Notes: generated by a model not told the origin, from the sequence alone. A stretch of 64,000 nucleotides of DNA from Takakia lepidozioides (GCA_030704615.1 CM060733.1:67208001-67272000); one strand, 5' to 3'; positions 1 to 64,000 are shown, counted from the stretch's first letter. Translations and numbers: made by a program.

Positions 1-732
1 GAAGCCCTTCTAGATGGGATCCCCAGACGGATGTGTCCTCCTCTTAGGCAAAGAGGTGCCGCCCAGCCCCCATTGAGGCACCTGTTACAATGCCATCCAC
101 ACATTATAACATGGCCCTTCAGATGTTGCGAATTCAAGCATAACGAGAATTTGCAGAACAACATAGTACAAGATTCTGCATACCCGTCCCACAGATGAGG
201 TCAAGCACTGTGCCCTCCAGTGTCCCACATACGCATTCTCGTGACATAATCAGATCTTGCATGAATTTGAAATCACGGAAAACAACAGAAGGCTGGTAGA
301 ATTCAGTACTGCATTGTTTATGATAGGTCCATCCAAAGACAATCTCATCAACAAGGAGAGCAAGGTCATGTTGGCCATGAGCCACCCAAACTCTCTTAAT
401 CATGTTTTTAGGGCTTATCCATTCCATACCTCGGTTGGGGTATAACATATGTATGAATCCCAAGGGGTAGGCTTCGTCGCATGAGTGATGAATTTCTTGC
501 CATGGGCGTGGGTTTCAATCAGTTTGCAACCGTCCTCCAGTATGTTTAGAGTCGGAGAATCCTCCAGAACTTTAGAATCCAGCCCTTGCATAGTGGCAAA
601 TGAAGTCACTTGGTGTGACTTATGGCAACCAGTATTGCTGGAATTGGTGGAGGTCAGGGACTGATACACCAAGAAAGCTTGATCTTCATCCATCCCAAAC
701 AAGAAGTTATATGTTGGACCACTGCCAGTCCA

Positions 733-2818
733 TAAGAATCCTTGTTAGTAGCTCAACTTGGCAATGAAATGACCAGAAAGGAAGACGGTAGATAGTGTGT
801 ACAAACACCACTAAGTACACTGGAAAAGGAAGAGTGGGAAGATATTCATGTCATGTCAAGACATGGACAAGACCCACTAGGGTCAAACAGCCCATGACAG
901 GGCACCATCTAACGCTTCCAATCTTGTCATAGCACACCAAGTGACAACACCCAATCAATCATGATAATACAGGGTGGGAGGGCGGGGTTTATTCATGTTC
1001 AGATTCCTGACATGTACCCAAGTAACCCTCTTGCACAATATAGGTTAAATTGCAGCCTCAGATTATATCATCCGTAATTATCCCAAGATATGCATCGTGC
1101 AAGATATCATGGGCATGTAAGAACATCTTGCCACATTACAGATCCAAGATATGTATACACAAGCATCTTGATGGACCAGCCTGTAGTTTTATCAGATTCC
1201 AAGCATGCAACCAATTTAATCCTCTTGGGCATGACAAAACATAATGCAGCCTCATTCTTTACCATTTGTAAGTAACCCAAGACATGCATCATGCAAGGCT
1301 CCTTGGGTAGGTAAGAACAGTCTGCCCTACTACCGATTCAGGATATGTTCATACAAGCACCTTGATGGACCAGCTTGCAATCTATCAGATTTCAAGCATA
1401 CAACCAAGTAATCTTCTTGGGCATGACAAAACATATTGCAGCTTCACTCTTTGCCATTTGCAAGGACCCCAAGACATGCATCATGCAAGGCCCCTTGGGT
1501 AGGTAAGAACAGCCTTCCATACTATAGATTCAAGACATGTATACACAAGCATCTTGATGGACCAGCCTGCAGTTTATTAGATTCCAAACATGCAACCAAG
1601 TAACCCTCTTGGGCATGACAAGACAGACTGCAACTTCATTCTATACCATGTATAATTGCCCCAAGACATGCATCATGTAAGGCATCTTGGCATGGAAGAA
1701 AGGCCTGCCATATTACAGATTCAAGATATGGACACACAAACACTTTGAGAGCCCGAGACCAAGCCCACTTGGCTAAAAAATAAATCATACATTGCAGGTG
1801 CCTGGTCTGATGGCAAAATAAGGCTGATAATCTCTGGCAAACGTCCAGTAGAGCTTACCAACACTCTTTTCCAGGAGGCTTATGCCAGGCTTTGCAAATA
1901 AACCTCGCTATGCTCCATTCCACACCAGATCTAGGCCTGAAAGAGGCCTGTCATTGCCTTATCAGGCTGCCATCTTTAAAAAAATAGGGCCTCTTCTTCC
2001 TTAGAACCTAACAGCCATTGAGGCCTTACCCATAAACCATAACTCCTCTTTAAGGCCAAAACAGTACCTAGCTTAATAATCCACAGGCACCGCTGTCAAA
2101 TTCAAGACAAGGTAAGGTCCAGATGTTGGGCTTCAAGAGACAGGCCTGCCAGGCCGAAATGCTCCATCAAAGGCAGCAAAACAAAAGTCAAAAGTAAGCA
2201 TCAACATGCCAAACCAGGAGCAAGTGGGCCGAAATCGGGGCTACAGGCAGCAACCAAGTCAAGACGCCATACACAATAGGTTCCCTTTGCCCACATCCGT
2301 ATCTGCAAGCTCAAGAGAATTCAAAGCAAGTAGGGATCCTCACCTGGTCCCATCACAAGCCCCCACAAAAACCAACAGGTTAGTGAGGATTGTGGAACCC
2401 CAGGTGAATCACAGACCCCTACACTTGTCATCGATGTCAACTAAGAACCTCAAAAGCAAGAGAGAAAGACATAAAACAAAAGGAACCCTAATCACCAAAA
2501 GCACCTTGAGCGATTGGGGAAGATAACTGTGCGCCATCACCACCAGCAAGCCACCTCCAGCAAAGCAAATGAGAAGTGAAGCATACAAGCACACTTGCTA
2601 GGTTTAAGAAGGGGAGAGAGAGATACTTCCCAACACAAGCGCCGCTGCAAAAATTAAAAGCCAGAGGAGGGAAAGAGACGATGCATTCACAGCATTGTCT
2701 CTCGCCTGTAGGAAAAACAAAGCGTTGTCATTGCGCATCCCCAGGAGATCGCCCAGCACGGGTACGATGCAGCAAACAGGGTAGCAGCAAAACGCAGACG
2801 CCATAACGCTCTCCCCGC
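733..2818. repeat. Left arm of a long inverted repeat (about 2.1 kb)
   Basis: TTGGCAATGAAATGACCAGAAAGGAAGAC at 758 is the reverse complement of about 5651-5679. The inner end CCATAACGCTCTCCCCGC matches 3623-3640. Mirror ORFs appear in the track (2409..2594- vs 3833..4018+; 2576..2806+ vs 3657..3851-). Confidence 0.95.
1083..1745 (+). repeat. Tandem repeat of about 192 bp, about 3.5 units (mirrored at about 4680-5340)
   Basis: CCAAGA(C/T)ATGCATC(A/G)TG recurs at about 1083, 1277, 1469 and 1661. Confidence 0.85.
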
Positions 2819-2930
2819 AGATAACTGTGCGCCATCACGGGGTGAGTGCATACCACACTCACTCCATAAGGGACTACCATACCAGGGGCTGGTTGGTGGG
2901 TGCCCCCTCTCTCCCTCTGTCTCCCCCCCT

Positions 2931-3578
2931 CCTTGGAATTGGCCGGTTTTATCAGTGTTAATTTCCTGTTTTTTCATCCATACTGGATGGACTCTGGCAG
3001 TTTTTTCACCCGCCCTATAACAATTTTTCATCCATACCGGATGAACTACCAGGGTGGACACTAAATTACCTCTAAGCCGAGTCTCGGATTTTTCATGCCT
3101 CTTTTATTGACTTTCACCCATACCGGTTTGAGTCACTAGAGAATGAGGAATTACCTCTGTGGGGGTTGCTAGTGGCATCATATTTTTCCATCCATACCAG
3201 ATGAAAAATGCCAGGATATTAATTTTTTCATTCCGCTTTTATTGCTTTTTCATCCGTACCAGATGAGGCATTTTTGGGATGATGAATTACGTGTAAGGAT
3301 GTAAAACTGATGCTTTGGCTGTTATTTCATGTTTTTCCATCCTACTGATGGACTTTTTCCAACGGATGAACTCAATGATTTTTTTCATCTGTACAGCTTT
3401 TGATGGCCCTGGACTGATATTAATTACCCCTAATTATGGTTAATTAAGGTGTGAAACCCTAACCCCTACCCTAAAACCTACCGTCTAACCTAGCTACGGA
3501 TGAAATCCGTCAGGTTTTAAAGGATGTGGTGTTGATTGTTCATCCTGCACGGATGAAAAATCGGGCAAGTGCCCTAGG
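2931..3578. mobile_element. Small non-coding element in the palindrome spacer, built from CATCC-n-GGATG/AGATG mini-palindromes
   Basis: Repeated CATCCATACTGGATG, CATCCATACCGGATG and CATCCGTACCAGATG. Imperfect inverted ends: CCTTGGAATTGGCCGGTTTT and (rc) CCTAGGGCACTTGCCCGATTTTT. Confidence 0.4.
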
Positions 3579-3621
3579 ATGTGTCTCTCGCCGTCAGAAG
3601 CACGAGTAGTGCTTCTGAGCT

Positions 3622-5692
3622 CGCGGGGAGAGCGTTATGGCGTTTGCATTTTGCTGCTACCGTACCCGTGTTGGACGATCTCCTGGGGATGCGCAATGAC
3701 AGCGCTTTTGTTTTCTTACAGGCGGGAGACAATGCTGTGAATGCATCGTCTCTTTCCCTCCTCTGGCTTTTAATTTTTGCAGCGGCGCTTGTGTTGGGAA
3801 GTATCTCTCTCTCCCCTTCTTAAACCTAGCAAGTGTGCTTGTATGCTTCACTTCTCCTTTGCTTTGCTGGATGTGGCTTGCTGGTGGTGATGGCGCACAG
3901 TTATCCTCCCCAATCGCTCAAGGTGCTTTTGGTGATTAGGGTTCATTTTGTTTTGTATCTTTCTCTCTTGCTTTTGACTTTCTTGGTTGACATCGATGAT
4001 AAGTGTAGGGGTCTGTGATTCACCTGGGGTTCCACAATCCTCACTAATCTGTTGGTTTTTGTGGGGGCTTGTGATGGGACCAGGTGAGGATCCCTACTTG
4101 CTTTGAATTCTCTTGAGCTTACAGATACGGATGTGGGCAAAGGGAACCTATTGTGTATGGCGTCTTGATTTCTGGTTGCTGCCTGCAGCCCCGATTTCAG
4201 CCCGCTTGCTCCTGGTTTGGCATATTGATGCTACTTTTTGACTTTTGTTTTGCTGCCTTTGATGGAGCATTTCGGCCTGGCAGGCATGTCTCTTGAAGCC
4301 CAACATCTGGACCTTACCTTGTCTTGAATCTTTGGCAGCGGCGCCTGTGGATTATACTGTTTTGGCCTTAAAGAGGAGTTATGGTGTATGGGTAAGGCCT
4401 CAATGGCTGTTAGGTTCTAAGGAAGAAGAGCCCCTGTTTTTTTAAAGATGGCAGCCTGATAAGGCAATGACAGGCCTCTTTCAGGCCTGGATCTGGTGTG
4501 GAATGGAGCATAGTGAGGTTTATTTGCAAAGCCTGGCCTAAGCCTCTTGGAAATGAGTGTTGGTAAGCTCTACTGGACGTTTGCCAGAGTTTATCAGCCT
4601 TATTTTGCCATCAGACCAGGCACCTGCAATGTATGATTTATTTTTTAGCTCAGTGGGCTTGGTCTCGGGCTCTCAAAGTGTTTGTGTGTCCATATCTTGA
4701 ATCTGCAATATGGCAGGCCTTTCTTCCATGCCAAGATGCCTTACATGATGCATGTCTTGGGGCAATTATACATGGTATAGAATGAAGTTGTAGTCTGTCT
4801 TGTCATGCCCAAGAGGGTTACTTGGTTGCATGTTTGGAATCTAATAAACTGCAGGCTGGTCCATCAAGATGCTTGTGTATACATGTCTTGAATCTGTAGT
4901 ATGGAAGGCTGTTCTTACCTACCCAAGGGGCCTTGCATGATGCATGTCTTGGGGTACTTGCAAATGGCAAAGAGTGAAGCTGCAATATGTTTTGTCATGC
5001 CCAAGAAGATTACTTGGTTGCATGCTTGAAATCTGATAGATTGCAGGCTGGTCCATCAAGGTGCTTGTATGAACATATCATGAATGGGTAGTAGGGCAGA
5101 ATGTTCTTACCTACCCAAGGAGCCTTGCATGATGCATGTCTTGGGTTACTTACAAATGGTAAAGAGTGAGGCTGCATTATGTTTTGTCATGCCCAAGAGG
5201 ATTAATTGGTTGCATGCTTGGAATCTGATAAACTACAGGCTGGTCTATCAAGATGCTTGTGTATACATATCTTGGATCTGTAATGTGGCAAGATGTTCTT
5301 ACATGCCCATGATATCTTGCATGATGCATATCTTGGGATAATTACGAATGATATAATCTGAGGCTGCAATTTAACCTGTATTGTGCAAGAGGGTTACTTG
5401 GGTACATGTTAGGAATCTGAACATGAATAAACCCCGCCCTCCCACCCTGTATTATCATGATTGATTGGGTGTTGTCACTTGGTGTGCTATGACAAGATTG
5501 GAAGCGTTAGATGGTGCCCTGTCATGGGATGTTTATGTCTTTACTTGATAATGACCCTAGTGGGTCTTGTCCATGTCTTGACATGACATGAATATCTTCC
5601 CACTCTTCCTTTTCCAGTGTACTTAGTGGTGTTTGTACACACTATCTACTGTCTTCCTTTCTGGTCATTTCATTGCCAAACAAGGATTCCTA
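3622..5692. repeat. Right arm of the long inverted repeat
   Basis: Near-identical reverse complement of 733-2818 with scattered substitutions and small indels. Confidence 0.95.
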
Positions 5693-5699
5693 GGGACTA

Positions 5700-6256
5700 A
5701 TTCGGCCTGTACCTTTGTGGTCCTCACCTGTTCGCCCCCACTCGCTGTCTGTACCGTCTCGGTAGGCAGAGAGACCATCAAGGGAAGTGTACTCCGTACT
5801 CTGCGCTGCTCAGCCATAGCCAAGCTGATAATCTAGGTCAAGCAATTGAGATCCATTGCTTGCCCCAACACTTGACGACATGATGCCTCAGAAAGAGATG
5901 ACACTGCCGTGGTATCACGTTAGCATTGGGCTCCACTAACTGCTGCAACTGGCTATCCCACAAGAGGCCAGGTCCACCATCCCGGAAAGCATGAGATCCT
6001 GGAAAGCTGAGCAGTGTAGGCAATGTTGCTCGTGGGTGACCCACCTTATTGACCACTGCCAAAGGTGATCGGTCATCGTGTCTCATACGCTGAGACTGCC
6101 TCCCTATGTCCAAAATGCTATCCATCGTCAGGTTTGGTGGCCGCTGCACCCGATCAAATGCACGCTTGAGCAGTGCAGGTGGCATCAAGTTGGTCCACCA
6201 TAGTCGTGGGCGATGAGCCACTGCAGCTGCATCCAGCAACACTGCTAACCCAAGCC
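5700..6256 (-). pseudogene. DNMT3-like C5 cytosine methyltransferase C-terminal fragment, probably retrotransposon-borne
   Basis: LLDAAAVAHRPRLWWTNL resembles DNMT3 motif VIII (IDA..VSAAHRARYFWGNL). After a frameshift SEASCRQVLGQAMDLNCL resembles motif X. Intronless and truncated on both sides by insertions. Confidence 0.6.
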
Positions 6257-6307
6257 CTAGTTATCATTCCTGACGTGACGTGGCGCTCACACGTCGGCCG
6301 TCACGTC
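6257..6307 (-). other. Element terminus: CTAG plus GC-rich hairpin (resembles a Helitron 3' end)
   Basis: CTAG at 6257-6260 lies 11 nt from the stem GACGTGACG (6272-6280) / CGTCACGTC (6299-6307). The same structure occurs at 51377-51427. Confidence 0.7.
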
Positions 6308-6464
6308 CGACATGCGTCACGTCACGTCGAATCCGGACGTTTACCCATGTAATTTTTTTTACATTTGACTTTTACGATTTACTTCTACATTTTGTAATAA
6401 CATGGCAGCCACGGTGTAAAATAGACGTGGCCAATTATTAATATTTATTAATTCTTTTAAAAAA

Positions 6465-7070
6465 ATGTGTCCGCCTATATTGGCAGTTGCATATAATTTA
6501 ATATTTTTATTAAATTAAGCGACCGCCTATATTGGCGGTCGGTTGAAGTTTATTATGTTTTAAATGAAAGGACCGCCCAGATTGGCGGTCGCTCGCACTT
6601 TATTATATTATTATTATTACATCTCTGATATATTATGTAAAAATACAGTGACCGCCATGTGGTGGTCGCTATATATATTTTTTAAATTTAGCGACTGCCA
6701 TTTAGCAGCGGTCGCTTATTTTTATTTTTATTCTTAAATAAAGCGACTGCCGTTTGGCGGTCGCTTCTTCAGTTAATTTTTGAAAAATGCAGCGACCGCC
6801 ATTTGGAGGCGGTCGCTCGATTTGATTTTGATTCTTAAATTAAGCGACCGCCGTTTGGCGGTCGCTTACTTAATGTATTTTTTTAAATGAAGCGACCGCC
6901 ATTTAGCGGCGGTCGCTTATTTATATTTTGATTCTTGAATTAAGCGATTGCCAGTAGGCGGTCGCTTATTTAATATATTTAAAAAAACAACAGCGACTGC
7001 CATGTGGCGGTCGCTCTTTTTGTTTTTATAAATATAACGACCGTCATGCGGCGGTCGCGTGTTTTTTTTT
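6465..7070. repeat. Array of palindromic GCGACCGCC-n-GGCGGTCGC units separated by AT-rich spacers
   Basis: About 11 hairpin units at roughly 55-60 bp spacing, e.g. AGCGACCGCCGTTTGGCGGTCGCT at 6843. Confidence 0.9.
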
Positions 7071-7642
7071 TCTTAGAAATCCAGGACCCGCCGTGTGGCA
7101 TTTTGTTTTTAATTTTTTAATCATGAAGCGGCGCCTGGCCAAGCCATGTGGCGAGGTGCCACGGGTCAGGAAAAATGAAACAAATGGGATGGGGGGAGGT
7201 GATTTTGAACCCTTGACCTCTCCCATGTGGGTGCGCGTGGCGAGGCGCCACTGGCCTGTCGCGCCTTTTCAAGCATAATGCCATTTTGGGAGGGGGGGGG
7301 CTGGTGGGCGCCTATATAGACCATTCCCCCCTCCTTTTCTGATCACTTTTGCCCCTCTCGTGGTGCGGTTCCTTGGCATCCTGTAGTCCTTTCGGACTTC
7401 GTTGCTTGGCACTGCCAACGGGAGGTGCAAAGGTGATTATTTGGGAAGGGGGGGGGGGGGGGGTTGTCGGTTTTCTATTGGTCAGTTTAACACACTTGGT
7501 CACGGTTCAATCATCGTATCACCATTTTGCCGTTTTCGGATCTCCAACGGCCTGCTTTTTTTTCAGAAAACAGGCATCATCCACACGCATTCATTGCCGT
7601 TTTCTGAGGTTTTGGACCTTGTAGTGGGCAAAGGTTTATACA

Positions 7643-9016
7643 ATGTCGGGGGTTATGAATTCAAGTTCTGGGGTGGGATCGTCTGGGGATCGGAGGAAAA
7701 GAAAACGTGCCCACGAGTGGGATAGCCAGGTCAACAAGCCAGACTACCCGGGACCGGATGCCTTGGATAGGGTGAAAGAAGTGGTAGTGGATTTTTTCAA
7801 GGGTAGGGACATGACGAGGCTGGAGAGTGCTTATGTCAGGACAAGCCAAAGTTCAATCGGTGGATCCAAAGCAGGGCGAAATACGCCACGTGGAATTTGA
7901 GACAACTAATGAAGACATGGAAGGGTAGAGCAACCGAAGGTCGAGTGCCCTCCGCCGAAGCTGAGTTAATGCGGCGTGTTGAGTATTGGGCTTGCTCGGC
8001 AAGTCAGAATTCACATCGCCGGACTAGGGTTGTCCCTTGGAAGGCGGGGTCATCGGGCGGGGGAGACACAACTGGTCTTTATTACCTGAACTCTATTGCG
8101 AAGGTGGTAGAGATTGGCCCTTACAAAGAAGGAGGGTATGCTAAGGTCCGTCAGTGTAGGATTGTTGGCGATTCGAGAATACCGGAGCATTGGGAGCTAG
8201 CGGGAAAAACCCAAGTCCAAAAATCCAGAAAAGACGTTGAGACAACATAACGACGAGTGTTTGGCAGTGAAGTTCCAGCATCCGGATGTTATCTCATATT
8301 TTGCTGTGAATGCACGTGAGGTAGAGGGTTACACTCGCTGGTGGAATGAGGGGACAATACGCGACATGATGAACCTTGACAGAAAATGGGGCAACGATTC
8401 GGACATCAGGGTGATTTTGGAACAAAGGGGAACGGAAGCAGAGTTCCAGGAACGCGATCGCTTGCTTCATTTTCGGAAAGTGCAAAGTAAACTTGCATGG
8501 GCACTGGTGTGCATCATGGATGTTGTCCACAAGAACAGTGTCATGCACAACGACTTGTCCCCCGACAACATCTTGTTGCATTTTCCAGATGGCACCGAGG
8601 AGATCAAGATTGGGGTGTGTGATTGGGGCTTAGCCACCCCATTGGGCATACGCAAAGCCTCGTCATACCAGTTTGAAAACCAAGACAAGCTGGACCGGGA
8701 ACTCGCGAAAAGATGGTAGGTGGAAAAAGATATTGCATCGGTTTTCGATGCGAATGCCCCCCCCCCCCCCAAGGACATGACGTCGGAGGCCTTTGCCATT
8801 GGGAAGATAGCGGTACGAATAAATGGCGGTGCTCATTATGATCAAAGTATGTTCGAGGACCAATTTACGGGAGGTTGTTGGCATTCAATGCTACAAAGGT
8901 TGTACGACAACAACAAGAATGAGATAGTCACATTAGCCCATGTAGTACTTCGGTTCATGGCAAGCCGTTCAATTGGCCTGAGCCGAAAGATGTATATAAG
9001 ACGGAGTAGACCATAG
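7643..9016 (+). pseudogene. Protein kinase-like gene (non-RD, HND catalytic loop), copy A, frameshifted
   Basis: Across ORFs 7643, 7897, 8237 and 8720: EGGYAKV (Gly loop), ELAGKT (catalytic Lys), E..AVKFQHPDV, VMHNDLSPDNILLH, VCDWGLA, SEAFAIGKI. N-terminal RRKRKR. Two frameshifts and a TAG at 8717. TATA-like CCTATATAG at about 7310. Confidence 0.85.
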
Positions 9017-9087
9017 TCTCGTAGATATGAGATTTGTGGCGGTACAATGGTTCTTTTATGAAGACATAACTCAATTTTGATCGTACA

Positions 9088-9637
9088 TGTAATAAATAAA
9101 GTCGCATTGTAAATACTACATTGCATATGCTCGACCCTGACACCTGTCATCGCAACATAAATGGTTTGTGTACTGACTCACTGTTTATATTTGTAATGTT
9201 CCAAGGTTTCGGATAGGGTTATGAGAAAACAATGTATTAGTTCCGTAGGAGTTAGACAACAAACGTCTCACATCTCATTCAACTGTGCGACACTACCATG
9301 AGAGACATGGATCGGAAAGTAATAGGTGCACATGCGACCTCCGAACGTTTGATACTAGGTCCAGCAAATGGTCTACTTGAACGTCTGGAGGTCGCATGTA
9401 CATCTATTATTTTTTTTATCTATGTCACTCATGGTAGGGTCGACATTTGAATGAGATATGGAACGTTTGTTGTCTAACTCCTATGAAGCCAATATATCAT
9501 TTTCTCAGTACCCTGTCAGAAACATTGAAACATTCGAAGTTACAAACAGTGCCACAATACACGGCCGGTTTTGTTGAAATGACATCTGTGAGGTTCGAGC
9601 GTATGCAATTTATTATTTACAACGGAACTTTATTTAC
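9088..9637. repeat. Imperfect hairpin of about 550 bp (MITE/foldback-like) 3' of kinase A
   Basis: TAGGAGTTAGACAACAAACG (about 9246) pairs with CGTTTGTTGTCTAACTCCTA (about 9464). ACATGCGACCTCC pairs with GGAGGTCGCATGT. Centre at about 9365. Confidence 0.85.
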
Positions 9638-10309
9638 TCGGGATACCGGTACTGCTGCTGGAGCGCAACTGATGGTGCGAGTTCTCTATTGATTAGAGCT
9701 GTCACAACCAATCCGTAGTACTTTTTTTGCTATTCCTATGCCAACGTCCTTTGAGACTGTCATGTTCAAACGAACGTATCAGCCACCCCGGCCAGCTTGC
9801 AGGCTGCAGCCATGGCCCACCATAAATTGAATGAATTGGAGATTTTGTGCGAAGTTCCTGGTTTCATGTCCGTGGTGGCTAATACGGAATTTGGAATATG
9901 ACAGTCGCAGTGGACTTGATGTTGTTAGCATGGGAGTAGCAAAACGATTCCTAAAGAATTCAGCTACATGAACATCGGCAGTATGAAACACCTTGCAGTA
10001 CATATGATTCTTGAGATTGTTTCCACGGATTATTTGTGTTTGTGCTTTCAAGTAGCGAACATTTCCGCCATGGTGCGGAAGAGGTGCATTGGCCACATTA
10101 AACAGTTGATGTGATACCATTTCACAAATGTATCACATCGCATTTGTGAAAATGTATCACATGAACCGTTCCATGTGGCTTACGGGAGTCTTCGATGGGT
10201 GCGAGATCAATGTTCCAGGTGGAGAATATCAACATATTGGATAAAGTGGACATGGAGAAGCACCGCATTACGAGGCAGGAGACACTACAAAAAGAGCTTC
10301 AAAGGGCAC

Positions 10310-11697
10310 GAAACCCCATTTATTCAATGGGCGATTGAATGGTTACCCATCCAAATGATTTTCGTTTGTTCTCAATCTTTGCCACTATGTTCAACATACC
10401 ATGTATCAGGTCCCGGACTAATATGAGATCAATTGAAATTCATTCAAAGGCTCAACGGATGGTTGACCATCGAAATGATTTTGGTTCGCTTTGAGACTTG
10501 GCCACTATGTTCAATGTGCCATATAAGAGGCCCCAGAGTAATATGAGATCAATCGAAATTCGTTCAATGGGCCAACGGATGGTTGCCCATCCAAATGATT
10601 TTCGTTCGTTTTGAGACTTGGCCAATGTGTTCAATGTACCCTCTGATACGTCCCAGTGTAATACGAGATCAATCAAAATTCGTTCGATGGGCCAATGAGG
10701 CTTTCACTTGTCATCTGGTTTTTGTTCAATGCGGAAAAAAAATCCTGCAATGCGTGCACGGCTATTGCACCCATTGAACGGATGTGGTTGAAGCCCCTCT
10801 TTTGCCCCCATGTGCTTGAACATGTGTGTGACACATTTGCGGAGACACAACAGACGAATAGATCATTTGCCTCCCCATCGACGCGCTCACCCCTCAACCA
10901 TTCCAGAATTTAATTGAATTTAAATTAATTTTAAACCAATAAATAGGTTTGCACTGCCTTTCATTGGGGGTTTCTGGCACGTATCGATTTTGTTTTTGGC
11001 TCAATTTTGTTCTGCAGCTTCAAGCATCCCACCGCTACTCCTCTGCCAAATTTGGACCAATAAAAAATGCCCCCAAAAAAAAAGTGTTCTCTTCGCTCAC
11101 TATTGCAAAACTCTCTATAAAGAGTGCATCAAGTAAAACACAAATCAAGTATGGAGTGCAAAACAGGGAAGAAACTGTGGTTTTGGGTCCAAATGAATTA
11201 TGTTCGCTCCCAAATTTGGCATGCACGTTGCATATGGAGTCATTACACGCCCCATTCAAAAGCAGAATGAAAAAAAAATCGTGAGCACGCGAAACACAGT
11301 CCAACAGGTCCCAAAGTAATAGCAGATCCAACGGAATACATTCAACGGGTGAACGGATGGTTGCCCATCCAAATCATTTTTGTTTGCTTCCAAACTTTGC
11401 CAGTACGTTTGAGACACCTTCTCACAGATCCCGGACTAATATGAGATCAATCGAAATTCATTCGATGGCTCAACGGATGGTTGGCCATTGAAATGATTTT
11501 AGTTCGCTTTGAGACTTGGCCACTATGTTCAATGTACCATGTAAGAGGCCCCAGAGTAATATCAGATCAATCGAAATTTGTTCAATAGGCCAACGGATGG
11601 TTGCCCATCCAAATGATTTTCGTTCGCTTTGAGACTTGGCCAGTGTGTTCAATGTACCCTCTGATATGTCCCAGTGTAATATGAGATCAATCGAAAT
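10310..11697 (+). repeat. Satellite-like array: 120-bp monomers in triplets within a higher-order unit of about 1.0 kb (about 1.4 units)
   Basis: GAGATCAATCGAAATTC...AACGGATGGTTG.CCATC.AAATGATTTT recurs at about 10425, 10545, 10665, then 11443, 11563 and 11683. Confidence 0.9.
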
Positions 11698-14442
11698 TAT
11701 TTTGTGCTTTGAGAACTTTGTGGATATGTTCATAGAAAGATCATAGATTTTGTGAAATGATTATGAAATACGAAGGGACCAGACGAAAATTTGTTTGGAA
11801 GATGACCGTTCGTAACTCGTTATAACTTATTGGTTAACATCAATTTTCCTAGTTCTCCAGCTTTCGGAGTTCATTGCAAATACCCACACGTCATGACCAA
11901 ATATGACACCATTGTAAATTTGTTTGCAGGGTGAACTACTTCTTCCCCATCACACGAGTGTAAACGTAAAGAAAACGCTGCTCATGCAATTGAAATTGGC
12001 AGGTGCCGCACATGTGCATTGTGTATTAACAAAATTGGTGATATACAAAATTGGCGGAATGTCATCACTGTGTTTTCCAACAATATTCAAGGTACAATAA
12101 AAATGCACATTGTATATGTACTACGCTGCCAGTCATTAAAAGCCTAGTCGTCACTGTCCGAGGACAAGGAATTTGATGATGTGGCCTGATTTGCACTGCC
12201 AATTGCCAGAGCTTGCGATCGTGATCTCGTGGTCAATGAGGGCCCCAATGACATGTGATCAATTCTGGCTTGCATCCGCCTAATTCGCGGTGAAAGTTGA
12301 CTTTCTTATTCACTCTCACGGTGTGGCGGAGGTGGATCGAGAACAAGTGCACGGACTGCATGCAAATCGGCAACGAGGCCGTCCACATCCGGCAATAGAG
12401 CCCCCGAAACACGATGATAACGGTCTATCCATAGTCGCCTCAATTTCTCTACAACTGCCTTGATGGTACTTTTGAAACTTTCCAATTGCCTCTCGCGGGC
12501 CCTGTCCCTAATCATTGTGTCGTTTCGACAATAAACCGCCTCGTACGCCTCATTCATTCGGCGTTGACATATTATAGCATCTTCCAGTTCGGACAACAAC
12601 AAATGTCTCCCAATCAGTTGTCTGTCATACAATTGGTTCTCCTCCGGCACCCATGTGGGAGCCGGATAAACCTGGACCTTCTTTGACTCCAATGCCCTCC
12701 CAGATTGCGGCAAAACTGCTCTCTCTCCCACCAATCTCAAATGTTTCCCGTACGTATGGTTATCTCCCAGTCAGATGTGACCCAGAAATACTGGGGATCT
12801 TTGATGTATGCCGGGTTTCCGGCATGTATGCCATGCATCTCTCTGTCTGCATCCCATACTAAGTTCTTGCCCCAATGCACACAATTCAGAAATGTGAATA
12901 GTAGCCCATCCAATGGGAGGTTGTGTCGATTGTATTCAAAATCTATGGACATCCGTTCCTCCAAGCCCACTAGCTCATAGAAACGGCGATAGATTGGTGT
13001 ATGACATTCTGGACAAGCGCTCATCCGCAAGGCTTGCGGGATAAGACATGTGAGATGGAACATATGTCCACATGATCCAAGCACATGACATTCCTCTGGG
13101 CCGTATGGATTCCTACACATCGAACAAACTGTGTCATCTGATATCCATAACGGCAAAATGCCTCGTGGTATCTCCTCCCTCTGGGCCGGTTTGATATGAC
13201 TGGTCATCCTTGTTTTGGTGTCTCATTCTTCCTCTATCTCCAATTCCCAGTTTATGCTTCTGTTCGACCCCGAAATTCTGTACTCACATCGATCGAACAT
13301 ATAATCCACATCTGCCCAATTGGTATACCCGATGAACATACTAGATGCAATGTGGAGATCGTTATATCTTTGCATGTTGGCATAAATGCTATCCACGCTA
13401 CGGTTTGACATGCGTGCGACACGTTGCAAGCCTGACAGTGCCCGCTATACCCGTGCTTCTTTGGAGGCCAAATGGGTCGTCCATTGTACCCAATTCTCCC
13501 AATCGCCATTCAATGGGACCCATGCCCGAATCTCCAGCGTTTTGGACAAGCGCCATGCAGTTGTCATGACAATGTCCCGCTCCTTTGTAATGCGGTTGAC
13601 ATCTAAATATTGAGTTCATCTCGGATTGAATGGCGACCCTCGAGCATTCCCCGGTTTCCAGTACTAGTTTTTTTTCTTTCCTCCTTCTCTCATCCGCAAT
13701 TCGCTGTTCCTCAACCATGGTTTCATCGGCCACAGGGTCAAGGACGTCCGTAATTTCGTGAATGATGAGGTCAATACTGCGATCGGGCATCGCAAACTCC
13801 GCGTCCATGTCCACGACGTTTGTTCAATCCTCATTGTGGACAACAATGCCTTCATTGTTTGGAGGCATGTCTTGCAATCTAGCTTCCAACTCGGCTATGC
13901 GCAGTGTTTGCCAGTCTAGTCGGTCTTGATTCGCTGGTCTCTTTCCGCCAGTTGTTCCTGTAACGTTGCAGTCGGTTGTATTTTGAACGTGTCCGGAATG
14001 TACTCCAAACTGTATAGCAACCTTGCGTTCCTCCTACTAGCAGTTTGCCAATTCACTAGACGCAAGAGTATGACCTCCACGTACAATATGGCTGCCAAGG
14101 TGTACGGGATTTGGCCCTTTAAGAGAGGTTGACCCCACAATGTGCAATGCACCTCATTCGCCATATGCTGGAAATGCAAGTTCGTGCAAGACCTGGACTC
14201 TGCGTAATTGTTCCGGGTTTGCATGTCATGCATATCCAAAGGCCACAATTGATTGATGTGGTACTATTTCACAAATTTTTTGCATCTCCCCATCGGCCAT
14301 CTGAACTCTTCCGGAACATCCTCCCAGCCCTCTTCTGCTGGTATGCTAGGGTCACCATATACTTCCCAATTCAAGTCTTGCCTTGACCCTTTGATTTTCT
14401 TTAGGGGCGGTCCATGTTCATTATGGTCATCTCTTCCATGAC

Positions 14443-15152
14443 TGTCGCGCACCTCACTTCGGTAAGCTCCCCTTCAAGTCATAGTTACTCGCTTTGATGC
14501 GCGCGCCTGACTCCCAACCTGGCCGCCCGGGCCAACTTGGAGCTTCGGCTGCTCACCGGGACATAACGGTCCCCCTTCGCTTCCCTCTAAACCCTCCACC
14601 TATTTGGGACTAGGAGAATTCCCTTTGGTAGATGGCAGTCCGGAACAGCTCCCCACTCTTTGGTCGCTTTCCGGCTCGCTCGCTTACTCACTAGTTTTTG
14701 GTCACCAACGGGCTTGCACCGTTCTCGGGTTACTACTCCCTATATATACTTCTGTAGCTGTCCGCGGGGTCCAGCCATGCCATTTTATGGCGAACCACCA
14801 CGAAAACCCTCGACTCCCGGTGATGAGTCGCGGTGAGTCTTGGCCCACTCATCACAGCCCCTATGGACCGTGATGAGTCCCAAGACTCCCCACGACTCCC
14901 ACCACGAGGTCTCCGCCCCATGGTGAGTCCTATGCCACCCCCACTAAGTCCCAAGCTACCACCACCCCTTGTGGAGCCACCCCCACCGCAACCCGGTGTG
15001 CGGGGCTCCACCTAGTGAGCGCCTCCGCCTCCTTGAGTGCCTTGGGCACTCAAGGGTGCTTCAGCCCCCCATACCTATCGCTGCCTGCCCCCACCACAGG
15101 GGCAGCCCCTCATGTGTCCCGACCCCCTGCCCTCAAGGCAAAGGGCGCGACA
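14443..15152 (-). repeat. 3' LTR
   Basis: TGTCGCGCACC...GGGCGCGACA, near-identical to 20659-21376. Preceded on the minus strand by a purine-rich tract GGTAGGGGTGTG. Confidence 0.95.
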
Positions 15153-16059
15153 CACACACCCCTACCAACAGGGAGTCGATGTCCTCATCGACTTGTCCAT
15201 TTTGTAGAAACGAACATCCAAGTTGTGGCGTCCCACATCAAGGAGTTTGTTTCCGTACCATGGCGTCCCATGGCAAAGAACCAAACCCCACACTTGACTC
15301 TACTCTCCACTAGCTAGTTCGGCCGACTTCCTCCAAGTCCCGGCCAAGGGTGGAGCCTCTCCAGCTCCTCCCAGTGCACTCTTCTTGGCCTACTTCAAGG
15401 CCAAGGAACGATCCTCCCCGAGGATCGAATCGCCTTACTGCAACAACATTGCTTGCGATCGCTCATGATGCCGCTTTTGGCATCACCTTGAGCAAGGGTT
15501 CCCTGGAACCCTCTTTGACTAGGAAGATAACCTTGAACCAACCGTGCGCCCCAATCACTACAATTGGGTCCGCCTTGGAATGCTGGCCTGAGGTACGGGA
15601 ACACGCCGAAGCCGCACTACGACTTCGTCCCGAGGCTACACGATTATAGTACGTGAACGGAAGCACGTAGCTTCCGCGTTAGCCCGCACTACAAGGCAAC
15701 CCCCTCGGTAGCGCAGTTATAGTACGCGCACGCGCCAGGTGCGCACTAGCACGTGAACTCCCAAAGAAGGCGCAAGTTTCCTTGCCCCTTGGATGGGGGT
15801 CACCCGATTTCGGCACTACGCAAACACACGATTAACCCAATTTACCTCTCCACTTTTATAAGCTAGCATGCATTCTACACACTAGCCAACCATACCATGC
15901 ATCACCATTCCAAACAAAATAGGACGCACAACATTTGGAACCCATTTCCTTTATAACAAATTTTGTACAATACAAGTTTTTGCAATCGGATTCCTAAGCT
16001 AGCTAAGCCGGGCTAAGCATGCATTTCCTCCCCCACGCTCCAAGGTTGATGTCCCCATC

Positions 16060-19000
16060 AACGTTTCTTCCGCTTTTGAGGTCGCCCTTCGAAAGCTGCA
16101 ACCGCCCTCGGATGCGTTTCCCATTTTCTGAGGCACGCACCCAAGATGCCTCCACATGATGATAGCCCTTCCATTTGACGAGATACTCCGTTTCTCGGTT
16201 CTTGAACCTCCTCGACTTAAGTATTGCCTCACCTCGTACTCAGGTTCATTTTCATGATCCAACAGCATAGGTGGCGGACGCAACACTTGATGCCGATTCG
16301 GACGCGCTTCATCTTTGAAGTAAGGCTTCAAAAGGGAGACATGGAATACTGGGTGCACCTTGCTGTTTGCCGGCAGCTCCAATTCATACACATCCTCATT
16401 CATAACCTTCCGAATGCGAAAGGGTCCCGCATACGGAGGTACGAACTTCGGACTCACTTCCGGAGGTAGTCGGAAATTCTTGATGTTCAACCAGACCTCT
16501 GTGCCTGCCTCAAACTTCACTTCCCTCCGCTTCCGATTCGCCTGCCTTTCATACCGTTTCCTAGCTTTGGCAATGTTGTACTTTGCGAGCTTCAACAAAC
16601 GCTCGCGTTCTTCCAGTACCGCCGCTACTGCCGGTTCCTCAACGTCCTGGGCGGCCCAACTTGTCGGCACCAGAGGTGCTTTTCCATAGACCAATACGAA
16701 AGGGGAAACTCCCGTTGCGGAGTGTTCTGTGTTATTATAACAGAACTCTGCCGCGTCTAAGTGTTCCACCCAGTCTGTTTGGTCTGCCGACACGTAATTC
16801 CGCAAGATCTGCTTCACTACGGAATTCACCTTTCTGTTTGGCCGTCGGTCGTAGGTCGGAAGGCGGTGCTCATCTTCAGCCTCGTCCCCATCTTCTTCCA
16901 AAGTGTCCTCCAAAATTTACTCGTAAACTTTGGATCGCGGTCCGAGACAATATCCTTCGGGACTCCATGATGCTTTAAGACGTGGGCGAAGTAAAGTCGC
17001 CCTGTCTCCTGCGCCGTTGCCGTCTCCTTGGTGGGGATGAAATGGCCCATTTTACTGAACCTATCCACCACCACCATGATTGCATCGAATCCTTTTGACA
17101 GCGGCATAGCAGTCATGAAATCCATCGAGACGCTTTCCCAAGTCCCCTCTGGAATCGGCAAGGGTTGTAACAGCCCCGCTTGCTTTTTGTACTCGCTCCG
17201 GTTTTGTTGGCATGTGGTGCATGTCTTGACATACTCCTCTGCCTCCTCCCTCAGTTTGGGCCAGAAATACTCTTTCTTCAAGAGTGCCGCAGTGCGCTTG
17301 GCTCCGCCGTGGCCCGCAAGCGGGCTATCATGGCATTCTCAAGAGGCTATCTCTGATCCCTCCCTTTGGCACGTAGAGACGTTTTTGCTTATACCGGAGC
17401 AGTCCATTTTGCAAGTGGAACTGCGATTTAACCCCCATCCTCAAGTCCTGCATCACGGACTTCGCCAGCTCATCCTTCCGGCAAGCCTTCCGGATCTTCC
17501 TTTGGAGCGCCGTCTCGCCCTTGTACACCAACAAGAGCTGCTGCTTTCTACTTAAAGCATCGGCCACCATTGTCGTCCCGGTTTGTACTGGATATCCACG
17601 TCGAACACCGCCAAAGTATCTTGCCACCTAAGTTGTTTTGGGGACAACTTGGGCTGCGTGGCAAAATACTTCACCGTGACATTGTCCGTGAACACCTTCA
17701 CTGGGTTGGAACCAACATAGTGGCGCCAAAGCTCAAGGCAATGCACCACCGCCTTCATCTCTTTTTCGTGCGTCGGCCACCGTCGCTCCACTTCATTCAG
17801 TTTCTTACTTTCGTAAGCCACTGGACGTCCATCTTGCATAGTACACCCCCAATCGCGAAGTCCGACGCATCTGTATGAATCTCAAAACGATCGAACTCCG
17901 GGATTTTCAAGACTGGAGCTTCCGCCATCCGCTGCTTCAATTCAGCAAAAGCTTGGCCACAAAATGTGTTCCATACCCAGACTTTGGATTTACACAGAAG
18001 GTCTGACAGCGGCCCCGCGATCTTGGCGAAATTTCTCACATACTTCCGGTAATAGGAGGCGAGTCCTAGGAAGGATCGCACTCCCGGGACCGAAGTCGGA
18101 GGCTCCCAGTCCAAGATCGCCCTCACCTTTCTGTCATCCATTTTGATCCCATCCTGTGTAATCACATGCCCCAAGAACTCCACTTTCGTGACCCCGAATT
18201 CGCACTTTGAAGCTTTGGCGTACAGCTTCCCTTCCCGCAATTTTGGAACACCCTTTTGAGGTGCTCCAGGTGCTCCTCCTTTGTTTTCGAGTACACCAAG
18301 ATGTCGTCGATGTACACGATCACAAAGTCATCCAACCACTCCTGAAAAAGGCTGTTCATCAGCGTGCTAAAGGTCGCTGGTGCATTGGTGAGCCCAAAAG
18401 GCATCACCAAGAACTCATATGAACCATACCTTGTCCTGCACGCGGTCTTCTCCTCATCTCCTTCCGCCACCCCGAATTTGATGATAGCCGGAGCGCAAGT
18501 CGATCCGGCTGAAATACTTCGCTCCTGCCAACCGGATCGAAGAGGTCGTCGATCCTTGGCAAAGGGTACCGGTTTTTTTGATAGTCACCTTATTCAGAGC
18601 CCTGTAATCGACACACATCCGCAGCGTCCCATCCTTCTTGTCTGCGAATAGCACCGGGGCTCCGTAAGGTGACTTACTCGGCCGGATGTACCCCTTTGAC
18701 ATTAGATCCTTGAGCTGAGTCTTCAGCTCGACCAACTCTCTGTGGCTCAACCGGTAGGGCGCCTTGGCAGGCGGTTCCGATCCCGGTATCACCTCAATCT
18801 TGTGGTCAACTCCTCTTCGCGTGGCAAGCCGCTTGGTAAATCCTCCGGCATCACATCCTGGTATTTCTCCAAAATCCCCTTGATCCAATCTGGGCTCGGC
18901 TCCCCATCGCCTTCTCCCTTCACTTCTCTAATGTAAAGCAAAAACTGGGGTTCGTGTGCCTCCTCCACGGCCCACTCCCTTGCTGACAGAAGGTTTATTC

Positions 19001-20603
19001 GCCCTCCCACGGATTTGGGCGTTTCCGACACTCGTAAGACCTCGCCACCATTCCCACATGGCAGCGTGACTACTCTCTTGCGGCCATCTATGACCGCTCC
19101 GGATTTGCTCAAAAGGTCATCCCCAAAATGAGATCCACTCCATCGATCTCGCAGATGGTGAAGTTCTCACGTCCCTCCCAACTCCCCAGTTGAAGAGGAA
19201 CATCAAACGCCAACCTTGTCGCCAACTGTGGTTCTCCTTTGGCAGAACGCACCTCAATAGAGGCCCCCACGTCACTTGTCGGGAGTCCCAGCTTTTGTGC
19301 CGCCGCCGGTGTCATGAAGGAGTGCGACGCTCCTGTGTCCACCAACAACGACACATTAGTTCCGGATATTATCCCATCCACGAACAATAACTGACTCCCT
19401 TTACGTAGGCGCCAGTTTCCTGATACAACTCACAAGAATAGTTGCCTACCTTGCAAGTCCTGGCGACCACCGCTTCCACCAAGCGACTGATGGTATCTTC
19501 CGACAGCTCCGTGGTCGCCCGAGTCATGTTCAATTGCCGGGGCTTCGTGCACTTCTTGGCCATGTGCCCGGGCTCCCCGCAATTGAAACACACTCCATCA
19601 AAGGTCGCCTTCTGTCCGCCATAAGCCGCTCCACGCTTTTCCTTTCGAAGCACCGGGTGCCGCCTTGACGTGTGAAGGCCCTCCCTTTGATTTCCACGTG
19701 CCATTGTCGCCGCGTGGCCTATCCCACTTCTTTTCCGGTCGGAGGAGTCACCTTCCCGCCGGGTCTTCTTGTGGTTCAGCTCCGTACGGCCTTGTCTCTC
19801 ACCCCTAGGGACATCCGAGAAACATTCAGCCCTCTCAATTGCCTCGTTCAAAGTCTTGGGTGGCTTCTCCTCCAACTTCCGCCTGGCCCATGGGGCCAGT
19901 CCCGCCACAAAGTTGAAGACCATTTCTGGTTCTGCCATGTCCGCGACTTCGAGCAAGCACATTGAAAGCCTGGACATACCCCGAATGTCATCTGTTTGCT
20001 TCAAATTCCTCATCTTGTCCCGGCAAGCCAGGACGCGTTGAGGGGCACAAAACTGTCTCTTCATCAATTCCTTGAACCCACTCCAGTTCAAGGTTTCCGG
20101 CTTGGGCCTCGGTCGTGAAGGCGTTTCTGCCACCATTGTTGAGCATAGCCCCTCAAATAGGTGGGAGCCACTTCCACCCGATCCTCGTCACTCAACTTGG
20201 CCGCCCGGAAGTACTGCTCTAGCTCCAAGAGCCAGGTGTTGAGTGCCTTCCGATTTCGAACGCCCTCGAAGGTGCCGGGTTCCTTAGGCTTCACCTTAAA
20301 CTTTGCCTTAGTGGAAGTGGCATTAGCCGCCTTCAACACGTCTTTCAACGTCCCGCCAAACTGCGCCAACAACCCTTCCCAAAAGGCTGCCGGCATGGGA
20401 GGCATCTCTTGGTTTGTCGGAGCTCTCAAGGATTCCTCGGGCTCCGACTCCTCGGATTCCTCCCGCTCTTGAGCGGCCTCGTTTTCGGAAACATTCATCG
20501 CTTCCTCAAACGGCCGCCTCGGTGACACGTCGCCCCCATCGGGCTCACCAGGATCATCATCTTTTGGGCCGTTCCGCTTTCGCTTTGGCTTGCCCGACCC
20601 CAT
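16060..20603 (-). pseudogene. gag-pol polyprotein (multiple frameshifts)
   Basis: Zn knuckle CFNCGEPGHMAKKC, protease [21 protein letters not shown] and YIDDILVYS, RNase H HTDASDFAIG, integrase VSMDF and IVSDRDPKF, GPF motif, and chromodomain start EPEYEV. Confidence 0.95.
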
Positions 20604-20644
20604 GATGAGGCCAATCCCAAGGACGATCGCGTACTGAACTCTAA

Positions 20645-20656
20645 GCTCTGATACCA
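20645..20656 (-). promoter_or_regulatory. Primer binding site (initiator tRNA-Met)
   Basis: TGGTATCAGAGC on the minus strand, 2 nt from the 5' LTR. Confidence 0.92.
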
Positions 20657-20658
20657 AG

Positions 20659-21376
20659 TGTCGCGCACCTCACTTCGGTAAGCTCCCCTTCAAGTCATAG
20701 TTACTCGCTTTGATGCGCGCGCCTGACTCCCAACCTGGCCGCCCGGGCCAACTTGGAGCTTCGGCTGCTCACCGGGACATAACGGTCCCCCTTCCTTCCC
20801 TCTAAACCCTCCACCTATTTGGGACTAGAGAATTCCCTTTGGTAGATGGCAGTCCGGAACAGCTCCCCTCTTTGGTCGCTTTCCGGCTCGTTCGCTTACT
20901 CACTAGTTTTTGGTCACCAACGGGCTTGCACCGTTCTCGGGGTCTACTCCCTATATATACTTCTGTAGCTGTCCGCGGGGGTTTTACAACCAGCCATGCC
21001 ATTTTATGGCGAACCACCACGAAAACCCTCGACTCCCGGTGATGAGTCGCGGTGAGTCTTGGCCCACTCACACGGCCCCTATGGACCGTGATGAGTCCCA
21101 AGACTCCCCACGACTCCCACCACGAGGTCTCCGCCCCCATGGTGAGTCCTATGCCACCCCACTAAGTCCCGCTAAGCTACCACCACCCCTTGTGGAGCCA
21201 CCCCCACCGCAACCCGGTGTGCGGGGCTCCACCTAGTGAGCGCCTCCGCCTCCTTGAGTGCCTTGGGCACTCAAGGGTGCTTCAGCCCCCCATACCTATC
21301 GCTGCCGATGCCCCCACTACAGGGGCAGCCCCTCATGTGTCCCGACCCCCTGCCCTCAAGGCAAAGGGTCGCGACA
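20659..21376 (-). repeat. 5' LTR
   Basis: TGTCGCGCACC...GGTCGCGACA, flanked by the PBS and the TSD. Confidence 0.95.
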
Positions 21377-21984
21377 ATGACGGTCATCGTCCTGGCTCTC
21401 TGCCATTCTGCAACAATCGGAGCAACACTAAACGAGGTTTACTAATAAGACGTAACTCTAAACCCTTCACCCTAAACGAGTTTGAGTAGGTGTCAAAATA
21501 GTTTCTAAAAGCTAATTTTGTAGAATAAAATGATCCTGGAAGCCAGAGGAGGGCCTATGGGAACATTCTACAACGACCTCACAGAAATCGCGGCAAAAAA
21601 TACCCCCCCCCCAAGCTGCGCTGCACCTGCAACCACTCAGCCCCCATCCACCACAATTGAAAACCAGCTATTGATGAACAATGACTAAAAAAATGGCCCA
21701 TCGCATGATGACAAACCTCAGCTCTCGCGATGGCGCTGCACTGGCTATTGGACCTAACAGTTCACTTGTTGATTGGCCTAATGTAGCATGATAAAGACTG
21801 AACTGCACAACCAAATAAAAGAACTCATTCAGAAAACTTACCCCCAAGCCCAAACCTCAGTAAGTAAACCCAGTTCTTGGGCATTCAAGTTCCATGACTC
21901 TGCAGCAACAGTTCTGTGTACATTATTGGTGAAAATGTGAGAATTTTCAAGACTCGCTTGGGCAGCAACAACGTTCAAACTGGC

Positions 21985-22025
21985 CGCAAACTTCAAGGTT
22001 GGATACCCACTCACTCCATATCTGA
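21985..22025 (-). pseudogene. Short protein disulfide isomerase/thioredoxin-like exon fragment
   Basis: RYGVSGYPTLKF follows an intron acceptor (TTTTTCAG) and is fused to unrelated sequence. Very short. Confidence 0.45.
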
Positions 22026-23879
22026 AAAATGCATTTACTGACAATTAAATCAGGTGTTACAAGTTGATTTAAAATTGAAAGAAGGGAAAGCCACCATCAC
22101 ACCAGGCTCTGGCACTAGAATGACAACTGCCCACAGTATGCCTCATCGGGCCCTTAACTACAACAGCAGGAAGAGCTGACATCACTTCATACCCATATTT
22201 AACTAGTATAATGTGCAAGCACAAGGTTGCTTTGCAAAGATCACCTCGGTGACAGTCTCCTTCAGCCGGGCATTGATGTTCTTCAAGTCAGCTGCAGCTT
22301 TATCCACCTCATTCCCATATCACAATACATCAAGGAACTTGTAAGGCTTTCACTATCCAGTTAGTAAGTTAGTAATTACATATTCTTCGCAAGCATACTC
22401 GAAGAAAGCACTCTTGGGCATTCAAGTTCCATGACTCTGCAGCATATTGGTGAAAATGTGAGAGTTTTCAAGATTCACTTGGGCAACAACATCGTTCAAC
22501 CATGCATCAGGTGTCCAGACCTGGAAAGTGGGAAGACAAATTGCGTAACCTTTAATACTTCCTTCACGCTGGAGAGCTTGAATCATTGTTGTAGGGAAGT
22601 TATGGGAAATTACAAATAATTTGGAGGTCTGGTTGACGTCACCTGATTGTTGTTCAGTCTCTCAGCATCGTAGACCCTAGCAATGATTCACAACCAGGTT
22701 AGTTAATCCCAGCTTGCATAGTTTCAATTTAGGTGTTGATTAGTGTGCAGGTCCACACTTGTGAGATCACTTTGACAACCGAAACAAATCAACACGTATC
22801 AACTGAGATCTTCTAAGATAAGTGACCTTGGGGCGACGCCCTTATCTTCCTAGGATCAGACAAAAACATTAAACTGAGAAAAAAAAACTCAATCTTAATG
22901 GACCTTCATTCATCTGTGATTTGGGGAAGAAAAACGGCTGTAGATCTCCTAAGAGCTCGTTGCTGGAAACCATTATGTCCCCCAAATGGATACAAAGGTC
23001 ACAGGTCTCCTCTATCTCTGAACTGTGTTGGGTGGACATGCACGGCCAGCGTCAGATGCCCAGATTAACACCTTCGTTGTGAACGGAAGCGGAGGCTGAC
23101 GCAGCTTCCATCACCACATCACACCGTGCACATGTGCATGATCGTTCAACAGATCATGCAAATTGCCACTTGGCCGAACAAAGTCAGTCAGGTGCGCAGT
23201 TTCGATCCTTGTATCAAAATGAGCACGCTGCTGCTCTTTTTAGCCGTTTTCTTCGATTACACTTATTGCGACATAGACAATCAGCACACAACTTGTGATC
23301 GCACTTGGTAACAATGTCTGGTTACGGTGAGCACTACCCTACTTGGCTGACTGAAATGGGGGAGAAGAAGAGCGTCAGTGACAAGGGCACCTGCTGGAGG
23401 GGGAGGTTGCTCGCCATTCCACCTGACACCAAGCATATCATTTCAGCCTGCAAACAACATCCAGCACAAACATCAGAAGTCCAATCGGACTAGGCTGTAC
23501 TCTAACATTAAGATTTCAAGCCTCAATAAGCAGCTATCTGATTCACAGCTTAGGTACCTTCTACCCGGCCGGCGCTGCCACTGCCGTTGCTGTCCTCCCA
23601 GCCAATGTCCCCGACCCCGTGCTTGCGACCCTACGCCACCACACTACCTCCCTGCAGCTGCTCCCCACGCTACCCTACCACATGTTGGAATCAAAGCATG
23701 CTACTGAATGGAAACTAAACAAGGTAACACTTGCCTGGATAAAAAACACTAGACCAGCCCGCTACTGCCTCCAACGTATGAATCGCATGACATCTTGCAT
23801 AGGAATTGAAACTAAACAAGGTAGCATTTGCCTAGATAAAAAACACTAGTCCAGCCCGCTACTGCTTCCATAAGTGACG

Positions 23880-24215
23880 ATTGCTGGCTTCCAGAGCCAT
23901 AGAAGCCCTCGAGTCCCACCTCCAGCACATGATTAGAATCCCAGTTCTTCACATACGCCGCCGTCCTCCGAATTCAGATGGATACCAGCATACTGGCTCG
24001 CCCATTGCACATATTGTGCCTTCCACCGAAGATAGAATAATTATTGGTGAAGGTGAGTATCAATCGTATTCCCTGTCTCTTGGCTTCAGCTACCACAAAG
24101 CCGAGTGCATCCCTTCCATTTCACCATGTCTGTCGCCAGAAGCAATGTGCAGGGGTGTTCTATCATGTCTTAGAATATCGCGGACAGTGGGCCTAACATA
24201 CAACAAATGGTGAGG
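23880..24215 (-). pseudogene. GH5 endo-beta-mannanase exon fragment
   Basis: The minus frame reads ALGFVVAEAKRQGIRLILTFTNNYSIFGG, matching the plant MAN motif LDFVVAEA...GIRLIL...NN...GG. Confidence 0.6.
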
Positions 24216-24792
24216 ACCTTACGTAACTAATTGCTGGACACAGTATTCCATCGATCTAGATACTCACAAGCTGGATGCATCACCTGCTAAATCGATTTTG
24301 AAGAGAAGACTGAGCTGTGAGTAAGGACAGACCTGCTTTAGCGTGGAGCGGGAGCTTGAGCGTGGAGCTTGTAGAGCGGGAAAGCTTGAGCTGAGCAGAA
24401 GAGGCGTTTCCTGCAGCATTGGACCACGATGGAAGAAACACGCGAAGGGCTTGGGGGAAGAAGCGCACGCGAAGCGGGGGGCGAGAAGCGAGGGAACCCG
24501 ACGCTTCCCGCGGAAACGTCATCCTCCGTGGAACCAGTTTGCCATGGTGGATACGTCATCATCGAACCCATTTTGTCACCATTTTGCCACCATTTTGCCA
24601 CGATGGCAATATGGCATTTTAAAAATCGCTGCCCGCCTTGAGCAGTTATAGGGGACATATGAACGTTGGGACAGCCTTTCTTTGGCCTCAATTTTTTTCT
24701 AATGTTTGACCGCCCATCAACCTGAAATGACCTCTTGTGTGTGCTGCTTGTGTCTGTAGTCAGATAATGTCTGTGAGAACCACCACGGTGCA

Positions 24793-24962
24793 GTTGAGTA
24801 GGCACAGATTGAAACACGACCTGCTAAGACCAAGCTAGCTCTCCCAAGAACCTTGTAAACATCAGGAAGAATAACAAATCGTGATACTAACAGGAGCCAA
24901 GACCCCACATTTGCAGGATGGACACACTTCTTCACATCGTACATTAAGGAAAACCCACACCT
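24793..24962 (+). repeat. Dispersed repeat of about 170 bp, also at about 60253-60420
   Basis: Shared GCTAAGACCAAGCT..CTCTCCCAAGAACCTTGTAAACAT...GCAGGATGGACA.ACTTCTTCACATCGTACATT...CCACACCT. Confidence 0.9.
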
Positions 24963-25609
24963 GTTCAGACTTGCACGCCGCCGCCCGAGTGATCCCTTCC
25001 TCCCTCGCGCGGCCTCCTCTGCAGAAACACACAACGGCGGGAGAGTGACTTGCTAGCGGGAGAAGTGCAACGAGACTATCACTCCGTTGGTCGATGCCAA
25101 CAGCAAGGCAGGGATCAACGGATGAAGCGAAAATGGTTCATCCCGGCTTTCCAGGAAATTTTTTGTCTTCTAACATTACGTTCTTTTGGACTAACTTGCT
25201 TGTAATGTGTCCTCTATCCTAAGGTAACCTGCTAGAATTTAGCCTAATCCTAGGCTATCTTACGCATTACAAAAGGAGAAACTCTTATCAGTTCTAGAAT
25301 GTTATAAGTTCATGGTGCCTTGTCCAAATTTTTTGGCATTATGATAAATTTTCAGCCCTAGATGTTATCTTGAAGATTGCCCATTTGGCTGCCACGTAGG
25401 CAGGTCAATGGAGCTCTAACACTGGATTTCCTTAAGCCCTGGCACTTTGCAAAATTCTAGGGAGCAGAGCTTTTATGATTTTTTAGCGCTGTAAATTCCC
25501 ACGTGTGCTCCTCTCTGACATCTACAATTCATCTTCAAGGTTCACTTCCATCCACTATCATCCACGAACTGGAGCCTGGCAAGTAATCTGATTCGGGTCG
25601 CGTCATCCT

Positions 25610-26215
25610 TTAGGGGTTAATGAGCATTTGAATACTTAAAGTATATACCTGACAAACCATTTGTAGATATAGATGCATAAGCGTGCCACCTTTTTCCAAC
25701 GCACACAATCCAAATTTCTTGCAAAAACTTGTCCATCTTTGCAAAAGGCAATCTTCTGCGACATTTGCTCCACCAACACCTATTGTCACGCTAGCTTCCA
25801 GAAATTTGTCCGCTTCTGCATCTGACAAGCTTCCGCCCCTGTTCATTCCGTTTTCTTGCCTAAATCTTCTCTTCATCCTGCGCAACTCCTCTCTTTCGTC
25901 AGGAACGCCATCTCGCTTATAGAAAACCTTCTCCCAATCTTCGTATGCACTCTCCCTGCAACAACCTGTTTCTTCGTTGTTCCATACCACCTGTCACCGT
26001 GCATGCAATCTTAGTACAATCGACACACATCGTTGCCATATCCCAGGTTCACGTCCATCAACCATCCGCCATTTAATACGCATTGCCTACCTATTGTCTT
26101 TTTTTTGGACCCCCTTACAGAACAATTATTTCTTCAAATCCCTCTGTGACAAACTATATATCCCCCCTTTTTAATTCCTGGACCATTCTCTAATGGACAG
26201 GGCCCAAGCAAACTT
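25610..26215 (-). mobile_element. Replitron remnant with truncated HUH endonuclease (ORF 25610-25990)
   Basis: EASVTIGVGGANV...GLCALEKGGTLMHLYLQMV matches the Replitron Rep pattern S.T....G.D/N...ERGG...HLHxQ. The second His is replaced by Tyr and the C-terminal Tyr motif is missing. Confidence 0.7.
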
Positions 26216-26699
26216 GGGGTGCTTCTTTGCCTATGATTGATTGTGACCATGCCCAACTCTGCTAGCTAAGAAAATATGGACACTAGAGAAAGAAGCTCTT
26301 GGCAGGTGGACGACATGGAAGACAAGGACATACACTCTCTTGGAGTGTGATGATCACAGGGTAAGCCCAGCAGGAGTGCGAATGGAAGGGACAGCCGAAG
26401 GTGTGAGCTGATCCAAGGCAATGCAGGAAAACCTATGCCTATAAATGGAGGGCAGCTCATTTCCTAAGGAGTGAGAAGGGGGCTGGTGTGTCGTGGTATG
26501 TGCATCACCTGGCCAAAACAAGGAGAGCATGGGAGAAGTGGAGAAGAATCAGCTACAAGGGAGTGCGTAACAAAAGCACAATCAGACCAGTAGGTATGGA
26601 TCAGCTTCCACTCTGGTGTGGTCACTACGGCTGTGGCTGGCTGGCTGGAATTTACATACATGACTCTCGAGGCTAGAATTATGGAAAACGGCAAGCCAT

Positions 26700-28837
26700 T
26701 TAGGCTGAACCTACTGGTCTGTGTTCACAGTCAGTGCTTTAATTAGGAGGTGACTTGGGATACTGGCTGACATGGAGCTGATTAAGGGAGGAACAGAAGT
26801 CAAGAGGCAGGATGCACACTTGATGGTAGAGCAGAACTTGGGAAAAATATGTGGAACCAAGCAAATGTTAGTAGCAAGGGGTGATCTTGATCACTATACC
26901 GCCACCACACCAATATGTAGGAATCTTAATGTCATCAACAACAACGTGCAAGGGTTGTGTGGTCAAAATTTATTGAGTGAAGAAGAGTTCAGAAATAGGA
27001 AGGTTCAGTTGGACAACCAATGCCATGTAGATGGGCAGGTCACTGCCTTTTGTTCATCCGAGAAGGGTCATATAGAAATACAAAAATAAAGAAATAAAGA
27101 AATACACACATGTGGACACCAATTGGGGATGGGAGGAGTGAGATGTGCGCAATGCAAGACAACGGGGGACAAAGAACCTGAATACAACAAGGGTTCAAAA
27201 CACTCAAGCAAAGGAGGCCATATGACCAATGTAGCAGATGGGAAGGATGACAAGGAGAATAGTATGTTCAGGAGGATGATGGTTGAGTGCACAAGAGACA
27301 TCAACACCATGACAACTTGGGATCAGATGTGAGTCCGCTGAAATCACCAGTTTGTGCCAAAAGCCAGACTGTCTCTTGCGCTCTTGAAATCATAGATGTT
27401 GATGCAAGGATACCTGAATTCCCACACACAGAGCAAAAGGTGGGAGATTTGAGTACCGTTCACCAGAAGGGTCTGAAATCTTTCATGTTTCAACATTCTT
27501 TTTGTGCTTATTTTTTATCTGGAATATAGGGATACCAGCATCAGATTTGGACACTCTTAGAGAGAGGCATCTTGGGATGGAGAAGATGCATAGGGAAGAG
27601 AAAGAGAAGGTTAGCCTTTCTGCTAAGAAGACCCTGGCTGACCTGATATTAACGTTCAGAGATCAGCCAATTAACTGTGATGAAAGAGGGCATGGGACCC
27701 AGGGACACTAAGAGATGGGAGAATGCTCAAAGGCATTGGAGCAAAGGGGCTGCATGCAGTCTTGTGTAGGAGGCAGCTCATGACAGTCCACCTCTTAGTA
27801 GAGACTAATCTGCAGCCTATGGAATGGGAAAGGCAAGGAAGGTTAAGAGGAGCAGATCTAACTAAGGAGTACAGCTTTCGGATGATGAGACAACAAGAGG
27901 ATGAGGGCACGAGCTGTGGGACAGGAGCTGGCAGCTTATCTAATGGGACGCCGGTAAAGGGCTGTCCAATGGAGATCCTCAAGAAGGAGCCACAACTTGG
28001 CTGCATGCCGCCTTTCTTTGACAAGAATGTTGTTGTTGCTGCTATGATTAACAAACATGAGGTTGATGAGGGGAGATCTAGAGGAGCCATGGACTGTGGG
28101 GTGGATGTTGATACAGGTGAAGGGCCACGACAATCAGCTGCTGAGAAGCAATGGAGGCTGATCCATGCGCCAGAGCTCTTGAGGATAGCTGATGCTAACT
28201 GTCCATCCTGCAGCAAGGGAGCGGGGCACCAAGTAAGGGAGTACCAGCCAAGCATCTTGGGAAGGGAACAATGGAAGGACCGGTCTACGCCCACCAAGGC
28301 TGTACTGTTACAAGCTGCAAACAGGTGGGGTGGAGGATTGGAGTCACTAAGTGATCACAGCCAACCTACTCCAGTCAGCCAACCTACTCCAGTGAAGGAG
28401 GAGACAGCTCCAGACTTTGATCTGACTCGGGAGAAAGGATCACAAACATGTTGCAACAGAAGATCCAGTACTTCCTGGCTGAGTTGAAAATTAGCTTGCG
28501 CAAGCATGTAAACAGGGGACAGAGGCAGCCAGCTAAGGATGATGAGAAGAGGAAGCATGCAAGAAATGACTACTGTAAGTTGGAGATAGTCTATTCCAAG
28601 GTGATGCTCAAGCCTAGCAAGAAATCAGCCATGGTCTGTCATTGGGAAGGGCATTGTGAATTCATGGGGTACAAGAAGATGGAGGGAATACCTAAAAATG
28701 GAGAAGCTGGATGCCGGTGCAAGCTGAAGGATGGAGCAGGGAAGGAGTGGGTCAGAAGCAGAAGAGACCCAAAGCTGTTTGTACCAAGTAAGAGTGGGCA
28801 GCCAGTGGACATGGTCAGTGAGGACCCTGACACTTAA
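26700..28837 (+). pseudogene. Highly degenerate, internally deleted Ty3/gypsy-like gag-pol remnant
   Basis: Decayed Cys/His knuckle-like segments (CAQCKTTG, FCSSEKGHIE) and an integrase-tail-like WEGHCEFMGY...CKLKDGAGKEWVRSRRD, followed by TGTAGTG. No RT core seen. Confidence 0.35.
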
Positions 28838-28857
28838 AAATGGAGACACGCCACATA

Positions 28858-31085
28858 TGTAGTGTGAATGTGTGGGGGGTTACACCATCCCATCTGCATA
28901 AAAATCGTAATTTTCCACAAGACAAACAAGAAAAAGAAATTTAGTGGTTGCAGGATGGAAATCATCCACTGCGTTCGTAACCTAGGGCATCAAAGAGGGA
29001 GAAATGCAGAAGTGTCGAGAGCAACGCGGTGGAGTGAAGTGCTGGCAGAGATCGAGGCCTGCGGGTGTTATCTGTCTGATGGCACTTATAGCTGATGCTT
29101 GATTTAGCAGTAGTGATGAAGTGGATAAGAGGGGAGTTAGGTCTCCCAGCTAGGTAAACTGTGCTGCTGTAGTAGGTTGATGGTTTTTGTAAACATAGCT
29201 CGCTGGAGGATAGAACCTTAAGGGCGGTGGAGGAGTTGTGCGCCACGACTTGAGGAATTAGCATGAGGAAGGTCGAAGGGAAGGCTGCAGGGGTACTTAC
29301 AGATCTGGAGACTGGCTGTTCAAATCTGTTTGGGCTGACTGTGAACTTTGCTTGAAGCCTAAGTTAGAATCAGTAATAAGAGGGGATAAGGGAGTAAGTA
29401 GTGCAGGCAGCCTGGAATCTGTGCTTCGACCAGAAGCTGCGGTGCCATCATGGAGTTGATGATACGGAAATATCTGGTCTGCTGGCCATTGAATCGTTGG
29501 GGGGCGGTTGAGGATTAGAGCGCCATGACTTCATGAAATCTGGTTTTTGAGGGCACTGACGGCGACAATTGAGATCTGGCTGACAGAAGAGGCGGGGGGA
29601 TGAACCTGGCCGTTAGACCTCCACCGCTTGAGTGAGGGTATAAAATAGCTAAGTGTGATTATGATCATCTTCTTCTACTTGTGATTTCGTTTTAGGATGA
29701 TATGGAGATAGAGAGCTCTCAACCAGACCTGGGGGAGTAGAAAAAGATTGTGAAAATGGAATGAAGTTGAATGGCTTTCGGACCAGACCTGTGGTAGAGA
29801 GAAAAGGGAGTCATAAGACTGTGAAATGAATTGCTGAATGAGAGAGAGAGCCACGGTGCCACCATGGAATGCAGTAAATAGACTTGTATGGCCATTTGTT
29901 CAACTGGAATGAGCCTAGAATGATGAAATGCTGCTGGTCCCCTGTCCTTGAAGAAATGTTATGAGAGAAGGAGGGTTTGTGGTATGCTGCAAGGATGGTA
30001 GCTTGCATCATCTCTGAATTCCATCTTAGAGCAAGAATAAGAATGAAGGGAGTGGGATAGGATGTCCATTACTTAGAAAGGGCAATTCTCAATGTATCAT
30101 GGGTAGGCAGTATTCTTCTCTTAGAGGATGTCAGGCTGCTTAATTGTTCTAGCTCACCATGGAAGCACTGCTGGTCAGGAGTTCACCAACAGATGGGTGG
30201 GCACAAGGCTGGACCTGTAGAGGGAACTTAGATCTAGGGTCTGAGTACCAATTCACTTCATTTCTGCAATGAGGGGAAGGAAAAAAGAGCTGATGTATAG
30301 AAATTAGGGTTCTTACTCTACTGGTTTACAATAGAGTAAGTGGCAACACATATCTCTGCATTAGTACTTAGTCCAAGTGTGGGCCATTGGGGGTACCATT
30401 GATGTGATAATACTGAAGGGGAAATCTGTTCATGAATGGGAGTTAACAATGTGCACTATCTGATTCCCATGATGACATATGTAGATATGAACCAGCTGAA
30501 TATTCAACTCTGAAAATCTGCATTGGCATGTAGTAACAGTATACTGTCAATCACATAGAAGGGCTGGTTAACAGTGAGAAGAGAAAACAACATGGGAGAA
30601 ATCAGAGCTGCCTGGTAAAAGGGAAAAGGGGAGATCATAGTGAGCCAAATGTGTGGAAAGACCCTGAGCTGAAGCTCAACCAGCAAACCAGAGATGATGT
30701 CAAGAAAGATGTTTGAGTGCATACAAAATGTTAACATGGTTCCTGTGGGTCTGCCCTGCAAGCATTAGTAGGTGAATGCCCTTCATAGGCTTGGCTAACC
30801 CTGGCATGGAGCTGTTTGCAACATTGACATCACAAGAGAAACCAGCTGGCATGTGCAATTCTTTGATTACTGAACAGAACAAGTCACAAAGTAGATAAAT
30901 TCCAACCCTTTCCATGTCTTCACTTCTGCTGCGGCGTGGATAAGGGTACCCAACCTCTGGTCATGAACAGTATAGAAGTAATTAACTATGGTGTGAGTCA
31001 TAGGGCAGCCCCGCCTCTCTCTGGGCAATGAATAGTTTAGAGGTTAACTGAAAGGGGTTTTATCCCCCTTCTTTTTCACACTACA
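28858..31085 (+). repeat. Putative LTR bounded by 11-bp inverted ends, possibly carrying an internal insertion
   Basis: TGTAGTGTGAA (28858-28868) and TTCACACTACA (31075-31085), directly after the pol-like remnant. Confidence 0.35.
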
Positions 31086-31199
31086 CCGGCCCGCTTGGTA
31101 ATATGAATACATGCACCATGTCATCTATTAGTATATGTATATGTCTATACATATTTACATATATACACGTCTATTTGGATGGAGTAGGACAGTGGAGGC

Positions 31200-32480
31200 G
31201 CCCTGTGAGGTTTGACATGCACACCATTGACAACTGCAGTGCCGGCCCTATGTCATGGTGATTGAGGATTATACAGGTGGACTGTGTCCTTCAACTTAAC
31301 CTGCACCCAACACCCACCACAAAATGCACATGAATAAGACATGCACCAGCAGATGGTATTGAAAAGTAGATAATGAGTCACGAAAGGGTAGATTTGGTAG
31401 CATAAGAATATCTGTCTTTCTGAGCCTGCAAACATCATGCCCAACACCCCCTAGTAGTCACATTCAGCAATGCAATGATCTAGACATGTAGTACTAAATG
31501 CAATTGTACCCAAGTGATAGCCAATTGGTGCATGGGGGCTCACCTCTAGTACGGAAATTGCAGCAGGAACAGGTGCCTCCTCAAGGCCCACCTGATCCTT
31601 ACTCCCGCCAGAGCTTGGAGCTATGTTACCAATTGCTTCAGTGAATTTCAAAGACTCCTTGGCAGCACTGGCTCTGGTCACACGCTCGGGTTTTCGGGCG
31701 TACTTCTTTTCAGCTCCCTTCACAACGGTTGGGGCAAGCTCCTCTGCTTTTCTCCCCTTTTTACATGCCAGAAACAATATGGTATAGTACATGAGTACTT
31801 ACCATACATGTTCACAATGTATTTATGGCAGCAAGGATGTCACGCACATCAATGCGGAGATCGTACACGAATCTAACAGTGTCACAAACAAAAAGCCAAA
31901 GAGCCACAGAACAAGATAAAGTCTTTGAATAGGTACCTCTTTCTGTGGGGAAGTTGCCTTCACAGGAATATGGACATTATGATCTGCCAACCCCCTACTA
32001 TCACCCTTACTAGCATTGTCACTGGAGCCGACGTCAGCACCAGATGCCATTGTTGTCCCACCTCCACCTCCCTTCTTACGTAGCAATTTTTCAGACATTC
32101 CCTTGTGCCCCACCCGTACAGTAGTCACCATAGGGTCCTCAATGGAAGACTTTGCCAGTGACTTCAAGAGCTCCTCCCTGCACTCGCAAAACATACCACA
32201 ATAGTACATCTCCCACTGAAGAAACACTCAAGTGATGACAAAAACAAAACATGGGGTGAAGGTGCACAAACCACTTCTTGCATAGAAGTTGCGCCTCCCA
32301 AGCCTGCGTCATCATCCACTGGTTCAATAAGACTACATGTTGGGATAGTAATAAGTGGAGGAGGGGCGGTTGTTGATATTCCCACCATCATTGCCATCAA
32401 TGCATCCAATTTTTTGCTATTGTCTTCAGATATGTAAGACTGTGACAGTAGGCAAACACACACAATTGCTTCCTTTCTCA
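31200..32480 (-). pseudogene. Multi-exon gene remnant of unknown function, probably transposon-associated
   Basis: Protein-like stretches in ORFs 32164, 31823, 31451 and 31253 end at GT donors and alternate with intron-like sequence. Adjacent to the repeat-rich terminus at 32480-33346. Confidence 0.35.
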
Positions 32481-33346
32481 ATCCACTAGTGGTAGATTTA
32501 TCACTTACATATCACAGGAAGAGTGGTATATACTCCTCCAGTTGCATTCATAATCACTTACATACCACAGCTGGAAGGCGATAGCCCTTGTCCAGTGAAG
32601 TGACACCATAAGTTACGCTCCCTTCGGGAGGCGTCATACTTACATACCACTATGGTAGTAATCATTCAAATACATAGTTCCTACTTAGTGGGACATATTA
32701 GATAACTCAGCCAGTGGTTTTAGTGCACAACCTAACCACTAGATCAATACTGGTAGACGACTAATAAACTACTACTAGAGTCATAATTTTTATTCACACC
32801 AGTGAACACTCAATGTGGACGTATCTATAAAACCACATGAAATTACTACAAAATGACCGTGAGAAATGCCATTCACTCAGAGAACCACTCAGTCTGTGAT
32901 ACTATATATTGTTCATTCTCATTTTATGACTAGTTGAGTCATTTAATGCTCACCCACAGAGTTGTTTGTGAAGTCATTACATTTTTCAGTATATCCCTAA
33001 AATAGAAGACCCGTCCACTTGGAATATGGACATGTGTCCATCTATTCAACATCATCGACAAACTAGCTTCGTCCACGTACTCACGGGATCCGGACACGTG
33101 TCCGGATATAGATCAGTATTATCGACAGATTTGTTGCGTCCACGTCGCATACGGTAGAAGTGGTTGGAACCACTATGTTGGGAAGCGGTTAGGTTACCAC
33201 TGTGACACGTCAGAAGTGGTTGCATTACCACTGTGACACGTCAGCAAATAGGTGGACTCGGAGGTAGGTGATGGTAACCACTGGTAACATCTCATGTCTT
33301 TTTACCACTGCCACGTCACGATCCACTGGTTCTTCATCACTCTAGG
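32480..33346 (+). mobile_element. Terminal region of a third element: AGTGGT/ACCACT repeats ending GCCACGTCACG...CTAGG
   Basis: Repeated AGTGGTT-n-ACCACT palindromes. The final motif GCCACGTCACGATCCA...CTCTAGG resembles the termini of copies A and B. Confidence 0.45.
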
Positions 33347-34859
33347 GCCAGAGTGGGGGGTTGCAAATCCATGAGCATGAGCGGTGAGCGCATGAGCATG
33401 AGCAAAGGTTCCCGACCCTCGCCCGGACCTACATAGAACCTAATCAAAGGTGGAGGTCGGCAACCAAAATTGCCGACTTAATGCATCTTTGTAACTATCC
33501 ACGGAAATAGGAGGTGGAACGCCTATGACCGTGGCCTGCAGGTGAGTTGTTGTAGTCGCCACCGACTATAGCACCACCTTCATAATTGACAAGTCCGTAC
33601 GGCGATGTTGGGTGTTATGGTCGCCACCGACTATATCATCCCCAGTCAAAACTGAACCTAAGTTGGACCTGAACTGTTGTGCTTATAACTACATAGTTCA
33701 AAGCTACTTGTTCTTGACATGGACACAGTTGAAGTGTGATTGTCTGTGAGGGAAGGAGTGTGCACATGGAAAGTAAAATATTTGGGCATTGCTGCTGTCA
33801 TGTCATGGCAACGGTCATGACATCGATGAGCAAAATAGTGACCTGATTCATTTGGATAGTTGTCCGAGGTAATTTATGGCTTCAGCAGACCAGGCTCAGC
33901 ACTCCAGCAATTCCAAACCAGGGGAATGTGAAGGGTCGGAGGATGGAAATGATGTGAAGATCATTTAAAAAGTCTGAACATCCACATTGAAGTAAAATTA
34001 TGCGCAACATTCAATTACACCCATATCACTGGACGATATGTTCCACATGATTCAGCTCATCAAAGAAATAACCTTGGTGTTTGCATTCCAAGAAAAACAA
34101 ATGCAATTACCTAACATTCGGACTACCAGGGTCCTCACCATACTCCGACGTTATGTCTTGCAACACCCCATAAACTACTATTGCGGGGGAAGGACCCGGG
34201 AGCAAGTCGAGGCCAAGTCTTAAACTGATCTTTGGGCTAGGAGTCCTCTCCTCACCAACAACCTCGTCAACACAGTCTTCCTCGAAGCCTTCCTCGGTCG
34301 TTGGATCCTTGCTTTTCGATCCCTCTTCTGCAGAATTCTCAAAATAGTTCCGTACCGTTGCAAATTGTGCAGTAGCTCTCACCTGTGCTAGCCATTGTGC
34401 CCGCTGAGACATTCCTGTCGGTTGTTCAGCCTGAGCAAGCGCTGCTGCTGCCGCATAGGGAGGCAGGCCGTACCCTTTCTCCGGAGTAGTTAGCGCAGCA
34501 ACCCGTTCAAGCACTTTGAACCTCTTCTCCCTAGCAACGTCCTCCCTCCCGAAATCCGTGGAAGACCCTGGAATCCCCATGATGGCCTCAGCGGGACGCT
34601 TTGCAATCTGCAAGGGTGGTTCGTAACTGCAATTATGACATAACATATTAGATCATATTTTGCAAGAATGATGATTTAGGGAAATGGGAACATGCAGAAC
34701 ATGTTAACAATGAAGACACTTACATAGAAGTTGGACTTACTCACTCCAGCGATTGTACATGAATCCGAATGTTATCCCTGTCGTCGTTCAACCAGTCAGT
34801 GTCGGCAGCTGTGTTAGTGACAACGGTGGGCACATGTGCCTGCCGCTGCAATTTTTATT

Positions 34860-35115
34860 TTTTAATATCTGCGACCACCAGCATGGGGGTGGTCGCAATA
34901 TTTTTCTGTTTTTTTAATAGGTGCGACCACCATTATGGGGGTGGTTGCAACAAAAAAAAAATTAAAAAAAATTAATAATATTTGTGACTACGAGCATGGA
35001 GGTGGTCGCAGCATTATTTTTTTTTTAATAGGTGCGACCACCAGCAGGGGGGTGGTCGCAGCAATTTTCTGTTTTTTAATATCTGCGACCACCAGCATGA
35101 GGGTGGTCGCAACAG
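34860..35115. repeat. Palindromic TGCGACCACC-n-GGTGGTCGCA array upstream of the hAT-like gene
   Basis: Five units, e.g. TGCGACCACCAGCAGGGGGGTGGTCGCA at about 35033. Confidence 0.9.
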
Positions 35116-35528
35116 TTTTTTTTTTAAAATAACATGTGACTTCCTCGTGCGACCTGGCGTAGCATTGGATTCTGATTCGTCGAGCGTGTGAGGCTTGGAG
35201 GCTGGATGGTATATAAGGTGGTCCCAATGCCTCTCACTTCTTTTGTGGCAAACACTTTTGTGACGAATGAATGTTCTCTATTCCTTGAGCAAGAGTGTAC
35301 GCCCAAGAGGAGGGTGCGGACCGTTTGCTGTTGTGGCTTCCACCAGAGCCACTGCAGCAAATTGTCGAAAAGCACAATACTACATGGTGCATTGATCCAC
35401 TTGGATTGATGTCGTAGTATTGGGCCATCACATTCAATTCTAACTTCTATTGCTCTTGACAAATCTACCAAGTACACTAGTGTTCTTCGTTTAACCTTAA
35501 GTCTGTGGTTAGGGTTTTGGGTGTGAGG

Positions 35529-37965
35529 ATGAGGGAGGAGTGGATTCCTTGGTTCACCGTAGACCCGCACAAAAAGGACGGTGTTCAATGCAATCTATGT
35601 GCATTGAAGCTGGCGGGTCGCAAAGATCGCATGTTATATCACCTCGGCTATAGAGATGGGAAGAATGCAGGGGTTAGTTTGTGCCCAAAAGCCTCTATGC
35701 GAGTGAAAGCCCACTTTGCCCAATGTTGAGGTAATATCCCACCGTCTCTTGATGTGGCCGCGGCTTCTGAGCCAAACACTCCAGGTTCGAATCAAAATGT
35801 CCCTCAGAGTTGTACCCAGGGGGATTCTTGCGAGGCATCTGCTATTCGTGGAGAAGCCGGTGGGTCAGGAGCAACACCCGATTGTACGCCAGCACTTGTA
35901 CGGACCAGACCATTGAGGCAACAATCAATGCAAGAAGGCTTAAATTTGTCGCACAGGAGGACTCTGGATAAGAAGTGGCCCCAATTTTTCTACGAGGCTA
36001 ATATTCCGTTCAATGTCTCGAGGCTTCCTGCATTTGTGGCTGCTGTCAAAGCCACGTCCGATTCCAAGTCCACATACATGCCTCCGAGTTATCGCGATCT
36101 CCGCACAGGATTACTAAAAGAGGCTATGTCTGACCTCACCCAAAAGGTGAATGAAAAGACAAGTGATTCTCTCCGGAAATATGGAAGCACTATATGTGCG
36201 GACGGTTGGAGTTCTGTTACTAATTGACCACTGTTCCATGTCATGCTGGTCTGTCCTGCGGGGGAACAATTTTTGGGATCCGTTGACACAAGCGGGGAGA
36301 GAAAAGATGCACGTTATCAAGCAGGGTTGTTGACGAGTTTCATCGATGAAATTGGAGCTGATAAAATTGTCCAAGTGTGCACGGACAGTGCATCTAACAT
36401 GATTAATATGGCCAATATTTTGATGGTACGATATCCCCATCTATATTACCAAGGGTGTGCTGTCATATCTTTGATCTCCTTTTGGAGGATTGGGGAAAAG
36501 AATCATGGATGAAACAACTAATAAAAATGGCAAAGTCGGTTGTGACGTTCATTCGTACACATCACATCCCTCTGACATTGTTTAGAAAGCATGAACCCAA
36601 ATACAGCCTTAGGAACCCGGATGAAACCCGCTTTGCCACAAACTTTTTGATGGTGGATCGACTTGTGACTGTGAGGGCGGGTCTGGAGCAGGTGATCATT
36701 GACCCTCAATGGGATGCGTATGTGGGCACCTTATGCGACTCTCGTAAGTCCAAGTCTTTGAGCAAAAGTTGGAGGGACCGCGCAATCATTCGCTCCGACA
36801 ATTTCTGGGCGAAATGTGCAAATTTTGTGTACATGGTGGAGCCGGTGTTGATTGCTTTGCGGGAGTTTGATGGAAAACAACCAATAATGGGTAAAACATG
36901 GTTGATATTGGAAAACCTTGAGACGCACGTGCAATCCTTGAGGCGTCCTCCATTTTCTATGGATGATGATTTTGCGGCAAGGACCGAGGATGCATTTTAC
37001 GACCGCAAACGAATGGTTCGCACGGACTTGCATTATGCGGGGGGTATCTGAAGAATCTGCCTCAGAGGTCCAATCTAGCAGCAATGATAACACCGACGCC
37101 GCGAGGAACTCCGACTCCGACGGTTGGGATGGGTCCGCTGATGTGAGCAATCCTCCACATGTCCCATATGAATTTAATGACGATGATGCTGCAATGCATC
37201 CATCCTTCGATGACCTTATTGTTGATGAACTGCGACATGGTGTCATCCCAATTGCGGACCCCATTTCCCCAGTGGAGCACACTCTCAACAATGAAGTTGT
37301 GGTCAACTCTCCCCCACCATGAGTTCCACGTACTACGGGAGATATGCAGGTCGAATCGTCGGATGATGACAACCGGCCGTTGTCATTCCTTCACCGACAT
37401 CGTGCCCCTGTGAACCTTGCTTCATCTCACGCCGCTCCATCTCATGTTTCTCTTTCTCAAGCCGGTCCATCCCATGTTGGTCCATCTAGTTTCTCTCCCC
37501 CTCATGTAATTCCTTCCATCTCTACTGGGAGATGCTTCTTCTGCTGCGAGACTTCTGCAAGTCGAACCATCGGATGACGACGACCGGCCATTGTCGTTTC
37601 ATCTGGTCCGATGACGTCCGCATGTGAACCGTGCTCCCTCGACCTTCACTGATCCATCTCATGCCCCTTCCTCTCATGTCGGCCCCTCTGTGTACGTGCG
37701 AGTAGCCTTCCTCTTACGAGACCTACTCCAATGCCACCACAAAATCCGGAACAAGCCCTGAAACGGCAGAGAATTGTACAACATTTTGTTGATGACCGAC
37801 CTGTGAACATGTCTGATACCCTAGATGGTATTCATGATAAGAGTGGAAATCGACCAGAGAGACAACTGAACGTACTCCGAGGACGACTACAGATCCAACG
37901 GTCAGTTGCCTCTGGAAACGTGGAGATCATGATTCTAGCACTGATCATGGGAACGGGGGTGAAGT
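35529..37965 (+). pseudogene. hAT-family (BED finger + DUF659) transposase pseudogene with internal deletion
   Basis: BED-like CNLC...RMLYHL...CP, FFYEANIPFNV, TICADGWS, VQVCTDSASNM, C..HIFDLLLEDWGK, ETRFATNF. Breaks off at DLHYAG and jumps to an acidic tail. Contains stops and frameshifts. Confidence 0.9.
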
Positions 37966-38339
37966 GAGTGGGGACAAAGATTTTGTACTAGGCGTGAGAT
38001 CAGACCATCGTCGTCGTTCCAGACGGAACTAGGTACAGCTATAACTTTTGTCACGTGATGTGTAGTATGTTTCCATGGATATCCATGTTTCAGTTTGGGT
38101 ACATGCATACGTGTACGAAAATAAAAATGGTGGAATATGTGTACCCAAGAAAGGGTTTGGTGGTTGTGCGTGTGTTTGTGTTTCGTCATTACCTTTACAT
38201 TGTTGATTTCCTATTATGGTTTCGAAAGCCACAAAGGCCAGGTGCAGCTCCCAACATTCATCTTCCCCTTCACAAATCCATGGGGAGTCGATACATGTGC
38301 TTTTCATCTGCCTCTCCAAACATACATATAGGTGCAAGG

Positions 38340-39650
38340 GGACCAACCTCCTGGTGGTCACACCTATTTTTTTTTAAACAATTGTGTGACCACCAGTAGC
38401 GGTCGTCGCAACTGTTAAAATAAAAGAAAAATATTGCGACCACCCCCCTGCTGGTAGTCGCACCTATTTACTGATTTAATAGGTAGTAAGTTAGTACGTA
38501 GTAAGGGGGGGGTTCCCTTATATAGCCTCTCAGGGTGGTGGGACCCTTCTAGAAGGCCCTGAACAGATGTCAACCCTGCAGGACTCCCTATTCTAAATTT
38601 AGCCAATTCCTCCATTCTTTTTTTGGACCCCTCATCTCATTCCTTAATACACGTGGCTTTCCTTCAAAGGCGCCCCACTCTAATTCCTGGACAACTCTAG
38701 AATCAGGGCCCGAATGAAACTGCTCTGCATATTATTCGCACATATTTAACAAAAAGAAAAATGGTCCGACCACCCCCCTGCTGGTGGTCGCAGCTATTTA
38801 AAAATAGAAAATTCTGCGACCACCCCCTTGCTGGTGGTCGCCCCTAAAAAGAAATGGTGCGACCACCCCCCTGCTAGTGGTCGTAGATTTTATTTTATTT
38901 TTAATTTTTAATTTTTTTGGGAAACACCTGGGAGCGACAGCTCACAAATCAGGCCCCTTAGTAGTGAGAGGAGAAAATAACCTTTTCATTTATGCGCCAA
39001 GAGGCGTAGGAATGGGGCACCACACACGAACCATACCACACCCATCAAGTAGCAAGATTTGACCCCAGAATCATCCGGGTCGCACTCAGTGCACTTAACC
39101 AATTGAGCTACTGACTGTTGGTAGATATTAAAAAATCGGAAAATTATGCGACCACCCCCTACGACCACCCCCCTGCTGGTGGTCACATATATTAAAGAAA
39201 AGGAAAATAGTGCGACCACCAGCAGGTGGTGGTTGCACCTATTTGTTTTAAACAAGATTTCTGCGACTACCCCCCTGCTGGTGGTCGCGCCTATTAAAAA
39301 AAAGAAAATTTATGCGACCACCTCCCTGCTGGTGGTCGCACCTATTAAAAATAAAAAAATCTGCGACCACCCCCCTGCTGGTGGTCTCATCCATTAAGAA
39401 AAATAAAAAAAATTTGCGACCACCCCGCTACTGCTGGTCGCACCCATTAAAAAAATTAAAAAAAATTGCTACCACCCCCCTGTTGGTGGTCCCACCTATT
39501 AAAATAAATAAAAAATCTACGACCACCCTTCTGCTGGTGGTCGCACCTATTAAAAAAAATAAAATTTCTTCAACCACCCCCCTGCTGGTGGTCGCACATA
39601 ATAAAGAAAAGAAAAAATGATGCAACCACCCCCTGCTGGCGGTCGCAGCT
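38340..39650. repeat. Long array of palindromic GCGACCACCCCCCTGCTGGTGGTCGC units
   Basis: About 15 units, at roughly 55 bp spacing in the densest part (39150-39650), separated by A-rich spacers and interrupted at about 38480-38730 and 38920-39130. Confidence 0.92.
38480..38722 (-). mobile_element. Short insert sharing terminal motifs with the Replitron remnant (candidate non-autonomous Replitron)
   Basis: TTTTTTGGACCCCT...TAATTCCTGGAC...CAGGGCCC...AAACT occurs in the same order at about 26101-26214 and 38618-38721. Confidence 0.5.
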
Positions 39651-40073
39651 ATTACTAGCATGCGCAGTCATGATGACATCGCGCGCCCCGAGTGTGGGGG
39701 GGGGCTTATAAGGCCTTGGAAGCCATTCTCTCCCTCACTTTTCTCCACACCAGGACTTGGTGGGCGATGGGATGTTACATTCATTGTCATTGAGTCCAAG
39801 TGAGAGGGGTGCTATTGGTTGGGTGGGGGGTATTTTGGGCCGTAGGTTTCTACGAAATCGATGTTGAGTACCTCCCGGGAAGCCCTCCTCCGGCACCCAT
39901 GTTTTTTTCATTGCACATTGCGTCATATCACTTAGAACTGCCGAGGGAGTGACACGTGCCTCTAGTACTTGGGGATGATTAATTAGGGAGTAGGATTAGG
40001 TACGATTTAGGAGGGTTGGGAGAGCATTTTTCTTAGCAAACACCTATCGAGTAGGGTTAAGCCAGAGCCATAA

Positions 40074-42546
40074 ATGGCGGAGGAGGAAGACAGAGGAGGT
40101 CATCCCAGGGATGACGATAATGAACCTGGTTTTCCAAAAAAAACACCAAAAAGGGCCAGGCGCGAACTTCGTTGGGACATATACAATGACCCCAACATTC
40201 TTGCGGAACCAGGTTGGGAAGTTTGGAAGTTGGGGCAGCGGTGGTCACTTGGTGACTACAGGAAATTTGTGGACTGGTGTCACATAAATCGTTTGTGGCC
40301 CAAAGATAGGCATGATCCACAAACCAAACAAAATCAAGCTAGCTTGCATTCCTGCGCCAACCCACATTTCCGACACAGGGCAGAGGAGGTACATACAACA
40401 TTGTGGGGTCAACCGCTCGTCAACAACAAGGTCCCGTATTTATTTGCGGTCATGTTGTAGACAGAGTTGATTTTATTGCAACCAGTGGATTGGCAAACTG
40501 CCACTGCGAGACAGTATACTAGACTATACATGTTCTCTGATATCCCAGACTTGTATATACGTCAAGGGCAGGACATCATACAGTTGGATGGAAACGATGA
40601 GGTGGAAGAAGGAGGAAAGGCAGACCAACCTCCAGATTACACGCCACAGGTCTCCGCAGCCGGGCCTTCAACGTCTGAGGTGAAGGGGGGCGAGGTACGC
40701 TCTCCGTTGGAGGAACAGTTGGCCGCACATGAACATCACATCAAGGACCTGTAGGACATTGTTCATTTGCAACGGTAGCAAATAGCAAAGTTGCTGGAAA
40801 GAATGGGGTTGGGGACTCTCGACAGCGTACGCGGTGTGCTTTAAGACCCGAGGCCAATCACCAACGAGCAAGACATATTGGCGCGTTTGAATATGCCATT
40901 AATGGACATTGATCGCATCATCGACGGGGTTGACTCAATCGAGCATGGGAATGAAGTACAAACGCCTGAACTAGACCCGGCGAGGGTTGAGGAAGAAAGA
41001 CTTGCGGCGGAGAGGGCAAGAAAAGGGAAGGACCCCATAGTGGAAACTGGGGAATGTTTTGCCGTGCAAATTACATCGGGGCCCAAGAACAAGAATTAGA
41101 GCAGCTAATGGGGGAACGCGAGTAAGCTAGGGCTGCATATCGGTACTCAAATGTCATGCAAATCCGATTGTGGCCATGGTTGAAGGGGAATTGGCGGAAT
41201 TGGGTGACATAGACGGGTCATCTAGCATCGCGGGAAACACGGATAGAAGAAGCGTTGTCCTCCCTCCAACGTGCAGCATGTTTGTCAAATCGAAGCGTAG
41301 ATAACATCTATGCTAATTTGCAAAGGCACACCACTGTGCGTGATATATTCACGTCGAAGTACACTGGATTCACCACATGGGGTGATGTGGATGTCATGTT
41401 TGAGCACTGTGTGCATACAATTTCTGATACCAATAAGAGCATAAACTGGGATTTGGAAGTAGAGGAGGAGTGGGACAGCAAGCCGAGGATGTCATCCTAC
41501 ATTCATGACGATAAACGGACGTGGATACCACGGAGCAATCCAGCGTCATGGGTAACAGATGGTACGGTGTACACAATGTGCCTAAACCCTTAGGGAGGCT
41601 ATATGCTTGGTTCATGTGGCCATTTGTTCCATCCCGCATGTCTCATATCGGCAGCCATGCGAGCCAGCCAATGCCTAACTACCGTGGACCAATCCATCGA
41701 CGTTTCTACGAGTTATTTGGGTTGCAAGACAATATGCCCACGAGATACGAGTACAACTGATACAACATGCCATTGGATATATCGCCTTACGGTTTTTTAA
41801 ATTGGCAGCACTGGGGGGAGACAATGACATGAGATGCTCCAAGAGAGATGCACGCCTTGGATGCGAAGACGTTAACTAGGGTTAAAGATCCAGTGACCTT
41901 TTGAGTGACATCCAACTGGGAAATAACCGTGCGTGCTAGAGGCATACGGGACCCAGTCCAAAGGGAGCTTTTTTGCCGGATCTTGGGAGGGCATTGGAGC
42001 TGTACTAGACAAAGATTCTTCCGACTGCTTGAGGATTTGTGGGTGCCAACGGAAAATGACCCATACAATCACGAACCGATTGGGAGAGACCTATTTCTGA
42101 GGGAGTTGGAGGCCGCTAGCATCCGTTGGGAGGATATGAATGAGACGTACTAGGTGCCTCGTCGGGATGAAGGGTCATTTCTTCTAGAGTTGCGCAGAGA
42201 CCCCCAATAGGAGGAGGTGTTGGACAATTTCAAGGCTGCCATCACGAGTGTTGTAAAGTATTGGCAGAATACATGGCATGACCAAGTTGCCCTTATTCCA
42301 AGGGTGTTCTTGTCACTTCCAAACATATCGGATTTAATTGAAAAATTGCATGAAGCCGTAGCAAGAGCGACACACCCGGCTCTGGCAAATGTGGAAGAGA
42401 GTCAGCACTCGCCTAGAACGATACGCATGATGGCAAGGGTGGACCACACAACACCGGGTCCCTCTTTGACCACTCGAGCTCTCCGTACTGGTGGAGGCAC
42501 GTCCTCTACACCCGGAGCATCTTCATCAACATCTGGAGATGACTAG
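40074..42546 (+). pseudogene. RING-H2 finger gene, copy B (many premature stops)
   Basis: MAEEEDRGGHPRDDD...EVHTTLWGQPL...VDWQTA...VETGEC...GSCGHLFHPAC...RRFYELFGL...TSNWEITVR...SSTSGDD* aligns with copy A throughout. TATA-like CTTATAAG at about 39705. Confidence 0.85.
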
Positions 42547-42599
42547 AAAGGCTAGAAACGTAGGGAGTAGGCCAAAGGTCTCCGGTTACGAAAACTTAA

Positions 42600-45500
42600 A
42601 TGTGCAACCCATTGTATAGTCTACGTAATTTTTGGAAATATGAGGTTCATCCTTTGAACCATTTTTGAATGACCTCATACTTGTTCGGTACCTGTTTGAC
42701 GGCATGTACAATATACTGGCAAAGTTTCAAAACAATCAAAAAATTGCTGAATGAAGATACCATTGGTTCACCCATTGCAATATTTTAAATCGAACTCATA
42801 CTTGTCCGGTACCTTTAAGAGGGCATGTACAATGCAATGGCAAAGTTTGAAAGCATTCAGAAATCGGCACATCAAGTAACCATTGGTTTCTCCTGTAAAC
42901 CATTTTTTATTGTTCTCATACTTGTCTGGTCCATGTAAGAGGCATGTAGAACATACTGGCAAAATTTCAAATCATTCAAATTTTTTTTTATCAAGGAACC
43001 TTTGGTTTATCCTTTTCACCATTAACGATTAATCACAAATAAATGAACAGACGAATAAATCATTTGCCTCCAAATAATTTTGGTTCGCTTTGAGTCTTGG
43101 CCAGTATATTCAATGTACCATGGAAGAGGCCCCAGAGTAATATGAGATCAATCGAAATTCGTTCAATGGGCCAACGGATGGTTGCCCATCCAAATGATTT
43201 TCGTTCGCTTTGAGACTTGGCCAGTGTGTACAATGTACCCTCTAATAGGTTCCAGTGTAATATGAGATCAATCGAAATTTGTTCGATGGGCCGATGAGGC
43301 GTTCACTTGTCATCTGGTTTTTGTTCATTGCGAAAAAGAAATCCTGCAATGCGTGCACGGCTATTGCACCCATTGAACGGATGTGGTTGAAGTCCCTCTT
43401 TTTCCCGCATGTGCTTGAACATGTGTGCGACACATGTGCGGAGACACAACAGACAAATAAATCATTTGCCTCCCCATCGACACCAAGCCATTCCATAATG
43501 TAATTGAATTTAAATTAATTTTAAGCCAATAAATAGGTTTGCACTGCCTTTCATTGGGGGTTTCTGGCACGTATCAATTTTGTTTTTGACTGGTTTTGCA
43601 GCTTCGAGCATCCCACTGCTACTCCCCCGCCAAAATTTGGACCAATTAAAATAAAAAAAATGTTCTCTTCGCTCACTATTGCAGAACTCTCTATGAAGAA
43701 TGTATGAAGTAGAGCGCAAATCAAGTTTGGAGTATAAAACGAGCAAGAAACTGTGGTTTTGGGTCCAAATAAATTTTGATTGCTCCCAAATTTGGCATGC
43801 ACGTTGCATATGGAGTCATTACACGTCCCATTCAAAAATAGAATGAAAAAAAAAACATGAGCACGCGAAACGCAGTCCAACAGGTCCCAAAGTAATAGGA
43901 GATCCAACAGAATACATTCATTGGATGAGTGGATGGTTGCCCATCCAAATCATTTTTGTTTGCTTCCAAACTTTGCCAGTACGTTCGAGACACCTTCTCA
44001 CAGGTCCCGGATTAATATCACATCAATCGAAATTCATTCGATGGCTCAACGGATGGCTGGTCATTGAAATGATTTTGGTTCGCTCTGAGACTTGGCCACT
44101 AAGTTCAATGTGCCATGTAAGAGGTCCCAGAGTAATATGAGATCAATCGAAATTCGTTCAGTAGGCCAACGGATGGTTGCCCATCCAAATGATTTTCATT
44201 CGCTTTGAAACTTGGCCAGTGTGTTCAATGTACCCTCTGATACGTCCCAGTGTAATACGAGATCAATCAAAATTTGTTCGATTGTCCAATGAGGCGTTCA
44301 CTTGTCATCTGGTTTTTGTTAATGCGATAAAGAAATCATGCAATGCGTGCACGGCTATTGCACCCATTGAATGGATGTGGTTGAAGCCCCTCTTTTGCCC
44401 CCATGTGCTGGAACATGTGTAGAGACACATTAGACGAATAAATCATTTGCCTCCCCATCGACGCGTTCACCCCTCAAGCTATTCCACAATTTAATTTAAT
44501 TTAATTTAATTTTAAGCCAATAAATAGGTTTGCACTGCCTTTCATTGGGGATTTCTGGCACGTATGGATTTTTTTTTTGGCTCAATTTTGTTTTGCGGCT
44601 TCAAGCATCCCACCACTACTCCCCCGCCAAAATTTGGACCAATCAAAAATGCCCCCAAAAAAAAATGTTCTCTTCGCTCACTATTGCAAAACTCTCTATG
44701 AAGAGTGCATGAAATTGAATAAAAATCAAGTTTGGAGTACTAAACAGGGAAGAAACCATGGTTTTGGGTCCAAATGAATTATGTTTGCTCCCAAATTTGG
44801 CACGCATGTTGCATATGGCTACATTACACGCCCCATTAAAAAACGGAATGAAAATAAAATCGTGAGCACACGAAACACAGTCCAACAGGTCCTAAAGCAA
44901 TAGCAGATCGAGCGGAATACATTCAACGGGTGAACGGATGGTTGCCCATCCAAATCATTTTTGTTTGCTTCCAAACTTTGCCAGTACGTTTAAGACACCT
45001 TCTCACAGGTCCCAGACTAATATCAGATCAATCGAAATTCATTCGATGGCTCAACGGATGGTTGGCCATCGAAATGATTTTGGTTCGCTTTAAGACTTGG
45101 CCACTGTGTTCAATGTGCCATGTAAGAGGCCCCAGAGTAATATGAGATCAATCGAAATTTGTTCAATGGGCCAACGGATGGTTGCCCATCCAAATGATTT
45201 TCGTTCGCTTTGAAACTTGGTCAGTGTCTTCAATGTATCCTCTGATACCTCCCAGTGTAATACGAGATCAATCAAAATTTGCTCGATTGTCCAATGAGGC
45301 GTTCATTTGTCATCTGGTTTTTGTTCAATGCGAAAAAGAAATCCTGCAATGCGTGCACAGCTATTGCACCCATTGAACGGATGTGGTTGAAGCCCCTCTT
45401 TTGCCCGCATGTGCTTGAACATGTGTGCGACACATGTGTGGAGACACATTAGACGAATAAATCATTTGCCTCCCCATCGACACGTTCACCCCTCAAGCTA

Positions 45501-48500
45501 TTCCACAATTTAATTGAATTTTAATTTTAATCCAATAAATAGGTTTGCACTGTCTTTCATTGGGGGTTTCTGGCACGTATCGATTTTGTTTTTGACTGGT
45601 TTTGCAGCTTCAAGCATCCCACTGCTACTCCCCTGCCAAAATTTGGACCAATAAAAAATGCCCCAAACAAAAAGTGTTCTCTTCGCTCACTATTGCAAAA
45701 CTTTCTATAAAGCATGCATGAAGTTGAACACAAATCAAGTTTGGAGTGCAAAACGGGCAAGAAACTGTGGTTTTGGGTCCAAATGAATTTTGATCGCTCC
45801 CAAATTTGGCACGCACGCTGCATATGGAGTCATTACACGCCCCATTCAAAAACGGAATGAAAAAAAAAACATTAGCACGCGAAACGCAGTCCAACAGAAT
45901 ACATTCAATGGGTGAGCGGATGGTTGCCCATCCAAATCATTTTTGTTTGCTTCCAAACTTTGTCAATACGTTCGAGACACCCTCTCACAGGTCCCGGACT
46001 AATATCAGATCAATCAAAATTCATTCGATGGCTCAACGGATGGTTGGCCATCGAAATGATTTTGGTTCGCTTTGACACTTGGCCAGTATGTTCAATGTAC
46101 CATGGAAGAGGCCCCAGAGTAATATGAGATCAATCGAAATTCGTTCAATGGGCCGACGGATGGTTGCCCATCCAAATGATTTTCGTTCGCTTTCAGACTT
46201 GGTCAGTGTGTTCAATGTACCCTCTGATAAGTCCCAGTGTAATACGAGATCAATCGAAATTCGTTCAATGGGCCAATGAGGCGTTCAGTTGTCATTTGGT
46301 TTTTGTTCATTGCGAAAAAAAATTCCTGCAATGCGTGCACGACTATTGCACCCATTGAACGGATGTGGTTGAAGCCCCTCTTTTGCCCGCATGTACTTGA
46401 ACATGTGTGCGACACATGTGCGGAGACACAACAGACGAATAAATCATTTGCCTCCCCATCGACACCAAGCCATTCCATAATGTAATTGAATTTAAATTAA
46501 TTTTCAGCCAATAAATAGGTTTGCACTGCCTTTCATTGGGGGTTTCTGGCATGTATCGATTTTGTTTTTGGCTCAATTTTGTTTTGCGGCTTCAAGCACC
46601 CACTGCTACTCCCCCACCAAAATTTGGACCAATAAAAAATGCCCAAAAAAAAAAAAGTTCTCTTCGTTCATTATTGCAGAACTCTCTATGAAGTAGAGCA
46701 CAAATCAAGTTTGGAGTGCAAATGGGCAAGAAATTGATCGCTCCCAAATTTTCCATGCACGTTGTATATGGAGTCATTACACGCCCCATTCAAAAATGAA
46801 ATGAAAAAAAAAACATGAGCACGCGAAACGCAGTCCAACAGGTCCCAAAGTAATAGGAGATCCAACAGAATACATTCAATGGGTGAACGGATGGTTGCCC
46901 ATCCAAATCATTTTTGTTTGCTTCCAAACTTTTGCCAGTACATTCGAGACACCCTCTCACAGGTCCTGTACTAATATCAGATCAATCGAAATTCATTCGA
47001 TGGCTCAACGGATGGTTGGCCATCGAAATGATTTTGGTTCGCTTTGGGACTTGGCCAGTATGTTCAATGTACCATGGAAGAGGCCCCACAGTAATATGAG
47101 ATTAACCGAAATTCGTTCAATGGGCCGACGGATGGTTGCCCATCCAAATGATTTTCGTTCACTTTGAGACTTGGCCAGTGTGTTCAATGTACCCTCTGAT
47201 AGGTCCCAGTGTAATATGAGATCAATCGTTAACGATTAATCATGAATCATCCAACAGGGGAACTGTTGGTTCACCCTTTGAACCATTTAACATTGACATT
47301 ATACTTGTCTAGTAACTTGAAGAGGGCATGTACAAGACACTCGCAAAGTTTCAAATGAATCCAAAATCATTTGGCAGGGGAATTGGTTCATCCATAGCCA
47401 ATTTCAGGGGCTGAAATTGCCATTTATGGGGCTCGAATTGCCAATTTCAGGGGCTGGACTTGCAATTTGAGGGGCGGGAATTGCCATTTCAGGGGCTAGA
47501 AGTGCAATTTGAGGGGTTGGAATTAAATTTCAGGGGCTTCAATTGCAATTTGAGGGGTTGGAATTGACAATTTCAAGGGCTCAAATTACAATTTGAGGGG
47601 CGGCCAGGGTTGGTCATTTTAGGAACTGACATTACCAATTTTAAGGGCTTGAATTGCATTTTGAATTGTAATTCAAGGGTTACAATGGGCCATTGGGGGG
47701 CTAGAATTACCAACGCAATGACATCCAAAACAATATAAAATCATTTGATAGTAGAATGATTGGTTCACCCTTTCAACCATTTTTTATTCACGTCATACTT
47801 GTCCGGTACTTGAAGGAGGGCATGTGGCTGACACTTGCAAAACTTCAAAGCAATGTAAAATCATTTGATAGGGGAACAATTGGTTCACCCTTTCAACCAT
47901 ATTTTATTGACCTCATACTTGTCCAGTACCTTTAAAATGGCATGTGAAAGACACTTGCAAAGCTTTAAAGCACTCCAAAATCATTTGATATGTTCATGAT
48001 TGATTCACCCTTTCAACCATTTTAGATTGACTTGAAACTTGTGAAAGACCTGTAAGAGGGCATGTACAAGACACTTGCAAAGTTTCAAATCAATTTAAAA
48101 TCATTTGGTAAGGGGACGATTGGTTCACCCTTTAAACCATTTTAGATTGATGTCATACTTCTCAAAGACGTGTAAGAGGGCATGTAGAAGACACTTGCAA
48201 AGTTTTGGAGCAATAAATTATCATTTCATCGGGGAAGTTTCCGTTCACCCTTTCATCCAATTTTGAATTGAACTGGATTTTTACTAAATAAAATGATTTA
48301 GAGGGCATAGGATTGTGGGGCGCAATGAGTGTGGGGCGCAATGATTTTGTTTTTGGCTTGATTTTGTTCTGTGAGTTGAACCCTAACACCACCACATCCT
48401 TGCCAAAAAATGTACCAAAGAAAAATGTTTGGAAAAAAACGTTCATCCTTTGCTCTATGCTCACTATTGTAGAACTATCTATGAAGAGTGCATGAAGTTG

Positions 48501-49000
48501 AAAATAACTTCACCTTGGAATGCAAATGAGGGAATAAAATGTGTTTTGGATGCAGACGATGTCTGTTCATGGTGATATTTTGCATGCAACTCTTCATGTT
48601 GTTATCAAGCATATGACTTCAGAATGGAATTAAAAACAATTCATGTGCAGGCGAAAGGTTGTTTCTCTTTATGAATTTGAATAACCCATTCAAACAACTT
48701 TGTTGAAGTTCAACTTTGGTCCATATGTGCTTAAGTACATACAAATCACGTACACAAAGTTGCAAGCAGAAAAATAATCACTTGCCCCCCGAACGACTCG
48801 TTAAACCTTTCAACCAATTTTCAATCATGAATCATTTAATAGGGGAACTATTGGTTCACCCTTAGAACCATTTTAGATTGACCTCATACTTATCCGGTAA
48901 CTTAAAGAGGGCATGTACAAGACACTCCCAAAGTTTCAAATCAATCTAAAATCATTTGGCAGGGGAACGATTGGTTCACCCATTGACCCGGTGTACACTG
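42600..49000. repeat. Composite satellite: diverged inverted 120-bp monomers flanking a homogeneous 1-kb higher-order array (about 43036-47228, about 4 units)
   Basis: Higher-order units start at about 43910, 44915, 45895 and 46865 and closely match 10310-11697. The flanking units TTGGTTCACCCTTT..AACCATTTT..ATTGACCTCATACTTG are diverged reverse complements of the same monomer. Confidence 0.9.
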
Positions 49001-49172
49001 TCATTCTTCAAGATTCGTGGGTGTGGTGCTTGATTATCCCATATGATGGACCCAGGTGCCATGGCCAAGTAACAAACCATTAAAACATTATGGTACGAGA
49101 CAAACACAATTGAAAACAACATTTATTCAAACATGATGTACAGTCAGAGGTCTACAAGTTTTTATCCATCAT

Positions 49173-50662
49173 CTAGCAATTTTTGGGCTCAGGCCAATTG
49201 AATAGCCCCGTCATGAAACGCTTCACAATATTTTCTAGTTTGTACCGCAACTCTACTGTGTCTACACACAAGTTTTCCAGAGCGGAACCAAAACAGGTTC
49301 CAGTAGACATATCGTTAAACAGGCTTGCATCGAACGTGTTACCCCCATTTATTGCTTGGGCTATCTTCCCAATTGCAAAGGTCTCTGATGGCATGGTTAG
49401 AGGGGGCCTACGAGGTGTGTCAACTGACTGGTTGTTGGCTACATTATGAACAATTGCAATTTCAGGTGCAATCCACCATCTATGTGCGAGAGTCTTTATC
49501 ATCTTGTCTCTGCTCTCGAAAATGTACAACGTGGTTTTTGGGTCATCCGTCCTGGAGACCATCCCCCAATTGCATACCCCGATGTACACAGCTTCAGACC
49601 CTTGTGGAAAATGCAACAAGATGTTGTCGGGGGACATGTCGTTGTGCAAGAGGTGGTGATTATGGACGTTGAGCATGATATGCAAAGTAGTACCCCTGCC
49701 AATTGGGTGCGATTCTGTCGGAATCGAACCAGTCGGTTAACCTCCTGTATTTCCTGCTCCGTCCCCCGTCGTTCCATTAACTCCATGTTATCCCGATCAT
49801 TCCCCCATTTCTTGTCAATACTCAACCATGATCGTATGGTCCTCCCATTCCACCAATGTGTGTAACCTTCATTTCGACGTGGATGCAACGCAAAATACTT
49901 TATGATGCCAAAATGATGGAACTTTATAGCCAACGCCTCATTGTTATGTTGGACTTTGGCAAGCTCAGCATTTGTTTCCCTGGGCGTTTTTCCTGCTAGC
50001 TCCCAAGATGTAGGAATGAATTGATCCCCAACAATTCTAACCCTCCGAATTGTACCATACCCTCCCTGTTTGGGCGCGTCGAGTTGTTGTACCTATGCGT
50101 TTGTGGATATGTATCTCACGTTCAATGTCGCATCCGCGAACAAGGACCCTGCCTTCCATGGGAGTGGTTTTGTACGTCGTTTGGCGTGGGCCTTTGCCAT
50201 GTCAGACCACCAAACCACAAGCACAAACAACTCCTCCTCCGAAGTTGACATGCGACCTTCAGCTACAGGTGTTCTCGTAACAAACTTGTCCATGGTTTGC
50301 CTCAGATTCCATGTGGCATCATGGGCCCGATCCTCCATCCATTTCGTGAACTGGAACTTCGCCCTGTCCTCCTCTCATTCATCCCCGGCCAAAGCCTCCC
50401 TCATTCTCATCTCCATATTGTGCTGGAATCTAAGGAACCCCTCATTCCCATGTCGGACATACAAAAGATTCAAACGCATTATGTCATTGTCCTTCAAATA
50501 ATCCAGCACTACTTGCTTCACCACCTTCGCGGCCTCTGCGCTTGGATAGTTTTTTTTGTTGACATGACTATTCCGTTCATGTGCATGTTTACGCTTCCTA
50601 CCTTTACGCCCACTTCCCGAGAAACCCCCTGACACTGCGTTCGAAGCAACGTTTCCGGACAT
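49173..50662 (-). pseudogene. Protein kinase-like gene, copy B, frameshifted
   Basis: MSG...RKRKHAHERNSHVNK, PWKAGS, WELAGKT, EGYTHWWNG, LLHNDMSPDNILLHFP, GVCNWGM (D replaced by N), WWIAPEI, SETFAIGKI. Confidence 0.85.
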
Positions 50663-51019
50663 GATGAAGGTACTCTGCGGAATAGACGCGGCTTCGTAAC
50701 GGAAAACTAAACCCAGACTATTGATAACCTTATATACTAGCAGACCAATTTCCTCACCCTCTATTGGTATAGTACCCAAAGCAAACTCTCCCGCAGTCCC
50801 AGGAAAAAAAGGCAAAAACTCCTCCCCCACACAGATCCACTCCCCCCCCCCCCACGCTCAGGCTTGGCCACCGAAGTTCAAACTCCAAGAAGCCCCAGAA
50901 CCGCACTCACAGAGAGGGAAAAAAGTGGATTGGGTATGAGGGGTAGGCCCTTATATACTGCCTCGAGAGGCTTGGCGCGCGACCATCTCTGTTGCCCATT
51001 CATGCCTCGCCACGTGTCC

Positions 51020-51428
51020 AGGGAGCGGTCGCACCTAATAACAAAAAAGAAAAAGTCTGCGACCACCACCGGCTGGTGGTCGCACCCATTTAAAAAATAA
51101 TTAAAAATGTACGACCATCCCTTGCTGGTGGTCGCACCTATTTTTTTTTTTTTTAAAATTGTCCGACCAACCTTTGCCGACGGTCGCATGACTGACAATA
51201 TAAATCATCATATATGACTTTTACAGATAATTAATGAAGTCCACGCAATGAGGCCACATCGGTTGCCACGTCGGTTCTCATAGTAAATAGTCAATAGTAA
51301 AGTAAAAAAATAAACATATTTATGTACAGTAACGTCGGTTTAGGACGTGACGTAACGCACGTCCATCGCTGACGTCGGACGTGACGCTGATGCGTCAACG
51401 CCACGTCACGTCCAAATTTGCAACTAGG
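51020..51428 (+). other. Copy B subterminal palindromic repeats and hairpin+CTAG terminus
   Basis: GCGACCACC..GGTGGTCGC units at 51060-51190. Stem GGACGTGACG (51377-86) / CGTCACGTCC (51404-13), then 10 nt, then CTAG at 51424-27. Confidence 0.8.
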
Positions 51429-51440
51429 TGTGAAACTTAC

Positions 51441-52790
51441 ATAATAGCGTTAATTTCGGCGTCAGCATCGTCCACAATGAAGACATTGGGTCGCCAGTTT
51501 GGCATATCTGCGAGGAGTGAGTCCCGCAAGGCTGTCATCCACGGCACAGGTCTGTTGTCCGCTTACGCGCGGATATGATGCAAGCAACTGGTATACCGTT
51601 CAGCCACTCGTCGAAAACCATCAACGTGTACAATGGGAACTGTTCAGATGCAGAATGTCAGATGCTGCTAATGTGCGCACACCCATAAGTCGTGCAAGCG
51701 AAAAAAATTGGGAAATGGACTTGTGATGATTTGTCCCGAAGGTTGCATCGCATGCAACGATTCGGGCATGACCTAATTCAAGCATTCGCTTCTTCTGTCA
51801 CTCAGTCTGTATGCCGATTGTGAATGTCAAATCTCCATCGTAATGCTTGAATGTTGGCGCCAATTTCTCCTCTTGATAGAAGAAGACCGATGCAGGGTTC
51901 TGGTCTTTCCACATGCGGACATTTTGCCACGCCCGTTTCTTGGCCAGGTTGCGGACATCTTGCTCCAACAAGAAATCATCCCGTGTCCATGCATCTCTTG
52001 ACCCGGTGTTGTTTATGACACGCTCTTTATGTTCCATCATGATTTGGGCAACCGACAGGCCTCGGCACAAATATTCGATGACCCATGCTTTCAATTCCTC
52101 ACTAATGTGTGGTGCATAGGTATGGCGGGTGTTCCTGAACTCAGCGGACTTCCAATACGAGGCTTTCCTTTAGGCGTCTGTATGCTCCATGTTGTTGTAG
52201 TACATGAGGACATAAATGTCGGGGACGAAATAGCATTGCTGGACCTTGAAATGGCATTGGCAACCACGCTTGTAAGACTCTCCATACTCCGACTTCTTTC
52301 TCCTTGGGCCTTTATGAGGGTGAGATGTTCCAGCACCCACAAGAGGTCCTCCACGCTTTAGTTTTGGATCTTCCACTATTGCATTGTTGGTGCGCTTGTC
52401 ATCAGGACCGTAACAGCATTGATACCTGGACATAAAATTCAAAATCGATATCCATCGACTTCTGGAAGCATGAAATCACAGTAGGTGGGAAACAAAAATG
52501 GCAACAGATATGCAATGAGATTACAAAAAGATAGTGAGGATGGTGCACACATGATACTGTTCAGAAATGTGTTGGCTTTGGGCTCTTTTCACATGCCGGG
52601 TTGCACTTTAGTATGGACATTCACCCAAAATTGAGTGGGGTAGTCCACCAAACTCTCCTCTCCAAGGACAAAGTTATCAACCTATCCCAAGGTATGCAGG
52701 CCTTGTGAACATTCACTCGCACACCCATATACCCATATTGCGTCTCTCTCTTCCAATGGAGGTCCTTCGTGTTTGAAGGGTCCTAGTTTT
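51441..52790 (-). pseudogene. MULE/Mutator-like transposase, 5' part, truncated by copy B
   Basis: YQCCYGPDDKR, KRGCQCHF, DDFLLEQDVRN, VFFYQEE, FTIGIQTE, WRPNVFIVDDADAEINAI, followed by a GTAAGT donor. Confidence 0.8.
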
Positions 52791-53360
52791 GGTGTTTGCA
52801 AACATTGTCGAAGAGGCCATATAAGCGGGCTTTCCGTTTTCCGAATATCATCGCCTTCTGCTTCCACGTCCATGCCCTGTACAGTACAGAGGATACGTTG
52901 CAGAACTTGCAAGAAATGCGCCGCTTGGATGAACATAGGAACAAATAATAATGCAAACGCTGAGCTGGCAGTATTGGATGAATTGACAATGAAACTCATT
53001 TAAAGATTCATTTTGGATGAATGGATGAAATTAAAATGCCAAAAAATAGAAAAACAAATGAATGGATGGATGTATTGATGGAAAACCCAAAATCCATCCA
53101 TCTATCGCTACATTCATCCATCCAGTCATGAGTAGAGGGGACTTAGCGTTTTTTTGTCTCCCCTGCCATCTGTTTGTTTTCTTTGTGTCGAGTTTGATTG
53201 TGAGAGACGACAAACAGGACGGAGCTGTGTTTGCTTTTTTATAGTGTCGAGTCTGATCATGAAAGACGTCGATCAGGGCGGAGCTTTGTTTGTTTTGTTT
53301 TAGTGTCGAGTCTGATCATGAGAGACGTCGAGCGGAGCTGGTGGGATAGGGGCCAGACAG

Positions 53361-53443
53361 GGACTCAAACCCTAGAATCGGGGCATGAAGATGTGGTGCA
53401 CGATGTGGCCATCGACTACTATGGGAAGCGGCTGGCCACCTTC
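53361..53443 (+). pseudogene. SEC13: SEC13 N-terminal WD40 fragment
   Basis: QTLESGHEDVVHDVAIDYYGKRLAT matches the conserved Sec13 N-terminus. Confidence 0.8.
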
Positions 53444-53489
53444 ACGAGCCAATTGGTGATTTGGGTCTCCGGGTCCAGGATTGTGTTTG

Positions 53490-55845
53490 CAATGCGGGAG
53501 CCCTGGAAAAGAGGAGAGGTCCATGGTGACATCTTCAAATCTAGAAGTGTACCAGATGTCATTCTGAAGACAGCCCTGGTGGACATGTATGCCAAATATG
53601 GGTGCATTGAGGATGCAAAGGGAGTTTTCAACACTATGGCTGAACGAGATGTGGTGTCGTGAACTCAATACCCTCATCAACATGTATGTCAAGTGCGGGA
53701 ATGTGGTGTATGCACATGGAGCGTTTGACAAAATGCCTGAACGAGATATTTCTACTTGGAATACAATGATGGCAGGATTTGCCAAACATGGGTGTGGTAG
53801 GGAGGCTTTTGAGGCCTATGAGCAAATGAGTGTTATTTTTTAGTAAAATTGTCAACAAGTTTGACTCATTTGTCATGGCATGTTATTGGCAGATGCTTTT
53901 GCACGTTTGGGGGAGAAGACAATTATATTGTCACCGGAAGTATTGGTTGCTGCAGATGTGCCACGTTGCAGGTTGGTCAAATTGCCCACATTTTCTCTTA
54001 CTGTGACGTAAGTTAAGATGTTGAACTTGGAAGTGGAGGAAATGTTTATACATCCCTCTTTCTCAATTTGAAGAAGGTAATTTTTCTTCTTTTGATTGTT
54101 TTGATGAGAATGTCTTGGTATCTTTGTCATGCATGAGCTGGCGGATTTAGGATTGCAGCAAGTCTTTGGTTCTTTATAGGTGATGCTTCAATGATCTCAC
54201 CGCTCCCTCCCCAAACTCAGTTTTCCTTCTATGTCAATGATTGGTGAGCCACCAACTCTTTGCAACCTTGCTGTGGGCTTTGCTTATCATCTGTTGGTGG
54301 CAGGCTTGTGCAGAATGCTGGTGAGTATGTTGTGACCTTCCCACGTGCCTATCATTTGGGATGATGCCAAACTGGGTCACCTTTATCTGTGTGCTGAAGG
54401 CTTCTGCCAACCTTGCAGCCCTGGAAATGGGCATGGTGGTCCATACTGACATCATCATTTCTGGAATCATTTCAGATATCACTCAAGAGAATACCCTTGT
54501 GAACATGTACGCCAAATGCGGGAGCCTTACTGGCGCTCCTCAAGTGCTCGACAACATGGCTAAGTGGGATGTGGTCTCATGGAATGCAATGATCGGAGGA
54601 TATGCTCTGCATGGGAAGGGCAGGGAGGCTTTTGAGACCTAAAATCAAATGAAAGAGGAAGGGGTAATTTCCCTGCTCAAAGCTTGTGCTAGCCCTGCAG
54701 CCCTGGGAAAAAGCAAGGACGTCCATGCTGACATTATCAAAGCTAGAATTGCCCCAGATGTCGTCCTGGAGACTGCCCTTGCATATATGTACACCAAATG
54801 TGGGAGCATGAAGGATGCACGTCAGGTTTCTGACAATATGGCTGAACAAAATGTGATCTCCTGGAGTGCTATGATCGCAGGATATGCTCGGGGTGTCTTG
54901 GGGAGGCCTTGCAACTATTTGAACTGATGCAACAGATAGGCTTAAAGCCAAATGCACTTGCGACCTATGAGCAAATGATTGCGCAAGGGGTATTGCCCAA
55001 CAAAGTCATGTTCATTTGCGTTCTCAATGCATGTGATCTCATGGAATGGGATGATGGCTGGATTAGCTCAGCCAGGTCACGCACAAGAGGCACTTGAACT
55101 ATTGACAGTGCAGCAAAAGAATTCTACTGAGAAAATTCGCCCTTTAGATACCAGAGTGGCTGAGCCTGAACAGGAACTACAAACCCTACATGTGATGATA
55201 GTTGGACTCGGCAAGACTGCCAAGGCTGATGAGGAGAGGGCAACTCCTCATGTGGGTAGTGCAACGGTAGTTAATGCTAGAATTTTAGTGCTTCAAAAAC
55301 TGCCCCAATCACACCTGAAAGCTGCTGGAGAACAACTTGATCTTTTGGCGGCTGACTTAACTGAGTTCAAACAGGAACAATGCAGCTCACAATAGCAGGT
55401 AGCAGAGCTGGTCATGGGCAAAGAGGTGCATGGGGATATCATCAAAGCTGGAATTGTACCAAACGTCATTCTGAACACTGCCTTGGCAGCTCTGGAAAAG
55501 GGGAAAGAGGTCCATGGCGACATCTTCAGAACTGGAAAGTACCAGATTTCATTTTGAACAACACCTTGGTGGACATGTTTGCAAAATGTGGGTGCATCTA
55601 GGATGCAAAGGGAGTGTTCAACACTATGGCTGAACAAGATGTGGCGTCGGGCAAGCCTGGCAGCCCTAGAGAAGGGCAAAGAGGTGCATGGGGATATCGT
55701 CAAAGCTGGAAAGTACCAAATGTCATTCTAAACACTGCCCTGGCAGCTTTGGAAAAGGGGAAAGAGGTCCATGGCGACATCTTCAGAGCTGGAATTGTAC
55801 CAGATGTCATTCTGAACAATACCCTAGTGGACATGTTTTCAAAAT
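53490..55845 (+). pseudogene. Scrambled PLS-class PPR gene fragments
   Basis: TALVDMYAKYGCIEDAKGVFNTMAERDVVS, NTLVNMYAKCGSL...DVVSWNAMIGGYALHG, LKACASPAALGKSKDVHADI. Broken by stops, local duplications and foreign inserts. Confidence 0.9.
53875..54362 (+). pseudogene. JmjC histone demethylase (ELF6/REF6-like) fragment: two exons plus intron
   Basis: LGEKTIILSPEVLVAADVPRCR | intron | LVQNAGEYVVTFPRAYHLG. Confidence 0.8.
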
Positions 55846-56008
55846 TCTGGAAGGTGGTTGTTGTTGTGCTGGTAAGAAGATGCCCAAGTATGGGCCTCCA
55901 TTTGACACCACTTGTATTACTCAATTCGACTAGATTAGGTGATGAAGGACCTTGAACTTAACATGGGCTTCTACTCAACCCGTAACCCTAAATGACTAGA
56001 TTAGGTAA

Positions 56009-56293
<285 letters not shown>

Positions 56294-56935
56294 TGAACAG
56301 AGTTGGTCTGCGAGATCTATGTCTTGATTTGAACTCTTTTGGGTATCAGGGTTTTGAGATGGATGCACCTTGATGTATACTAGGAAATAGGATGGTTTGA
56401 GGGGCACACACTATAGATGTGGAACTTCAGTTATCACCTAGATCCAGGTTTAAATTCAGAGTGAGGAGGCTTTGTGCTAGTGCAGCTTTAATGGGAGTTT
56501 CACACATAGGCATTCTGTGAAACAAACACGTCTGCTATCACTGTTCTACTTTGATAAAAGCAATCTTGCGTCTGACGTGACTTTGACTCCTCATCGCTTG
56601 TATGTCTGAATGTGCTCATTAAGTAGGCGTTGCATGGCTTAAGTGTTTGTTGTATTATTTTGGTGTACAACATGAAATATCATGAGCACGGCTCTCAAAA
56701 CTACAATTTCTACTTCAAACAATGAATATTATATTGGTTTTTTTTTAACACATTCCATTAAAATAATGTTTTTAATGTTTTTTATTTCCAAATTTTGTAA
56801 TTCTACTCATGAAAACCGATTGTCTTACTACTCCGCTCATGCCGCTCATGCTCATGAAATAGCTAACCTCATAAGATGATGCTGGGCATGCATATAACTT
56901 TTAGCTTGGGTTGGGAATGTGGCTTCTTACAACAG

Positions 56936-57007
56936 GTGCCTTAACAACAATCAGTTGACAGGTCACATACCCCGCCAACTCAAGGCTATCTCTAGCCTCA
57001 AAGTCGT
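56936..57007 (+). pseudogene. Isolated 72-bp LRR exon
   Basis: AG|...LNNNQLTGHIPRQLKAISSLKV|GTAAGT, a canonical plant LRR exon. Confidence 0.7.
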
Positions 57008-57094
57008 GTAAGTCTCTCCCTCATCCTTCGTTACTTGCTGTTTGAGTGAAGGAATTGCAATGATAGTCAGGAGCAGGAAGAAGAGTGGCTATTG

Positions 57095-59051
57095 CTAGAA
57101 ATGAACTTCAGTGAATTGAAACATCACCTTCTCTTTCGCTTCAACACATGCCGTTGAGAGGTGATGCAGTTTCTCCAACTGCATGGTCGGCTGCATGGCC
57201 CGAGAATTGTGTTTTGCAATCTCGGGGATGAAGTCCTTTCCAAGTGCCGGATCTGCAATGGCCACCAGCTTCACAAGCTTAGACTTATATTTCGTTCTGG
57301 ACTTGACCCCGGCTTCCTTCAAGTGCTCAGTCAATGACTGCAACGTTTTGACCTGCCCCTCACTTTCCATGAAAAAGCGTTTGGCATGGGCCAAATCCAG
57401 CTTGATGTTTGACTGCCAACAAAAACATGCAGAAGCGTTACATTCGATTCATGTGGAAAGATTACCGGAAATTGGGGAAGGATGAGCAGAGGGAAATGGG
57501 AGGACGACTTACTTCGTGTATCACCTCCACCATTCCATCCATAGTGAGACGATACCATGTCCGGTCAGTTTTTGCCACGGCTTTCTGAATGAGCTTGGGC
57601 TCCAGCATTTCCGCGAACATGTGCGGATCAGTGAGACCAGTTTTCCTCACCCTGTACAGCATATGTGCCATGTGGGTATGCACGTACGCATTTTCAGTGA
57701 CCCTGCAAGGCACAATCTCCAGTTCAGTCCACGAAAGCACGGAAACAAAACAGATTGGAAACCGAAATGCGGCACCGCATTTCGAACGTGCTTGGGAGGG
57801 TATGAGTATCTTACGAGTTGAGGTCCGTCATGGCATTCTTGAGCAGGAGGAGTCTGCCGCCTTCACCTTGAGGATGACACACTCCACCATGTAATGCCAG
57901 CCAATGTGCTTGGCATGGTTCTGCTTGATGTACTCCCACCAGGCGAGAAGTCGGTGATTCCCGTCCCACACATAGAACATTTTACCCGACATATGGCCAA
58001 AGTCGAGATCACCCTTCAGTGTTGCCTCGAATTCGTCGTTGCGAGTGTGCCAGTGGGTATCCCATGTTGACAATTCCTCCGCAGTGGGTCCCCGAGATTC
58101 GCCGTCCTCATTCTCAAGGGAAACGTAGAAGGCTGGCGAACCTAGACGGTACCCTTCTCGAAATGCGAACTTGAGCTTATCCACATCTCCGGGAAGTGCC
58201 TGCTTGACGATGGGAAGGGAGACCATGCGACAGAGTGGGACTCGAAGAGTCCGCTGGAATACCCTGCTGCCCAGAACTCTGCCAATGCTACTATGTGTCT
58301 CCTCCAACATTGTATCCGCTGCACTTTGGAATTCCTCCGGAGACATTTCTGTTGGTGGCGGTAGGGGCTGAGCAGCTGGAGCATCCCCAACTGGAGCTGC
58401 ACTCTGGGGAATCTTTGCGGACAATTCTGCAATCGCAGAGGCCTCCTCCTCTTCCTCAACTGTGGTCAGGTCTTGCTGCGAACGTTGAGAGGCAGCACCC
58501 TCCTCCGGCACCAGATCGACAAAAGCGGTCGATCCCATGGCCTTCGCTGCAGCAGAGACGACCCCTTGGGATTCAACAGGCTGGAAATCTAGCAGGAACT
58601 GGGCTTCAGCTCGTGGAATCGGTTTTGCGGGAGACTGCTCCGCCCTCCCCCTGATTGCCTTGTGCTTCCTCATTCTTGCAGGTGAAGGTGTCTACTGGAA
58701 TTGAATCTGCTTCATTCGCCTGGGTGGGGGGGAAACGGCATGGTCCGGTTCAAAAACAAGTTGAAGAACGGGCTGCTTCTTCTTCGTCTTTGCTGGAGAA
58801 GGGCTAGACCCCTGCTGGCGATTCTCCATGACCTTTGAAGGCGAGTCGTTCTCTGGGGCTTTGAACTGCAAAGACTTGCCCTTGGAAGCCGCGTCCTTGA
58901 AACGCACAGGGCTAGGACCGGCAGGAAGACCCGTGCTCGTGGATCGGCTGGGTGTGCGTGCTGCAACTAGCTCCACAGACTCTGCCTGCGGCTCTTCGGA
59001 TTCCTGCGATCCCTCCAGCACGTCCACCTTTCTGGTTAGGCATGCAAACAT
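57095..59051 (-). pseudogene. Multi-exon ParB/sulfiredoxin-like domain gene, 3'-truncated, probably transposon-borne
   Basis: VPLCRMV...DVDKLK..F..GY...FYVS...FYVWDGNHRLLAW carries the ParB/Srx DGxHR motif. Further exons at about 57710-57510 and 57414-57095 with GT-AG sites. Confidence 0.6.
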
Positions 59052-59679
59052 CTTCTGCAGTCAAGTCTCCTAGCATACAGTCTAAGAATTGCAGAAGAAA
59101 AATGAGGCGGGTTTCGGTGCTCGATCATCTGGCGAATCCCGATAGCACGGAGCTCTCACTGGTGGTTGGGTTGCTTGCGTGGCCTGATGCTGCGAGATGA
59201 CAATCTCCTCCTGTAGACACATCTGCTTCCTCCCCTTCGGCATTGGCCTACGTCCGAAATACAATTTTCGGAGATTGCGACAATGTCTCTTCTCTGGTGC
59301 ACGCACTCCCTCCCTCTCAGGTTCGAGCATAAGAAGAACAGAGACAGGGAAAAGGGGCGAAGAGTGCAGATGGAAAGGGCGCGAGAGGGGTGACTGAGGA
59401 GACACGACAAAAGAAGATGAAACGGCGGTGATGCACCACTTGGGTTCGAAAGGGTTGGACGAAAGTGTCTCCTCGTGGACTTTGCGTCATTACGAAATTC
59501 GAATCGTTCAGGGTACGCCTACCGTCCGAAAAACAAACATCATTATCCAACGGTCAGGCCGCGCCGCCTCATGCCACTTCAGTCAGATAGAGTGCAGACA
59601 TGTGCCGCAATTCCGTTGCTCCACGTGTTCACATTTCAAGGCATTTCCGTCCCAGCGTCTGATGAGTTGGAGTGAAAAT

Positions 59680-62103
59680 GCGAATGCGGCGCCGCATTTA
59701 CGTTAAGTACCATCACGAAGCTACACATCCGTACTTGTTGGAAGAAAATGCGGCACCACATTTCCGTTCCACCTTCACATACCTTAGTTGTTGAACGGAA
59801 ATAAGGTGCCGCATTTCCGTCCCACAGCTCCATGTATGAGATACAAAAGGGAAATGCGGCGCCGCATTTCCGTTCTGGAATGTCGAAAGGTGCGATTCGG
59901 ACGGAAATGCGGCGCAACATTTCAGTTCCCGTGGTTCATGATTTTCAATCTGAACGGAAATGCGGTACCAAATTTCCGTTCCCGCTTCACATACCTTAGT
60001 TGATGAACGGAAATGTCGTGCCACATTTCCGTTCGGGAAAGTATAAAGGTCTCACCTGAACGGAAATGCGGTGCCGCATTTCCGTCCCACAACTCCAGGC
60101 CTCATATACAAAACGGAAATGCGGCGCCGCATTTCCGTTCTACAATGTCGGAAGGTGCGACTCGGACGGAAATGCGGTGCCGCATTTCTGTTCCCGTTGT
60201 TCATAATTCTCAATCAAAACGGAAATGCGGTGCGACTCGGACGGAAATGCAGCTGAGTAGGCAGACATTGAAACACACAACGCTAAGACCAAGCTGACTC
60301 TCCCAAGAACCTTGTAAACATAAGGAAGAATACCAAATCATGGACTAACAGGAGCCAAGAGCCCACATATGCAGGATGGACAAACTTCTTCACATCGTAC
60401 ATTGAGAAAAAACCACACCTTGCGATTGAGAATTGTTGTTGACTCCCTCTCTTTGTCCTCATTCAAAAGCAATCGAGTGCAGGTGTCCAATCAAGCAACT
60501 GTGCCTCATTCAACTAACATTTATGTCTGCTTGAGGTGAAACTCTTATATGATCCACTAAACAGTACCTTATCTCCAAAATAATTGTGGTTGATTTTAAG
60601 CTACCTGATACAATACTGTTGCCAGCATCATTCGCAAACCCTCCCTCACCATCCACAATCCTTTGAACAAACTCTTTTCACATCCTGAATGAAGATAGAC
60701 ATACCTTAATCAACCTGTTGTCCTACCCGTATCGAAAGATCTGAGAATGTCGCCAGAGCTGATATTTTCTCCTTGCTAGACCTATGGACGATTACTGCCC
60801 CAACATCAGTACTTAGCCAGCAACAAAGAAGAGAAACCAGTTCCAAGCCAACTCCCTCGCATAGAGAAAAGGCCACACAAGCCTTTGTGGCTTCTTTGAA
60901 ACTAAAATCTGAGAATTGTTGTCTGCCAAACCCAGACATGTTGCATATCCAGGTCTCTGCTATTTGATGGATTGGAATTGTTACCGGATGACATCTCGTA
61001 CAATTCCAGCTTTGCCATGGATCTCTTCGCCCTTTTCCAGAGCTGCTAGGCTTGCACATGCATTTTAACAGCTTGGCAAAGACTCCAGTTGCTTTAATTT
61101 GCCCCTATGGAATTCTTCAAGGGCAACACTCTCAACAATTGTGAGGAACCTGATGGGTGACATACATCTACTTGACATCCTATGAGTAATCACACAATCT
61201 TTGACCAAGATCATCAGAAAATGAAAAGGAGAAATAGCTTAGGTGTTCCTCAGCGTCTTGTAACTGAAGGATTTGGTACTGTGAATGGTTTACTAATCCT
61301 TAAAGCTTAAACAAGACGAGCAAAATTACACAAGGGGTTCGTGTGGGACAAGTTCTTCGGGCAAATGATACTCATATTTGTGCTGGGCAAGAGACATGGG
61401 GAACTATGTTGGAAGGTGAGACTCCGACGGAAATGCGGTACCGCATTTCAGTTCCGATGTTTCACGATTTTTCGTCAGAACAGAAATGCAGTGCCGCATT
61501 TCCGTTCTGGAGAGTATGAAGGTCTCACCCGGGCGGAATTGCGGTGCCGCATTTCCGTTCTGGAATGTCGGGAGGTGCGACTCGGATGGAAATGCGCTGC
61601 CGCATTTCAGTTCCGATGGTTCACGATTTTCAGTCAGAACGGAAATGCGGTACCGCATTTCCGTTTTGAATAGTATGAATGTCTCAAGCGGTCGGAATTG
61701 CGCTATAGCTTTTCCACCACTCGGCTCCATGCCTAAGATACAAAACGGAAATGCGACGCCGCATTTTCGTTCTGGAATGTCGGAAAGTGCGACTCGGACG
61801 GAAATGCGGTGCCGCATTTCAGTTCCGATGGTTCAGGATTTTCAGTCAGAACGGAAATGCGGTACCACATTTCCGTTCTAGAGAGTATGAAGGTCTTGTG
61901 AGGACGGAAATGCGGTGCAGCATTTCTATCCCTCAGCTCCATGCGTGAGATACAAAACGGAAATGCGGCGCTGTATTTCTGTTCTGGTATGTCGGAAAGT
62001 GCGACTCGGACGGAAATGCGGTGCCGCATTTCTGTTCCCGTTGTTCATAATTCTCAATCAGAACGGAAATGCGGTACCGCATTTCCGTTCCACCTTCACA
62101 TAC
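59680..62103. repeat. Array of palindromic CGGAAATGCGG-n-CCGCATTTCCG units (about 60 bp period), interrupted at about 60253-61400
   Basis: About 20 units, e.g. CGGAAATGCGGTGCCGCATTTCCG at 60061. One further unit lies at about 57763 inside the ParB-like gene. Confidence 0.92.
60253..61400. other. Insert within the palindromic array carrying the 170-bp dispersed repeat and a PPR scrap
   Basis: Starts with the copy of 24793-24962. The minus strand at about 60990-61055 reads ASLAALEKGEEIHGKAGIVRDV. Confidence 0.55.
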
Positions 62104-63031
62104 TGTCACGCACCTCGCTTCGGTAAGCTCTCCCCTCAAGTCATAGTTACTCGCTTGATGCGCGCGCCTAACTCCGAACCTGGCCGCCGGGCGAACTTGG
62201 AGCTTCGGCTGCTCACCGGGACATAACGGTCCCCCCCTTGATCTCCCAAAGAACCCTCCAACGATTTGGAACCAGCGGAATTCCCTTTGGTAGTTGGCAG
62301 TCCGGAACAGCTCCCCACTCTTTGGTCGCTTTCCGGCTCGCTCGCTTACTCACTAGCTTTTGGTCACCAACGAGCTTGCACCGTTCTCGGGGTTACTACT
62401 CCCTATGTATACTTCTGTAGCTGTCCGCGGGGGTTTCACAAACAACCATGTCATTTTATGGCGAACCACCACGAACACCCTCGACTCCCGGTGATGAGTC
62501 GCGGTGAGTCTTGGCCCAGCCACCACGGCCCCTATGGACCGTGATGAGTCCCAAGACTCCCCACGACTCCCACCACGAGGTCTCTGCCCCAGGGTGAGTC
62601 CTATGCCACCCCCACTAAGTCCCGCTAAGCTACCACCACCCCTTGTGGAGCCACCCCCACCGCAACCCGGTGTGCGGGGCTCCACCTAGTGAGCGCCTCC
62701 GCCTCCTTGAGTGCCTTGGGCACTCAAGGGTGCTTCAGCCCCCCATACCTATCGCTGCCACTGCCCCCACCACAGGGGCAGCCCCTCTTGTGTCCCGACC
62801 CCCCAGCCCTCAAGGCAAAGGGCCGCGACACACACCCCTACCAACAGGGAGTCGATGTCCTCATCGGCTTGTCCATTTTGTGGAAACGAACATCCAAGTT
62901 GTGGCGTCCCACATCAAGGAGTTTGTTTCCGTACCATGGCGTCCCATGGCAAAGAACCAAACCCCACACTTGACTCTACTCTCCACTAGCTAGTTCGGCC
63001 GACTTCCTCCAAGTCCCGGCCAGGGGTGGAG
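62104..63031 (-). mobile_element. Second, partial copy of the chromovirus family: 3' LTR (62104-62830) plus 200 bp of internal sequence
   Basis: TGTCACGCACCTC...GGCCGCGACA closely resembles 14443-15152; 62831-63031 matches 15153-15355. Confidence 0.93.
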
Positions 63032-64000
63032 TGTCGCGCGGCTTTTACTCACCCATCCCTTCGCTATCCGAGGCGGAAACTCCAAGATAGAAGAGTTGGA
63101 AATCTCTAAGTACTCAGCCCGCTCAGAACAATCAGTCATGACCTACAGCTAGTGTATCATGGGGGTGTTTCCTATTTGTTTTCCTTTCCGCATTCATGTT
63201 AGCTAGCTACCTTACTATTGATAATTGAGTATCAGTTTGCTCATCAACTCATCCATTCATTCCACAGCTTCACTCAGATCTCTCTACACAGTGTGATTGT
63301 ATCGTATAAGTATCAGATTATGATTTATCAGGTATCAGGCCGAAGCCATTGTGTCTCTAATCTCCTCTACAATATCACTACAGCTTTGCATATAACAAGC
63401 ATTTACTAATCATCTCTCCTCCTTCACCGTGCTCTCCATGCTTGCTTTCGTTCTTCCTCTCCGCCCGATCCCCTCTCATCCATGACCAAGAATCCTCCCC
63501 CTCGAGTGCTTCCAAGATTGATCCCCTTCTCAGTCCTTGCTTCTCCCTTTATCTTCCTACCCGTGGCTCTAACCGTTTCCCTCACTAACCGCCGTCCGTG
63601 AACTAACATGTTCCATTTGTAGGTGTTGTTCCCCACAATCGTTCCCTGTCCTGCTATTCGTTCCCTATGGTCGTGACAGCTGTGTCAAGCTGTGACTGGC
63701 TGTGTGAAACTGTGACGGGCTGTGACTGGCTGTGCGACTGTGTTTGGCTGTGTCGGGCTGTGACTGGCTGTGACGACTGTGACGGGCTGTGATGGCTGTG
63801 TCGGCTGTGACGACTGTGTTGGCTGTGTCGACTGTGACGGGCTGTGTTGGCTGTGTCGGCTGTGACGACTGTGACGGGCTGTGTAACCCCTCTCTACAGT
63901 GCGCTGTTATCACCCCTAAGGCTCCTGTTGGTCTCAGTCTGTGCAAAAATTAAGGGTTCTCCTCAGATCCCGTAAAAATGTCTAAGTCCCTGGCAGTCCT
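63032..64000. mobile_element. Start of a nested insertion, probably another LTR element, running off the window
   Basis: Homology to the chromovirus stops after GTGGAG and new sequence begins TGTCGCGCGG. Confidence 0.5.
63670..63883 (+). repeat. Minisatellite of GGCTGTG(AC/TC) 9-10-mers
   Basis: More than 20 degenerate units such as GGCTGTGAC, GGCTGTGTC and GACTGTGAC. Confidence 0.9.

Follow-up and report, generated by a model that had tools for sequence, protein, structure and literature searches.

A stretch of 64,000 nucleotides of the Takakia lepidozioides genome (the window) carries, twice and in opposite orientations, a protein kinase gene together with a RING-H2 gene, and this raises the question of what kind of mobile element would keep such a pair and what the element would gain from it. 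The original prediction, which was made from the sequence of the window, read one repeated architecture, and we found the same in both copies, here called A and B: a hairpin terminus, a palindrome array, a TATA box, an intronless kinase gene, 120-bp repeats and a convergent RING-H2 gene, arranged as two inverted copies (Table 1). Our explanation as a whole, which we consider probable, is that these are decayed hAT copies carrying kinase and RING genes, which would be co-activated through the palindromes and whose products would act on the host.

Table 1. Features of copies A and B, in coordinates of the window
Feature	Position	Strand	Basis or remark
Copy A, kinase-side terminus, CCTAGTT + long ACGT-rich hairpin	6256..6340	+	start of A-B homology, sequence reading
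Copy A, palindrome array, arms GCGACCGCC / GGCGGTCGC, ~50-bp period	6519..7060	.	motif count, TRF
Copy A, TATA box of kinase gene	7313..7318	+	read directly
Copy A, kinase pseudogene, intronless	7643..9013	+	ORF pieces, Pfam Pkinase
Copy A, intergenic repeat, 120-bp triplets around 610-bp core	10322..11698	.	TRF
Copy A, RING-H2 pseudogene, main part	12147..14441	-	several frameshifts and stops
Nested Ty3/gypsy LTR retrotransposon, foreign to the element	14443..21376	-	splits copy A RING gene
Copy A, RING gene start (ATG ~21406) and 5' leader/promoter remnant	21382..21615	-	
Copy B, array 1, arms GCGACCACC / GGTGGTCGC, upstream of transposase	34860..35110	.	
Copy B, TATA downstream of array 1	35210-35216		
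Copy B, hAT transposase relic, zinc-finger-like N-terminus + DUF659 catalytic core	35529..37048	+	Pfam
Copy B, array 2, palindrome of array 1, upstream of RING gene	38386..39650	.	
Copy B, TATA-like box of RING gene	39706-39712		
Copy B, RING-H2 pseudogene, intronless	40074..42543	+	several frameshifts and stops
Copy B, native 120-bp repeats, left block	42644..43023	.	TRF; family of 47726-48986
Copy B, repeat array, ~990-bp period, A-type sequence	43063..47228	.	
Copy B, native 120-bp repeats, right blocks	47726..48986	.	orthologous to those of copy A
Copy B, kinase pseudogene	49176..50662	-	
Copy B, kinase promoter	50951..51190	-	TATA 50951-50957 + array 3
Copy B, array 3, palindrome of arrays 1 and 2	51059-51190		
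Copy B, kinase-side terminus, CCTAGTT + hairpin	51345..51428	-	start of A-B homology, sequence reading

None of the four accessory genes in the window is intact, each being a pseudogene that has several frameshifts and in-frame stops; the kinase has at least two frameshifts and one in-frame stop in copy A, and at least two in-frame stops and one frameshift in copy B. The Pfam Pkinase model matched the copy A piece at 8201-8716 with 33.8 bits (cut-off 31.7) and scored below the cut-off elsewhere, and the copy A kinase can be aligned to intact relatives of about 500 aa. The catalytic motifs, already described as conserved at the first reading, are kept across the kinase family (HND, the catalytic-loop DN and DWG), with Ser in place of the usual catalytic-loop Lys. 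When the predicted model of one relative (L005) was searched with Foldseek, more than 500 kinase chains were matched at E<=1e-3, and the model resembles TK/TKL kinases (E about 1e-6). The product would be a protein kinase of eukaryotic type but atypical, about 500 aa long and basic at its N-terminus, whose activity is predicted. Separately, we observed a weak Pfam match to poxvirus kinases (E 0.0018).

The RING gene is convergent with the kinase gene in both copies. Its reading frame in copy A rejoins across the LTR insertion, starting at about 21406 and resuming at 14441, and the gene aligns to the full-length relatives P0010 and P0160. A C3H2C3 RING-H2 signature, carried by the RING genes of both copies, lies within 12740-13222 in copy A; the Pfam RING models fall just short of cut-off in the window and exceed it in P0160 (zf-RING_2, 34.8 bits). 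A model of residues 725-790 of P0010 superposes on the RING-H2 domains of RNF165, RNF38 and RMR1, and the rmsd between the RING region and RING-H2 E3 domains is 1.5-2 Å. The protein appears to be about 800-1150 aa long and to combine a RING-H2 finger with a long coiled coil and a Cys/His-rich N-domain that is conserved; by its C3H2C3 signature and RING fold, it is a putative RING-H2 E3 ubiquitin ligase.

Between copies A and B, amino-acid identity is 47% over 388 codons for the kinase and 50% over 493 codons for the RING gene, in agreement with the earlier estimate that roughly half of the residues match. Taken by codon position (1/2/3), the kinase copies are identical at 0.60/0.68/0.47 of sites and the RING copies at 0.65/0.68/0.45, with position 3 far more diverged in both. 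The dN/dS ratio between the copies, named at the outset as a check, was 0.26 for the kinase and 0.16 for the RING gene, values that are biased downward by computation on segments picked by protein similarity, and it indicates, at about 0.2 between the two lineages, that both genes were held under purifying selection. The proposal of an old family, and not a recent duplication, is borne out by coding DNA that is 64-68% identical, by saturated synonymous sites and by unrelated flanks. The homology begins exactly at 6256 and 51428, with about 63% identity over 169 bp, and the flanks outside these positions are unrelated between the copies; such sharp stops and unrelated flanks argue for transposition and against segmental duplication. 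Host kinase and E3 ligase genes that underwent an old inverted segmental duplication and were later pseudogenised would account for two inverted copies within 45 kb and for the failure to find paired transposon ends in the window, but besides the sharp boundaries and the unrelated flanks, this explanation is opposed by private palindromes that differ between A and B, by kinase/RING relatives that adjoin hAT transposases in other genomes and by the rarity of the protein family (22 representatives at E<=1e-10 among 1.84 billion), and we consider it very unlikely. The window appears to contain one decayed member from each of two diverged subfamilies that belong to the same DNA transposon lineage.

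The extents first given for the two copies had to be revised. Of the span 6257-21615 assigned to copy A, 45% is an unrelated Ty3/gypsy retrotransposon, which appears to have split the copy at a later date; its LTRs (14443-15152 and 20659-21376) are 96.4% identical, have TG..CA ends and a 5-bp TSD (ATGAC), and Gag, zinc knuckle, integrase and Tf2 SH3 domains lie inside it. Copy B, whose start had been placed at about 38730, reaches left at least to 34860, and all three genes, transposase included, are still visible from about 34.8 kb to 51428. The kinase and RING genes are present in copy A, from 6256, for which the window shows no transposase; this copy may be a deletion derivative, or else it may have been cut short near 21.6-21.8 kb. 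Its sequence at 21519-21614 matches copy B at 39917-39819, and the A-B homology ends within the segment that contains the RING gene start.

Both termini have CCTAGTT and then, 15-17 nt inward, a long ACGT-rich inverted repeat, and the DNA fold of the hairpin is -21.4 kcal/mol (z -2.8) in copy A and -24.4 kcal/mol (z -3.9) in copy B. A hairpin followed by CTAG about 15 nt further, seen at both termini, would suit a Helitron-like rolling-circle element whose 3' end lies on the strand opposite the kinase. However, A and B alike have G instead of T after CTAG, copy B encloses a hAT transposase that stands behind the element's own array, and the linked RepHel gene contemplated in the original prediction did not appear, as no Rep/helicase domain was detected in the ORFs scanned between 5 and 56 kb; a Helitron is, in our judgement, highly improbable. 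The far ends of copies A and B were not found in the window: no matching inverted terminus or 8-bp target duplication pairs with 51428, and the terminal inverted repeat search gave no two ends in the window that can be paired as those of a single element. Copy A has just one exact 8-mer repeat, CCCAAGCC (6249-6256 and 21843-21850), and the adjoining right end is without the family terminal motif; for copy B, whose left end was not found, the flank at 51429-51436 has no repeat in any plausible place. CTAGG and a 10-mer that is present only three times in the window recur in a third end-like sequence, at 33300-33346.

The class of the element can be read from copy B. Pfam DUF659 matched 36228-36509 with 70.3 bits (cut-off 34.7) and 35754-36224 weakly, and over 198 aa the relic shares 49.5% identity with the L072 transposase, an intact hAT protein with both DUF659 and Dimer_Tnp_hAT. 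Downstream of 37048, copy B is decayed or truncated, and the hAT C-terminal dimerisation domain (PF05699) was not matched there in the window; L071 and L072, the closest intact relatives, have this domain, as does P0008, and the transposase homologues P0006-P0008 carry DUF659 or Dimer_Tnp_hAT. Pfam zf-BED did not match on 35481-35726, where only a CxxC...H pattern is seen by eye; because some hAT transposases have no Pfam-detectable BED finger, the missing match does not exclude hAT membership.

The palindromes join this relic to the accessory genes. Exact A-type arms occur 12 times in the copy A array (6519-7058), for which TRF gave periods of 52/100, and only once elsewhere in the window, the chance expectation for exact arms being about 0.24 per 9-mer per strand in the window. 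Exact B-type arms (n=26) are found in three clusters only, at 34871-35110 (transposase), 38436-39595 (RING) and 51059-51135 (kinase). Array 1 is an inverted match to the RING-gene array, and the latter is interrupted near 38900-39140, where about 200 bp have been inserted. A palindrome that is shared by all three B genes and is private to B argues that the three belong to one element, and each gene appears to have its own promoter, composed of an array of the subfamily-specific palindrome and then a TATA box. The label "unclassified" was accordingly dropped, as the copy B pair is contiguous with a hAT transposase relic behind B's private array.

The original prediction had also suggested a search of other genomes, and the kinase-RING pair recurs there. 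The impression that the pair goes with no known transposase did not hold, since elsewhere relatives of the RING gene, and sometimes of the kinase, adjoin hAT transposases, some intact and some decayed: at L072 an intact hAT transposase is convergent with a RING gene of 1154 aa that is intact as well, transposase and RING are found at L070 and L071, all three genes at L045 and L057, and kinase and RING at L001, L008, L033, L042 and others. Motif arrays precede each gene in L008, L070, L042/L045 and L057, with a motif that differs per lineage, and gene order and orientation vary between lineages. Because the pair and a hAT transposase occur together in B and in relatives, we assign the copies to a multi-gene hAT lineage and not to a new class of element; this lineage of the hAT superfamily appears to carry a transposase and two long-conserved intronless accessory genes. 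The kinase + RING payload is unusual for the hAT class, and we found no published description of such a lineage in the literature.

The same loci bear on the view that the pair, its arrays and the 120-bp repeats form a self-contained cargo module moving between transposon superfamilies, the hAT relic beside copy B being one carrier and copy A the module travelling without a carrier. Copy A without a transposase in the window and the variable gene order would fit such a module. Among kinase-bearing metagenome loci of at least 10 kb, a RING gene was not in reach in 23 of 33 and a hAT transposase in 31 of 33, and in one assembly the kinase adjoins NIF-phosphatase-like and 2OG-oxygenase-like genes; these many loci and other neighbours indicate that the kinase is not exclusively tied to hAT elements, but the absences weigh little because the contigs are short and decayed. 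Moreover, B's private palindrome also precedes B's transposase, RING and hAT transposase occur together in four independent loci, and all three genes in two. We therefore regard a mobile cargo module as unlikely and retain the multi-gene hAT lineage.

The 120-bp satellite noticed at first is real in both copies, such repeats lying between the kinase and RING genes. B 47726-48986 matches A 10338-11696 inverted with 65-70% identity, whereas B 43063-47228 is 88-90% identical to A 10322-11698 in +/+ orientation, versus 65% for the genes. As the 88-90% block has the same chromosomal orientation in A and B, it runs against the direction of the genes in one copy; the array in B appears to be inverted relative to the B genes and to have been acquired secondarily. 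The true B orthologues of the copy A repeats are the 120-bp repeats at 42644-43023 and 47726-48986.

How the three genes would serve the element can be proposed only tentatively. An element-encoded DNA-binding protein might read the private palindromes and co-activate all genes of cognate copies, the candidate reader being the transposase N-terminus first and the RING protein N-domain second. Transposases are able to activate cognate copies sequence-specifically (bioRxiv 10.64898/2026.08.24.746577), and the targets bound by VANC proteins are non-coding repeats private to the transposons that encode them (PMC5735166). Kinase and E3-like protein would then target host proteins, with chromatin or silencing factors the most likely ones, or else the transposase, to the benefit of the element. 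An anti-silencing or host-manipulating role of the two is plausible; for a toxin-antidote or drive reading, nothing found speaks for such a pair in particular. The full scheme, a private three-gene hAT regulon in which a palindrome-reading factor would activate transposase, kinase and RING E3 and the two enzymes would disable host silencing or chromatin factors, is possible but doubtful. If true, it would be an enzymatic counter-defence kit inside a eukaryotic cut-and-paste transposon; to our knowledge, kinase + E3 counter-defence kits are known from large DNA viruses and not from such transposons.

Among known systems, hAT elements (Ac/Ds, Tam3, Tag1 and the DUF659-type of plants) are the closest, with the DUF659 core in the relic, the dimerisation domain in intact relatives, the cut-and-paste type, short terminal sequences and repeated subterminal motifs. 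A classical hAT element measures 2.5-5 kb and has the transposase as its sole gene, whereas the present lineage reaches about 16 kb or more and has two further genes under selection, each behind its own motif array and TATA box.

Large DNA viruses pair a kinase with a RING E3 against host repression, e.g. herpesvirus ICP0 with US3/UL13. The likeness is that of a selfish nuclear DNA element with its own kinase and RING E3 and nuclear-localisation-like basic stretches, but homology is limited to generic folds and the comparison is an analogy only. An origin from a large DNA virus or virus-like element that once integrated here is, we think, extremely improbable: intronless genes, a kinase and a RING protein, repeated promoter motifs, compact TATA promoters and the aforementioned poxvirus-kinase match are in its favour, but the scanned ORFs contain no capsid, polymerase, packaging or other viral hallmark, and the linkage runs to a hAT transposase.

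VANDAL elements (Mutator-like) with VANC are likewise plant DNA transposons with accessory genes beside the transposase (PMC5735166, PMC10398659), and their short non-coding motif arrays differ by subfamily, as if co-evolving with an element-encoded binding protein. They belong to another superfamily, however, with no sequence relation expected, and VANC is a DNA-binding protein, neither kinase nor RING; of a VANC-like system, only the cis side is visible here, as subfamily-specific arrays before each gene. ToxhAT and the fungal cargo transposons resemble the present copies as large DNA transposons, some of them hAT, with non-transposase genes, and the TET/JBP dioxygenases in fungal DNA transposons have been read as a counter-measure to host methylation (bioRxiv 10.1101/2024.03.04.583430; PMC12730594). 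The payload there is an effector (ToxhAT) or a dioxygenase (TET/JBP carriers) instead of a kinase and a RING protein, and the carriers are fungal, whereas the present elements come from T. lepidozioides; ToxhAT has recently captured cargo of benefit to its host, in contrast to the old, co-evolving gene set described here.

The two copies of the family share one architecture, much as the original prediction had described it, because homology between them starts exactly at 6256 in copy A and at 51428 in copy B, and both ends carry CCTAGTT and, 15–17 nt inward, a long ACGT-rich inverted repeat, from which the order inward is palindrome array, TATA box and kinase gene. These hairpin-forming repeats fold better than shuffled sequences (z of -2.8 and -3.9). 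In a self-comparison of the window, the kinase regions (7625-9013 on the plus strand, 50857-49176 on the minus strand) and the RING regions (14473-12147, minus; 40074-42543, plus) were found to be related. The relationship is one at the protein level and is weak in DNA; when the broken genes were searched piece by piece, BLASTP gave E-values as low as 1e-31, with 64–68% identity in the DNA. When the flanks outside the two copies were compared with each other, no similarity and no common flanking gene were found. The view that the copies are Helitrons fails, because a G follows CTAG and no RepHel was found in the ORFs scanned. Near its TATA box or within its leader, every accessory gene of the two copies has runs of 10–14 G (or C on the opposite strand), which may be a conserved promoter feature.

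Copy B carries a third gene. The original prediction had left the family unclassified, holding that neither gene looked like a known transposase, and had started copy B at about 38730; the array of the RING gene begins already at about 38386, and the third gene, the relic of a hAT transposase, lies to its left. In this relic, the Pfam model DUF659 scores 70.3 bits on 36228-36509, and the preceding piece matches the beginning of this model. DUF659 is the catalytic core in one clade of plant hAT transposases. The homologues found in databases bear DUF659 or the hAT dimerisation domain, and the relic shows 49.5% identity over 198 residues to an intact ORF that has both domains and lies on L072, a contig from another assembly; the dimerisation part of the relic itself is absent within the window. 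The left end of copy B is expected a short distance before 34860, which would give an element of about 16.6 kb. An ORF in this left flank (34110-34652) has no homologue and no match in the loci compared from other assemblies. An insert some 200 bp long (38900-39140) splits the palindrome array of the RING gene; it is tRNA-related or SINE-like by eye, and ARAGORN found no tRNA in it.

The transposase relic belongs to the same element as the kinase and RING genes of copy B, because palindromes with arms specific to this copy precede all three. A compensated change distinguishes the arms of the two copies, GCGACCGCC being paired with GGCGGTCGC in copy A (A-type) and GCGACCACC with GGTGGTCGC in copy B (B-type). 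Exact B-type arms occur 26 times and form three clusters only, upstream of the transposase, the RING gene and the kinase gene, and exact A-type arms are confined to the region upstream of the kinase gene of copy A; the chance expectation is about 0.24 occurrences per 9-mer per strand. What emerges is an element of hAT lineage in which each of three genes has its own promoter and all have a private cis-motif in common. Host genes copied by segmental duplication fail as an explanation of such private palindromes, of the linkage to a transposase and of the sharp boundaries of the copies.

Positions of individual features of copies A and B in the window
Feature	Position	Basis or remark
Ty3/gypsy LTR retrotransposon nested in the RING gene of copy A	14443-21376	LTRs, target-site duplication, domains
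Palindrome array before the transposase, copy B	34860-35110	
TATA box of the transposase gene, copy B	35210-35216	
Third gene of copy B	35529-37048	ORF series
G/C runs	7290-7300, 7440-7460, 21600-21612, 39692-39704, 50830-50850	

Frameshifts and in-frame stops interrupt both genes of copy A. The extent first assigned to this copy has to be corrected, because it includes a separate Ty3/gypsy retrotransposon, which has two LTRs of 0.72 kb each (96.4% identical, TG..CA), a flanking 5-bp duplication, ATGAC, and an interior with gag, zinc-knuckle and integrase domains. Once this insertion is taken out, the two parts of the RING gene join in one frame, with the start codon at about 21406, and homology to copy B stops at about 21615, within the leader of the gene. 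We found neither a second palindrome array nor a transposase in copy A. An exact 8-mer, CCCAAGCC, abuts its left end (6249-6256) and occurs again at 21843-21850, and the pair may be the mark of a short two-gene deletion derivative; the right end is not fixed at the second occurrence, because the adjoining sequence is without the terminal motif of the family and aligns to nothing in copy B. A further copy of the LTR of the nested retrotransposon, with 200 bp of its internal sequence, is present at 62094-63031 (93% identity). A 2-kb inverted repeat immediately left of copy A (758-2776 / 3650-5679; 95% identity) contains tandem repeats of 192 bp and may represent the arms of another transposon.

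Far ends of the copies were sought as AACTAG(G) ends and as flanking 8-mer repeats, and the known ends were compared by BLAST and Smith-Waterman with 21.4–38.8 kb, and neither search gave a convincing partner; a 10-bp match of the flank of copy B at 3448 was dismissed because it sits in unrelated sequence. In the region 21850-34870, no Pfam match was obtained for 91 ORFs, nor for 12 others tested. A third terminus-like sequence at 33180-33346 ends in CTAGG and has the 10-mer GCCACGTCAC 30 nt inside; this 10-mer occurs three times in the window, every time close to a CCTAG end. Left of this third end there are repeated ACCACTGTGACACGTCAG units and GGACA..TGTCC palindromes, and no target duplication matching the end was found. 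It may be the missing far end of copy A, or it may terminate another related element. To the right of copy B, ORF pieces at 51429-52475 on the minus strand (..DATFGTN.., ..IVDDADAEINAI..) resemble a Mutator-type transposase by eye, a reading that we do not claim because there is no Pfam match; if it is right, copy B was inserted into another DNA transposon.

Concerning selection on the accessory genes, codon alignments of in-frame segments between the two copies covered 388 codons of the kinase gene, with identities of 0.60, 0.68 and 0.47 at positions 1, 2 and 3 and a dN/dS of 0.26, and 493 codons of the RING gene, with identities of 0.65, 0.68 and 0.45 and a dN/dS of 0.16. Because the segments were chosen by protein similarity, these ratios are somewhat lowered; the excess of change at third positions is still clear. 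Synonymous sites are saturated in both genes, which agrees, together with the low DNA identity, with the strongly diverged, old family that had been proposed, and the ratios bear out its proposed maintenance of both genes under selection. Judging from the codon pattern, the genes were functional while the lineages of copies A and B diverged, and the decay of each copy followed its insertion.

The kinase is very divergent; the Pfam model Pkinase matches one piece of copy A with 33.8 bits and copy B with 25 bits. Proteins of this family have a basic N-terminus and a helical N-domain of about 120 aa, followed by a kinase domain in which GG.Y..R.V replaces the glycine loop, with a conserved AxK motif, the catalytic loop HNDLSPDN, where Ser takes the place of the usual Lys, a substitution that may affect activity, and DWG; HND, DN and DWG are kept in the copies of the window. 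The AlphaFold model of a relative at locus L005 (mean pLDDT 72) matched LIMK1, JAK2 and MET, kinases of TK/TKL type, at Foldseek E-values of about 1e-6, and the nearest solved kinase by sequence has an E-value of 3e-4. Both RING genes carry a C3H2C3 RING-H2 signature. In the model of a homologous RING protein, P0010 (mean pLDDT 57), an N-domain rich in conserved Cys and His (residues 40–155, pLDDT >90) is followed by a coiled coil some 400 residues long, then by the RING-H2 finger and a helical C-terminal part, and structural relatives (RNF165, RNF38, RMR1, gp78) were obtained for the finger alone. For the fold of the N-domain, Foldseek gave RING matches only and VIA-align coiled-coil matches only; a profile search against PDB sequences returned coiled-coil noise, and a feature search of the ESM Atlas gave no usable match. 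A predicted complex between the RING N-domain and the kinase of locus L008 scored 0.00, which counts neither for nor against an interaction. A viral origin of the kinase-RING pair is an unlikely rival explanation, against which stands that we saw no viral hallmark in the ORFs scanned.

The spacer between the two genes contains 120-bp units in both copies (TRF). The repeats flanking in copy B (42644-43023, 47726-48986) match those of copy A inverted, as expected, at 65–70% identity, which is the divergence level of the genes, and the 120-bp repeat is therefore an old part of the spacer. Blocks at 10322-11698 (A) and 43063-47228 (B) are 88–90% identical and run in the same chromosomal direction; in one of the copies, the block must therefore be reversed with respect to the genes. 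It is also much younger than they are. The block in copy B is A-type, has a period of about 990 bp and lies within the copy's own 120-bp repeats, and copy B gained it later, perhaps by conversion from the nearby copy A. The two blocks suggest conversion or exchange between these two neighbouring copies long after their divergence.

Relatives were found in other assemblies. A search with a kinase piece yielded proteins from a single ENA assembly and from JGI data. A pattern scan of metagenome contigs yielded 65 loci, most of them belonging to a small number of related sample series, and several of the loci contain intact kinase ORFs of 485–560 aa. A scan of 1.84 billion representatives with the RING piece, without a profile, gave 22 proteins at E<=1e-10, the full-length members being 787–1154 aa. 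At L072 the intact transposase ORF is convergent with an intact RING gene of 1154 aa; transposase and RING occur together in L070 and L071, all three genes in L045 and L057 (L057 in the order of copy B), and kinase and RING in L001, L008, L033, L042 and others. Among kinase loci of at least 10 kb, 10 of 33 have the RING gene and 2 of 33 all three genes, counts that are rough because sister assemblies contribute some loci more than once and most of the loci have decayed badly. The pairing of kinase and RING claimed earlier thus recurs in other genomes, with gene order and orientation differing among lineages. About 15 copies of GCCGTCCGAT lie upstream of both genes of L008, with a TATA box after each array, and motifs of their own form clusters before every gene in L070, L042/L045 and L057. 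The main rival explanation, that kinase and RING genes are a cargo module hopping between carriers, is in accord with the loose linkage across metagenome loci and with a copy A that has no transposase; it is opposed by the palindrome common to the genes of copy B, transposase included, and by the repeated linkage of RING gene and transposase. In ENA ERZ25073694 (L001, L002, L004), the kinase adjoins ORFs for NIF (CTD-phosphatase-like) and 2OG-FeII_Oxy_6 (Pfam), which may indicate that the accessory genes of that lineage are more numerous or of other kinds. Full-length intact RING proteins (P0026, P0045 and relatives) are encoded on Logan contigs of 2.7–4.5 kb from several public runs; with this approximately transcript-like length, the contigs may be assembled transcripts and thus come from living, expressed relatives.

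For the single hAT-lineage element, a mechanism in two steps can be proposed. The arrays would be putative binding sites of an element-encoded activator that acts on all genes of cognate copies together, with the transposase N-terminus as the obvious candidate; we consider this first step to stand at about even chances. Sequence-specific activation of cognate copies has been reported for transposases of other superfamilies (bioRxiv 10.64898/2026.08.24.746577), and the private repeats of VANDAL elements are bound by VANC (PMC5735166). Secondly, the kinase and the E3-like protein would modify host proteins or the transposase in favour of expression or transposition; an anti-silencing role of these predicted enzymes is, in our estimation, possible but less likely than not. 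Nothing points to a toxin-antidote pair, which had also been suggested.

Copies A and B are dead, and their value lies in the lineage, which spans several genomes and whose genes are all connected to one and the same private cis-motif. hAT elements are textbook single-gene transposons; if selection has maintained both a kinase and an E3-ligase-like protein in one of their lineages, this would mean that cut-and-paste transposons are able to build virus-like toolkits for host manipulation. Because the palindromes are defined, the genes intronless and intact relatives publicly available, self-recognition and escape from silencing become testable in early-diverging land plants. For annotation, kinase and RING genes of this kind in these genomes should be regarded as transposon genes and not as host signalling genes. 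Full-text searches of the literature yielded no account of a hAT element that carries a kinase and a RING gene; the nearest published cases are ToxhAT and the fungal transposons with TET/JBP genes.
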